Shown: piece after piece, positions 1 through 64,000 of the stretch
Position numbering within the stretch: position 1 is the stretch's first letter
Layout of the letters: every line of letters starts with the position of its first letter
Assembly (NCBI RefSeq): GCF_004010195.1
Contig: NC_057759.1
Location: 4,400,665-4,464,664 of the forward strand
Direction of reading: 5' to 3'
DNA length: 64,000 nucleotides
Origin: Chiloscyllium plagiosum
Taxonomy: Eukaryota
Program-made: the position numbers and the translations under genes
The notes under the pieces: model-generated
Told to the model about the DNA's origin: nothing
Database searches by the model: none
Seen by the model: only the letters and a program-made list of their open reading frames with translations

Positions 1-455
1 CTGGTCAGGTCCACGCCCCCCTACAACCCACCCTCCCATCCTGGCACCTTCCCCTGCCACCGCAGGAACTGTAAAACCTGTGCCCACACCTCCTCCCTCA
101 CCTCTATCCAAGGACCGAAAGTAGCCTTCCACATCCAAAGTTTTCCTGCACATCCACCAATATCATTTATTGTATCCGTTGCTCCCATACGGTCTCCTCT
201 ACATTGGGGAGACTGGATGCCTCCGAGCAGAGCGCATTAGGGAACATCTCTGGGACACCCACACCAATCAACCACACCGCCCCGTGGCCCAACATTTCAA
301 CTCCCCCTCCCACTCTGCCGAGAACATGGAGGTCCTGGGCCTCCTTCACCGCCGCTCCCTCACCACCAGACGCCTGGAGGAAGAACACCTCATCTTCCGC
401 CTCGGAACACTTCAACCCCACGGCATCAATGTGGACTTCATTTCCCCTTCCCCCC
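1..455 (+). mobile_element. Penelope-like element fragment (Zn-knuckle linker plus GIY-YIG endonuclease), decayed
   Basis: Translates as ...PGTFPCHRRNCKTCAHT... and LLYIGETGCLRAERIREH...IFRLGTLQPHGINVDF, with frameshifts. Same family as 47597-49055. Confidence 0.85.
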
Positions 456-706
456 CGGTGGTTAGCACTGCTGCCTCAAAGCGCTAGAGACCCAGGTTCA
501 ATTCCCGCCTCAGGCGACTGACTATGTATAGTTTGCACATTCTCCCCGTGTCTGCCTAGGTTTCATCCCACAATCCAAAAATGTGCAGATTAGGTAACTT
601 GGCCATTAGGGGCAGGGGTAAAAGTAGGGGAATGGGTCTGGGTGGGTTGCGCGTCGGTATGGGCTTGTTGGGCCGAAGGGCCTTTTTTCACACTAAGTAC
701 TCTAAT
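456..706 (+). mobile_element. HE1/V-SINE-like tRNA-derived SINE, 5' truncated
   Basis: ggtggttagcactgctgcctc, B box ggttcaattcc, V-domain-like gtttgcacattctccccgtgtctgc, CR1-like tail ttgttgggccgaagggcc. Confidence 0.85.
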
Positions 707-1089
707 TTAAAAAATAGCCGTGCGGAGATTTGCAAGTGAAAAATAAAATCGCACTCCGAGGGAAACGGTTTATTTTGTTAGCCGGCTGATAGTAGAGGCA
801 CTTTATATTCCGGTGGTGAAACTGAGAGTTCGGACCTCACCGGGACTTGTTACTCCGGAACCGATCGCATAACAAAGAGAAACACGGACACATACAAGCA
901 GCTGAAAAATGATTCAGTGGTGTTTAACATGATCGCTCTCTCCCCACGCAAGGAGTACAGATAATAAGACGCGAACCGAGTCAGCTGTCACTCATTACTT
1001 TATATAACATTTACAACATACAAATCTCGCAGACATATTGTACATACCCTGAAACATAATGGCCCAACCGTTTCAGGAAACTTGTAAGT

Positions 1090-1105
1090 GGCTCTTAAAA
1101 GAGCC
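1090..1105 (-). terminator. Histone 3' stem-loop of H2B
   Basis: Minus strand reads CCCAAA-GGCTCTTTTAAGAGCC-AC, about 40 nt after the stop codon. Confidence 0.95.
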
Positions 1106-1144
1106 TTTGGGTTGTGGATGTGTGTTTCAGTGCAATGCGGTCCT

Positions 1145-1522
1145 TCACTTGGAGCTGGTGTACTTGGTCACCGCCTTTGTTCCCTCCGACACGGCGTGCT
1201 TGGCCAGCTCCCCGGGCAGCAGCAGCCGCACGGCGGTCTGGATCTCCCGGGAGCTGATGGTGCTGCGCTTGTTGTAATGGGCCAGGCGGGAAGCCTCCCC
1301 CGCGATGCGCTCGAAAATATCTTTGACGAACGAGTTCATGATGCTCATGGCCTTGGAGGAGATGCCGGTGTCGGGGTGAACCTGCTTCATCACTTTGTAG
1401 ATGTAGATGGCGTAACTTTCTTTCCTGGACCGCCTCCTCTTCTTACCGCCCTTCGCTGGCGCCCTCTTCACCGTTTTCTTCGCGCCCTTCTTGGCAACTT
1501 GACCCTTCTTTTCCTCAGCCAT
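1145..1522 (-). CDS. H2B: Histone H2B, replication-dependent, 125 aa, intronless
   Basis: [16 protein letters not shown]...[27 protein letters not shown]...[16 protein letters not shown]. The first ATG is at 1522; the ORF-track start at 1540 is not an ATG. Stem-loop downstream, TATA and octamer upstream. Confidence 0.97.
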
Positions 1523-1575
1523 AGCGCCGCTCACTATCAAACACAGAATACGGAAAGCGGACTCGGAGCTCGCTC

Positions 1576-1673
1576 TTTATAGACCGATGACGTCATCAAT
1601 GCTAATGAGGGATGGAGGAAAGCCCGCCTTCTGATTGGCTACTTTGTAGGCATAGTAGCCTCTCTCTGATTGG
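1576..1673 (-). promoter_or_regulatory. H2B promoter: TATA, CRE, octamer-like element, two CCAAT boxes
   Basis: TATAAA (minus) 1576-1581; TGACGTCA 1588-1595; ATTAGCAT (minus) 1599-1606, one mismatch to the H2B octamer ATTTGCAT; CCAAT (minus) at 1634-1638 and 1669-1673. Confidence 0.85.
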
Positions 1674-3690
1674 TTAGTTTGGGACTCAATGTGGATCTGT
1701 CGGGATCTGTAATAACATCGGAAACACAAACCGAAATTTTGTGAAGGGATCAAATTCCGAGCTCACTCTAAAATGTGAGATTCTAATTGTAAGGCATTCT
1801 GCATCTTTAGGTAATAGTTTTCTTTTCTCTTCCATTTAAAAATGGCATTACATTTGTTGTCAATTTAGAAAATGCACTGCAATCTGACAGGGAGTGTGTT
1901 TTACTCCTGGAAATGATGGAACTACTTGACAATTGCATCGCGTTGGAGGAAAATGGGAGTTAAGCAATGTTCTCTTTTGCTTGTGTTTCTTGCTCTACAC
2001 TCTCTGAAGATGAAGGACATTCGATAATCATCTACTCTGTTAACTCCCTTCTTTTCCCCTATTCTTCTTCAAATCTCCAATGAGTATCAGCCAAAGTATT
2101 CATACATTACTCAGAATAGCTGCCAGTGTGTGTATCATTCAGTTCGATTCTGATTACCTCAATGACTGAAGGGAACTGATGCACTGTGACCTGTGCCTTT
2201 TGCTTCCTGCTGACAACGTGAATTTTACTCTCTATCTGTTCAGCTCCTCAATCAGTGTCAGCAGCCTCCTGCCAATATTTCAATTCCTGAAATCATACTT
2301 TGCACTACATTAGAATACATATTATTTGGTGCATTTCAGTTTCTAGCAGAATTTTTTCCCCATTACAAACTGTCCTATGTGGATTTTCTCTAAACTTTAT
2401 TTGGTGACAAGTCATTTGTACTCACTCTGAACTGGTCACTGTTATTTAAGGATATTTTGAACACAGTATTTGCGTGAATTTTAATTGTGACAATCTCTTG
2501 TGTTATTTGTTTTATCACTGTGATTCCCTGATTACACTGTGAATGATGTGTTCTTCAGAATTTCAGGTTGGTTAAGGGTTAGTTTACCACTCATTAGTGG
2601 CTGTGTAAAATGGGAGTGCAGTTTTTGATCTGCCCATGTGAGCTTTCTGGAGGTGAATGATTATTACTCTCTCACACAATCTGTCCCTGTCAGTTTCTGC
2701 CATCTGAATGTGCGAGTGTAGTAATCAGTATGTATCTGTCCGTTCTTCCACAGTGATTACGTTAGTGTAATTATCACAATCCCAGAACGTCTCTGATGTG
2801 AGAATGTGTAAGGGTAGTTATCACTGGAGTGCCTATAAGTGTTTGCTATGAGACTGTTTGACAGGCTTTATCAATCTGTACCTGTTTCTTTCTGCTCAAT
2901 GAATTTATTTGTGTAATTATCAGTCTCCCAATTTCAGTCTCTGCTATGTGAATGTGGGAGTGCTTTTATCAGTATGACCGTGTCAATTTCTGTATTGGGA
3001 TTATGTCAATGTAGTTATCAACATGTACCTGTCAGCTTCCGCTTTGTGGGTCTCTCATTTTAGTTAAACTGTTCCTCACAGGTTGTGATGTGTGAAGATG
3101 GCACTCTAGTCATCAATCTGTACCTGTCTGTTCTTCCACAGTCATTATGTTTGTGTAATTATCAGTCTATCTTCAAGGTCTCGGCTGTTACAATGTGTGA
3201 TTGTAGTTATCAATCAACAGTTTGGTCTGTGAATGTGAGAGTGTATTTACTAATTGGTCGCTGATAGTTTCTGCCATGCAAATCGGGGTTTTGCTATCCA
3301 TCTCTTTATGTTCATTTCTGCTATGTGACTGTTTGACTGGCATTATCAATCTGTACCCGTCAGTTTCTGTTCAGTGAATATGTCTGTGTAATTAACAGTC
3401 TACCCCTATCAGTCTCTGCTATGTGACTGTGTGAATGCTTTTATCATCTCACCATGTCAGCTTCTGTGTTGTAAATATGGTCATCAAACTTCACCTGACG
3501 TTTTCTAGTTTGTGAATATGAGAGTTTGGTTATCAATCTGTATCTGTCAGCTTCTGCTTTGTGCATATCTGAATTGGCTTAATCTGCTCCTGAATGTTTC
3601 TCTGGTGTGCATATGGCAGTGTAGTTATCTATCTGTACCAGTCCATTTCTGTTATGTGAATATGAGGGTAGTTATCAGTTAGAATGATAG

Positions 3691-4071
3691 TGTAGCTTTA
3701 AAAGGTGTATTTTGTCCTGTCCACGATAGTTAACCTATAACACAATAAAGAAGGAATTGGAATAACTTAACTCTATTAGAATATTTAACAGAATAATGGA
3801 TACAGTAACTCTACCTAATTAACTGTTCCAATACAGTAATATCCCACAAACATCCTTGACAAAAGACAAAGTAAAAAAAAACTCCAGTAGCAGAAAGAGA
3901 ATCTGCAGCTTCTGACTATAACTGAGAGGAAAAAAACTAGATTTCCCGTCTTCAAGAAGCCAACAGTTTTGCTGAAAGCCAAAATTAAAAATGTCATTCT
4001 GTGAAAGATTGACCACACCCATTCAGGCTACCTCTGTTGTTCCAACTTTAAAAAGAGCCTCAAACATGACA
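3691..4071. mobile_element. Possible solo-LTR-like insertion within the minisatellite
   Basis: Non-repetitive block beginning TGTAG and ending ATGACA; loosely similar in style to 24288-24860. No TSD confirmed. Confidence 0.35.
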
Positions 4072-4794
4072 GTTCATGTTCTGTGAATATGGGGTAGTTA
4101 TCAATTTGTCCCTGTCAGTTTCTGCATTGTGAATATGGGAGAACACTTATTAATCTTTCTAGGACAGTTACTATTGTGTAAAAGTGTGAGTGTACTTACC
4201 TATCTGTCTGTGTCAGTTTCCAATATATGAATGTAATTTTAGCTATCATAATGTACCTGTCAATTCTTGTAATCTCTGGGAATGAGAGTGTCACCTTCAG
4301 TCTCTACCCGACAGTAGTTGAGTTTGGTTATTGATCTATAATGCCACTTTCTGATAGGTGAACATTTGAGCACAGTTATTCATCTGTACGTGACACTTTC
4401 TGATATCTGAGTATGATAGTGTAGTTGTCAACCCGTTCCTGTTGGTATGTGCAATGAAAATAAGAGAATGTGTGTAGTGTTATGAATTTATCCATGACGG
4501 TGCCCGCAAGGTAGAAAGAGAGAGTGTGTGTGTGTTTGTGTGTGTGTGTAAGTTTAATTGCCCTGTCAATACGTGTGTCATCATCAATGTCATTTTCCCA
4601 TCTTTCTGCACGAGCCCATAACCCTGCAGCAGATTGCAGAAATGGCCAATTTGTTCCTGTCAGCTTCAGCTCTGTGTATCTGAGTGTGTAGTTATTAGTC
4701 TAACTGCCAGTCTCTGCCATGCGACTGTGAGTGCATTTGTCAATCTTAGCCTATCAGCTTCTGTGTTATGAATATGTGAACGTGCTTAGCAATT

Positions 4795-5250
4795 GAACAT
4801 AGAACAGTACAGCACAGAACAGGCCCTTCAGCCCACGATGTTGTGCCGACCACTGATCCTCATGTATGCACCTCAAATTTCTGTGACCATATGCATGTCC
4901 AGGAGTCTCTTAAATGTCCCCAGTGACCCTGCCTCCACAACTGCTGCTGGCAATGCTCTCACAACTCTCTGTGTAAAGAACCCGCCTCTATACTTTCCTC
5001 CAACCAGCTTAAAACTATGACCCCTCGTGTTAGTCATTTCTGCCCTGGGAAGTAGTCTCTGGCTATTGACTTTATCTATGCCTCTCATTATCTTGTATAC
5101 CTCAATTAGGTCCTCTCTTCTCCTCCTTTTCTCCAATGAAAAACGTCCGAGCTCAGTCAACCTCTCCTCCAGTCCAGACAGCATCCTGGTAAACCTCCTT
5201 TGAACCCGCTCCAAAGCATCCACATCTTTCTTATAATAGGGCGACCAGAA
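4795..5250 (-). mobile_element. CR1-clade LINE 3' end
   Basis: ALERVQRRFTRMLSGLE...DLIEVYKIMRGIDKV...TRGHSFKL, followed by a (ttctatg)-type tail. Confidence 0.9.
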
Positions 5251-6848
5251 TTTGTAGCTGCCAGTTCTGGTGTGTAAATATAGTTCTTAATTTCTCCTTG
5301 TCGATTTCTGCTATATGTATTAGAGCGTGCAATTAGCAATCTGCACATACACTTTACGGCAATATGAACATCAGAATATAGTTACCAATCTGACTGCTCT
5401 GTGAATGTATAAGTACAGTCAGCAATCTGTACATGTCAGCCTCTGCTTTGTGAATTTATTTATCAATCTATGCCTGTCAATTTCTGCTGTAGGAATGTGA
5501 GAGTGCAATCTGTACCTGTCAGTTTCTGCTCAGTACATCTGTTTTGTGTCATGGATTGTGTAATAGAAAATCAAAGGGTTTTTCAAATCCTATAGTGCAG
5601 GCTCGGAGTGGGAGGAATAATATCACGGGCTGTTCTTCAGGATGCCATCAGCTTTTCTCAGTGCATAGCTAAATACTTTTGTGAACAATGCTGAGAAATG
5701 AATAGGTGTTACATTCCTTTGTTAGTGTTGAAAGGAAAGGGGAATGAACAAATAAATTGTATTTTAGGCGACTGACCACGATGTTCCTGCTACAGGAAAG
5801 AGAATTGGCTAGTTCACTTCATCATTCTATTGTGAATATTACATAATCCTGCTCTGTGGTGTGACGGTGCAAGCCATTAGCAGTACTGTCCTGATGTTCT
5901 ATGGTGCCAATGAGGAAAGCAAAAAGACTTGTATTTTTGTCATACAGTGGAGAAGATTTAAATCATTTAGGCAATTTATTGAACATGGTTGACCTCTTCT
6001 TGCAAAAAAAATGAAAATTTACAAACTACAAGATTTGGCTAAATTTCTTTGTTGATTATATTGCTAAATTGAGGATATGATATTGTATTTTATTGCTTTT
6101 TTGTAATATTTCATAGGGTGGGGTAAGTGGGATTTTTTGCAGAAGATTGTAGTGAATTTGAAGATAAAGTTACACAATTTTTGCATAAAAAATTAATACC
6201 TGGCAGAGTGAAAATTTAGTTTCTATTCCTGCAAGGTGAACATGTTGAGAATTATTTTGGCGTCTCCTCTGTTGCCATGACACACTTACTGAAATGGAAT
6301 GCTGGCTGAATGGGATTAGTTGCTTGGTTTTGTATAAACAGTTTTTATATATTCACTTCTGTTTCCTGCAGTGTACATGTGTGTACATTGCTGTTAGTCT
6401 CTGTATCTTGTGTGTTGATATGGTGAGTGTATTGGGGACTCAATCTGAATCAGTCAGTACTTTGTGTGTGTGCTCAGTAATGATTCACTTCTTGTCACAT
6501 TTGGCTGTTGAAACAATGTAAAAGCATGATGTCATTGTTTATCTGGTTTGTGATATTTAAAATACCCTTATTAAATGTAAACTTGATTTAGTTCACCACT
6601 TGCCTACTTTAGACAACCAGTCAGCTTCAAACATGATCTGAATGTAAATGGCCTATGAATCATATTAATTGGAACTGGGAAGATGTTTACGGAGAATGCA
6701 GAGAAAAAAGAAACATGTCCTTCCACAGTTGTGTCTAACTGTCCATTTGTTTGAATATATCTCTGGAAACTGAGCTTAAATTAAGTCTGATTCAATCTGC
6801 TCTGTGCCCGTGGAAATGATGCTGTCAGCTTTGACAGTGGTAACATAC

Positions 6849-6931
6849 CTGCTCTTTGTTAGAAGCAGCTGGTCACACATGGCTTTTGTACTGAGGAAAT
6901 ATGACACTTTCTTCACCATTCAAGTATTTGC
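6849..6931 (-). other. Degenerate copy A of the repeated exon-like segment
   Basis: Homologous to 21834-21915 and 26700-26781. Donor CAG|GTATGT intact; acceptor reads CCAA instead of CCAG; one extra A. Confidence 0.55.
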
Positions 6932-7368
6932 TTGGAGGAAGACAGAAGATTTTTCAGCTGTAAATCAACATAAGCCAAGTTAGGCAAGATTAAACTGATC
7001 AGTGTGGCAGTCAGTTTATAATCATTAGAGTATTTTTAAACCTAGCAATTCCACTCTTTCTCTGAGTTGCTCCTCTTTTCCTTTCCTTTTTTTTGCAACT
7101 TTGTAACAATTGGGTGAGATCCAGAACTAACAACTGTACACCTCCATGAATGGGAATTCCTGAAGCAGCTGCAATTCTGACGTACATCAATAGCAAGCTG
7201 AGAATACACTAAATGTTGAAGGAAAGGGCAAGGGACGCTCTGTCTAATGTTTTACTTGAAACTTCAAATCTGTTCATTCTAGTACGTGTTCTTTACAAGA
7301 TTGTCACAAAACTATGGTCTGTGCTTTCATTCTGAACTGCCCAACATCAACAAACAGCGTGAAACAGA

Positions 7369-7544
7369 TTTTGGATTAGTGGTGCTGGAAGAGCACAGCA
7401 GTTCAGGCAGCATCCGAAGAGCAGCAAAATCGACGTTTCGGGCAAAAGCCCTTCATCAGGAATAAAGGCAGAGAGCCTGAAGCGTGGAGAGATAAGCTAG
7501 AGGAGGGTGGAGGGTGGAGGGTGGGAAAAAGTAGCATGGAGTAC
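7369..7544 (-). mobile_element. PLE 3' end (family 1) with 7-bp direct repeat AAACAGA
   Basis: AAACAGA at 7362-7368 and 7545-7551. The empty site is seen in the paralogous sequence at ~15325-15345. Confidence 0.8.
7428..7463 (-). ncRNA. Minimal type I hammerhead ribozyme motif (PLE family 1)
   Basis: Minus strand: ATTC CTGATGA A GGGC TTTT GCCC GAAA CG TC GATT. Confidence 0.75.
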
Positions 7545-7904
7545 AAACAGAAGCCAAACAATGAATTCCCATCAGTGTTTAGGGGATTGCAAACCCCAAG
7601 AATGTCCCACAGCAGCTTCTTCCCGCTCTGCCTCCCTCAGCAGGCCCACACACAGCCCGAGAAAGGCCTCTCTCTTCCCCCCCAGCCCGCTCACTCCAAA
7701 TTCCGGGACAAGTTCCTGCTCCGCTCGGCCTCTTACAAACAGCCCCCGGTTCTCCCTGAACTCACCCCGAATCAATCCCGGTCTCGGAGCCCCCTCTGTG
7801 TCCCAGGCTCCCATCCCGATGTGCTGCTGGAAGGAGCCTGCTGTTCCCTCGCTTCCCTGGGCGCTGATCTCTCCATTGCGGTCTGTTTCAAACAAACCTC
7901 TTGC

Positions 7905-8021
7905 ACTCACTGAGTAAATGCTCCTCAATGACAGCGCTGAGGGAGGGCCTCACGCATGCGCTCCTCTCGTCAGGAACGGTCAGCATTGGGGGTGGGGAAA
8001 GGGGCAGCTTTGCGCATGCGC
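7905..8021 (-). promoter_or_regulatory. GC-rich promoter-like region with two NRF1-type motifs and a candidate first-exon donor
   Basis: TGCGCATGCGC 8011-8021 and CGCATGCGC 7953-7961; GTGAGT on the minus strand at 7910-7905. Confidence 0.5.
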
Positions 8022-8139
8022 TGCTTAAGGACACAGGAATAAATCATTCCCATTAAACCGACCGTGACAGCAGCAGTGCTAAGCCTAGGTCCAGTATGGG
8101 GGATTAGGATCAAAGCACAAATATTACTTCCAAAAGAGA

Positions 8140-9100
8140 AGGAGAGCCTAAATAAGCTTGGATTGTTTTCTCTCGAGCAGAGTTGACTGAATGGGGGCAC
8201 ATGATTGTGGCGTAAAAAATTATGAGGCGTATGGACAGGGTGAATAAAGAGAAGCTGTTTCCCTTGTTTGAGCGATCAATCACAAGTGGTGATTGGGTTA
8301 GGATATGGTAAGGATAAGGATTCTCACTATGATGGCGTGTAAGGGGTACAGATATAGTAAAACCTTTTTCACTGGTGGGAATCTAGAAGACACTGCCTGG
8401 GAAGGTAGTAAAGGTTAGAAATCTTAACCTTTAAAAGGTATTTGGATGAGCACTTCAAATGTCATAACAGTTAAGGATATGGGACAAGTACAGGAAATTA
8501 GCACACCTTGAGTGGTGGTTATTGTGGGTGAAGGGCTTTTTCTCTGTGTATCTCAGAGTGCAGTTATTAATCTGTACCTGTCAGTCTCTGGTTTATGACT
8601 GTGTAATTGTATTTATCAACCTACAACTTTCAGGTTGTAGAGTCATGCAACCTTTGATCCAACTAGTCCACTCTGACTAGAAATCCTAAACTGACCAAAT
8701 CTCATATGCCTTTAAATCCTTCCTGTTCATTTACTCAACCAGGTTACTTTTAAACATTGTAATTGTTCCCACCTTCATCACTTCCTCTGAAAGCTCATTC
8801 CACATGGACATCATCCTCTGCATGAAAGGTTGTCCCTTAGGTCAGTTTAAATTTTTGCCCTCTCACCTTAAACCTATGCCCTCTATACTCCCCACCCTAG
8901 GAAAAAAACTTTGGCTTCTCATCCAATCGATGCCCCTCATGATTTTATAAGCAGATATAAACAATACCCCTCAGCTTCTGATGCTCCAGGGAAAAAAGCC
9001 CCAGTGTATTGAGGTTCTCCGGATAGTTCAAACCCTCTAGTTCTGATAATATCGCTGCCAGTCTTTATGGCACTCTCTTAAGATTAACAACATCCTTCCT
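8140..9100. mobile_element. Two old CR1-like 3' fragments (+ ~8140-8550, - ~8640-9100) separated by 1-2 minisatellite units
   Basis: Degenerate CR1 3' motifs (ttgttttctctcgagcag; aaggttgtcccttaggtc...ctcaccttaaacctatgccctcta). Confidence 0.65.
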
Positions 9101-9390
9101 AATGCGCAGCGTCCCAGAATCAAAACTGAACAATGTAACATCCTAAACGGGTCAATGAAATCCAAATACTACAATATGCCACATTCGTGTCTGGGTAGAG
9201 TTACAAGTCGCGAAGCGAACTAATTAGATGGAGATCAATAAACTCTCCGTATATGATACCTTCCCCATTCACAGGTCTGCGCTCTCGTAAACCATGACAT
9301 CATTGTGTATTTGAGTTATTCAGATCAATTAATATCTAAGGTCGGTCTGCGCTCGGCGCCGGGCTCAGTTCTTTCCTGAGAGATGTGGGT

Positions 9391-9406
9391 GACTCTGATG
9401 AGAGCC
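9391..9406 (-). terminator. Mutated histone 3' stem-loop of H1, with HDE
   Basis: Minus strand CCCAAA-GGCTCTCATCAGAGTC-ACCCA versus canonical GGCTCTTTTCAGAGCC; purine-rich AAAGAACTG downstream. Confidence 0.85.
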
Positions 9407-9442
9407 TTTGGGTTCAGATGGTTATATGTTACAGCGACTGGT

Positions 9443-9940
9443 TCATTTCTTTGCTGCTGTCTTGGTCACTTTCATGGGCGGTGCTGCTTTCTTGCTGCTC
9501 GCTTTCTTGGCCTGAGATTTCTTTGCTGTCGTTTTCTTGGCCTGAGATTTCTTCACGGCCAGTTTCTTGGCGGCCGCTGATGTTCCCGCCCTCTTTCCCG
9601 CTTTTACCTTGACTGGATTCTTAGGGAGTTTGAAGGAGCCGGAGATGCCCTGGCCCTTGACCAGAACAAGGGAGCCGTTCGCCAGGCACCTCCTGATACT
9701 CATCTTGGTCTGTGCCTTTCACTTTCCCACATCGATCCCGCTTCTCTCCAGTCCCTTCTTTATAGCGGACAGAGACGCCCCTTTGCGATCCTTGATATCC
9801 CCGACAACCTTCAGAATCAGCTCTCCCAACCCGGGACCGGGTGTTATCTTCCTGGGAGCCGCCGCCTTCTTCTTGGGAGCCTTGGCTTTGGTGGGAGCGG
9901 CGGCTGGAGGAGCCGTTTCGGTGGCTGCACTGTCGCTCAT
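9443..9940 (-). pseudogene. H1: Histone H1 with an in-frame TGA at codon 74 (probable pseudogene)
   Basis: MSDSAATETAPPAAAPTKAKAPKKK...GASLSAIKKGLERSGIDVGK*KAQTKMSIRRCLANGSLVLVKGQGISGSFKL plus a Lys/Ala tail. ORFs 9719-10015 and 9443-9703 share one frame; the stop is at 9719-9721. Confidence 0.92.
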
Positions 9941-10088
9941 GTTGAGAACTCTGCGCTGAATCTCTCTCTGGGACAGTCTGAACTGGGTCAGCAATGAAGC
10001 TGCTGGGGGCGGCACTGAGCAACTTCAAGGCAGCGAATGGACGGCGCAGAGACATCCTGCTGTCAGCTCCCTGCTCCTGCTGCCTCTC

Positions 10089-10095
10089 TGTGTTT
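10089..10095 (-). promoter_or_regulatory. H1 box (AAACACA)
   Basis: AAACACA on the minus strand about 150 nt upstream of the H1 ATG. Confidence 0.65.
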
Positions 10096-11329
10096 CTCTA
10101 ACGGCCTAAACTCTCCGACTCCTCTGAAATTCCGCATCTCCAGAGAGCCAGGCTCGATCGCTCCTCACCCTGACACTGGAAGGTTTACGGCCGAAACGTT
10201 TTCATTCGAATTGACGGCTCCGTTGTCGAGTTAAACGCATTTTGCTGATGCACTGATGGTGCTCTCTGAGCTGAATGGTGACATTGTCGCTACTTTTAGA
10301 CCGAAATCTTGAAACTAACAAATATACTGCCCTCAATTCTACTTTTGGGGTTTAGAAGGGGAGCAGGGGGATAACTTTATTTGAAAATATTTTTGAGTTA
10401 CATAGGGGAGACTTGGAAATATTATAATATTAGCGGACACAAAAACACAGTTACGGAAAACCGTCCGCCCTTTGCCTACAATCACTCTGACACAATATTC
10501 ACATTCACACAGCCACAGGCCAGAAACATCACCAAATGTAAGTGTGGAAGGATAGAATTTCTCCTCCTTTCAGCCTTTGCTGCGGTGTCCAGGGATTTAG
10601 TTGCATTTTTTGTCCTCAGTAACTGTTACACTCTGATCAGCTCTATTGTTTACATCCTCAAAGATGGTCAATCCGTTTGTCAAGCTTAGAAGACCAAATA
10701 GTATGCACTGGGACAGGCTCTTCATGTTCATGCTGTCTCTAGCAGATCCTGAACACTGTTTTGTCAAATGCTTCGCAATTGAAGCTTTCATTTTGATTTT
10801 TCCCGACAGCTGACTGGTCTATAGTTCACAATTTTTGGATTAATTTGATTAAACTATGTAACCCCCACTCTGTAAATTATTGCAGAGCTTATAGAATCTT
10901 GGAACATAACCACCACTGCATCCACTATTACTCAGTCCACTACATTAAATACTCTGAGACGTAGATGATCAAGGCCTGGTGTTTCACTACATTCAATCCA
11001 ACCCATTGTCCCAACATCATTTCCCAAATAATACTGATTTGGTTCAGTTTTTCCCTCCCACTAAACTTCCCAACATTACTGTTGTGTTAGTTGTGTGAAC
11101 ATTTGTGAATAGAGAACAACAGTATGTTAGAGATTTTGGAGACGTTTTCGTTCCCCATTTTGAACTCCTCTCTTTTATGTTGAAAGTGACATATGGTCCT
11201 CTTTGCCAACCTATTTATGTTCATGTCTCTCTTTACAAATTTATTAGTGCTTCAACAGTTTTTTTTCCTTTAATGGCTTCTGCAACGTTAGTGTTTTCGT
11301 CATTTGTTCTTTGTTAGTCAAATCCCTTT

Positions 11330-14300
11330 TCGCTGTTATTTGCTGAATTTGGATCTGTTTGCAGCCTTCATGTCTTTCACTATATTTCTTCCCAAATTGT
11401 AGACCTTTTCTTTGCACCAAAAACTGTCTTGAATACCTGTTTCAAGTTTCACAAAATCCTTTATGTAGGAGAGAGACAAGAATTGCACATAATATTCCAA
11501 AAGTGGCATAACCAATGTTCTGTACACCCACAACATGTTCTCCTAAGTCACATATTCAATGCTCTGACCAGTAAAGGAAAACCTATCAAATGCCTTCTTT
11601 GCTATCCTATCTAACCATAACTCAATTTTCAAGGAACAGTGAACCTGCATTACAAGGTCTCTTTGTTCAGCAATACTTCAAAGGACCTTAATATTAAGTG
11701 TGGAAGTCCTGCCCTGATTTGCCTTTCCAAATTGCAGCACCTCATATTGATTCAAATTGAACTCAATATGCCACTCCTGGGTCTAATGGCCCATCTGATC
11801 GAGAACCTGCTATATTCTGAGGTAGCCTTCTTTGCTGTCCACTACACCTCCAATTTTTGTGTAATCTGCAAACTGAGGAACAATACTTGCAACCTTACAT
11901 CCAAACCACTCATAATAATGTGGAGGTGCAGGTGTTGGACTGGGATGTGCATAGTGAAAAATGACAGAACAGCAAGATATACTCCAACAGATTTATTTGG
12001 AAGTATAAGCTTTCTGAATATAGACACCTGATGGAGGAACAGCACTCCGAAAGCTTGTACTTCCAAATAAACCCGTTGGACTATAACCTGGTCTTGTGTC
12101 ATTTTTTAATCTAAAATCATTTCTATAAATGATGAAAAGCAGTGGACCCAGCAGTGATCCTTGTAGCACATCACTTGTCACAGGCCTCCAGTCTGAAAAG
12201 CATCCTTCCACCACCACCTTCTACCTTCTAACAAATTCTGTATACAGATGGCTAGTTTTCCTTGTATTCCATGTGATCTAATCTTGCTAACCAAATTCCC
12301 ATGGGGAACCTTGTCAAACACCTTACTGAAGGCCATACAGATCACATCCACCACTTTGTCCTCATCAGTCCTCTTCCTTACCAATTCAAAAAAACTCAGT
12401 CGAGTTAGTGATACATGATTTCTCATGCAGAAAGCCATGTTGACTACCCCTAATCAATCCTGGCCTTTCAAGATGATGTAAATCCTGTCTCTCAGAATCC
12501 CCTCAACCGTTTGCCTACTGCCAATGTTATGCTCACTGTTTAATACTTCCCTGGCTTTTCCTTACCACCTTTCTTAAATAGTGGTACCATGTTAGCCAGC
12601 CTCCAGGCTTTTTGCACTTCACCTGTGATTATCGATGAAACAAATATCTCAGCAAGGGGCATAAAAATCACATCCCTAGCCTTGACACCATGTTCCAGGG
12701 TACACCTGATCACTATGCTTGTGCTTTATCCATCTTTTCTGTTTAAAAACATCCAGCAGCACCTGCTCTGTATTATGGACATTTTTCAAGATGTCACCAT
12801 CTGTTCCCCACATTCTATATCTTCCATTTCCTTCTTCTCAGCAAGCACTTGTGTAGTATCTCCCACATTTCTTGTTGTTCCACACAGAGTCTGCCTTGTT
12901 AATCTTTGCTGGGCCCTACTCTTTCTCTGGTTACCCTTTTGACCTTTATGTATTTATAAAATCTATTTGAATTCTCCTTAATGCTATTTGCCAAAGCTAT
13001 GTTATGTCCCTTGTTTGCGCTCCCGATTTCCTTCTTATGTATATCCCTACTGTATTTCTACTCTTTGGAGGATTCACTCAACCTCTGCTGTATTTAACTA
13101 ACATATGCTTCCTTCTTATTTGGACCAAAAGCTCAACTTCTTTTCTCATGCAGCACTTCCTACACCTACCAGCCTTTCACCCTTACAGGAACATACTGTC
13201 TCTGGGCCCTCGTTTTCTCAGTTTTGAAGGCTTCCCATTTTTCAGCCATCTCTTTGCGTGTGAACATCTGCCCTCAGTCAACTTTTGAACGTTCTTGCAT
13301 AATACTATCAAAATTGGCCTTCCTCCAAATTCGAAATTTAACTTTTCGATCTGGTCCATCCTTTTCCATCACAGTTTTAAAACTAATAAAAATTATGGTC
13401 GCTGGCCCCAAAGTGCTTCCCCACTGTCACATCATTATATCCCAAGAGTAGGTCAAGTTTTGTACCTTGTCTAGAAGGTACAGTCACATACTGAATCGGA
13501 AAATTTTCTTGCACACACTTAAGATATTGCTCTCTGTCTAAGCCATTAACAATATGGCAGCCCTAATCTATGTTAAAATCCCTCACCATAACCATACCAT
13601 TATTCCTGCAGATCTAAGATCTGCTGACAAATTTGTTTCTCAATTTCCTGCTGACTGTTGGGGCATCTACAGTCCAATTTCAATAAAGTAATCAAACACT
13701 TTCTTATTTTTCAGTTCCACCCAAATTATTTCCATGGATATAAGCCCAGGAATATCACTCCCCATTTTCTCTTGCTGACCCCTCCCCCCATCCTTCCTAT
13801 AACAATTGATTCCTGGAACATTAAGCTGCCAGTTGTGTCATCCCCAAACCATGTCTCTGTAATTGCTATGATATCTGAATTCCAATCCCATTTTCTTAAC
13901 CATGTCCTGAGTTCATCCTCCTTCCCTGTTAGGCCTCTTGCATTGAAATAAATGCAGTTTAAGTTATCAATCCAACCTCATTCTCTGCTATGTTCCTGTC
14001 TGCCCTGGGAATTTGACTTACTGACTACCAGCTTCAGATTGATATCTTTGTTCACTATCTCCCTGGTTTCCACTGACTTCCCTCCACCCCCAGTTTAACC
14101 CCTCCCCAGCTGCTCAAGGAAATGTCCCTACCAGTATATTAGATCCCTTCCAATTCAGGTGCAATGCTTCTTTTTTATACCAGTCATTTCTTCCCCAGAA
14201 GAGATTCCAATGATCCAAAAACTGGAACACCTCTCCCCTGCACCAGTTCCTGAGTTGGGCATTCCTCTGCTCTATCATCCTATTCCTTCACTCAATCACT

Positions 14301-14520
14301 TGAGGCAGCGGGGGTAAGCTAGATATTACAAGTGGAGTGGACCTCCTTTCTAAATTCTTGCCCCTCTTCCTTATTCTTCCTTCGGAATTTAATCCCTTCC
14401 ATTCCTATGTAGTTAGTTCCAATGTGCACTCCCCTTTGTGAATATCCTGCACTCTCTCTGAGATACTCTTGATCCTGACACCAGGAAGGCAACACACCAT
14501 TCTGATTTCTCGCTGTCGGC
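11330..14520 (-). mobile_element. Old CR1 LINE: ORF1 esterase remnant through endonuclease and RT, heavily decayed
   Basis: VHIGTNYIG (~14400); [56 protein letters not shown]. Confidence 0.85.
11915..12110. mobile_element. Foldback PLE-end insertion (family 2) with decayed hammerhead motif
   Basis: Inverted arms ~11957-12019 and ~12048-12106; core CTGATGG A GGA..TCC GAAAGCTT at ~12028-12056. Confidence 0.7.
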
Positions 14521-15764
14521 TGCTGACGAAGAGATTCGAGTTTTGTAATTTGTAAAAGGAGGACCTTCCAAATCGCAACTACTTCCATTCAAAAGGATGA
14601 AGACAGCTGATGTCAGGGAACACCGTCTTGATATCAGACAAGTTCCCCTCCAAGGCACTCATCATGCTGACACTGGATCAAGACCCTGGAACTCCGTGTT
14701 CATGGCATTGTGGGCAGCACATGGACAACAGCTGTTCCAGAAGGTGGCTCACCACCGCTTTCTCAAAGGGATGGAGAATAAATGGTAGGCTCAGCCAGCG
14801 ACACCCATGTCCCAGGAGTGAATAAACAAAAACAGCTGGGGTCTCTCGTTGTGGCATACAATACATCACAAGGTTTCTGTCTGCAGCATACATGACAGTA
14901 AAATCTGTCATCCATGACAAACTAAATCGAGTCCCAGAGATGTTACTGCACACCTGGTCTGACTTTTGCACGGGCCTCCTGACCCAGAAATAAGCTCTGA
15001 CACTGTGATGCAAAACTCTCTCCATCAGTTATCTTCTGCCTTCGTAAGAATGTTCCACTTATTCCATCTCTCTGTACGATACTTTGGCAAAGAGTTAATA
15101 TTTGTGGATGAGGGTCAACAGGATTAAATACCACAGTTAACATTCGATCTGACCTTACGTTATCGAATAGGGGAGTACAGGCGATGGGCCGATGACCGTC
15201 GGGGGGAGCGAGGCCTTTCTCGGGCTGTGTGTGGGCCTGCTGAGGGAGACAGAGCGGGAAGAAGCTGCTGTGGGACATTTTTGTGGTTTATAATCCCCTA
15301 AACACTGATGGAAATTCATTGTTTGGTTTCTGTTTCACGCTGTTTGTTGCGAATAGACATTGAAATAAAAGGACAGTAGAAACAAATGTAATAATCCTGT
15401 GAAGGGTAAATATAGCAGGCACCGGATAAATGTCTCCAAGTGTGTGAAATCGTGCCCAGTATTTGTTTTTCAACAGTTAATGTATTGGGAGCTGGACATT
15501 GAACTGTGTCATCATTCCATTTGTGGAGTTGTGTATATGTTGGTTAGTTTATTTTATCTAAGTGAAATGTTTTAGAATTTGGGAAACAGAAAGACTAGTA
15601 GGAGGTCAGGACTCGAGTGGAACCCTGATCAGCTCTTTTTATCTTGCCCTGTTCAAAAACAAAGAATTATAATGATCATAACCTGAATATTGCATTGATC
15701 ATTTGATGTCTTCCTAGTGAGCTGCTAGTGATTTACAGGAGCTCTCTCTTTTGTCTTTCTCCAG

Positions 15765-15819
15765 GCAAATATTTGATGGACCAATCCAAGGGTGACCAGC
15801 TGCTTCTCACACCCAGCAG
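15765..15819 (+). other. Exon-like segment copy B (55 nt)
   Basis: ttttgtctttctccAG|GCAAATATTTG...CCCAGCAG|GTATGT; 27 nt shorter than copies C and D, an in-frame difference. Confidence 0.55.
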
Positions 15820-17314
15820 GTATGTTACCACTGTCAGAGAGGAGAAGGTCCTTTCCACTGTCTGAGTGGATTGAGTCAGACACACATTGAGCTCAATTTC
15901 CAGAAGTACACATTCAATCCAAGAGTTAAACACAACTGACGATATATAAATCTACATTATTTCACCCAGTTCTCAATGCTTACCACCTCAGTGACAGTAA
16001 ATTCCATTATTCAAAGGCAATTATCATTCATAAGATTAGAAGCAGGTTAGACTGTATGCTTATAATAAATATACATTTGAGCTGCATTAAATTCATATGT
16101 AGATTTGGCATTTTTAAAGTTACAATCAATTGGAACAAACCGATCATGGCGTTACATGGTTATCACAAATATATATATGAAGTATATATTTGAGTGCAGA
16201 TATAGAAGCAATGTTGGGCATTTATGAGTAACTGAGCAGGACAAAATTATTCTTTAGATAAACAGTTGTCCTGTACGAAGACAATAATCAAACAATGTAA
16301 ATTTCAAACGAACCTCTTGGTCAAGCCTTATCTACTGAGAATGCTTCTAGAGAGGATGCTTAAAGCCCATTCACACACGTGCATACACATCTGTGTCTGT
16401 CTCTGTCTCTCTCAGTCTAGTGTTGATGAAAACACATTTTATGCACGCTCCCATTCTGGTTGAGGGCCTCAGTAATGCAGAAGCATTTCCATACTTTTTT
16501 AATGTATGAAACACTGCCTTAAAACCTTAAAACCACCTCATAAAGTGTATCAGAACTGGAATTACACAGAGACATATAGACAATGTTGGTGTGATCTCGA
16601 CCAGTACCACTCTTTAAAGTGATACAGATTGGCAGCACAACAGAAAACTCACTTTCACTCAGCCAGTTAATGGTAAAAGGGAAAAAAATGCAATTTAGGC
16701 CCACAAGTACTTCCAGATATGGGCAGTCATAAATTGACAGACCACATTATTAACCACTTCAGAAGATGTTAGTATTAGATGTTACATTATTGCAGTGCCC
16801 AGCAGCAACTGCCTAAGACTACTGCACACACAAAATGTCAAAAGAAAACTGAGATTAAATACAATAAAATTCAGAGTCTTGGCAAAGATAAGTATTGAAA
16901 CAACATGAATCCCTCAGGTTTATCAAATATTGAACAGGTTTACCCTACTGAAAAAAAAATAACTGAACGTAGAAAGAGAATGGCATCCATATACTCGATT
17001 TGTCACTGTTGCACACAGAGCAAAAGTGGCACTATAGGTATTCAAAGGCCGATAACTGCAGAACTAATCTCAAATTGGCATTTACACCGAGACACTGGCA
17101 GTGAGTGATTGAAGATTAGAATCCCAACAATTTGTGGAAACTCGTATGGAGAACAGATAAAGAATAATATGTTCCAGTGCAGACAGAACAGGCTAAATGT
17201 TTGTACCAATTCTGTGATTGAGTCATAAATCACAAAATGTATAAGAGATTAAGGCCCAATTTCAACACCCTGAACACGATTATCACAGATTGAATCACAG
17301 TCACAGAATTCTTT

Positions 17315-17530
17315 TCTAATTCATTCATGGGACGGGGGCATCAGTGACTCGACCAGCCTTTATTGCCCATCCCTAACTACCCATGCAGCTACATTGATGT
17401 GGGTCTGGAGTCACATGCAGGCCAGACAAGGGAAGGATGGCAGTTTCCTTCGTTCAAGGGCATTACTGAACCAGATGAGTTTTTCTGGCAATCAACAATA
17501 GATTCATGGACATCATTGTACTCTTAGAAT
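17315..17530 (-). mobile_element. SacSINE1/DeuSINE-like SINE fragment
   Basis: attcattcatgggac...ttattgcccatcccta...ggtctggagtcacatgcaggccagac...gaaccagatg; its 3' end resembles the LINE tail at ~61680-61745. Confidence 0.6.
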
Positions 17531-18179
17531 ATTATTGGCTGCCAGAGAATTGAGCAACTTTGATATATAAGAGTTGAAAGTGACTGGAACTCATTGAGAA
17601 CTTCACTCTCACGGTCACATAGCAGAAACTGGCATGTATAGACCAATTCCTAAATTCACCCATGGACACAGCAGAAATTGACATGTTTATATCAAGTCCC
17701 AAACTCTTGTATGGACACAACCGAAACTGACAGGCATCAATTGATATCTGCTCTCATATATTCACATTGCAGCAACCGAAAGGGAGAGAAAAATAATCAT
17801 GCACACACACATATGACAGGTACAGGCTGATAACTAGACTAACACATTCACATAGCAAAACCTGACAGGTACAGTATGATAAATGAATTTGCACGTTTAT
17901 AAACAAGAAGCTGATAGATACAGATTAATAACTGCACTCTCAGATACACAGAGCAGAATCTGACAGGGACAGGTTGGTAAATAACTCTCACATGCAGTTG
18001 GCAGTACATTTCGGAGAAAGATTGATAACTACACACTCGTATTCATAAAGCAGAAACTGACAGGAATAGATTGATTATGCTCCCAATTTCAAACCACATA
18101 AATTGACGTGTACACTTTCATAACGACACTCACATAATCACAGAGAAGAAACTGACAGGCAGAGAGTGATAACAAAACA

Positions 18180-18530
18180 AAAATTAGTGGAAGGTCCGGC
18201 AGCATTTCAGGTCTAGTGACCGGTCCTCCGAACCGATGGTGGCAAGGAAAATGCACACAATGTGGTCTCCTCTATGTTGGGGAAACTAGTGTAGATTGGG
18301 TGTCCACTGTGCAGGACACCTACATTCTGTCCAGACAAAAAGACCCTGAGCTTCGAGTTGCCTGCCATTTCAACACACCAACCTGTTCCCTGGCCAAGAT
18401 CTCTGTCTCAGGCTTGCTGCAGTGCTCCAGGTGCTGGAAGAACAACACCTCATTTTCTGCTTGGGATCTCGACAGCCTTCTGGACTCAATATTGAGTTCA
18501 ACAACTACAGGGCTTGAAGATTAGAATGTC
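18180..18530 (+). mobile_element. Decayed PLE GIY-YIG fragment
   Basis: KCTQCGLLYVGET...VACHFN. Confidence 0.7.
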
Positions 18531-18649
18531 ATTGCCCAAACTGATATTCTAATGCCCAAAACCGCACATGTCCGGCCTTGTTAACATATAGTCTCTATTA
18601 TACACTAACAGGCCCTTTTAATAGGCTATTCACCCACTTAGTCTGACAG

Positions 18650-18932
18650 TTAGATTAGATTAGATTACTAACAGGCCCTTCGGCCCAACAAGTCCACACC
18701 GACTCTCCGAAGAGCGACCCACCCAGACCCATTCACCTACATTTACCCTTTCACCTAACACTACGGACAATTTAGCATGGTCAATTCACCTAACTTGCAC
18801 ATCTTTGGAATGTGGGAAGAAACCCGGAGGAAACCCACGCAGACACAGGGAGAATGTGCAAACTCCACACAGACAATTGCCCGAGGTGGGAATTGAACCT
18901 GGGTCCCTGACCACTGTGCCACCGTGTCGCCC
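18650..18932 (-). mobile_element. HE1/V-SINE-like SINE
   Basis: Reverse strand gggcgacacggtggcacagtgg...ggttcaattcc...gtttgcacattctccc...; (tctaa)n tail. Confidence 0.88.
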
Positions 18933-19119
18933 CACCTCTTCTGTCTGTCTGACTGTTCTTCTCTTTCTTTGGACTCTATCTCCATCTATCTTCTGTATAA
19001 AAACTAATATTTTCCTACCAACCACCAGAAAATACAGAAGTTTGAATACACCACCCAACAAAGTCAAGAACAGCCTCTCTGCTGTCATCAGACTTTTGAA
19101 TGGGCTGCTCAAATTTTAA

Positions 19120-19313
19120 GGTGAAAGTGGGTACTGCAGATGCTGAAGATTAGAGTGGTGCTGGAAAAGCACAGCAGGTCAGGCAGTATCCGAGGAGCAG
19201 GAAAATCGACGTTTCGGACATTCCTGATGAAAGGCTTTTGCCCGAAAAGTCGATTTTCCTGCTCCTCGGATGCTGCCTGACCTGCTGTGCTTTACCAACA
19301 CGACTCTAATCTC
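19120..19313. mobile_element. Foldback PLE-end insertion (family 1) with 13-bp TSD
   Basis: GCTCAAATTTTAA at 19107-19119 and 19314-19326; inverted arms either side of a decayed hammerhead core at 19220-19255. Confidence 0.85.
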
Positions 19314-19749
19314 GCTCAAATTTTAACATTAATCTCTCTCTCTTTGCAGCTTTAAAACCGTATTGCGGATTCTGTTCTATTACCCTGATGCATTTTGTAT
19401 GATATTTTGTGTAAATCACACAAAACAATGCTTTCCATTGTTTCTCAGTGCATGTGACAATAATTAATCAGATCAAATCAAATAGATAACTACACTCACG
19501 TATTCATATAGCAGAATCTGAGAGGTACAGGTTGATAACTACAGTCACACAAACTGACAGGAAAAGATTAATAAATACACTCAAACACTGACATTAGAGC
19601 CTGACACATTCACAAAGCAGAAACTGATAGCGACAGGTGAAAACTCAGCTACACATTTACACAGTAGAAACTGAAGGATTGAGAATTACACAAACATATT
19701 CACCAAGCAGAAACTGACAGCTACAGATTGACAACCATATTTATGTATT

Positions 19750-21241
19750 AGAACATAGAACAATACAGCGCAGTACAGGCCCTTCGGCCCTCGATGTTGC
19801 GCCGATCCAAGCCCACCTAACCTCCACTAGCCCACTATCCTCCATATGCCTATCCAATGCCCACTTAAATGCCCATAATGAGGGAGAGTCCACCACTGCT
19901 ACTGGCAGGGCATTCCATGAACTCACGACTCGCTGAGTAAAGAACCTACCCCTAACATCTGTCCTATACCTACCCCCCCTTAATTTAAAGCTATGCCCCC
20001 TCGTAATAGCTGACTCCATACGTGGAAAAAAATTCTCACTGTCGACCCNNNNNNNNNNNNNNNNNNNNNNNNNNNNNNNNNNNNNNNNNNNNNNNNNNNN
20101 NNNNNNNNNNNNNNNNNNNNNNNNNNNNNNNNNNNNNNNNNNNNNNNNNNNNNNNNNNNNNNNNNNNNNNNNNNNNNNNNNNNNNNNNNNNNNNNNNNNN
20201 NNNNNNNNNNNNNNNNNNNNNNNNNNNNNNNNNNNNNNNNNNNNNNNNNNNNNNNNNNNNNNNNNNNNNNNNNNNNNNNNNNNNNNNNNNNNNNNNNNNN
20301 NNNNNNNNNNNNNNNNNNNNNNNNNNNNNNNNNNNNNNNNNNNNNNNNNNNNNNNNNNNNNNNNNNNNNNNNNNNNNNNNNNNNNNNNNNNNNNNNNNNN
20401 NNNNNNNNNNNNNNNNNNNNNNNNNNNNNNNNNNNNNNNNNNNNNNNNNNNNNNNNNNNNNNNNNNNNNNNNNNNNNNNNNNNNNNNNNNNNNNNNNNNN
20501 NNNNNNNNNNNNNNNNNNNNNNNNNNNNNNNNNNNNNNNNNNNNNNNNNNNNNNNNNNNNNNNNNNNNNNNNNNNNNNNNNNNNNNNNNNNNNNNNNNNN
20601 NNNNNNNNNNNNNNNNNNNNNNNNNNNNNNNNNNNNNNNNNNNNNNNNNNNNNNNNNNNNNNNNNNNNNNNNNNNNNNNNNNNNNNNNNNNNNNNNNNNN
20701 NNNNNNNNNNNNNNNNNNNNNNNNNNNNNNNNNNNNNNNNNNNNNNNNNNNNNNNNNNNNNNNNNNNNNNNNNNNNNNNNNNNNNNNNNNNNNNNNNNNN
20801 NNNNNNNNNNNNNNNNNNNNNNNNNNNNNNNNNNNNNNNNNNNNNNNNNNNNNNNNNNNNNNNNNNNNNNNNNNNNNNNNNNNNNNNNNNNNNNNNNNNN
20901 NNNNNNNNNNNNNNNNNNNNNNNNNNNNNNNNNNNNNNNNNNNNNNNNNNNNNNNNNNNNNNNNNNNNNNNNNNNNNNNNNNNGCAAACTTGCTCAGCCA
21001 ACCTTCTAACTGCTCCTCCAGGTCATTTATAAAAATGACAAACAGCAATGGTCCCAAAACAGATCCTTGCGGAACACCGCTAGTGATGGCACTCCAAGAT
21101 GAACCTTTGCCATCAACTACTACCCTCTGTCTTCTTCCAGCCAGCCAACTCCTAATCCAAACCTCCAACTCACCCTCAATGCCATACCTCCGTATTTTTT
21201 GCAATAGCCTACCATGGGGAACCTTATCAAACACCTTACTA
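19750..21241 (-). mobile_element. Young 5'-truncated CR1 LINE spanning an assembly gap
   Basis: [13 protein letters not shown]...[21 protein letters not shown]; 3' end TRGHSFKLRGGRYRTDVRGRFFTQRVV; ATGTATT at both ends (19743-19749, 21242-21248). Confidence 0.9.
20049..20983. other. Assembly gap
   Basis: Run of N. Confidence 1.
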
Positions 21242-21600
21242 ATGTATTTATCAACCAGTCCCCAGCAGTTTCCTCTATGTGGATACTCAAATTCAGTTAC
21301 CAATCTGCACCTGTCGGTTTATGCTCTGTGAATGTATGAGTGTAGTTATCAGTCTGTCTCTATTTGTCTCTGTGATGAGAAAATGTAAATATATTTACCA
21401 CAGAGTGACAGGGACAGATTGATAGATGCATTCACTCGCATATTTGTACAGATTATGCAGATTGATAATTACAGTTTGATAATTATACTCCGATATTCAC
21501 AGAGCAGCATTTGACAGGTTCATCTTGATAATTGTCTTCACACAGCCACTGAGCAGGAACTGACAGGTATGGATAGATAAGGAAACTTTCATATCCAGAC
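21242..21600. repeat. ~48 bp minisatellite with an orientation switch at 21385-21398
   Basis: Forward units up to ~21385, reverse units after the palindrome GTAAATATATTTAC. Confidence 0.75.
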
Positions 21601-21833
21601 ACGCATTTGCATCAGATTATCCCATTTGTAGAGGTGTTGGTTAGTATCTGTTTCTCAGTGAATTGGTACAGATTTTTTTGATACCGTCACCAAAGAGCAG
21701 CTAAGGCTAAGAAGAGAATCAGCCTGTGGTCCTGTTGGAATTGCTGTCTTGAAGGAAGAACAGCCTAATGATTATTAAATTATTACATTGACAATGTTGA
21801 TTTACAGACGATGTCTCTTCTGTCTTCCTCCAG

Positions 21834-21915
21834 ATAATTACTTAAAGGACCAAGACAGCGTAATATGTCCTCGGTACAAAGCCAAGTGTGATCAGTTCCT
21901 TCTAACAAACAGCAG
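21834..21915 (+). other. Exon-like segment copy C (82 nt)
   Basis: tctcttctgtcttcctccAG|ATAATTAC...AACAGCAG|GTATGT; open frame DNYLKDQDSVICPRYKAKCDQFLLTNS. Confidence 0.6.
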
Positions 21916-22114
21916 GTATGTTACTGCAGTCAGACTGAAGAACATCCTTTCCACAGTTACAGAGCAGGTTGACTTAGACACACATTGACTCAATTTCCAG
22001 AGAGAAATTTTCAAATCAAGAATCAACTACCTCGGAGGAATTACATTTTTTTCTCTCTCTCTCCATTCCTCACGTATCATCACCCCACTTGCCAATAATT
22101 ATTATAATTCACAG

Positions 22115-22490
22115 CCATAGAGTTATAGTGTTGTAGACCATTTGGTCTGACCCATTTATGCCAACTAGCTATTCAAAACTAATTACATCCCATTAGCCAA
22201 CACTAGTGCCGTTTGCCAGCTCTTGGCCCATATCCCTCTCAACCGTTCCTATTCATAACGCATCCACATGCCCTTTAAATGTTGGAATTGTTCCAGCCTC
22301 CACCACTTCCTCTGGCAACTCATTCCACACACACACCACCTTCTGCATGAAAAGGTTGCCCCTTAGGTCTTTTCTATATCTTTCCCCTCTCACCTGAAAC
22401 CTATGCCCTCTAGTTCTGGACTTCCCCACCTCAGGGAAAATACCTTGTCTATTTAGCCTATCCATGACCTTCCTGATTTTATGAAGGTCA
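22115..22490 (-). mobile_element. CR1 LINE 3' fragment
   Basis: SRTRGHRFQVRGERYRKDLRGNLFMQKVVCVWNELPEEVVEAGT. Confidence 0.85.
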
Positions 22491-23735
22491 GAATTTTATA
22501 AAGGTTATAAAATTCTATAAGGTCACACCCCAGTGCAGTAATGGGTCAGTTGCTGCAGGATACAGTAAGGAATGTTCCCCAAAACTCTGCGTTTTATTTT
22601 CTGCTCGATTCATATCCAGTCTTTTATCCCCTGCCTCTGGAGAGACAGAGCAGATTGAACACGATTCAGACATTTTTTTCAGCTGTAAAGGCGGGACTGG
22701 GGTAAAGTGAGATTGCCTGATCTTTAATTTCGTAATCGAAAAAAACAATCAACTTGTACGTGCTCATGCATTCTCCTCTGTATAACCTCCTGCTCTTTCA
22801 TACGTGATGGCGGGCATTTTCAAATTTGAAATTCAGCCGTTGATCTCTTGGCGCCATTCTTTCCCTTTCTCTCCTGCCTCCACCTCACCACAAGCCATGT
22901 TAACGCAAAGGGAGTCAATGAGGAGATGGGGTTTTTCCACAAATATCTAACCCAATACCACAATTTGATGTTAATATCAAACTTCTTATTACTATATTTT
23001 CATACATTCCGCAATCCCTGAATGAATATCTCATTAGTTGCAAAATTCACTGCCGCTGCCTGCCGTTTTTGTTTTTAACTAACTTCCGATCGCAATGCTA
23101 ATGTCCCCCATTGCTTCCTGCTCTCTGGATGAGCAAGCGAATTTGTGCCCGCTGATTGAAACATCTTAAATGGTAACACAATGTACACCTATAAAATTAC
23201 ACAACCACACATTCCTATCTCATTCAGATTATTACTTGCCTGGGCAGATGGAAAGAACACGCTATTAAGACATCCGTAGGCTCCCAGAAACAAAACTCAG
23301 CCAAATATTATGCCTCGGAAATATAAATAGTACAATATGTAACATTAATGTCTGGATTCCGAAATAAATAAAAGCAAATTCATAAAAACAAAGCACATTG
23401 ATATTATTACTGAGATAGACAGGTATTCACGAGAAAGAGGAACGAAGGTTACGGGGAGCAGGCGCAAGAATAAATTTGAGAAATATCAGCCAGGATCGAA
23501 TGGTAGAACAAACTGGATGGGTAAAATGGCGTGATGCTGCTGCGATATCTTACAATTACAAGTCACGATGCGAAAGAGTCCACCCACACGCAGAACACGG
23601 TATTAAAACATTTTCCGGATTGAAATAATTTTATAATCGCGATATATGTAAAATCACCGCCAACAGTACGCTATCCCCTCCTTATGTGCTGTTTTCCCGT
23701 CTTCAGATCTCCGCTCTCTATCGGAGGATTTGGGT

Positions 23736-23751
23736 GGCTCTGAAAAGAGCC
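23736..23751 (-). terminator. Histone 3' stem-loop of H4
   Basis: Minus strand CCCAAA-GGCTCTTTTCAGAGCC-ACCCA, canonical; GATAGAGAGCGG downstream is a candidate HDE. Confidence 0.97.
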
Positions 23752-23783
23752 TTTGGGTTCGCTGGAAAAGGGTCGCGTTTTCC

Positions 23784-24104
<321 letters not shown>

Positions 24105-24150
24105 TCACTCCAATCGCTGCCGAATGAGAGCCGAGCTGTCTCCGCTTCCT

Positions 24151-24180
24151 TTTTTTATGCAGCCAGGCCCGACCTGACTG
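24151..24180 (-). promoter_or_regulatory. H4 proximal promoter (TATA-like element and site II-like motif)
   Basis: Minus strand TCAGGTCGGG, similar to the H4 GGTCCG element, just upstream of CATAAAAAA. Confidence 0.5.
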
Positions 24181-24287
24181 AGAAAGAGCTGACAGAGAGT
24201 GAGAGACTTACCACTCGCTGCCCTTGAGTCCAACAACCCAATCCCAAATCAGAACTACAGAATAAGTTCTGCAAACAGCCCCCAATC

Positions 24288-24860
24288 TGTTATGGAAAAG
24301 GCCAGACCCCCTCCAAACATTTCAAGAAAGTAACCCAGACCCTAACTTTGCTAGTTATTTTAAGCGAGTGTAACAAAGATATTCCAGGAGGGATGCAGCT
24401 GGTCAAACTAATAGTTTTAAAGAAAACAGTTTGATTTACAAATTTACCGAATGATACACAAACAAGAGAGAACATAATGCTAAAAAACTTAAAAATCTGA
24501 AAACCCAACAGATTATACCAACTTAATGATGGTGTTCCCAACATTTACAACAATCCCCATAAAGACCGCTTGGCACAAAAGGTAAAATCAAACACAGGGT
24601 CTGACAGGAGAGATATCAGAGACTGACTGCTTTCAGCCAATAGTCAGACAGGCAAAAACTAAATCAAACCAGAGAAAAGGTGAGCTGGGAAAACTGGGGC
24701 ACTCCCCTTTCATTGTATAAGTGTTCTTTGTAAACATGTGAAAGCCTTTTTCCTGAGGCATTATCTGTTAGCTATAATCAAAATGTCCCTAAAACCATCA
24801 AGTCAGCCTTTTCGGATCCTGTGTCTTTTACAAGTTTGTTAAAGGAGTAGCAGCATCACA
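24288..24860. mobile_element. Probable solo LTR immediately upstream of H4
   Basis: ~570 bp non-coding block starting TGTTATG and ending CATCACA (imperfect terminal inverted repeat). No TSD seen. Confidence 0.45.
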
Positions 24861-24869
24861 GCAGACTGG

Positions 24870-26290
24870 TCGAAGACGTAAAAGCCCATGGACACAGGGT
24901 AATGTGTTGAATTTGATCCTAAGTTGGCTAGTCACAGGAAAGAAAAGATGGTGGCCATTGTGAATGGAAAGTTGTTTCAAGTGATGCTCTGCATGGCTCA
25001 GTGTTGGGACCTCTGCTGTTTATTTTATACATTAATGATTTGGAGTTGAATATGGTGGGCATGACCCTGTCGTGGATAGTGTGGAGGATAGCTGTAAGCT
25101 CCTAAACTATATAGATGGTTTGGTGGAGTGGGCAGATGGAGTTCAACTTTGATAAGTATGAGGGAATGCATTTTGGGAAGTCAGACAATAAATGGAAATA
25201 GACAATAAATGGGAATGCTGCCTGAACTGCTGTGCTCTTCCAGCACCACTAATCCAGAATAAATGGGAATATACTGAGAGGGGCAGGTGAAGTGAGAGAT
25301 CTTAGTGTGCAAATGCACAGGACCCGAAAGATAGATGGGGTTGTAAAGAAGGCACATGGAATGCTCTCCCTCATTGGCAGAGGGGTGAATACAAAAATAG
25401 GGAAATAACAATGAAACGATATGAGGCAGTGGTGGCTACAAGAGGAGTATTGTGTGTAGTTGGGTCACCATATTATAGGAAGGACGTCATTGCTGTGGAG
25501 AGAGTGCAGAGGAGATTTACAAGAATGTTGCCAAAATTGTAGCTATCAGGAGAGATTGGAGAGGTTGGGGTTGTATTCCTAGGAACAGAGGTGCCATGAT
25601 TAAGGAATACAGGGCAATCCCATATTCGCGGGTCTGATTATCGCAGTTTACCGTGGTCCGAGTATATAAAAGGGAGTGTTCCAGAACCAGGGAACAGGAG
25701 GCTGATGGGAAGGCATATTTCCCATTTAAATTAATGGTTTTGCACCTATCTGTGGTTTTGCGTTTCCGCTGCAGGTCCTGGAACATGTCTCCCACAGGTA
25801 CGGGGGGTCTACAGTACTAAATGCTGAGCTACCCGATGAAGGAGCAGCACTCTGAAAGCTTGCACTTCCAAATAAACCTATTGAATTATAACCTGATGTT
25901 GTATGATTTTTAACTAACTCGTGAGAGGGAGACATTAGACAGGAGGAACCTGTTTACTTTGGCAGAGAGTTCAAAAACCAGGGATCACTGATTCAAGCTC
26001 AGTGGTTGTAGGATTAGATGAAATGAGGAAAAATGTTTTTTTTTTATGTAGAGAGTGGTGGGTATCTGGAATTCACTGCCTAATTTGGTGGTGCAGGCAG
26101 AGACCTTACTTTTTTAAATACAAAATTCCCTGGAACTGCACCTCAAGTGTTGTAAACTGCAAGGTTACTGACTGTGGAAGGAAAGTGGGATGAGAAAGGG
26201 CACCTGGGTATGTTGGCATTGGCATGGACAAGATGGGCTGAATGCTGCCCCACCCCCCACTGATGCTGCATTATTTTTATGATTCTCTAG
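24870..26290 (+). mobile_element. Old CR1 RT/3' fragment with nested insertions
   Basis: ggctcagtgttgggacctctgctgttt; tggagagagtgcagaggagatttacaagaatgttgcc. A 41-bp PLE tail at 25217-25257 is flanked by AATAAATGGGAAT. Confidence 0.75.
25610..25814. mobile_element. Tigger/pogo-like MITE (Tc1/mariner), degenerate
   Basis: Flanked by TA; ends cagggcaatcccatattcgcggg and cccacaggtacggggggtctacag resemble Tigger-type TIRs. Confidence 0.5.
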
Positions 26291-26699
26291 TTATCAATGC
26301 GACCAGACCAGTCAATGCTGAGTGAATATGTAAATATATTTACCATATACCGAAAGTTACAGTTTGATAACTACACCCACACATTCACCAAGCAGGAACT
26401 GACAGGCATAGATCAATAACTAAACTCACATATCCACATACTCACTTGCATCAGATGGCCCCATTCATGGAGCTGTATGGGTGTTGTTTAGTTTCTGAAT
26501 CTCACTCAACTGGTATTAGAATTTTAAGAAAAAATGGGCAAGGAGCAGCTCAGAGCAGGAGCGGAATCAGACCTGTGGTTCAGTTTAAATTGCTGGCTTT
26601 AAACAAAAATCCTAATGATCATTAACTGAATGTTACATTGATGTTGCCAATCACAACTGATGTTGATTTTCAGGAGGTATCTCTTCTGTCTTCCTCCAG

Positions 26700-26781
26700 G
26701 CAAGTACTCAAAGGACCAAGATAATGTAATATTCCCTCGGTACAGAGCCAAGTGTGACCAGCTGCTTCGAACAAGCAGCAG
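26700..26781 (+). other. Exon-like segment copy D (82 nt)
   Basis: tctcttctgtcttcctccAG|GCAAGTAC...AGCAGCAG|GTACGT; open frame GKYSKDQDNVIFPRYRAKCDQLLRTSS. Confidence 0.6.
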
Positions 26782-26974
26782 GTACGTTACTGCTGTCAGA
26801 GCGTGAGTCAGGTTCACATTGAGCTCCATTTCCAGAGAGATATGTTCAAACCAAGAGTCAAATACCACCAAGGATATAAAGTTTATATTTTTTATCTATA
26901 TTCTCAATACATGCTACCCATTTCCAATCAATTTGAATAAATCTGCAGCCAAAATATACACTGCATTAAATCTG

Positions 26975-28110
26975 AACATGGAACGATACAGCACAGGAAT
27001 GGGTCCTTCAGCCCACAATGTTGTGCTGAACATGACGCCGAATGAAATTTAATTCCTTCTGCCTGCCCATGGTCCATATCCCTCCATTTCTTGCACGTTA
27101 ATTTGCTTATTTTAAAATCCCTTCAATACCTTTATCATAACTGTCTCCATCACCACCCCTGACAGTGCGTTCCACTCTTACCACTCTCTACGTTAAAAGA
27201 AACTGCACCTTAGGTCTCCTTTGAACTTTCCCCATCTCACCTTATATGCATGCCTCTTAGTTTTAGACATTTCAACTCTTGGAAAAAGATTCTGACCATC
27301 AACCTTAAGCATGCATTTCATAATGTTATAGACTTCTGGATGTAGGTTTGCTCACTGAGATGGAAGGTTTGCTTTTAGACGTTTTGTTGGTAACATCATC
27401 AGTGAGCCTCCGAATGAAGCACTGGTGGTATGGCCTGCTTTTTGTTTGTATGTTTAGGTTTCCTTGGGTTGGTGATGTCATTTCCTGTGGTGGTGTAGTT
27501 TCCTGTGGTGATGTCATTTAGTGTTCATTTTCTTTGGGGTGGTAAATGGGTTGTAAGTCAACCTGTTCATTGATGGAATTCCGGTTGGAATACCATGCTT
27601 CTAGGAGTTCTATTTCATGTCTCAGTTTGACTTGTCCGAGGATGGATGTGTTGTCCCAGTCGAAGTGGTGTCCTTCCTCATCTGTATGTAAGGATACTAG
27701 TGAGAGTGGGTCATGTCTTTTTGTGGCTAGTTGATGTTCATGTATCCTGGTGGCTAGTTTCTGCCTGTTTGTCCAATGTCGTGGACACATAAATAGAAAG
27801 TGGGCCATACCACCAGTGCTCCATCTGGAGGCTCACTAATAATGGTAGTGAGGTGACAAAACATCTGAAACTGTACCTTCCAGCTCAGCGAGAAAACCTA
27901 GATCCAGAACCTCAACCTGAGCTACAACTCTTCTCAAACTTTTATAGACTTCTATGAAGTCTGCCCTCAGTCTCTGCTGCTCAGAAGAAAACTACCCAGG
28001 TTTTTCTAGCTTCTCTTTATAGCTCATACCTGCCAGACAACATCCTGGCAAACTTCTTCTGCACCCTCTTTAAATCCTCCACGTCCTTCCTGTAATGTGC
28101 CGACCACAAT
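26975..28110 (-). mobile_element. CR1 3' fragment hosting a PLE insertion
   Basis: CR1 tail aacatggaacgatacagcacagga...ccttcagcccacaatgttgtgc; resumes after 27942. Confidence 0.75.
27338..27941. mobile_element. Foldback PLE (family 3, Poseidon-like GIY-YIG) with 12-bp TSD
   Basis: TTATAGACTTCT at 27326-27337 and 27942-27953; minus arm encodes LATRIHEHQLATKRHDPLSLVSLH...FDWDNTSILGQ; short plus arm ~27785-27940. Confidence 0.85.
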
Positions 28111-28111
28111 T

Positions 28112-28848
28112 GAAAAATCACACAACACCAGGTTATAGTCCAGCAGGTTCATTTGGAAGTACTAGTTTTCAAAGTGCTGATCCTTCATCAGGTAGCTATG
28201 AAACAGGATCATGAGACATAGAATCTATTGCAAAAGATTATAGTGCCATGCAACTGGAATGATATTTTGAAGAAACCTAGATTGCTGTTCAGTGTTTCAT
28301 CTTTTAGAATGGGTTGCAGGTTTCAGTTCATTAATATATACATCCCAGAACTTCTTTTAAGTCACATTCACAAGATGACTTCAGATCTTATTTTAAAAAG
28401 GGTGACATCTCAGCTCAGACAATGTACTAAAGGTGTGAGGTTAGAATCTCTGTATCCCAATCTTAAGTTAGACTGGTTCTATTGCCAAAATAGGAATATA
28501 AAACATTAGGTGGATTGACTGCCTGCAGATTGTGCTCTTTTTGAGCAAAATAGAATGTATCTGCAAATGCAAATTCACCCTCGAGACTTGCATGTGTGTG
28601 CGTGTGTGTGTGTGAGAAAGAAAGCATTTTAGTGTGAGTACACATGCGAATGCATGTGTGTATGATTGGTAAAGTGTGTGTATGATTGTGATAGAGTATA
28701 AGCCTGTGAGAGGGTGTGTGCCTGGATGTGAGTGTGGGGGGGAAAGCGTGTGGATGAGAGACGGTCTGCATGTGTGTGTGAGTGAGAGAGTGTGTCGTGT
28801 GACAGGAACCCAAGGTCCCGATTGAGGTTGTCCTCGCAGGTTCTGAAC
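28112..28848 (-). mobile_element. PLE family 2 3' region (CA-rich tract, terminal repeat, decayed hammerhead)
   Basis: Homologous to 35500-36290; ...KFRTCEDNLNRDLGFLSH. Confidence 0.8.
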
Positions 28849-30799
28849 TTTAGTAAGGATACTTTTAACGTTACAATCGAGGTGAACAAATAGACGATGC
28901 TGTTATTTTGAGCAACCATATGTGAGGTAGATAGTGAGCACATTGAAGGAAACATTTCAGCTATCAGTAACTGAGAAGGATAGAATTAATCTTTTGTCAC
29001 AATACTCTAAGTATGGCCCAAGGAAAGTCAAACAATAAGGCAAGTGCGCCATACGCCACCTTCTAGATACCACCCAATCTACTTGCATGGCCACTTTCAG
29101 GGAGCTATAGACTTGAACCCCAAAGATCCTTCTGTACGTCAATGTTGTTCAGAGTCCAGCCATTAACTGTATACCTTTCCTGAACATTTGATCTTCCAAA
29201 GTCCAGCATCTTACACCTTACCGAATTAAACTCAATCTGTCATTTCTCCACCCATATCTGTAAGTGATCTATATTCTGCTGTATTCTTTGACAAACTTCT
29301 ACACTACCCACAAGTCCACCAATCTTTATATTGTCTGCATTTAGTAATGATAATTTTAATGTTACAATCAAGGTGAACAAACAGCTGATGTGATTACTTT
29401 GAACAACCAAATGTAAAGTAGATATTGAGTACAAATTGAATTGAAGGAAATATTTCAGCTATTAGTAACTGTAAAGGACAATTAATCTTTTGTCACATAC
29501 ATAGACACAGCAATCAAATAATATGAATTTCAAATGCACAAACTGTGTCAAAGCTTTACATAGAATGATTAATGTGTAGGTATGTAACCAAACGTTTCCC
29601 CACACCCCCCTCCCCAACACACACACACACACTGTCTCTCTCTCTCGCTCGCTCTCTCTGACTTACGATGAGTTTCAAACACATACACCATCCTGACACA
29701 CATTACAATGTCTAACAGCCATGCAGTTACATTGACATTGCAAGTAACACAAAATGTTACGTTCAAAATGATTTCTACCCACAGATCCTTTGTCAGAGGC
29801 CTATAGCACAGAATCAGGCTGTTTGAAACTTTTGAGTCTGCACTGATCAGAAACAACCAGCTAACAATTTTCATCCTGATCAGCCAGCATCCATTTGCAT
29901 AAATGGATCATGGTAGCAGAGGAGCTTATCATCCTCATCTTTCTCACAACATCATTCTGCATTTCTTTCATATTGCAGTAGAAGACTTTGTTTTGTCTGT
30001 TTCAGTCCCACCAGAAATCTTTTTTTTAGATAATCATGTACTTCTTTCAAAATTGTTGCAATTTTCTACAAAGAGATCTACATTCCTCCTCCCCCTCCCT
30101 GGGATGTATCACAAAAAAAGCGTGAAATCTGGCTGCAATTTTCACAATATATCAGTGGAATCTAATAACCACTCTTCAAAGCAGTGGAGAAAAGGGGGAA
30201 AAAAAGCCAAAATTGGTAGGTTTGTGGAATTGCACATTTTATCTTCAGAATTGATGTCAAACTGTCCTTTCCATATAGGCACTGACAATGAGTGGATGAA
30301 GTTCACATTCCCAACAATTACTGCAGAACTGATGCATAAGAGAATGTCCCAGTAGAGACAAAATGAGCTGAATTGTCTGCTTCTGCACGGTACCATATCA
30401 GTGATTCTAATTTTGGTGAGAAAGGTGATGACATGCTGTTGTGTTGCATATTGATATAAAAATATCATACAAAAATGGACTGACATGCAGAATAAAACTC
30501 ACTTTCACAAACAAAAACACCAACAATGTCTGGGTACAAATTAAAACCAAATGTCTCAGTGATACCACAGATCCCAAACAAGAAATGTGTGACCATAATT
30601 CAGAATGGTTCTCAGAATAAAGCAATTTCCCTTCTGCCATCACCTTATCTCCTCTCTCCCCCACCCACCCGCACAGACTGACAGTCAACTCAGAAATCAC
30701 AAAATGCAGAAAAGATTAAGATCCAGTCTCAACACCCTAATAACAACTATCACAGAATGTATTGCACAGACACAGAATCATGCTAGCGTCCACTTTAAT

Positions 30800-31410
30800 A
30801 CACAAGAGTAGACACTGACAAGTACAGGCTGATAATTACACACTCATTCATTTTGCAGAAACAAACAATCAAACAAATGATGACGACACTTACTAACAGT
30901 GTGACTAACAGTTTCCATCGGTCAGTTTCAGTTAACTTTCGTCACACATTCACATTGCAGTAACTGTAGGGGACAGATTCATAACTACACTCTCATTCAC
31001 AAAGCTAAAACTGACAGGAACAGAATAGTAAGTACATTCCCAGTTTCACACAGCATAAACTGACAAGTACAGTCTGATAACGACAGTCTCATATTCACAG
31101 AGCAGATTCTCACAGGTACATATTGGTACCTGCACTGTTCACATTCACCAAAGGATCTGACGGGTAGAAGTCGTTAAGTAAATTCACATATTGACAATGC
31201 AGAGATTGAGGAGCATAGATTGGTAACTGCACTTACATACTGATATAGGAGAAACTGACAAGTACAGATTAATATTGACAGTTCCAATTCACAGAGCAGG
31301 ATCAGACTGGTAGATACACTCACACATTCACATAGGGAAAACGGACAGGTAGAATTAATAGGTATGTGCACATAGAAGAAACTGACAAGTACACATTGAT
31401 AAATACATTG
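30800..31410 (-). repeat. ~48 bp minisatellite array, reverse orientation
   Basis: aaactgacaagtacaggctgataattacacactc-type units. Confidence 0.8.
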
Positions 31411-31965
31411 GTTATATAAATGATTAGGAGTTGGGTGTTGAGAATATAATCTCTAAATTGCAGTTGATACTAACCCAGAGAGAAGAGTGAATTGTGAAGA
31501 TGATGCTGAGTGACTTCACAGGAAGATTGACAAGTTTATCAAATGGGCAGAAATCTGGCAGATGAAGTCCAATGCAGAGAAATGTGAGGTAATGCATTTT
31601 GCTAACAGAAACACACGGCAACAATGCAGGGTCAATGGTATGTCTTTGAAGGGAGCACTGGAGCAGAGGGACCTCTGGGTTCACATGTATCATTCTCTGA
31701 AGTTGGCCAGGCAAGCTGAAACCTTTGTGAAGAAGGCTGATAGGATCCTTGCCATTATAAATAGAGGCATTGAGTGTAAAGCTGAGGAAATGATACTCCA
31801 CCTCCACAAATCATTGGTCAGACTACATTGGTGTTCAGTTCTAGGCAGTTTATTTCAGAAACCTTAAGCTCTGGAGAGGGTTCATTGAAGATTTCCTAGA
31901 ATGATAGCAGGAATGGAGGATTTTACATACAAGGAAGGATTAGTGATATCAGGCTCCTTCTCCTT

Positions 31966-32359
31966 CTTCCGACTGGGAACCCTCCAACCACAGGGGATGA
32001 ACTTGGACTTCACCAGTTTCTTCATCCCCCCTCCCCCCACCTTGTCTCAGCCGAATCCCTCCAGCCCGGCACCGCCTTCCTGACCTGCAGTCTTCTTCTT
32101 GACCTCTCCGCCTCCACCCTACTCCGACCTATCACCCTCACCTTGACCTCTTTCCACCTATCACATTCCCAACTCCCCTCCTCCAAGTCCCTCCTCCCTA
32201 CCTTTTATCTTCTCCTGCTGAACACTCTCTGCTCATTCCTGAAGAAGGGCCTGTGCCCGAAACGTCGAATCTCCTGTTCCCTGGATGCTGCCTGACCTGC
32301 TGTGCTGTTCCAGCAATAAAGTTTCAGCTTTGATCTCCAGCGTCTGCAGACCTCACTTT
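31966..32359 (+). mobile_element. PLE family 1 3' end with 12-bp TSD
   Basis: FRLGTLQPQGMNLDF plus a pyrimidine-rich tail; CTCCTTCTCCTT at 31954-31965 and 32360-32371. Confidence 0.85.
32235..32270 (+). ncRNA. Minimal type I hammerhead ribozyme motif, best-preserved copy
   Basis: ATTC CTGAAGA A GGGC CTGT GCCC GAAA CG TC GAAT; helix I AUUC/GAAU, helix II GGGC/GCCC, predicted cleavage after GUC at 32266. Confidence 0.8.
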
Positions 32360-35300
32360 CTCCTTCTCCTTGGAGCAGAGAAGATTAAGAACATTATGGA
32401 GGGGTTCAAAATTATGAATAATTTTGACAGGGGAAAGACAAATATTTTGTTCCCATTACTTGGTATGTCAGGAACTAGGGGTCACAATTTCAAGATTGTC
32501 AGCAAGAGAGCCAGGAGTGAGAGGAGGAGAAATATCTTTACTCAGAGTTGTTAGGATTTGGATTGTGCAGCCTGAGATCATGGTGGAGGTATGCTTCCAT
32601 ATGAGGTATGAAAAGAGAGCTGGATATGTACTAGAAGTGATGAAATTAGAGGGCAATGAAGATTGGGCTGGAAAACAATCCTGCCTTGAATTATTTCCAG
32701 CTCACCACAGTTTAAACAAAGCATGGAGAGTACAATTTAACCAAAGTATGGAGAGTACATTCATTTCATTGGATCATCTGCCTGGATTCATAAGCCAGGA
32801 GATGAAATGGATGTCCAAGTTAGGAATGATCAGCATAAAATCTCAAATCTCAGCCACCAACAGTTAGATTGTGCTACAGTAGGAATAGACTGACACACTG
32901 AGGGTTGTGGAAGAGACAATTATGCAGATGGTTTCTCAAGACAAGTCCATCTTTGGAACTGACATCTTGCTGACTGAATTGAAACAGAGCCTCGCCTAGT
33001 CGCAGAAACGTGATATTGCTTTACCTTCTCTTCCTTGTCCTCCTTATTTGCTGGAAGGTAGGACTGCTATTGATCGATTTGTGAAGCTTTCTTTTACGCT
33101 GTCTCACGATGTCTGTGGAAGGTTGACATAAATTTTTCCCTCTTCATCTTGACCTGGTTCCTCATCCCCTCCTGTATCTGTGTACCTCAGAGTGGTGTAT
33201 GTGATGCAGGGTGGTTGCTGCTCTGCTTGTTCAGCCTGAAAACAGGACAACACAGAAAAATAGTAGATAGGAGTAGGACCAAAATTGGTGGCATTTTGGA
33301 CACAGGAAGGTTATCTAAGAGTACAATGGAAATTTAATCCACTGGGCCAGTGCATCAAGGAATGACAGATGAAGTTTAATTTAGATAAATGTGAGGTGTT
33401 GCATTTTTTAAGGCAAACCAGGGCAGCACTTATACTGTTAACAGTACAAGTCTGGGGAGTGTTTCTGAACAAACAGACCAAGGGGTGCAGAAAGACATTT
33501 CCTTGAATGTGGTGTCACAGCTAGACATTTGCCATGCTTACCTTCACTGTTCAGAGCACTGACGGCAGGAGTTGGGGCGTCATGTTACAGCTGTACAGGA
33601 CGTTGGTGAGGCCACTTTTAGAATACTGTCTACAGTTCTGGTCAAACGTCTGTGGAAAGGATGTTCTCGAGTTGGAAAGGGTACAGAAAAGATTTACAAA
33701 GATGTTACCACGACTGTAGATTTGAGTTATAAGAAGAAGCTGCATAATCTGGGAACTTTTCTCCTAGTTTTCGGAGGCTGAGGGTTGACCTGAGAGATTA
33801 TAAAATCACGAGGGGCATAGATAAGGTAAACAGCTATGGTCTTTTCCCCAGGATAGGGGTGTCCAAAACTAGTGGGCATAGGTTTAAGGTGAGAGGGGAA
33901 AGATTAAAAAGGGATCTAAGAGGCAAATTTATCACACAGAGGGCAGAGTATATGGAATGAGCTGCCAGAGGAAGTGGTAGAGGCAGGTACAATTACGACA
34001 TTTCAAAGACCTTTGGAAAGGTACATGGATAAGAAAAGTTTAGAGCAATATGGGCCGAATGCAGACAAATGGGACTAGTTGAGTTTGGGAATCCTGTTAA
34101 GCTTGGGCAAGTTGGGCCAAAGGGCCTGTTCCCCTGCTGTATGACTCTAAATTTGGACGAGAATAATAAACTTTGCCTGAAAGACAGAGTGTACAGGAGG
34201 AGCTGTGAATATTTGGGGTCATTATCCAAACCAATTTCTCTTGACAAAGCATGTGATTTCAACACGCCGAAAACTGACCCTGACAAACGTTATTTCTCTG
34301 TACTCTGTGCAGGATGTGGCCATCTCTGCCAAGGTGGGAAGTGGATGCAATTCCGAAATGTCCTTGAACCAATCAACTTGATCAGCCAGAAGAAGGTGAG
34401 GAATTTGGAAAGAATTAGGAGTCACGTGCAGAGCAGACTGGATGAGGAGGGCATATTTCATTCCCCTAAGGACCATCACAGACAGGAACAGGAGAAGGCT
34501 ATTTGGCCTCTCCATCCTGCTCAGCCATTCAATTGCATCGTGACTAATGCATCATTTCTCACGCTCACTTTCCTGCACTTAACATGTAACCCTCAATTCC
34601 CCGCCTGATCAAGAATCTACCTACCCCAGCTTTAAACCTTGTTATAGAAAGAATGTTATTAAACTGGAAAGAGTGCAGAAGAAATTTACAATGATGCTGC
34701 CAGGACTCAGCGGTTTGAGTTACATGTAGACAAACTAGGACTTCACTCTTTAGAGCATAGGAGACTGAGGGGGGATTTTTAACTAACTGTATAAGATCAT
34801 GAGAGGAACAGATTTGGTGAATGCACTCAGTCTTTTTCCCAAGGTGGGGGAATGGAGGATCAGAGGGCATCAGTTTAATGTTAGAGCGGAAAAAATAAAA
34901 GGGAACTGGAGGAGCAATGTTTTTACACAGAGGGTGGTATGCACATGGAATGAGTTGCTAGCGGAAGTGGTTGAGGAAGATTCATTAGCAATATTTAAAA
35001 TACATGGATAAATACATGGATAGATAATGATTAGAAGGATATAGGCCAATTACAAGGAAATGGGATTGGATGAACATTTTTGTTGGCATTGAAGAGTTTG
35101 GACTAAAGGGCCTGTCTCTGTGCTGTAGAACTCCATGACATCTACGTTCATCTCCTTGTCAATTACTGGCACGGTACTTGAATCATGTATTGTGAATACT
35201 AACACAAAATACCTGTTCAATGCCTCGGCTAATTCCTCATATCTCAATGTGAAATCCCCCTTCTTATCCTCTAAAAGACCAATGTTTACCTTAGCCATTC

Positions 35301-35499
35301 TTCTGCACATTATATATTTAAATAAATATTTGCTGTTTTTTATATTCTGAGCTACTTTAATCTCTTAATCTATCTTACTTTCTTTAAAGTTTTTTTGTGC
35401 CTTTCTGTTGGAGCTTCCCACTCGTCTTTGCTACTTTGTGTGCCTTCTCTTGTAACTTCAGAGCCTCAATTGCTTCCTGAGACACCCATGACAGATTAA

Positions 35500-37542
35500 G
35501 TTAAAAATCACACAACATCAGGTTATACTCCAACAGGTTTAATTGGAAGCACTAACTTTTGGAGCATCGCTCCTTCATCAGGTGGTAGTGGAGGGCTCAA
35601 TCCTAACACACAGAATTTATAGCAAAAATTTACAGTGTGATGTAACTGAAATTATACATTGAAAAATTGATTGTCTGTTAAGCCTTTAATCTGTTAGAAT
35701 ATCATGATAGTTTCACTTCTTTCATGTGTAAATCACAAAACCTTTTTTTAAAAAGTTGCATTCTCAGGTTAGCTGTTAACAATGGTGATAGCTAGACAAT
35801 ACGTTGAAGGTGTTCGCCCCTGTGTTGTCTGTCTATGCCATGACGTTTAGATTGATTCTAATCTAAAAAGTGAGATAATGGAGTTATACATAAATTCATG
35901 CAGTTTTTGAGCTCAGAGTTCTACATGAATGCATGCAGTTTTGGAGAAAAAGTACAATGTAACCCTGCAAGTACAAATTCACCCCACAAAATATATGTGT
36001 GCATGTGGGTCTTTGTCTGTCTGTACGTATGTGTCTGTCTGGGTTGGGGTTGTGAGTATGAGAAAGCATGTGTGTGTGTGTGTAGTGAGTGCAGCATGTC
36101 TTAAGTCTGTGAGGGGTTGCATGTGGGAGTGTCTGTGTGCGCGTCTGTGTATATGTGTGTCCATGTGTATGTATGTATAGGAGTGCCTGTGTGTGCTTGA
36201 GAGTGTGTATAGTGCAATGGTGGTCACCTGTAATGTGACATGAACCCAAGGTCCCAGTTGAGGCCCTCCCTATGGGTACCGAACTTAGCTATCAGCCTCT
36301 GCTCGGACACTTTTTGCTGCTGCCTGTCCCGAAGCCTGCCTTGGAGGATGGTCACCCGAAGGTCCGAGGTCAAATGTCCTGGACCACAGAAGTGTTCCCC
36401 AACTGGGAGGGAACACTCCTGTCTGTTGATTGATATGCGGTGCCCATTCATTCGTTGTCGTAGCCTTTGCTCGGTTTCCCCAATGTCCCATGCCTCCAGA
36501 CATCCTTGTTTGCAACGTATAAGATAGACAACATTGGCTGAGTCACATGAGTACCTGCCACATACAAGGTGGGAGGTGTCCCCACTCGTAATGGTGGTAT
36601 CCATGTCCACACTCTGACATGTCTTGCAGTGCCTACTGTGACAGGGTTGTATGGAGTTGTCCTGAGAGCCGGGCAGCTTGCTACGAACAGCGATTTGTTT
36701 GAGGTTTGACGGTTATTTAAAAGCAAGTAGTGGAGGTGTGGAGAAGATCTTGGTGAGGTGCTCATCCTCATTGATAATGTGTTGCAGGTCACAAAGAACA
36801 TGGCGTAGTTTTCACCTCCTGGGAAATACTGAACAGGGTACCCTTCAGTTGCAGCACGTGTTTATCTCTTGAGGAGGTCATTACAGTTCCTTGCTGTGGC
36901 ACATTGGAACTGGCGGTCGATGAGTTAGGCATCCTTCCCCGTTCTTGTGAGGGCATCTCTGAGTACTTCCAGGTGTCCGTCATATTCCTCCTCATCTGAG
37001 CAGATCCAGTGCACGCATAGGTCTTGTCCATCGGGGATGGCTGTTTTAATATGTTTTGGGTGGAATCTGGAGAAGTGTAGCATTGTGAGATTGTCTGTGG
37101 GTTTGCGGTAGAGTGTGGTGATGAGGTGTCCATCCTTGATGGAGATGCATGTGTCCAAGAATGAGACAGATAGTCAAGAGTAGTCCATGGTGAGTTTGAC
37201 GGTGGGATGAAACTTGTTGATGTCACTGTTTAGTTTTATCAGTGACTCCTCGCCATGGTCCAGAGGAAGAAAATGTCATCAATGTACCTGGTATATAATG
37301 TTGGTTGGAGATCTTGCACAGAGGAGAAGTCTTGTTCGAACCTGTGCACCAAAATGTTGGCATATTGGGGTGCAAATTTGGTCCCCATGGCTATTCCATG
37401 TGTCTGGATGAAGAACTGGTTGTCAAAGGTGAAGACGTTGTGATCAAGGATAAAGCGGATGATTTGTAGGATGGTGTTTTGAGATTGGCAGTTGCTGGTG
37501 TTGAGTACTGATACTCAATGTGATGATTTGGCATCTCCAAAT
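35500..37542 (-). mobile_element. 5'-truncated PLE family 2 (Neptune-like): RT C-half, Zn-knuckle, GIY-YIG and 3' repeat; 13-bp TSD
   Basis: GIAMGTKFAPQYANI, RYIDDIF, LYRKPTD, PCHSRHCKTC, NVVYLIRCKQGC...IGETEQRLRQRMNGHR; CATGACAGATTAA at 35487-35499 and 37543-37555. Confidence 0.92.
35550..35584 (-). ncRNA. Hammerhead motif of PLE family 2 (GAAA mutated to AAAA)
   Basis: Minus strand CAC CTGATGA A GGAGC GAT GCTCC AAAA GT TA GTG. The GAAAGC form is seen in sister copies at ~12050 and ~25854. Confidence 0.6.
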
Positions 37543-40038
37543 CATGACAGATTAACCTCATTTTCAGTGGTGTATACTTTTGTGGAGCACCTTGGAAAAT
37601 TGCTTTGAAAGTCCTTCACTGTTTGGCAATTGTCCCACCATAAAGTCTGCTTCCAGTCTACTTTAGCTAACTCCTCCCTCATCCTATTGTGGTCTCCTTT
37701 GTTTGAGCACAGGACTCTGGTATTGGGTTTTCATCTTCTTTCTTTCCATCTGTATTCTAAATTCAACCATACTGTGATCACTCCTTCCAAGAGGATCCGT
37801 AACTATGACATCTTTAATTAATCCCGTCTTCTTACAACGGACCAGATCCAGAGTAGTTTAGTCCCTCGTCAGTTCCATTACGTACTGTTCAAGAAAACTA
37901 TTGTGGATACATTCAATGAACTCCTCCTCAAGGCTCTATTCATCCACCCGGTTTCACCAATTGACATGTAGATTAAAGTCCCCTATGAAATTACCATACC
38001 ATTTTTAGAGGCATTAGTTATTCCTATGTTCATTGCCATCCCCAATGTGATGTTATTATTTGTTGCCGTGTAGGCTATGCCACACAGTGACTTATTTTTC
38101 TTTGCGTTTCTATTTTCCACTCAAACGGATTAAACCTTATTCTTCATGGAACCTATATCACCATAGCTCTAATATCATTCATAAATATCAGAGTTACACC
38201 ACCTCCCTTCTCTTTCTGTCTGTCCTTCCAAACAGTCTGATACCCTCTGGATATTTAACTCCCAGACGTGACCATCTTGTGATCCTGTTTCCATAATAGC
38301 TACTAAATCATACTCATTCACAATGAACTCAACTACCTCGTTTTGAATGCCACGAGCATTCAGGTAAAGTGCCTTTATGCTAATTTTTTACACTTTTTGA
38401 ATTCTAATTTCCACTAATATCTCCTGACTTGTCCTTCCTTTTAACATCTTTCATAGTCTTGGATGTAGTTAAACCCTTCTGCACAAATGCTAATCTGCTG
38501 CTTTCTTTTCTATTTACCATGATATTTCCTGTCGTTTCTCTCCCCTCTGCCCCCAAAACCCTCCATCACTAAAGCCCCAGTGATCACCTCATTTCTCCTT
38601 TTCGCTAGAATACTGGTTCCAGATCAGTTCAGGTGGAGACCGTCCCAAGAGATCCCTCCTGTTCCAAAACTGATACCAATGCCCCTTGAAATGGAGCCCC
38701 TCGTTCCCATACCACTCTTTTAGGAACGTGTTTAATTCCCTAATTTTCTTTTACCTAAACCAATTTGCACATGGCTTGAGTAGTAATCTGGAGATTATAA
38801 CCCTTGAGGACCTGTTCCTTAATTTTGTTCCCCGTGCTTAATAATCCTCAAACAGGTCCTCCTTCCTATCCTTGCCTATGATGTTTATACCAACGTGTAC
38901 CAGAATAACTGGATCCTTGTCCTCCCACTTAAATATCCTTTCAAGAAGGCCAGAGATGTTCGTCACCCAAGCATGGGGCAGGCAATACACCCTGCAGGAC
39001 TCTCGATCTTGCTTCCAAAGATGCTGTCAATACTCCCAGTTAAAGAATCCCCTACAACTACTTTTTGCTCTCCCCTCTTGAATGACCTCCAGGAAAGTGG
39101 TTATTAAAAATACAGATCAGACTGAAGAGCTTTGAATTGAGGCACTGCTTGTGCACAATCAACTGCAGTAGGCAGATTGCATCAACTGCACGTCTGACAC
39201 AGGACTTCCAAAGCAAGCATCCTCATGGAAAAAGATTTCCAGGTTGGCAGATAAATGTGTTCAGTATGACTCCACATTTTCTCTTAAAAACAAAAATGGA
39301 ATGCCCACAATCACTTGGGGGAAACTTTGGCCAAATACCATGCAATTTGGCAAAGAAGTATCATTGAAGAAGTCAACAATTTTGAGTATCTGAAGTATCC
39401 CCAAATGGAAAACAAGGGTTATCATTGGAAGAAGCATGTGAAAATGTACCCATCACACCCACACTTGCTTCAGCAAATATCATCTGCCCCACATGGGCAG
39501 TACTTGCGGATTCAGCATTAAATGATTCAATAATCTCAGGACGCATAGAAAAAGAATTCTCCTTGATGCATAGTCACTGCTCAAGAAGAACAATATGGTT
39601 TTGTAAGTACAGGATAAACATTTCAAACATATTATTCTATATGGTCTGAATATACTTCCCAGTTCATATATATTAATCACTATATCCCACATATTCCCTA
39701 TTGTTTAATTTTGGACCGCTAATTCATCTGATGACCTCTTTGCTATTAGCCCAAATCTCCTTCCCTGAAGATGCTTCTGGTATTCACTGTCACAGTCACC
39801 TATTTTGCTGCTCCCCCAAAAGCTGTAACCCAGGTCTCTAAGTCCTTATAAAAACCGCCAAAAATACGGCCGGTGTAAATGAGAAACAAAAACAGGAATT
39901 GTTGGAAAAGCTGAACAAGTCTTGCAGCATCTGTGAAGAGAAAGCAGAGTTAACATTTCAGGACTCCTGTTCCCACCAGGTTCCGACCCACACTTTTCAT
40001 TCAAATCCCGGAGACAGGACACCAGTAGCTTCATGGGG

Positions 40039-40580
40039 ACTACAACTCCCACAATCCCTGTCGCTGCTGCTTATGTGACAGTTTCACGCTCTGAACCGAC
40101 AAAGCGTATACTACGCATGTGCGACATCGATTTGGGGGCAGGGACAGCTCCTTCTATGTCATTGGTCAGTTATCACAGCAGGCACTTTGTCTACTGGCAA
40201 AAGCATTCAAAAGTCAAAAGAGAAAATGCTGGAAAATCTCAGCAGGTCTGGCAGTATTTGTAAGGAGAGAAAAGAGCTGACGTTTCAAGTCTAACTGACC
40301 TTCAGTTAGACTTGAAATGTCAGCTCTTTTCTCTCCTTACAGATGCTGCCAGACCTGCTGAGATTTTCCAGCACTTTCTCTTTTGGTTTCTGATTCCAGC
40401 ATCCGCAGTTATTTGCTTGTAAGCAGCATTCAAAAGTCAGTTCGTCACGTCCGCTGCTGTCCTACGTGATTCCGTCTTCCATCCCAGCACCATCAAAAGC
40501 GGCAAAGTTACCAATGAAAAGCACGGGAAACAATCTGGACCTCCAGCCAATCAGAACGCCCTATTTGTCTGAGCGCGAAC
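40039..40580. promoter_or_regulatory. Orphan CpG-containing promoter-like region (ZNF143/Staf site, NRF1-like motif, CCAAT boxes)
   Basis: ACTACAACTCCCACAATCC 40039-40057; CGCATGTGCG 40114-40123; ATTGG 40161; CCAAT 40511 and 40547. Confidence 0.55.
40217..40424. mobile_element. Foldback PLE-end-like insertion (family 4) with 15-bp TSD
   Basis: AGCATTCAAAAGTCA at 40202-40216 and 40425-40439; ~80-bp near-perfect inverted arms centred at ~40300. Confidence 0.85.
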
Positions 40581-41884
40581 GTGTAACCATGACTTTGGAA
40601 AGCTGCTCCGTCCTACTCAGCAAGAGCTGGTGCTGCTGATCTTTGAATGAAGATGGAGCTTAACTCGGACTGACACTTCCTCCTTTCTCCCACATCTGTG
40701 AGCAAACCTTTTCTCCCGGTTTCTTCTTTTTAAAGTTCTGGTATGAAATTATCTATTTGCAGCAACTGAAAGAGAAAGGAAATGAACCCAGGGAGGGACA
40801 GAATCTGTCCAGGGCAATAAATGATGATTACTTAGATTTGATTGTTCTGAATTTCTAACCGAATAGTGATGACTTTTATAACTCTTTTTGCAGGATGTTA
40901 GAAGGGGAAGATTTTCAGACAGAAATCTCAAAACAACCGTTACTTGAAGATCTTATAGAGTCACTAAAATAACTGGCACTTAAATATCATTGTCTGAAAA
41001 CCATAGATCAAGTATGTCTCTCTGGTTCAGAAGATTTGAAACAACAGTTTGGTCAGAAAAGAACTGAGACATACTTATCAACCGCGAGTCTTTCAGTGAA
41101 TTGATAAACCTTTAAACAGTCTCATACCTGAAAGAAACATAACACCATTCATAGTATGAACTTAGAGACATAAGGCCACCCGGGAAGGAAAAGCGCCGAG
41201 GGAGAGCGGACTGTGTCAACATGTCCCGTTCCCAAGTGTCAGGATGGTGGCTATTGGGGGGAACAGGAGAGATTCCCCTCTCAGTGAGGCATCTTGTACA
41301 AACCGCGAGGTCTCTCTCCATCTCCCTGTCTCTATATATCTATCTCTCTCTCTGTGTTTGACTGTCCGTGGCTTGCTTTAACTCTTTGACTATGTCGATT
41401 AATCTCGATGACTCTGTGATCTTGAGTTTCTCTATGACCATGTTTCTTTATGACCATGCCCCTTCATATATCTATTTCTCTCTGTTTCTCACTGCCTTTC
41501 TATGATTTTGCGGAGAGGTGCGAGGGAGGAGTGAAGGACTTCTGGGAAGGTTTTAAGTGGGAAGTGCACCCAGCTCTAGCTCCTCGAAAACCGACTTAGG
41601 GAACTGGAGCTGATGAACTACGGATCATCCGGGAGGCTGAGAGAGAAATTGAGAGGATGTACAGGGAGGTGGTCACTCCCCAGACACAGGATAAGGACAA
41701 CTGGGTTACTGTCAGCGGGAGGAAAGGGAACCGATGGTCAGAGCAGGGATCCCCTGTGGCCGTTCCCTTCAGCAATAAGTATACCGTTTTGGATACTGCT
41801 GGTGGGGATAGCCTACCAGGGGAAAACCATAGTTGTCAGGTCTCTGGCACTGTGGCTCAGAAGGGAAGGGGAGAAAATAGGGGA

Positions 41885-42082
41885 GAAAGTGAGGTCTGCA
41901 GATGCTGGAGATCAGAGCTGAAAATGTGTTGCCGGAAAAGCGCAGCAGGTCAGGCAGCATCCGGGAACAGGAGAATCAACGTTTCGGGCATAAGCCCTTC
42001 CTGAAGAAGGGCTTATGCCCGAAACATCGATTCTCCTGTTCCCTGGATACTGCCTGACCTGCTGCGCTTTTCCGGCAACACA
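41885..42082. mobile_element. Foldback PLE-end insertion (family 1) in CR1 ORF1, 14-bp direct repeat
   Basis: GAGAAAATAGGGGA at 41871-41884 and 42083-42096; ~75-bp inverted arms meeting at CTGAAGA (42001-42007). Confidence 0.85.
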
Positions 42083-42382
42083 GAGAAAATAGGGGACTCG
42101 ATAGTTCGATGGATTGACAGGAGATTTTGTGGTCAGGAATGGGACTCCGGGAAGGGATGTTGCCTCCCCAGTGCCAGGGTCCGGGATGTCGCCGATCAGG
42201 TTTCTAAGATTCTGAAGGGGGAGGGGGAGCAGCCAGAAATCGTGGTACATATTGGCACCAATGATATAGCCAGGATAGGGATTGAGGATCTGAAAAGTGA
42301 CTACAGTGAGTTAGGTTGGAAGTTGAAGAGCAGGACAAGTAGAGTAGTGATCTCAGGTTTGCAACCGATGCCACGAGATTAA

Positions 42383-42669
42383 TGGGCGGCACGGTGGCAC
42401 AGTGGTTAGCACTGCTGCCTCAAAGCACCAGAGACCCGGGTTCAATTGTCTCTGTGGAGTTTGCACATTCTCCTCGTGTCTGTGTGGGTTTCCTCCGGGT
42501 GCTCCGGTTTCCTCCCACAATCACAAAGATGTGCAGGTTAGGTGAATTGACCATGCTACGTTTCCCGTTGTGTTAGATGCAGGGGAATAGGTCTGGGTGG
42601 GCTGCTCTTCGGAGGGTTGGTGTGGACTTGTTGGGCCGAAGGGCCTGTTTCCACACTGTAAGTAATCTA
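42383..42669 (+). mobile_element. HE1/V-SINE-like SINE nested in the CR1
   Basis: gggcggcacggtggcacagtggttagcactgctgcctc...gtttccacactgtaagtaatcta. Confidence 0.9.
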
Positions 42670-45600
42670 GTCATAGTGAGATGAGGAACATTCAGCAAAT
42701 GCAGTTTAACACATGTCTGCGAGCCTGGTGCAGGAGGGAGGGCTACAGATACCTAGACAATTGGGTCACCTTCTAGGGAAGGTGGGACCTGCACATGAAG
42801 GATGGGCACAAATGTCCTGGCTGGGAGATTTGTTCGTGTGATTCTGGAGGGTTTAAACTAGTTTGGCAGGGTGGTGGGAATCAGAGCCACATGTCTGAGA
42901 GGGCAGGGACAAGATGTCTTGAATCTATCAGAAAGGTTTCTCACGCAATGAAACAAATAGGGGTCTGCTTTAATGCAAGGAGTGTCCGAAATAAGAGTGA
43001 CAAACTTAGAGCATGGATCAGTACTTGGGGCTACGATGTTGTGGTCATAATGGAGACGTGGGTTCCATAGGGGCAGGAATGGTTGCTTGATGTTCCAGGG
43101 TTTTGAATGTTTAAAAAGAACAGGGAGGGTGGAAAAAGAGGAGGGGGTGTAGCTTTGTTTCTGTAGCTGTGATGCACTCTCCGATTAGCAAAGGTTGTTG
43201 AGGAAGGTTTGTCTACTGAGTCAGTATGGGTGGAAGTTAGGAACAGCAAGGGAACAGCCACCGCATTGGGGTTTTTTCTACAGACCACCTAATCGTAGTA
43301 GAGGGATTTGAAGATTTCATAGGCGGGCAGATTCTGGAAAACTGCAGAAGTAGCAGGGTTGTTGTTATGGGTGATTTCAACTTTCCCAATATCGACTGGA
43401 ACCTCCTAAGTCCAGATGGTTTGGATGGAGCAGTTTTTGTCAGGTATGTTCAGGAGGGGTTCCTTACTCAGTATGTGGACAGGGCAACGAGGGGGAAGGC
43501 CATTTTAGATTTGATGCTCGGCAACGAGCCAGGATCGGTGTCAGATCCCACGGTGGGAGAGCACTTTGGTGAAAGTAATCACACCTGCCTCACATTTAGC
43601 ATAGCCTTGGAGTGGAAAAGCAGCAGTTACCGAGGGAAGAAATTTAATTTGGGGAAAGGAAATTATAACGTTATCAGACAAGATTTGGGAAGTACAGACT
43701 AGGAGCAATTGTTCCACAGAAAGGGCACAGAAGACATGTGGAGACTATTTAAGGAGCAGTTGTTGTGAGGATGCACGAATTTGTTCCTCTGAGACAGGTA
43801 AGATGGGGTAAGATTAAGGAAACTTGGATGACAAGAACAGAGGAACTTCTCGTCAAAAGGAAGAAGGCAGCTTACGTAAGGTGGAGGGAGTAAGGATCTA
43901 GCACAGCTTTAGATGATTCCAGGCTTGCTCGAAATGAGCTGAGAAATGGACTGAGGAGAGCCAGGAGGGGGCACGAAAAAGGCTTGGCAAGAAGGATTAG
44001 GGAGAACCCAAAGACATTTTACTCATACGTGAGGAATAAGAGAATGATCAGGGAGAAGGTAGGGCCGATCAGGGTGAGTCTGAGCAGCTAGGGGAAGCCC
44101 TAAATGAGAGTTTTGCTTCAGTTTTCACCAAGGAAAGGGAACTTGTTGTAAATGAAAACTTAGAGGAGTGGGGTTACAGTCTTGACCAGATCAAGATTGA
44201 TGAAGTTGATTTGCTAGAAACTTTGGAAAACATTAAGATTGATCAGTCCCCAGGGCCAGACCAGATTTATCCTAGGCTACTCCAGGAAGCAAGAAAGGAC
44301 GTTGCTAAGCTGCTGGCGAGGATATGTATCTCCTCCCTCTCCACAGAAGTTGTACCGGTGGATTGGAAGGAGGCTAATGTTGTTCCTCTTTTCAAGAAGG
44401 GTAATAGGGAAATCCCTGGCAATTACAGATCAGTCAGTCTTACGTCTGTGGTCAGCAAAGTTTTGGAAAGAATTCGAAGGGTTAGGACTTATGACTATTT
44501 GGCTAAGTATGGTGTGATTAAAGGCAGTCAGCATGGCTTTGTGAGGGGCAGTTCATGACTCACAAATTTTATTGAGTTCTTTGAGGAGGTGTTAAGACAG
44601 GTCAATGACGGTCGAGCAGTGGATGTGGTATATATGGACTTCAGCTAGGCATTTGATAAGGTTCCCCATGGTAGGCTCATTCATAAAGTCAGGAAGTATG
44701 GGATGCATGGAGATTTGGCTATCTGGATTCAGAACTGGCTAGCTGACAGTGGTTGTAGATGGAAAATATTCTGCCTGGAGGTTGGTGTTGAGTGGGGTAC
44801 CGCAGGGCTCTGTTCTTAGGCCTCTGCTCTTTGTAGTTTATATAAATGACTTGGATGAGAAGGTTGAGGGGTGAGTTAGTAAATTTGCAGATAACACAAT
44901 GGTTGGAGGTGTCATTGATAGTATAGAGAGCTAGTGCAGGCTGCAGCACGACATGGACAGGATACAGAGCTGGGCTGAGAAATGGCAGATGAAGTTGAAC
45001 CTGGATAAATGCGAAGTGATGCATTTTAGAAAGTTGAACTCGAATGTTGAATATAGGATTAAAGACAGGATTCTTGGCTGTGTGGAGGAACAGAGAGATC
45101 TGGGTGTGCAAGTACATAGATCTCTCAAAGTTGCCACTCAAGTGGATAGGGTTGTTAAGAAAGCATATGGTATTTGGCTTTCATTAGCAGCGGGATCGAG
45201 TTTAAGAGCCACGAGGTTTTGCTTGCAGCTCTCCAATTCCTTGGTGAGACCACACTTGGAATATTGGTTGCCCTTCTATCAGAAAGATACAGAGGCTTTG
45301 GAGAGGGTGCAAAGAAGGTTTACCAGGATGCTGCCTGGACTGGAGGGCTTGCCTTATGAAGAAAGGTTGCATAAGCTCAGACTTTTCTCTCTGGGGAGAA
45401 GGAGGAAGAGATGAGATCTGATCGAGGCGTACAAAATAATGAGAGGAATAGATAGAGTCAATAGCCAGAGACCTTTCCCCAGGGCAAGATTGAGTGGTAC
45501 GAGGAGTCATAGTTTGAAGATATTAGGAGGAAGGTATAAAGGAGACGTCAGAGGTAGGTTCTTTACCCAGAGAGTTATGAATGCATGGAATGTGTTGCCA

Positions 45601-46234
45601 GCTGTGGTAGTGGGAGCAGAGTCATTACGGACATTTAAGAGACTGCTAGAAATGCACATGGATAGCAGTGAGTTGAGGGGTGTGTAGATTAAGTTACTAT
45701 GTTTTACATTAGGATTAAGCCTTGGCACAACATCGTGGGCCAACAGGCCTGTTCTGTGCTGTACTTTCCTATGCTCTATGATCCTCTGACTCTCTGTGAC
45801 CCTGTAACTCTCTCTGAGTGTATAGTGGGAGTACTGTTTGTTGCTGAGCACAATAGTTCCCGCCTTAGAAAAGTTCCTAACAGTTTGGTTTAATCACAGG
45901 TATTCCTGTGTCATTCCTAGAGCTGAGTGCCCACCTGGAAACGTGGTAGTGGAAGGAGACAGCACCCCTTTAAACCGCTTGTTTTGACCCCAATTCATTA
46001 TATTTTCCAGAAGGATGGTGAGGAGATTTACTGGGAATACTCCAACCACAACAGAATCATACACACAATCATCAATATCAGCAAAAGTCAAGAGGACTAT
46101 CACTGACCTGTTTCTAACCAGCAAGCAGTCTCTTCTGAACAGCAAATTAGTTGCCGATTCAGTGATCAGTAAGTTTGTAAGCAACTCTATACAAATCCAC
46201 ATTATCTGAGTAATGTGATAGCACTGGGGCAGCA

Positions 46235-47080
46235 TGCAGAGGGAGATTTACCAGGATTTTACTTTGGGGCTGGAGAGAGATTGGATAGACTGTGGTTGTT
46301 TTCCTGAGAGTAGAGGAGATTGAGTGTGGTGACATGATTGAGATGTATAAAATAATGGGTGTAGATAGGGTGGATAGGAAGAAACTTTTCCCCCCTTAAT
46401 GGAGGGATCAATGACTAGGGGAGGGGCATAGATTGAAAATAAGGGGTAGGAGGTTTGGAGAGGGATGTGGGGAAAACATTTTCACCCAGAGGGTAGTGGG
46501 GAATCTGGAACTCACTGCCTGTAAGGGTGAGAGTGGCAGAAATCTTCATCACATTGAAGAAAGATTTAGATGTTCACTTGCGATGCCAAGGCTAGAGTCA
46601 GATTAAGTGGTCCTTGATGTTTCACTTGTATTTTCTTGCAGAAATATGAGCTTGGGTAAGGTGAATAGCCAAGGTCTTTTCCCCAGGGCATGGGAGTCCA
46701 AAACTAGAGGGCATTGGTTTAAGGTTAGAGGGGAAAGATTTAAAACCGACCAGAGGGGTAACTTCTTCACACAGATGGTGGTGCATATTTGGAATGAGCT
46801 GCCAGAGGAAGTGGTAGAAGTGGATACAATAACAACCTCTAAAAGAGATTTGGAAAGATACATGGATAGGAAAGATTTAGATGGGTATGGGCCAAAGGCA
46901 AACAAATTAGACTAGTTTCATTTGTGAGACCTGGTCAGCATGGACGCATTGGGCTGACGGGTCTATTTCCGTACTGTATGACCCTATGACTGGGAAAATT
47001 ATATTAGAGAATAAAGTTGGTTGCTTTTGACTGGCATGGATTCAGTTTGCTGAAAATCCTGTTTCTGTGCTGTCTCTGAC
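46235..47080 (+). mobile_element. Two CR1-like 3' fragments
   Basis: KTRGHWFKVRGERFKTDQRGNFFTQMVVHIWNELPEEVV. Confidence 0.8.
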
Positions 47081-47149
47081 TCTACAATTCCTTGTTAAGC
47101 AATCCATCAGAGAAAGGTAGAAGCTTAGACAAGCTGGGGGAGGCTGACA

Positions 47150-47285
47150 TTAACACCAAAGATGTTCATAGTAGGGTGGGATTGGGGACAGTGATGGTAA
47201 CCCCCAGGATGTTGACAGTACGGTAGGGGTGGGGACAGTGACAGTAACCCCCAAGATGTTGATTGTGGGGATGGGCATAGTGATC
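47150..47285 (+). repeat. Three imperfect ~45-bp tandem units
   Basis: aaccccca(a/g)gatgttga...tggggacagtga recurs. Confidence 0.65.
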
Positions 47286-48443
47286 TTCTTCTACCTTGAT
47301 CTTGTCATCTTCTACCTAGGAACTGTTGAAGAAAACTCTCGACACTCAGACCTTGAGAACTGATTAGTTTATTCCATGATAGATCATGGGGAATTCACCA
47401 TCCTAACTGTGGCTCGGTGCTATTCTGAAGTACATCAGGATACTACAGGATTATATAGAGAAAGCAGATAGAGGCTGATAATCGATTACACAGTTTGGTA
47501 TGCTTACAAGGTGGTACTAAATTAGAGGTTAGTCATTAGAGTCAAACCTAAGCACCATTATGCATTCCACAAGTATTTACACAGATTGCTAACACTAAGC
47601 AGAGATGCTCTCCACCACATCTCCTCCACTTCCTGCACCTCCGCCCTTGAACCCCGCCCCTCCAATTGCCACCAGGACAGAACCCCTCTGGTCCTCACCT
47701 TCCACCCCACCAACCTCCGGATACATCGTATCATCCTCCGTCATTTCTGCCACCTCCAAACAGACGCCACCACCAGGGATATACTTCCCTCCCCACCCCT
47801 ACCAGCGTTCCAGAGAGACAACTCCCTCCGCGACTCCCTTGTCAGGTCCACACCCCCCACCAACCCAACCTCCACTCCCGGCACTTTTCACTGCAACCGC
47901 AAGAAGTGCAAAACTTGCGCCCACACCTCCCTCCAAGTCCCCAATGGATCCTTCCATATCCGTCGCAAATTCACCTGCACCTCTACATACATCATTTACT
48001 GTATCCGCTGCACCCGATGTAGTCTCCTCCACATTGGGGAGACAGGCCGCCTACTTGTGGAACGTTTCAGGGAACACCTCTGGGACCCCTGCACCAACCA
48101 ACCCAAGCGCCAGTGGCTGAACACTTTAACTCCCCCTCCCACTCTGCCAAGGACATGCAGGTCCTCGGCCTCCTCCATCGCCAGATCCTGGCCACACGAC
48201 GCCTGGAGGAAGAGTGCCTCATCTTCTACCTAGGAACCCTCCAACCACACAGGATGAATGTAGATTTCTCCAGCTTCCTCATTTCCCCTCCCCCCCGCCT
48301 TATCTCAGCCCCAACCCCCGGATTCAGCACCGCCCTCTTGATTTGCAATCTTCTTCCCAACCTCTCCGCCCCCATCGCCTCTCCGGCCTATCACCCTCAC
48401 CCTCAACTCCTTCCACCTATCGTATTCCCAGCTCCCCTCCCCC

Positions 48444-48943
48444 NNNNNNNNNNNNNNNNNNNNNNNNNNNNNNNNNNNNNNNNNNNNNNNNNNNNNNNNN
48501 NNNNNNNNNNNNNNNNNNNNNNNNNNNNNNNNNNNNNNNNNNNNNNNNNNNNNNNNNNNNNNNNNNNNNNNNNNNNNNNNNNNNNNNNNNNNNNNNNNNN
48601 NNNNNNNNNNNNNNNNNNNNNNNNNNNNNNNNNNNNNNNNNNNNNNNNNNNNNNNNNNNNNNNNNNNNNNNNNNNNNNNNNNNNNNNNNNNNNNNNNNNN
48701 NNNNNNNNNNNNNNNNNNNNNNNNNNNNNNNNNNNNNNNNNNNNNNNNNNNNNNNNNNNNNNNNNNNNNNNNNNNNNNNNNNNNNNNNNNNNNNNNNNNN
48801 NNNNNNNNNNNNNNNNNNNNNNNNNNNNNNNNNNNNNNNNNNNNNNNNNNNNNNNNNNNNNNNNNNNNNNNNNNNNNNNNNNNNNNNNNNNNNNNNNNNN
48901 NNNNNNNNNNNNNNNNNNNNNNNNNNNNNNNNNNNNNNNNNNN
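48444..48943. other. Assembly gap (500 N)
   Basis: Run of N. Confidence 1.
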
Positions 48944-48957
48944 GGCACACCAGCCTC

Positions 48958-48993
48958 ATTCCTGATGAAGGGCTTATGTCCGAAACGTTGATT
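48958..48993 (+). ncRNA. Minimal hammerhead motif (PLE family 1)
   Basis: ATTC CTGATGA A GGGC TTAT GTCC GAAA CG TT GATT. Confidence 0.7.
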
Positions 48994-49798
48994 CTCCTGC
49001 TCCTCAGATGCTGCCTGGCCTGCTGCGCTTTTCCAGCAACACACTTTTCAACTCCTCCCTTGGGTGTTACCAACTTCTAGGTTTTTGGAAAGGAAAGGGA
49101 GTTTGGAAACGAAGCCATGTTGGTTTTCACTGGATGGATGATGATGGTGGAATTAAAGTGATAGGGACCTACCAGACGACAGCAAGAACTGTTACCAATA
49201 TCAGTGAATGGGAGGAGGTTGGATGCTCGGCAATTGAGTGGGAAAATGGTCAAGAGACGAGAAGTAGGTTCTCATGTACACGAGGAGCTCCCAAGGTTGG
49301 AGAGAAGCTGGAGGAAGTTGAGTATTCAGGACTCGGACAAGGTGAAACTTCAGAGACAATTTCAGGGAAAGGAGGGACATGGAAGAGACACCTGCTCAGA
49401 TTATCTCAATCTGAATGACAAAGAAGCTCCATGAGCTCCTTACAAGATGGAGGAGAGAGAAAGGGAACCTTTTCAAAAGAAAGTGCAAAGGACAGTAGAA
49501 AGTGTTAGCGAACTGGGTGTTTACCATAAATTTGATATAATTGACTTTTTATCCCATTATAAACACCTGTAACCAAGCTAGAATTTCCACAAGGTCAATT
49601 GAGAAATACTACAATGAAACAAATTGGATGCTGGATATGATTAACAGCAAATTCCAACTCCTTCAGTTATGGAAGTTACTCTGGCAGTTATATAGTTAAC
49701 TTAGTGTTGTAATGCATGCCCGGGATCATTTTACAGGGCTCCAGTAACAGATAATGATAGTTGTTGTGGTTCTGTTCGCCGAGCTGGAAGTTTTTGTT

Positions 49799-49838
49799 GC
49801 AAACGTTTCGTCCCCTGGCTAGGCGACATCATCAGTGC
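49799..49838 (-). ncRNA. Minimal hammerhead motif (PLE family 3)
   Basis: Minus strand GCA CTGATGA T GTCGCCT AGCC AGGGGAC GAAA CG TT TGC. Confidence 0.75.
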
Positions 49839-50418
49839 TTGGGAGCCTCCTGCGAAGCGCTTCTTTGATGTTTCCTCCGGTGTTTATAGTGGTCTGTCCC
49901 TGCCGCTTCCGGTTGTCAGTTTCAGCTGTCCGCTGTAGTGGTTGGTATGAATGCCATGCCTCTAGGAATTCCCTGGCTGTTCTCTGTTTGGCTTGCCCTA
50001 TGATAGTAATGTTGTCCCAGTAGTGTTGTCCCAGTAGTGTACAAAATACCATGCAAGGACTGCACTAATCACTATATAGGACAAACAGGAAGACAGCTAA
50101 CAATCTGCATACATGAACATCAACTAGCCACGAAACGACACGACCAGCTATCCTTAGTAGCCACACACACAGACAACAAGCAACATGAATTCGACTGGGA
50201 CAACACTACTATCATAGAGCAAGCCAGACAGAGAACAGCCAGGGAATTCCTAGAGGCATGGCATTCATCCACAAACTCCATCAACAAACACATCGACCTC
50301 GACCCAATATACCAACCACTACAGCGGACAGCTGAAACTGACAACCGGAAGCGGCAGGGACAGACCACTATAAACACCGGAGGAAACAACAAAGAAGCGC
50401 TTCGCAGGAGGCTCCCAA

Positions 50419-50458
50419 GCACTGATGATGTCGCCTAACCAGGGGACGAAACGTTTGC
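50419..50458 (+). ncRNA. Minimal hammerhead motif (PLE family 3)
   Basis: GCA CTGATGA T GTCGCCT AACC AGGGGAC GAAA CG TT TGC; helix I GCA/UGC. Confidence 0.75.
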
Positions 50459-50636
50459 AACAAAAACTTCCAGCACGGCAAACAGAACCACAACAACGAG
50501 CACCCGAGCAACAAATCTTCGCACAAACTTTGACTGTTAAATAATTTAACTGTAGTTGCATCCACCACTTCCTCCAGCGGTTTATTGCACCCAGTGACCA
50601 AAGGGTGTAAAACAAAAGCTGCCACTCATGTCGACT

Positions 50637-50830
50637 GAGACAAGGTGGGGGAGGGGAAATGAGGAAACTGGTGAAATCCGAGTTCATCCCTTGTGGTTGG
50701 AGGGTTCCTAGGCGGAAGATGAGGCGCTCTTCCTCCAACCGTCGTTTTGTTGTGGTCTGGCGATGGAGGAGTCCAAAGAACTGCATATCCTTGGTGGAGT
50801 GGGAGGGGGAATTGAAATGTTGAGCCACAG
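50637..50830 (-). mobile_element. PLE family 1 GIY-YIG C-terminal fragment
   Basis: VAQHFNSPSH...LIFRLGTLQPQGMNSDF. Confidence 0.85.
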
Positions 50831-50834
50831 TCAC

Positions 50835-51110
50835 TGTTACATGAGCTAATGCTGAAGATGATGATATTATAATGTGATAGGTTAAGTGTGATGGAGGGAA
50901 CCAGCGTGGCAGATGGTGATTAGTTTAGAAAGATAAAGCAAGCCAGCATGATTAAGCGCGGGAAAAACAACTGTATAAGTTGCAGGAGAACAAAGAGCCT
51001 GTGGGGAGCCAGGGAAGACATTTAGCTGGCTCCCACAGCTTTGATTTTGCAAGATTAAAGTGTAATTTTGTGAGGATTTTCTGTGTCTCCTGGTAATTTT
51101 TTATAAAACA
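50835..51110 (+). mobile_element. Possible short solo LTR
   Basis: TGTT...AACA ends with internal TATAAG and ATTAAA. No TSD seen. Confidence 0.35.
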
Positions 51111-51406
51111 TTGAGTGATTCTTCCACAACACAGTCAGAGGGAGATCACTTCAATGAGCACTTAGAAATTAGAAATAGGTTTGATACAGTGTGTTTATTT
51201 CACAGTCATCCCAAACAGTCATCTCTTTAACTGAGCTTGAGTTCATTATCTTCAGTAGAAACCTGCCCCAGTGGATATCAATCAGTTATCAATTACAAAA
51301 ATAATTAAGTTCTTTGACATAGCTCCTTATCAGGTGGGACTTGAAACGAAATCTTCTGGCTGAGAGCATGAAGCAGGGAGATGTTCACAGTAAAAACCAG
51401 GCACTG

Positions 51407-52049
51407 TCATTTCTCATGAATATGCTGGTGTTTCAGCAGACTGGATTTCACAATGAATCTCTTTCCACAGTCAGTGCAGCAGAACAGCCTCTACCTTCTG
51501 AGAGATCGTTGGCGTATTAACAGGTTGGATTTATGAGAAAATCCTTTCCTGTCGTGTGAGCAGGTAAATGGTCTCTCCCCGGTCTGGATCCGCTGGTGTT
51601 TAATGAGGTTGGATGATGGCTTGAACCCACATCCACAGTGAGAGCACATGAAGGATGTCTTGTCACTGTGAGCATGTTGTTGAGATATCAGTGCCCCAGA
51701 GTTTTTAAAACACCTCCCACATTCTGAGCATTTCAAAGATCTGTTCTCTGTGTGAACTTGCTGGGGTTTCAGCAGGGTGGATGATTAAGTGAATCCTTTC
51801 CCACCCTTGAAACAGATGAATAGCCTTTCCCCATTGTGGCTGTATTTATACTATGACAGGGCAGATGATCTGCTGAAGATTTGTCCACATGTACAACACA
51901 TATACGGTTTCTCCCCCACTGTGAACGGTGCTTTTTTTCCTTCAAAACCCAATGATATTCAGGCGACAATAAACTCGGCAGCATGGTCAGATTGGGAAGT
52001 GATGCCTGGCTTTAAATCTCCTTATTGCAAATCATCTTCTTCCAATTCC
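51407..52049 (-). pseudogene. C2H2 zinc-finger array exon, about six degenerate fingers
   Basis: Acceptor tttcacAG; GEKPYMCCTCG..., CSECGRCF, CSHCGCGF...HQRIQTGERPFTC, CTDCGKRF...HQHIH; several stops and lost Cys/His. Confidence 0.88.
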
Positions 52050-55037
52050 CTGTGAAATTCATTGAAAGCACAAGGCAAATCAAGTGAGAATCCAAAAAAG
52101 ATGTAAGAGCAGAAGTAAGCGACTCAACCCAGCAAGTCACCATTCAGTGAGATCAGAGCTGATCCAATAATCCTCAGTTTGATTTTCCTGCCTTATGACC
52201 CCACCCTTGAATCCCTTACTAATTAAAAATCTATTTATCTCAGCCTTAGAGCAGCACAGCCTCTATAGGCCGCTGCAGTATTCTGTACCTGAAGAGAAGG
52301 AATTCCTCCACATCTGTTTTAAATAGGTGATTTCTTACTCTGAGATTATGTCCTCAAGTCCTCAACTCTCAAATAAGTAATAACAATCTCCCTGAATCTA
52401 CAGTGTCCACCCCCTCAGAATCTTTCCATAAGGTCTTGTCTCATTCTTCTGAACTCCAAAGAGTACAGCAGCAATCTGCTCAAACTCATCTCCTGAGAAA
52501 TTCCTCCCACATCCGGGATCAATCTCCTGAACACTCTATGGACTGCCTTTCCCAAAACAAAGGTATTCATAGTATTGCAAATGTGATCTGACTCGTGTCT
52601 TCTACAGTTTTAGCAGAACTTTCTTTTTTCTCCACATTCCCATTAAATAAAAACCAACTGACCATTTCCCTTCCGGAATACCCACTGAACCTGGATGCTG
52701 AGTTTTCACCTTCCAAGCAGAATGACCCACAATTCTGTGCTGCAGCTTTCTGTAGAGGTGTTCCCTCGTTAAATAATATTCACCTCTCCTAGTCTTCCTG
52801 CCAAAATGCATATATTTTCCCATATTATATTCCACAGCACTGGAAAGAGCACGAGGAGAATGAGAGGGTTTTTAATCAACCATACCTTGAGCATAACCTC
52901 CCAAACCAGACACTTCCACCACCACAAAGGACCAGGGAGCGACCAGCACTCCCTTGGAGCTTCCTCCAACTCACACAACGTCCCAACATCCAGTGCTGAA
53001 TGAATAGAAATTGCCTCCAATTTAATCAAGAACTTGGGAGCAGAGATGTGAGGAATTACTTCGATATGAAAAGGGTGGAAGAGCTTGTTAGTTTTCAGTC
53101 TGAGACAGATAAACGTTTGTTCAACAAAGGTATTCAGGGATATGGGCCAAAGGCTGAATTCCACACAGAAGCCATGAGTTCATTCAATGGTGGAACAGCT
53201 GAAAGGCCTACTCCTGATCCTTTGTTCACTGAAAGCTGCTGGCTTCAGTCCCTGTTACAGACTTCCTAACTCCACCTGTATCGCTCCCTCTGGTAACTGT
53301 CTGAACCAGGCTCTTCACAACATTAAAGGAATATTGCACTTGGAGATTAGCTTTGAACCACAGAGCCAAACCCTTAGCGTGACGTTCTATTTCTATTTCA
53401 GTAACGTGGCCTGACTCCAACACAGTATCAGCTGCAGGTGCTGAAAATCTCATCCAGTCCTTTGTAACCTCGAGATGAATGACCTTACACACTCCTGATC
53501 CACCTCCCACCTTCAACCTCCCTGTAATCTTGAGTTCATCCAATACCCCGCTGCCTGCGTGCTCACTCACACTGAGTTTTGTTCTCCTCACCCTGAACTC
53601 ACTGACCTGAAGAGGTCGCAAATTGAGGAAAAGCAACATCTTAACAAATTTCTCATCCTTCTTTTCAAATCCTTCTATGATAGTGATCATTCCCATCTCT
53701 AATCTCTGCCAGCCACACAATCTTTTAAGATATCTGCACTTACTTAATTTTGGTCTCTTGAGCATGGTCAATTACTCCTGGCCCTCCCTGATGTGTGGCA
53801 ATGTTTGGATCTCAGACTTCAGCTCAACAATCTGAGCTGGAAATCCCTCAACCAACACTTGTTATGGTTGTAGTAGCTATGAACCACAATGGGGTCCACC
53901 AGCTCTGACAACATGCAGTTAAAACACCTCGCCTGGTCTGGCCCCTCCATTTTAATGATTTGGTGCTTAATTTGATTTTTTAAACATTTCATGCTGAAAG
54001 AATATCCACTGTTGTTGGGGAGCTTAATTGACCATGCTCAAGAGACCAAAATTAAGTAAGTGCAGATATCTTGAAAGATTGTGTGGCTGGCAGAGATTAG
54101 AGGTGGGACTGATCACTATCATAGAGGGATTTGAAAAGAACGACGAGAAATTTGTTAACATTTTGCTTTTCCTCAATTTGCGACCTCTTCAGGTCAATGG
54201 GCTCAGGGTGAGGAGAACAAAACTCAGTGTGAGTGAGCACACGGGCAGCGGGGTATTGGATGAGCTGAACATTACAGGGAGATTGAAAGTGGGAGGTGGA
54301 TCAGGAGTGTGTTAGGGTCATTCAGTCTCAAGGTTACAAAGGACTGGATGAGATTTCAGCACCTGGAGCTTAAAATGTGTTGGAGTCAGGCCACGTTACT
54401 GGAATGGAAATAAAACGTCACAGTGAGGATATGAGTCTGTGATTCAAAGCTAATCTCCAAATGCGATATTCCCTTAATGTTGTGAAGAGCCTGGTTCAGA
54501 CAGTTACCAGAGGGAGCGATACAGGTGGAGTTAGGAAGTTTTGTAACAGGGACTGAAGCCAGCAGTCTTCAGTGAACAAAGGATCAGGAGTAGGCCTTTC
54601 AGCTGTTCCACTATTGAATGAACTCATGGCTGCTGTGTGGAGTTCAGCCTTTGGCCCATATCCCAGAATGCCTTTGTTGAACAAATGTTTATCTGTCTCA
54701 GATTGGAAACTAACAACTTAGAGATTGATTTCCAAACCTCTTCCACCCTTTTCATATCAAAGTCATTCCTCACATCTCTCTCGAACAGACTCTGCTCCCA
54801 CGTTTTTGATTAAATTGGAGAAAGTTTGTATTCATTCAGCACTGGATGTTGGGACGTTGTGTGAGTTGGAGGGAGCTTCGGGGAGTGTTGGTCACATACG
54901 CCTGCACTGCGGTCCTTCATGGTGGTGCAAGTGGCTGTTTTGGGAGGTTATGCTCAAGGTATGGTTGAGCAGTTGGTCGATAAAACCCCTCTCATTCTCC
55001 TTCCAGCACTGTGGAATATAATTTGGGAGAATATATT

Positions 55038-55340
55038 TGGCGGCACGGTAGCTCAGTGGTTAGCACTGCTGCCTCACAGCACCAGAGTCCCAGGTTCGAT
55101 TCCAGCTGCGGGTGGAGTTTGCACATTACCCCCAAAACTGCATGAATTTCCTCTGGGTGCTCCGGTTTCCTCCCACAGTCCAAAGATGTGCAGGTCAGGT
55201 GAACTGGCCATGGTAAATTGCCCATAGTGTTAGATGCATCATTCAGAGGGAAATGGGTCTGGGTGGTTACTTTTCAGAGGGTCAGTGTGGACTGGTTGGG
55301 CAGAAGGGCCTGTTTTCACACTGTAGGGAATCTAATCTAA
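55038..55340 (+). mobile_element. HE1/V-SINE-like SINE, right arm only
   Basis: ggcggcacggtagctcagtggttagc...ggttcgattcc...tctaatctaa; absent from the left arm at ~52812. Confidence 0.9.
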
Positions 55341-55628
55341 TGTGCATTTCGGCAGGAAGACGATGAATATTATTTAACGAGAGGCTGTGCTGCTCAGTGT
55401 GTCCAAGGCCGAGATAAATAGATTTTTAATCAGTAAGGGATTCAAGGGTGGGGGCATAGGCAGGAAAATCGAGCTGAGGATTATTGGATCAGCTCTGATC
55501 TCACTGAATGGTGACAGCAGACTTGCTGGGTTGAGTTACCTACTTCTGCTCTTTAATCTGATGGTTTTAAACCTTTTCTTTTTCGGGATCTCACTTGTTT
55601 TGCTTTTTGTTTTCAATGAATTTCACAG

Positions 55629-56501
55629 GGAATTAGAAGATGATTTGCAATGAGGAGACTTAAAACCAGGCATCACTTCCCAATCTGCGGAGTTTATTGC
55701 CGCCTGAATATCATTGGGTTTTGAAATAAAAAAGCACCGTTCACAGTGGGGGAGAAACCGTACATGTGTTGTACATGTGGACAAGTCTTCAGCAGATCAC
55801 TGCTCGTCACGATATAAATACGGCCACACTGGGGAAAGGCCATTCATCTGTTCCAAGGGTGGGAAAGGATTCACTCGATCATCCACCTTTCTGAAACCCA
55901 AGCAAGTTCACACAGAGAACAGACCTTTGAAATGCTCAGAATGTGGGAGGTGTTTTAAAAACTCGGGGGCACTGATATCCCAACAACATGCTCACTGTGT
56001 GGAGTTTGCACGTTCTCCCCGTGCCTGGGTGGGTTTCCTCCGGGTGCTCCGGTTTCCTCCCACAGTCCAAAGATGTGCAGGTCAGGTGAATTGGCCATGC
56101 TAAATTGATGGTAGTGTTAGGTAAGGGGTAAATGTAGGGGTATGGGTGGTTTGCACTACGGCGGGTCGGTGTGGACTTGTTGGGCCGAAGGGCCTGTTTC
56201 CACACTGTAAAGTAATCTAATCAAAAATCTAATCTAATCACAGTGACGAAAGACCCTTCATGTGCTCTCAGTGTGGGTGTGGGTTCAAGCCATCATCCAA
56301 CCTCATTAAATACCAGCGATCCACACTGGGGAGAGACCATTCACCTGCTCACACGACAGGAAAGGATTTTCTCATAAATCCAACCTGTTAAAACACCAGC
56401 GATCTCTCGGAAGGTAGAGGCTGTTCTGCTGTACTGACTGTGCGAAGAGATTCATTGTGAAATCCAGTCTGCTGAAACACCAGCGTATTCATGAGAAATG
56501 A
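55629..56501 (+). pseudogene. Inverted copy of the C2H2 zinc-finger pseudo-exon, interrupted by a SINE
   Basis: HTGERPFICSKGGKGF...HTENRPLKCSECGRCF; continues after 56238. Confidence 0.88.
55994..56237 (+). mobile_element. 5'-truncated HE1/V-SINE-like SINE inside the zinc-finger exon
   Basis: ctgtgtggagtttgcacgttctcccc...gtaatctaatc; TCAC on both sides. Confidence 0.9.
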
Positions 56502-56626
56502 CAGTGCCTGGTTTTTACTGTGAACATCTCCTTGCTTCATGCTCTCAGCCAGAAGATTTTGTTTCAATTCCCACCTGATATGGAGCTATGTCAAAGAACT
56601 TAATTATTTTTGAAATTGATAACTGA

Positions 56627-57126
56627 NNNNNNNNNNNNNNNNNNNNNNNNNNNNNNNNNNNNNNNNNNNNNNNNNNNNNNNNNNNNNNNNNNNNNNNNNN
56701 NNNNNNNNNNNNNNNNNNNNNNNNNNNNNNNNNNNNNNNNNNNNNNNNNNNNNNNNNNNNNNNNNNNNNNNNNNNNNNNNNNNNNNNNNNNNNNNNNNNN
56801 NNNNNNNNNNNNNNNNNNNNNNNNNNNNNNNNNNNNNNNNNNNNNNNNNNNNNNNNNNNNNNNNNNNNNNNNNNNNNNNNNNNNNNNNNNNNNNNNNNNN
56901 NNNNNNNNNNNNNNNNNNNNNNNNNNNNNNNNNNNNNNNNNNNNNNNNNNNNNNNNNNNNNNNNNNNNNNNNNNNNNNNNNNNNNNNNNNNNNNNNNNNN
57001 NNNNNNNNNNNNNNNNNNNNNNNNNNNNNNNNNNNNNNNNNNNNNNNNNNNNNNNNNNNNNNNNNNNNNNNNNNNNNNNNNNNNNNNNNNNNNNNNNNNN
57101 NNNNNNNNNNNNNNNNNNNNNNNNNN
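56627..57126. other. Assembly gap (500 N)
   Basis: Run of N. Confidence 1.
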
Positions 57127-57129
57127 ATG

Positions 57130-60100
57130 TTTGCTCTTGTGGGAGAATCTAGAACGAGGTGTTATCGGTTCAGGATAAGGAGCTGGCAGATTGAAAACAG
57201 AGATAAGGAGGAATGAATTCGCTCAAATGAGGAAGGGGTTGTAAATCTGTGGGATCACTCCTCCCAACCCCCACACTGCATAAATTGGAGGAGGAGGCAG
57301 ACAGATTGTTAATGAGTGATGGGTCAAAGGGAGTGTTTGCAGGAAAGTGGAGTTGAGGCTGAGATGGGATAGCGGAGCAGGTTCCTGACGGGTTAAATGG
57401 ACTCAACCTGATCCTAGACTGTATGTTCTTGTGGAGTTAGGAGCAAAACAACTAGGATGGAGAAAATGAAGTTTGATTTACCAAAATAGGTTTTAATTCA
57501 TGAACATTCAAAAATAAAGACAAAATTGATTCAACACAAATTTGGCGAATGACGTTGGTCGAAAACAACGGAAAGACAATACATTTAGGGGGGTAAAAAA
57601 ACTAAAACGGGTGCAGGAGCAGAGGGAGCCTGCGGGTATATGTCCACAGATCAGTGAAGGCGGCATAACAGGAGGAGAGCAGTTAGTAAAACACACAGCA
57701 TCCTCGGCTTTATTAATAGGGTCATAGAGATCAAAAACAAGAAGGTAATGTTGAAGTTGTACAAGACACTGGTGGATCTCCGCTGAGTGTCAGAGAGAGA
57801 GAGAGAAGAGAGTGATGACTGATAGGTGGTGGTTTAACCTGAGGGTTACCATGCCTCACACAAGGAGAAGAGATGGAGAAGGAGAGTCCTTCATAGTAAT
57901 CTCAGCCAGTGAGAGATTCAAACCCACGCTGTCAATCTTTCTCCACATTTCAAACTAGCCATCCAGCCAAATGAGCTAACCCAACACCCAGCACAAAGCA
58001 GAGGGCAGAAAAGAAATTAATTCCAGCAACAGCACAAGTATTGAATGGAGAATAGTAGATCATATTGGAGATAAACCTTTGATCTGTTGGGGATTTCTTT
58101 GTAAGTGTATAAATCTTAACGTCACCAGCAACAGAAGCTGAATTTAGAAATACATTTGACAAAGGGAGTTGGCACTCTCTTACCCAGGCTGGTTTTGTTC
58201 TGTTCTGTTCTGGACACCTGATTTAAGGAAGGCTGTTCAGACCCTGCAGATAGTGTGAAGGAGCTGTATGAGAATGATACCAACGATGAGGGATTTTAGA
58301 TGCAGGGAAAGGTTCAGGAGATTGAGCTTATTCTCTTTCGAGCAGAGAAGATTAAGTGGTGACCTTATTGAGGTATTGAAAATTTGAACAATTCGGACGG
58401 GAAAGCAAGTTATGGTTTCCCATTCATTGTATATTAGTAACTGGCTAGAAAGAATTTCATGATTGTCAGTGAGATGAGGAGAAACGTATTGGGTTGTTGA
58501 GTTTGGAATGTGCTGCTTGGGAGGCAGATTCCATAGGAGGTTCGAAAAGAGAGCTGGATATAAATTTGAAAGGGGTGACGTTAGAGGGCTGCAGAGATAG
58601 GGCTGGAGAGTGGGACAAGCGGGGTAGCTCTTTCAGGAGCTGGTACAGACACGAGTGGCCTCCTTCCATAAGTAAAAGTTTATGATTCTATGATCATAAA
58701 AGTTCTGAACCAGATTCTGGACAATTCCATTTAAGTCATTCCTTGGGGCCTTGGCTCAGTGACCTTATTGCCAGGGATTTTTGCACGCGAACAGCAGCAA
58801 ATTGTTGTAACAAGCAGGATTGGAACTTGGTTGGGCAATGGTCTGGAAATATTTCATTCCAAGGGAGGTGATGGGAAATCGAGCTGAGGGCATGAGTGAG
58901 GACAGACCTGCAAGAAATTTTGAATATGCAGAGATCGGGTCAAGTCTATTGAATGGTGAATGTGAATCTGTGAGCTGTTGATCCTATATCATCACGTATT
59001 GGTCAGCGTTCATGCTGGTATTCATCTGATTGGGAAGATCAACAAAAACAAATCTCTGGAAGCGTCGGAAGGAAGTTTGGGTTGGTTCCTGAACAACAGA
59101 GAAGGTTGATGGTGGAGGGGTCATGATAGAGGTCTGTAAGATCGGTAGTGTTGTATAGCAGAGAGACCTAAGGGTTCAGGTACATAATTCTTTGGGGTTT
59201 GTGTCACAGCAGACAGGGAGTTTGAGAAGGTGTTTAGAACACTTGCCTTCGTTGCTCAGCCCATTGAGTGTTGGAGTTCGGACACCATGTTATGGTTATA
59301 CAGGACACTGGTGAAGCCTGTTCTGGTGTATTGTGTCCAGTTCTGGTTGCGCTGTTATGGGAAGGAAAGTGTTAGGCTGGAGAGGGTTCAGAAAAGATAT
59401 ATCAGTACGTCATTAGGAATGGAGAGATTGAGTTATAAAGAGAGGCTGGATGGGCTGGGACTATTTTAACCAGTTTGAGGGGTATGGAGGTTTATGAAAT
59501 CATGATGGGCATAGATGAGGTGAATGGCAGGTGTCTTTTCCCAAGGGTGGGGGACTTCAAGATCAATGGACATATTTTTCAGGTGACAGGAAAAACATTT
59601 TTAAAAACGAAATGATGGACAACATTTTTTTTATGGCTACTGGTTCAAGTGGGGAGTTAACTTCCAGATGAAGTGGCGGATACAAGGACAGTTACAGTGT
59701 TTAAAAGACATTTAGAGAAGTACAACAATTGGAACGGTTTGGAGAGATATGGGTCAAGAGCAAACAAGTGGGACTAGTTTAGTTTGAGGTTATGGACGGC
59801 ATGGACTGTTTGGACTGAAGGGTCTGTTTCCTTGCAGTATGACTCTGCAATGCTATTATGAGGGACGTGGACAGGGGGACAGGAAGCAGCTGTTTCCCTT
59901 AGTCAAAGGGTCAGTAACAAGGGGGACATCATTTTAAAGTGAAGGGTTAGAGGTTTCGAGAGCAATTTGAGGATTGTTTCACCCACAGGATAGCGGGGAT
60001 CTGGAATGTGTGAAAATAAAATATTTGGACTTTCAGTCTCTATTTGTAATCACTAATTGCTCCGGTGTGTGGAAATGCCACTTGGCAACTGCAGGGGATT

Positions 60101-60760
60101 CCATGATTTATTAATGTGGAATATTTGTATAAAGGAGCAGGAGGAAGCCATTCAGCCCTTTTGATCCTGTTCAACCATTCAACGGCAGATCTGTGACCTG
60201 ACTCCACAGACCTGCCTGTGGCCTCTATCCCCTTTAATAACTTTGTTGAACAACAACAACAACAAAAAAATTGTCTCTCACATTTAGAACTAACTGATCC
60301 AGCAATGCCTGCTGTTTGTGGGAGAGAGTTCCAAACCCCTCCCAGCCTCTGTGCGTAGTAATACTTCCTAACATCTCTCCTGAACAGTCTGGCCCTAATT
60401 CTCCAGCTATGCCCTCCCTAGTTCAAGGATCCCCAACCAGTGGAAACGCTTTCAATTTCTATACCCTGTCTTCTGTTAATATCTTCGATCAAATCATCCC
60501 TAAACCCTGTAAATTCTCGACAGGACAGGCTTAATTTGTGTAATCTGTCCTCATAACTTAACCCCTGAAGCCCAGGTATCAATCTTGTAAACTCACGCTG
60601 TACTCCCAGGCCAATCTATCCTTCCTCAGGTGTGGTGCCCAGATCTGCTCCAAGTGGCGTCTAACCAGGGTTTTGTACAACTGAAGCATCCCTTCTGCAT
60701 CCCTGTACTCCAGTCCTCTCGATATAAAGGCCAGCATTCCATTAGCTTTCTTCAGATAAT
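57130..60760. mobile_element. Patchwork of old CR1-like fragments (+ 57130-57430, 57540-58690, 59160-60010; - 60130-60760)
   Basis: LYRTLVKPVLVYCVQFW...LERVQKR; ANGMLAFISRGLEY...LYKTLVRRHLE. Confidence 0.75.
57825..57980 (-). mobile_element. tRNA-derived SINE-like fragment
   Basis: Minus strand gttagctcatttgg (A-box-like) ... ggtttgaatc (B-box-like). Confidence 0.5.
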
Positions 60761-61223
60761 GAATATCAAATGAAAAGAAATACAGAAATTGTTGGAGAAA
60801 CTCAGCAGGAACAGATACTATTTGCCACCTGGGGACTGTCTGACTGCTGTTGAAGACAACTTTCCATCTTTTCTTTTGACCCTTTAGTTTTGAGCTGTGC
60901 TGGAGCCATGCACTCTTCAGTGAAGAACACAGGGATATAGGTTGGCAAATATTCATTTTGTTTAAAAACCTCGAGATCCTCTAACAAGGGGGGTACTTTG
61001 AGAATTATTACTAAACAACAGAAATTCAAAGGCTTTCCGTATATCTGAGGGAGGCTGTGTGCAATGGATGTGACTGAACTTGGAATTTGTGGGGTACACC
61101 CCGGGATCCATCTGAGGAAGATAGAACAATATTGATTCTTCATGATTTTATTCCTTTATTCCTTAGAGTGATATATATAGTCAGAGTCTTCCCTGATTGA
61201 GCCATTCCAAGTATCTCAGTCTC

Positions 61224-61748
61224 AAGTCAGGAGTGTGATGGAATGCTCCCTACTTGCCTGGATGGTTGCAGCTCCAACAATATTCGAAAAGCTCAACATC
61301 GAGAGAAATAGCAGTCCCCACTTAATTGGAACCACATCCACAAGCATCTACTCCCTCTGCTACCCATGCTCAGTAGCAGCATTACCAGAATGTACTGTGA
61401 AAATACACCAAAGATCCTCAGGCAACACCTTCAAAACCCATGACCACTTCCATCTAGAAGGACAAGTGCAGCAGATATGTGGGAACACCCACCCTCTACA
61501 AGTTCCCCTTTTGGCCACTCAGTGTCCTGACTTGGAAATATAACACTGTTCCTCTGGTGTCATTAGGTCAAAATCCTGGAATTCCCTCTCTCGGGGCAAT
61601 GCATGTCTATCTACAGCGCATGGACTGCAGCAGATCAAGAAAGCAGCTTCTCCCTACCTTCTCAAGTAGACAACTAAGGATGAGTTGGGCAATAAACACA
61701 GGGTCCAGTGGGTGATGCCCATGTGTCATGAGTGATTAATAATAAAAA
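61224..61748 (+). mobile_element. Non-LTR retrotransposon 3' end (not CR1), tail shared with the SINE at 17315
   Basis: QVRSVMECSLLAWMVAAPT-type ORF2 C-terminus; tail gggcaataaa...gatgcccatgtgtcatgagtga. Confidence 0.6.
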
Positions 61749-61882
61749 AGTTTGTAAATTACCCCAGGGCCTCCACCTTCTTTATGTGAGCTTGTTCTGG
61801 GAGGGTAGGCACAAACTTTGTTGTGAATGTTGATGCAAAATGTTATTGAGTCACCTGGTTTGTGAACTGCTTTGAAAATGTT

Positions 61883-62197
61883 TTAGATTAGATTACTTTA
61901 CAGTGTGGAAACAGGCCCTTCGGCCCAACAAGTCCACACCGACCCGCCGAAGCGTAACCCACCCATACCCCTACATTTACCCCTTACCTAACACTACGGG
62001 CAATTTAGCATGGCCAATTCACCTGACCCTGCACATCTTTGGACTGTGGGAGGAAACCGGAGCACCCGGAGGAAACCCACGCAGACACGGGGAGAACGTG
62101 CAAACTCCACACAGTCAGTCGCCTGAGGCGGGAATTGAACCCGGGTCTCTGGCGCTGCGAGGCAGCAGTGCTAACCACTGTGCCACCGTGCCGCCCA
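61883..62197 (-). mobile_element. Full-length young HE1/V-SINE-like SINE
   Basis: Intact A box (tggcacagtgg), B box (ggttcaattcc), V-domain and (tctaa)n tail; CpGs retained; ATGTT on both flanks. Confidence 0.93.
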
Positions 62198-62959
62198 TAT
62201 GTTGCTGTATAGCCAAGAGCTTCGGTTTATATTACTGTTGGGTTGGGGCTATGACCTTAATTATCAATCCGTATTTAATTTTGAGGCATAGTTTGCTGTT
62301 ATTTTAACATTCTGATCTCTAATCTTTTGGTTCACTTTGCTTATTGTTTTTTTGATTATAGATGACTCTGAAACAGATAGCAATTTGGTGTACTCAGTTT
62401 TCACCATCTCAAAGCCAAGAAAGGCTGGTAAAGAATATAATATATATACACTTCTGGTTAAGAACATTTCTGGTTCAGTGAAAGTGGAGATTTTCTTTGG
62501 TTTATCTTAACCCTCAAAAACCCAGCCACTTTGAAACATCGCGAGTGTTTTCTTGCTTATAGCATGGAGCGAAGGTCTGCCCAAGCTTTTTGAATCTTTT
62601 TACATTTGAATTTATTAATCATCGATAGTGTTTGCATCCATATAAATCAGAGAGATGTTCCATCTATGTCAACTAAATTAACAACAGGGCAATGTGAATT
62701 GGAAGAGGGAACATTACACTGATAGCTAATTACTTTACCTTGCATCTTGTTTTCAGGGGATTCCTACATTTTAGGCACTGGGACATCAATCTGTAGATTG
62801 CCCCAGTACAACAGCTTATTGTTTGAGAATGGTCCCTTCTGGCCTTGGTCTTTGGGGGCAAGCAGCCATTTGCTCTGGGTCTAGCATCATTCACATGAGG
62901 AGTGTTTCATTTCATTGCCCTGATAGGTGGAAGGACAGGTAGTATTGAGGAAGGGGTAA

Positions 62960-63410
62960 GGCTGCAGAAGGATTTACAAGAAAAATCCCAGGGATGAAGA
63001 GCTTGTCATATGAGGAGAGGTTGAGGAATATGAGTCTGGACTCATTTAGAAAGGCGAGGGTGAATCTGGTTGAAACTTGGAGAAACTTGAGAGGCCTGGA
63101 TAGAGTGGACATAGAGAAGATGTTTCCACGAGTAGGAGAGACTAAGACCCGAAGGCACAGCCTCAGAGTGAAGGGAACTCCCTTTAGAACGGAGATGAGG
63201 AGGAATTTCTTCAGCCAGACAGTGGGGAATCTGTGGAACTCTTTATTCAGAGGGCTGTTATTATGTCTTTAAGATAGGTTCTTGATCAGTAGGAGGATCA
63301 ATTGTTACAGAGAGAAGGCAGGAGAATGGGGTTAACAAACATATCAGCCATAACGGAATGGTGCAACAGACTTGATGGGCCGAATGCCTGCTATATCTTA
63401 TGGTCTTGGT
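62960..63410 (+). mobile_element. CR1 3' fragment
   Basis: LSYEERLRNMSL...FRTEMRRNFFSQTVGNLWNSL. Confidence 0.85.
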
Positions 63411-64000
63411 TACTAAGAGACTAATAGGCTGATGCATCACACAGTTTAGGCCCTCAGATTTAGAGCTTTCTGAGCATATACTATGAGCCAGCCACACTAA
63501 AAAGTGTTCAGGCAGCTGGACGATCAACACAACATGCAGACTAGGAGCCCACGGGACCCTGCTTCCCCCATTCTTTACAGCTGAGGCTCATCTCATCCCA
63601 GCCTCACTGCAGTTTCCTCCCCCCTCCCTTTAACCCCTCACTGATTAACAATCTGTCTGTCCCTTCCTTCTTTTTATTCAGTGTCCCGACATGCACCCAC
63701 ATACTGGGAAGTGAATTCCCTGAGATTCTCACCCCCTCTGCCTTGGAGCGAAGCCATTTCTCAACATCTCTTGTTTCAATCTGTTCCACCCCCTTCTCCT
63801 GAAACAATGACCCTCTTGTTCTAAATTGTCACACCTGAGGAAACATCCTCTCCGTCTCCTTTGTCAATCCCACCTCCTTTACCACCCTATATCCCACAGT
63901 TGGATCTCCCTTATTCCTCTAAACGCCAGAGCATATTGACCTTAACTGCTGAATCTCTCTTTCGACGACAAACCTCACTATATGGTATCTTGGATGTAGT

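Follow-up and report, generated by a model that had tools for sequence, protein, structure and literature searches.

Hammerhead motifs in the window

The stretch of Chiloscyllium plagiosum DNA analysed here (64 kb, referred to as the window) carries histone genes together with scattered remains of Penelope-like elements (PLEs). Searching the whole window gave five motifs of the form CTGA(T/A)GA-N-[stem II]-GAAA-CG-TH with a short helix I. They lie at 7428..7463 (-), 32235..32270 (+), 48958..48993 (+), 49799..49838 (-) and 50419..50458 (+), where an earlier note on this DNA had placed minimal hammerhead cores, and a core is present at each. The predicted H17 falls at 7432 (-), 32266 (+), 48989 (+), 49802 (-) and 50455 (+), so the predicted cut sites that had been proposed after 32266 and 50455 are correctly placed. 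All seven decayed copies recorded previously (near 12026, 19220, 25830, 27380, 28170, 35550 and 42001) were also found; a further C2 arm, near 27850, had been missed, as had the palindromes' inverted arms. Core and stems are kept in five of the 19 motif arms examined, namely three copies of family A and the two arms of one family C insertion. The five intact motifs represent two families, not three, and four insertion events.

Chance matches to so short a pattern were considered. The five matches compare with a mean of 0.00 and a maximum of 0 in 100 dinucleotide shuffles. A structure descriptor allowing zero core mismatches gave six matches in the window, five of them palindromic and the sixth arising where the decayed copy at 28163 is read out of register; when the sequence was shuffled in 1-kb blocks, a palindromic match appeared in 0/100 shuffles and any match in 2/100. 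With Rfam, no hammerhead family was found among 20 window matches at E up to 10. This absence would favour chance, as would the fact that ViennaRNA prefers a double-hammerhead fold over the alternatives for none of the five copies. Against it, no dinucleotide shuffle gave a match and several unrelated PLE families carry the motif in the same position. Chance is already refuted by these two observations, its probability being practically nil. Rfam microRNA matches at 40260, 41955 and 11988 were below threshold, sit on palindromic stumps and were rejected.

The motifs contain the core CUGANGA, GAAA and UH that defines the PLE minimal type I hammerhead, and all five intact copies have an extra nucleotide separating 9 from 10.1 as well as a G10.1-C11.1 pair. 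Helix III is a mere palindrome, as the note had remarked, reading ACGT in families A, C, C2 and D and AGCT in family B. The inner pairs of helix I are C-G/U-A in A, C-G/A-U in B and A-U/C-G in C, while the third pair is U-A or C-G within B and G-C (C1) or U-A (C2). Helices I and II vary in sequence between families and subfamilies with pairing kept, a stem covariation judged by eye from few copies. The stem II sequences reported previously do differ between families while staying paired, but GGAGC/GCTCC is complete only at 35550, where G12 is lost. A U-U mismatch interrupts helix I in six of seven family A arms, only 32235 being paired throughout, and stem II of family C is made of two 3-bp segments separated by a 1x1 mismatch and capped by a 4-nt loop. 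At the level of sequence, the identification of the motifs as minimal type I hammerheads of PLEs is supported.

Association with Penelope-like elements

In families A, B, C and C2 the motif lies on the same strand as, and downstream of, coding remains of a PLE GIY-YIG endonuclease, consistent with a pseudo-LTR (pLTR) location. The closest named proteins are from Chiloscyllium, Hemiscyllium, Rhincodon and Stegostoma. With same-strand PLE coding remains upstream of three families and nearest named proteins from sharks, the attribution to shark PLEs made in the note holds. Its placement of the motifs at 3' ends is right for the insertions, but the family C motif duplicates the beginning of the element's ORF. 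No full-length, tandem or two-pLTR element was found in the window.

Pfam gave no match on the PLE fragments of the window. In the relatives P0003 and P0008, RVT_1 and GIY-YIG are joined, partly below the Pfam cut-offs, and reverse transcriptase (RT) remains followed by endonuclease (EN) remains occur in order at 37484-36250, the layout of EN+ Penelope-like elements. A CX2-5CxxC linker between RT and EN was taken as the mark of Neptune, though the linker also occurs in Nematis. It is present in the window relics of A and B and in two of four family A relatives, and by this sign families A and B are probably Neptune-type. The linker is absent from the family C relatives P0001, P0002, P0003 and P0008 (the EN start is not placeable in P0007, P0050 and P0166), and by its absence family C appears to be Penelope/Poseidon-type.

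Self-alignment showed six inverted insertions in the window, of which four have target duplications, of 13, 14, 15 and 14 bp. Inverted arms, 13-15 bp target duplications and two discrete 3' ends about 36 nt apart are known PLE features.

Copies of families A, B, D and E

The family A motif at 7428, with an intact core, is carried by an insertion of 176 bp (7369-7544) that is flanked by a 7-bp target duplication and is absent from the paralogous stretch 15201-15335. The motif at 32235, the sole one with a fully paired 4-bp helix I, belongs to a 5'-truncated insertion (31965..32363, +) comprising the end of the GIY-YIG ORF, a pyrimidine-rich spacer, the hammerhead and a long tail. This copy was recognised by self-alignment, and 31964-32050 aligns to P0013 by tblastn. 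Further along lies a Neptune-type coding relic (47595..48313, +) with the end of the RT region, a CX4CxxC linker and a frameshifted GIY-YIG endonuclease. The motif at 48958 has an intact core, one G-U in stem II and a U as H17 (48989); it probably belongs to the relic, a link made through the 32235 copy because a 500-N gap (48444-48943) intervenes. Two palindromic stumps also belong to family A. The first, 19120..19313, is arranged head-to-head with a 13-bp target duplication, its forward motif decayed and its inverted arm lacking the 5' core. The second, 41885..42082, has a 14-bp duplication and neither arm intact. A tail-only piece (25215..25260, +) is 98% identical to the tail at 7368-7413. 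The family A tail was also considered as a splice acceptor and this was dropped because the AG is missing from most family A arms. The family A pattern gave no match in viral contigs.

No intact copy of family B exists in the window, none of five arms keeping both core and stems. The longest copy (35499..37484, -) has a broken RT (37484-36982), a CX4CxxC linker, GIY-YIG to about 36250, a spacer and a hammerhead at 35549-35585 decayed by a change at G12. Another (28109..28870, -, upstream boundary approximate) retains the last ORF codons, spacer, tail and a decayed hammerhead near 28159-28195. There is also a stump at 25827..25915 (+) with U4 and C11.1 changed, and a palindromic stump at 11915..12106 (left boundary approximate) with A9 changed and no clear target duplication. 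Two further pieces had escaped the note. The family D palindromic stump (40217..40424) has a 15-bp target duplication, a tail motif in common with family A and a recognisable ribozyme in its 3' half only; the family E piece (39878..39960, -) is tail only and starts at the GAAA box.

The family C insertion and its start codon

Both family C motifs lie in one Penelope/Poseidon-type insertion with an inverted 5' arm (49760..50533), which has no clear target duplication. An insertion of subfamily C2 (27338..27939) also has an inverted arm, together with a 14-bp target duplication (one mismatch) and a GIY-YIG relic at 27787-27536 (-); the motifs of both its arms are decayed. In family C the forward arm encodes the GIY-YIG endonuclease and C-terminal tail (50034..50438, +), a frame without a stop until 50436-50438, which lies in stem II/loop II of the ribozyme. 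Within the same ribozyme, ATG 50428-50430 (formed by A9, the extra U and G10.1) opens a frame matching the N-terminus of a full-length relative. This relative, P0050 (832 aa, 48% identical to P0001 over 441 aa), starts with the peptide that the frame in the ribozyme specifies. It was retrieved by HMMER using the endonuclease as query; the 40-residue N-terminal frame gave no match in a word-indexed search.

The ORF start continues into the tail (50459..50533, +), which has two discrete 3' ends, 50496/50497 and 50532/50533. The inverted arm of the insertion finishes at the short end (equivalent to 50497) and the forward arm at the long one (50533). The two ends, about 36 nt apart and with mixed flanks, recur as loose ends in RNA reads (both sites) and in DNA contigs (50533), and they would correspond to start sites of reverse transcription.

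The stop lies 8 nt beyond the next ATG, in a different frame. Family C may thus be a Poseidon element without an untranslated region, in which the stop and the next start lie inside the hammerhead and form a translation switch. Were this so, the ribozyme of a tandem transcript would act as the switch: ribosomes could stop and restart inside it, and the cut, 27 nt past the AUG, would detach the start codon. In favour, the frame ends inside the ribozyme in both window arms and in five (P0001, P0003, P0005, P0006 and P0016) of the seven close shark proteins extending this far, the exceptions being P0002, which reads through, and P0004, which stops early; none of 12 listed variants in the open stretch creates an early stop. 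Against, a 41-codon open stretch has a probability of 0.29 by chance at this composition, the stretch has eight non-synonymous and four synonymous variants, the C2 copy stops earlier and, among 119 relatives scanned, the ending is limited to the close shark proteins. We regard this reading as rather doubtful.

Histone genes and host function

The note had also supposed that intact copies could cut read-through transcripts near the histone genes. A host function of this kind, in which dispersed intact copies cut read-through or intronic transcripts, has its best candidate in 7428 (-). The core is intact and oriented like the upstream H1 pseudogene and a promoter-like region, and from a possible splice donor of this same-strand, CpG-rich promoter down to the motif the distance is about 330 nt. 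Two palindromes in the region (7952 and 8012) are presumably NRF1-like. The lack of differences in family A cores (0/65) would also fit.

However, 7428 is the sole intact motif located downstream of a histone gene in sense orientation, at a distance of about 1.9 kb, and that gene is the H1 pseudogene, whose frame contains a stop and whose stem-loop is weak (22.8 bits against a cut-off of 34). The next same-strand arm, below H4 (19215), has no 5' core, and the paralogous stretch lacks the 7428 insertion altogether. Helix I of 7428 is predicted not to form (pair probability <=0.03), and monomers are described in PMC4209133 as failing to cleave. A dimer requires a partner of the same family on the same strand. 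There is no intact one for 7428 in the window, the nearest such pair being 32235 and 48958, 16.7 kb apart, and a mixed dimer of A and C is impossible because their helix I strands do not match. Both family C motifs are predicted to be trapped within an extended hairpin.

RNA reads were examined for family C only, in one poly(A) single-cell run sampled at about 2 in 100. Reads cross the predicted cut at 50455 (depths 160, 178 and 190) and no pile-up of RNA ends was seen there among the family C reads, though of the 578 reads seven were at least 99% alike and such a library can miss cut ends. A second run gave 0 reads and is no evidence on expression. With one motif downstream of a pseudogene, no dimer partner nearby and no family C RNA ends, the proposal of cutting near histone genes is not supported, and a host role is very unlikely.

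Decay, constraint and a proposed life cycle

We therefore read the motifs as minimal type I hammerheads at the 3' ends of truncated PLE insertions of at least three families, most likely inactive leftovers without host function, and give this a probability of about 0.87. In the parent elements the ribozyme sits in the pseudo-LTR and, as homology shows, overlaps the ORF start in family C. By analogy with published work on other PLEs, two copies may associate via the palindrome (ACGU or AGCU) and cleave one another slowly, perhaps aided by the element's protein. Reverse transcriptase likely starts within the RNA, 42 or 78 nt past the family C cut site, on a template not cut at the ribozyme concerned; starting beyond the cut site on uncut RNA would explain why the 3' ends carry both ribozyme and tail. 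Truncation and 5' inversion would give stumps and palindromes.

Inserted copies would then erode, often at the CpG made by C11.1 and G12, and C>T or G>A is found there in 8 of 14 non-intact arms. Family B differs from the window majority at 4/41 core letters and 46/300 tail letters. For family A the figures are 0/65 and 41/391, and the former could be read as constraint after insertion, although these copies were picked by their core, C11.1, C15.2, G16.2 and H17 were left out and the tail count includes subfamily differences. Among the 40 variable sites listed for family C, five are in the 40-nt ribozyme, every one unpaired and outside the core (N7, the stem II mismatch, two in loop II and H17). 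This points to selection on the fold in the parent elements, with the proviso that 85 further variant rows fell outside the list of sites and that the set of free ribozyme positions was partly drawn up after the data were seen. A distal extension of helix I in the family C fold was dropped, variants at 50467 and 50469 giving it no clear support.

The fold might instead be retained for protein binding or as a translation signal where the ORF begins, without cleavage in the cell. For the anole element, PMC11167929 describes ribozyme mutants without effect on insertion in vitro and RNA-seq reads that neither begin nor end at the cut site, and our family C reads likewise have no ends there. Yet the catalytic letters and the palindrome are kept in all families despite differing stems, and the anole motif cleaves once its own protein is added (PMC11167929). 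A signal of this kind is unlikely and concerns the parent elements, so that the reading of the dispersed copies is unchanged.

Alternatively the motifs could be non-autonomous retrozymes amplifying via circular RNA. The non-LTR retrozymes of animals have type I hammerheads, originate from PLE pseudo-LTRs and are present in the sole chondrichthyan sampled (10.64898/2026.07.22.740005), and several window copies are short and non-coding. But none of 12 tandem-repeat rows overlaps a motif and there are no tandem hammerhead units, the longer copies continue directly into PLE ORF remains, and the short ones vary in 5' end and have inverted arms, as truncated PLE insertions would. We regard retrozymes as highly improbable here.

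Comparison with known elements

Fish, coelacanth, frogs and reptiles are already known to have PLE hammerheads. Their presence in sharks closes a gap where they were to be expected, which counts for little as a discovery. Minimal hammerheads in the pseudo-LTRs of metazoan PLEs were described by Cervera and De la Pena 2014 (PMC4209133). The shark motifs share with them the type I form, the palindrome-only helix III, the extra nucleotide 9/10.1, the G10.1-C11.1 pair and the short helix I, as well as the presence of several families per genome, mostly as single truncated copies, with some pairs on opposite strands 100-700 bp apart; stem II is 4 bp in shark family A compared with 7-8 bp in Schistosoma. 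The supplement text searched for that paper held no shark entries.

Like Penelope insertions elsewhere (Arkhipova et al. 2013, PMC3846280; Craig et al. 2021, PMC8557442), those in the window have an inverted 5'-truncated arm, a one-ended tail, target duplications and a pLTR that includes the first ORF codons. They differ in that several are only about 200 bp, and the duplications of 13-15 bp at four sites compare with 8-10 bp in rotifer. Animal non-LTR retrozymes (10.64898/2026.07.22.740005) share the type I hammerhead and PLE origin, whereas the window has no tandem arrays and its copies are joined to PLE ORF remains.

The nearest parallel to family C is PAc, the Poseidon element of Anolis carolinensis (Frangieh et al. 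2024, PMC11167929), whose ribozyme likewise contains the element's start codon. The long end lies about 105 nt past the ATG in family C and 111-118 nt in PAc, and the spacing of about 36 nt between the two ends resembles the optional 30-40 bp PLE tail (PMC11167929, PMC8557442). An upstream ORF open into the ribozyme, as in family C, is not described in the passages on PAc in PMC11167929. With its two 3' ends and the start codon in the ribozyme, this shark Poseidon family extends the anole model. It also provides a defined construct with which to ask if cleavage controls the element's translation.

Against metagenomes, the family C alignment gave 162 pattern matches, none of them confirmed, and the tail pattern gave no match. 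The N-terminal peptide recurs in proteins of Clonorchis, which also share 52-59% of the endonuclease, and for this reason horizontal transfer from flatworms may be considered as a lead.

Hammerhead motifs and their families

All five hammerhead motifs that the earlier note had placed in the window were found there, with predicted cleavage positions (H17) at 7432(-), 32266(+), 48989(+), 49802(-) and 50455(+). A pattern search combining the core, the G10.1-C11.1 pair and the palindrome gave exactly these five matches and none in each of 100 dinucleotide shuffles. Requiring helices I and II as well gave six matches at zero core mismatches, namely the five palindromic motifs and an off-register reading at 28163; a palindromic match appeared in 0 of 100 block shuffles. 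No hammerhead family was reported by an Rfam search of the window. As judged from sequence, the motifs are real and show every feature of the minimal hammerhead of Penelope-like elements (PLEs) given in the available part of PMC4209133. Identity as retrozymes, which a 2026 preprint reports, in the portion available, from one chondrichthyan (10.64898/2026.07.22.740005), was rejected on the tandem criterion. No shark hammerhead was found in the supplement text of PMC4209133 (one file outside the search) or in the literature searched, as far as these sources were available.

The core and stems were kept in 5 of the 19 motif arms tabulated. Three families had been claimed, but intact motifs occur only in A (three copies) and C (two arms of one insertion), none of the five arms of B being intact. 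The earlier list also lacked a family D piece at 40217-40424, a piece E at 39878-39960 and a second arm of subfamily C2 near 27850.

The proposed Penelope-like origin is borne out by PLE coding remains, detected by tblastn with relatives, upstream of the motifs and on the same strand: 47595-48313 and 31964-32050 for family A, 37484-36250 for B, 50034-50432 for C and 27787-27536 for C2. A gap of 500 N separates the first of these from the motif at 48958; the equivalent link at the 32235 copy is ungapped. Shark protein names are borne by 8 of the 10 proteins related to the family C endonuclease and by all 5 related to the family A piece, and the relatives match RVT_1 and GIY-YIG, some below Pfam cut-offs. 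Because a CX2-5CxxC linker is present in A and B and absent in C, the linker criterion in the available text of PMC8557442 would make A and B Neptune-type (Nematis being possible too) and C Penelope/Poseidon-type.

Further Neptune-type GIY-YIG relics, with no hammerhead after them, lie at 1-439(+), 18249-18511(+) and 50635-50828(-); that at 18249 is more distant (∼40% to the related proteins P0011 and P0013) and may represent a separate family. Two predicted shark host proteins, P0004 and P0006 (MAP3K7 and NT5DC1 isoforms), carry family C endonuclease sequence at their ends, which suggests exonized copies or annotation artefacts.

Selection and decay

Five of the 40 variable sites listed fall in the 40-nt ribozyme (N7, a stem II mismatch, two loop II positions and H17), and none of these variants is at a core or paired position. 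With 9 of the 40 positions taken as free, this distribution has a probability of 2e-4, a figure based on listed variants only and on a free set partly chosen afterwards. Helix I also varies in sequence between families and subfamilies with pairing kept. This sparing of core and pairs points to selection on the ribozyme in the parent elements.

Copies erode after insertion. At C11.1 or G12, 8 of the 14 non-intact arms show C>T or G>A, with an ancestral C assumed in D and E. In family B, differences number 4 among 41 core letters and 46 among 300 tail letters. The corresponding counts in family A, 0 of 65 and 41 of 391, count against simple neutrality, a contrast biased by copy choice and subfamily differences.

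At 50455, H17 is C rather than U in ∼7% of the depth of DNA contig set X2 versus 88 of 188 reads of RNA run X21. These are different samples, and the expressed family C copies may have a different subfamily mix.

Insertion anatomy and 3' ends

An inverted arm is present in six insertions in the window. Target duplications flank four of them and measure 13, 14, 15 and 14 bp; there is one mismatch in the last. At 7428 the copy is an insertion of 176 bp, flanked by a 7-bp duplication and missing from the paralogous stretch 15201-15335, itself an inverted, 93% identical paralog of 7545-7681.

Reads and contigs were aligned to family C over 50030-50570. Among the loose ends listed, those of X21 lie behind 50496/50497 and 50532/50533 and those of DNA contig sets X2 and X15 behind 50533, and the flanks beyond them mostly show low mutual agreement. 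In the window insertion the inverted arm ends at the first site and the forward arm at the second. These two 3' ends match what the available part of PMC11167929 describes for the anole element, where two internal starts of reverse transcription enclose an optional tail of 30-40 bp, and the inverted arm plus tail agrees with the account in the accessible portion of PMC3846280. Since copies with a complete motif run through the cut site without a break, their templates would have been uncut, or rejoined, at that ribozyme.

Folding and RNA evidence

For each of the five motifs folded bare, stem II was predicted at a pair probability of at least 0.99. Prediction of helix I was good only in C (0.8-0.9), with partial formation at 32235 (0.5) and almost none at 7428 or 48958. 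Relative to the best two-strand fold, the double hammerhead was less stable by 5 to 15 kcal/mol, these energies omitting core tertiary contacts. A transcript across the C insertion is predicted to form a long hairpin enclosing both motifs (-547 kcal/mol, z -42). In the available text of PMC4209133 the monomer shows no cleavage and dimers low cleavage.

From ∼2/100 of X21, a poly(A) single-cell library, 578 reads were aligned, of which only 7 showed 99% or higher similarity, so the signal is family-wide. Depth across the family C cut site was 160, 178 and 190, with no place of many read ends listed. Given that such a library may miss cut ends, this uninterrupted depth is weak evidence on cleavage. 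RNA run X22 gave 0 reads.

Overlap of ribozyme and reading frames in family C

The ATG at 50428-50430, formed by A9, an extra U and G10.1, starts an open frame; two Clonorchis proteins align with it immediately past their endonuclease (18 of 32 residues identical to one of them, P0023; pairwise E 3e-07). P0050, an element protein of full length (832 aa) that is 48% identical to the related protein P0001 over 441 aa, begins with this peptide, and the 3' motif is thus a copy of the ORF start. The 3' motif of the anole element likewise copies its ORF start, according to the part of PMC11167929 available, and the cut lies 26 nt past the start there versus 27 nt in family C.

The endonuclease frame is open as far as the stop at 50436-50438, the codon at which five close shark proteins also end. 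A function for this overlap is poorly supported, because the open 41-codon stretch has a chance probability of 0.29, its listed variants are 8 non-synonymous and 4 synonymous versus 7 and 12 in the endonuclease, and the same ending was not seen in distant relatives (119 relatives scanned). No description of the overlap was found in the available text of the literature searched, Repbase and Dfam lying outside that search.

The ribozyme-encoded N-terminal peptide (50425-50520) and 52-59% of the endonuclease are common to P0018 and P0023 of the liver fluke Clonorchis sinensis, and several top non-shark matches bear flatworm protein names. This may reflect horizontal transfer or biased annotation.

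Histone genes and other repeats

The window has H2B at about 1145-1520(-), an H1 pseudogene at about 9420-9940(-), whose globular domain is interrupted by an in-frame TGA and whose 3' stem-loop is degenerate (22.8 bits), and H4 at 23784-24095(-) with an intact stem-loop. This H4 has Gly at position 15 and Ser at 30, two differences from the standard sequence. The suggested ribozyme role near histone genes finds no support. Only the 7428(-) motif is both intact and sense-downstream of a histone gene, 1.9 kb past the weak stem-loop of the pseudogene, and no intact motif of its own family accompanies it on that strand of the window. Motifs 48958 (family A) and 50419 (family C) share a strand and lie 1.5 kb apart; with mismatched helix I strands, the two would form no mixed dimer.

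A CpG-rich promoter-like region at 7690-8060(-) has a possible splice donor near 7760 and two NRF1-like palindromes (7952 and 8012); its first intron would include the 7428 motif in sense orientation.

Long ORFs spanning N runs (20049-20983, 48444-48943 and 56627-57126) were dismissed as artefacts. A large nested inverted duplication, pairing 51282-52264 with 55380-56626 and 52810-53774 with 54025-55036 (85-94% identical), carries decayed C2H2 zinc-finger exons; CTGAAGAG...GAAA matches inside it, at 53607 and 54168, failed stem tests as hammerheads. A SINE-like repeat of ∼300 bp has six copies (458-715, 18650-18932, 42382-42673, 55039-55340, 55991-56227 and 61878-62198). LINE fragments are numerous elsewhere, with an RVT_1 match at 19744-21318, and diverged satellite-like repeats are common to several blocks (2677-5540, 17750-18180, 19480-19740, 21240-21530, 26350-26440 and 30940-31410).
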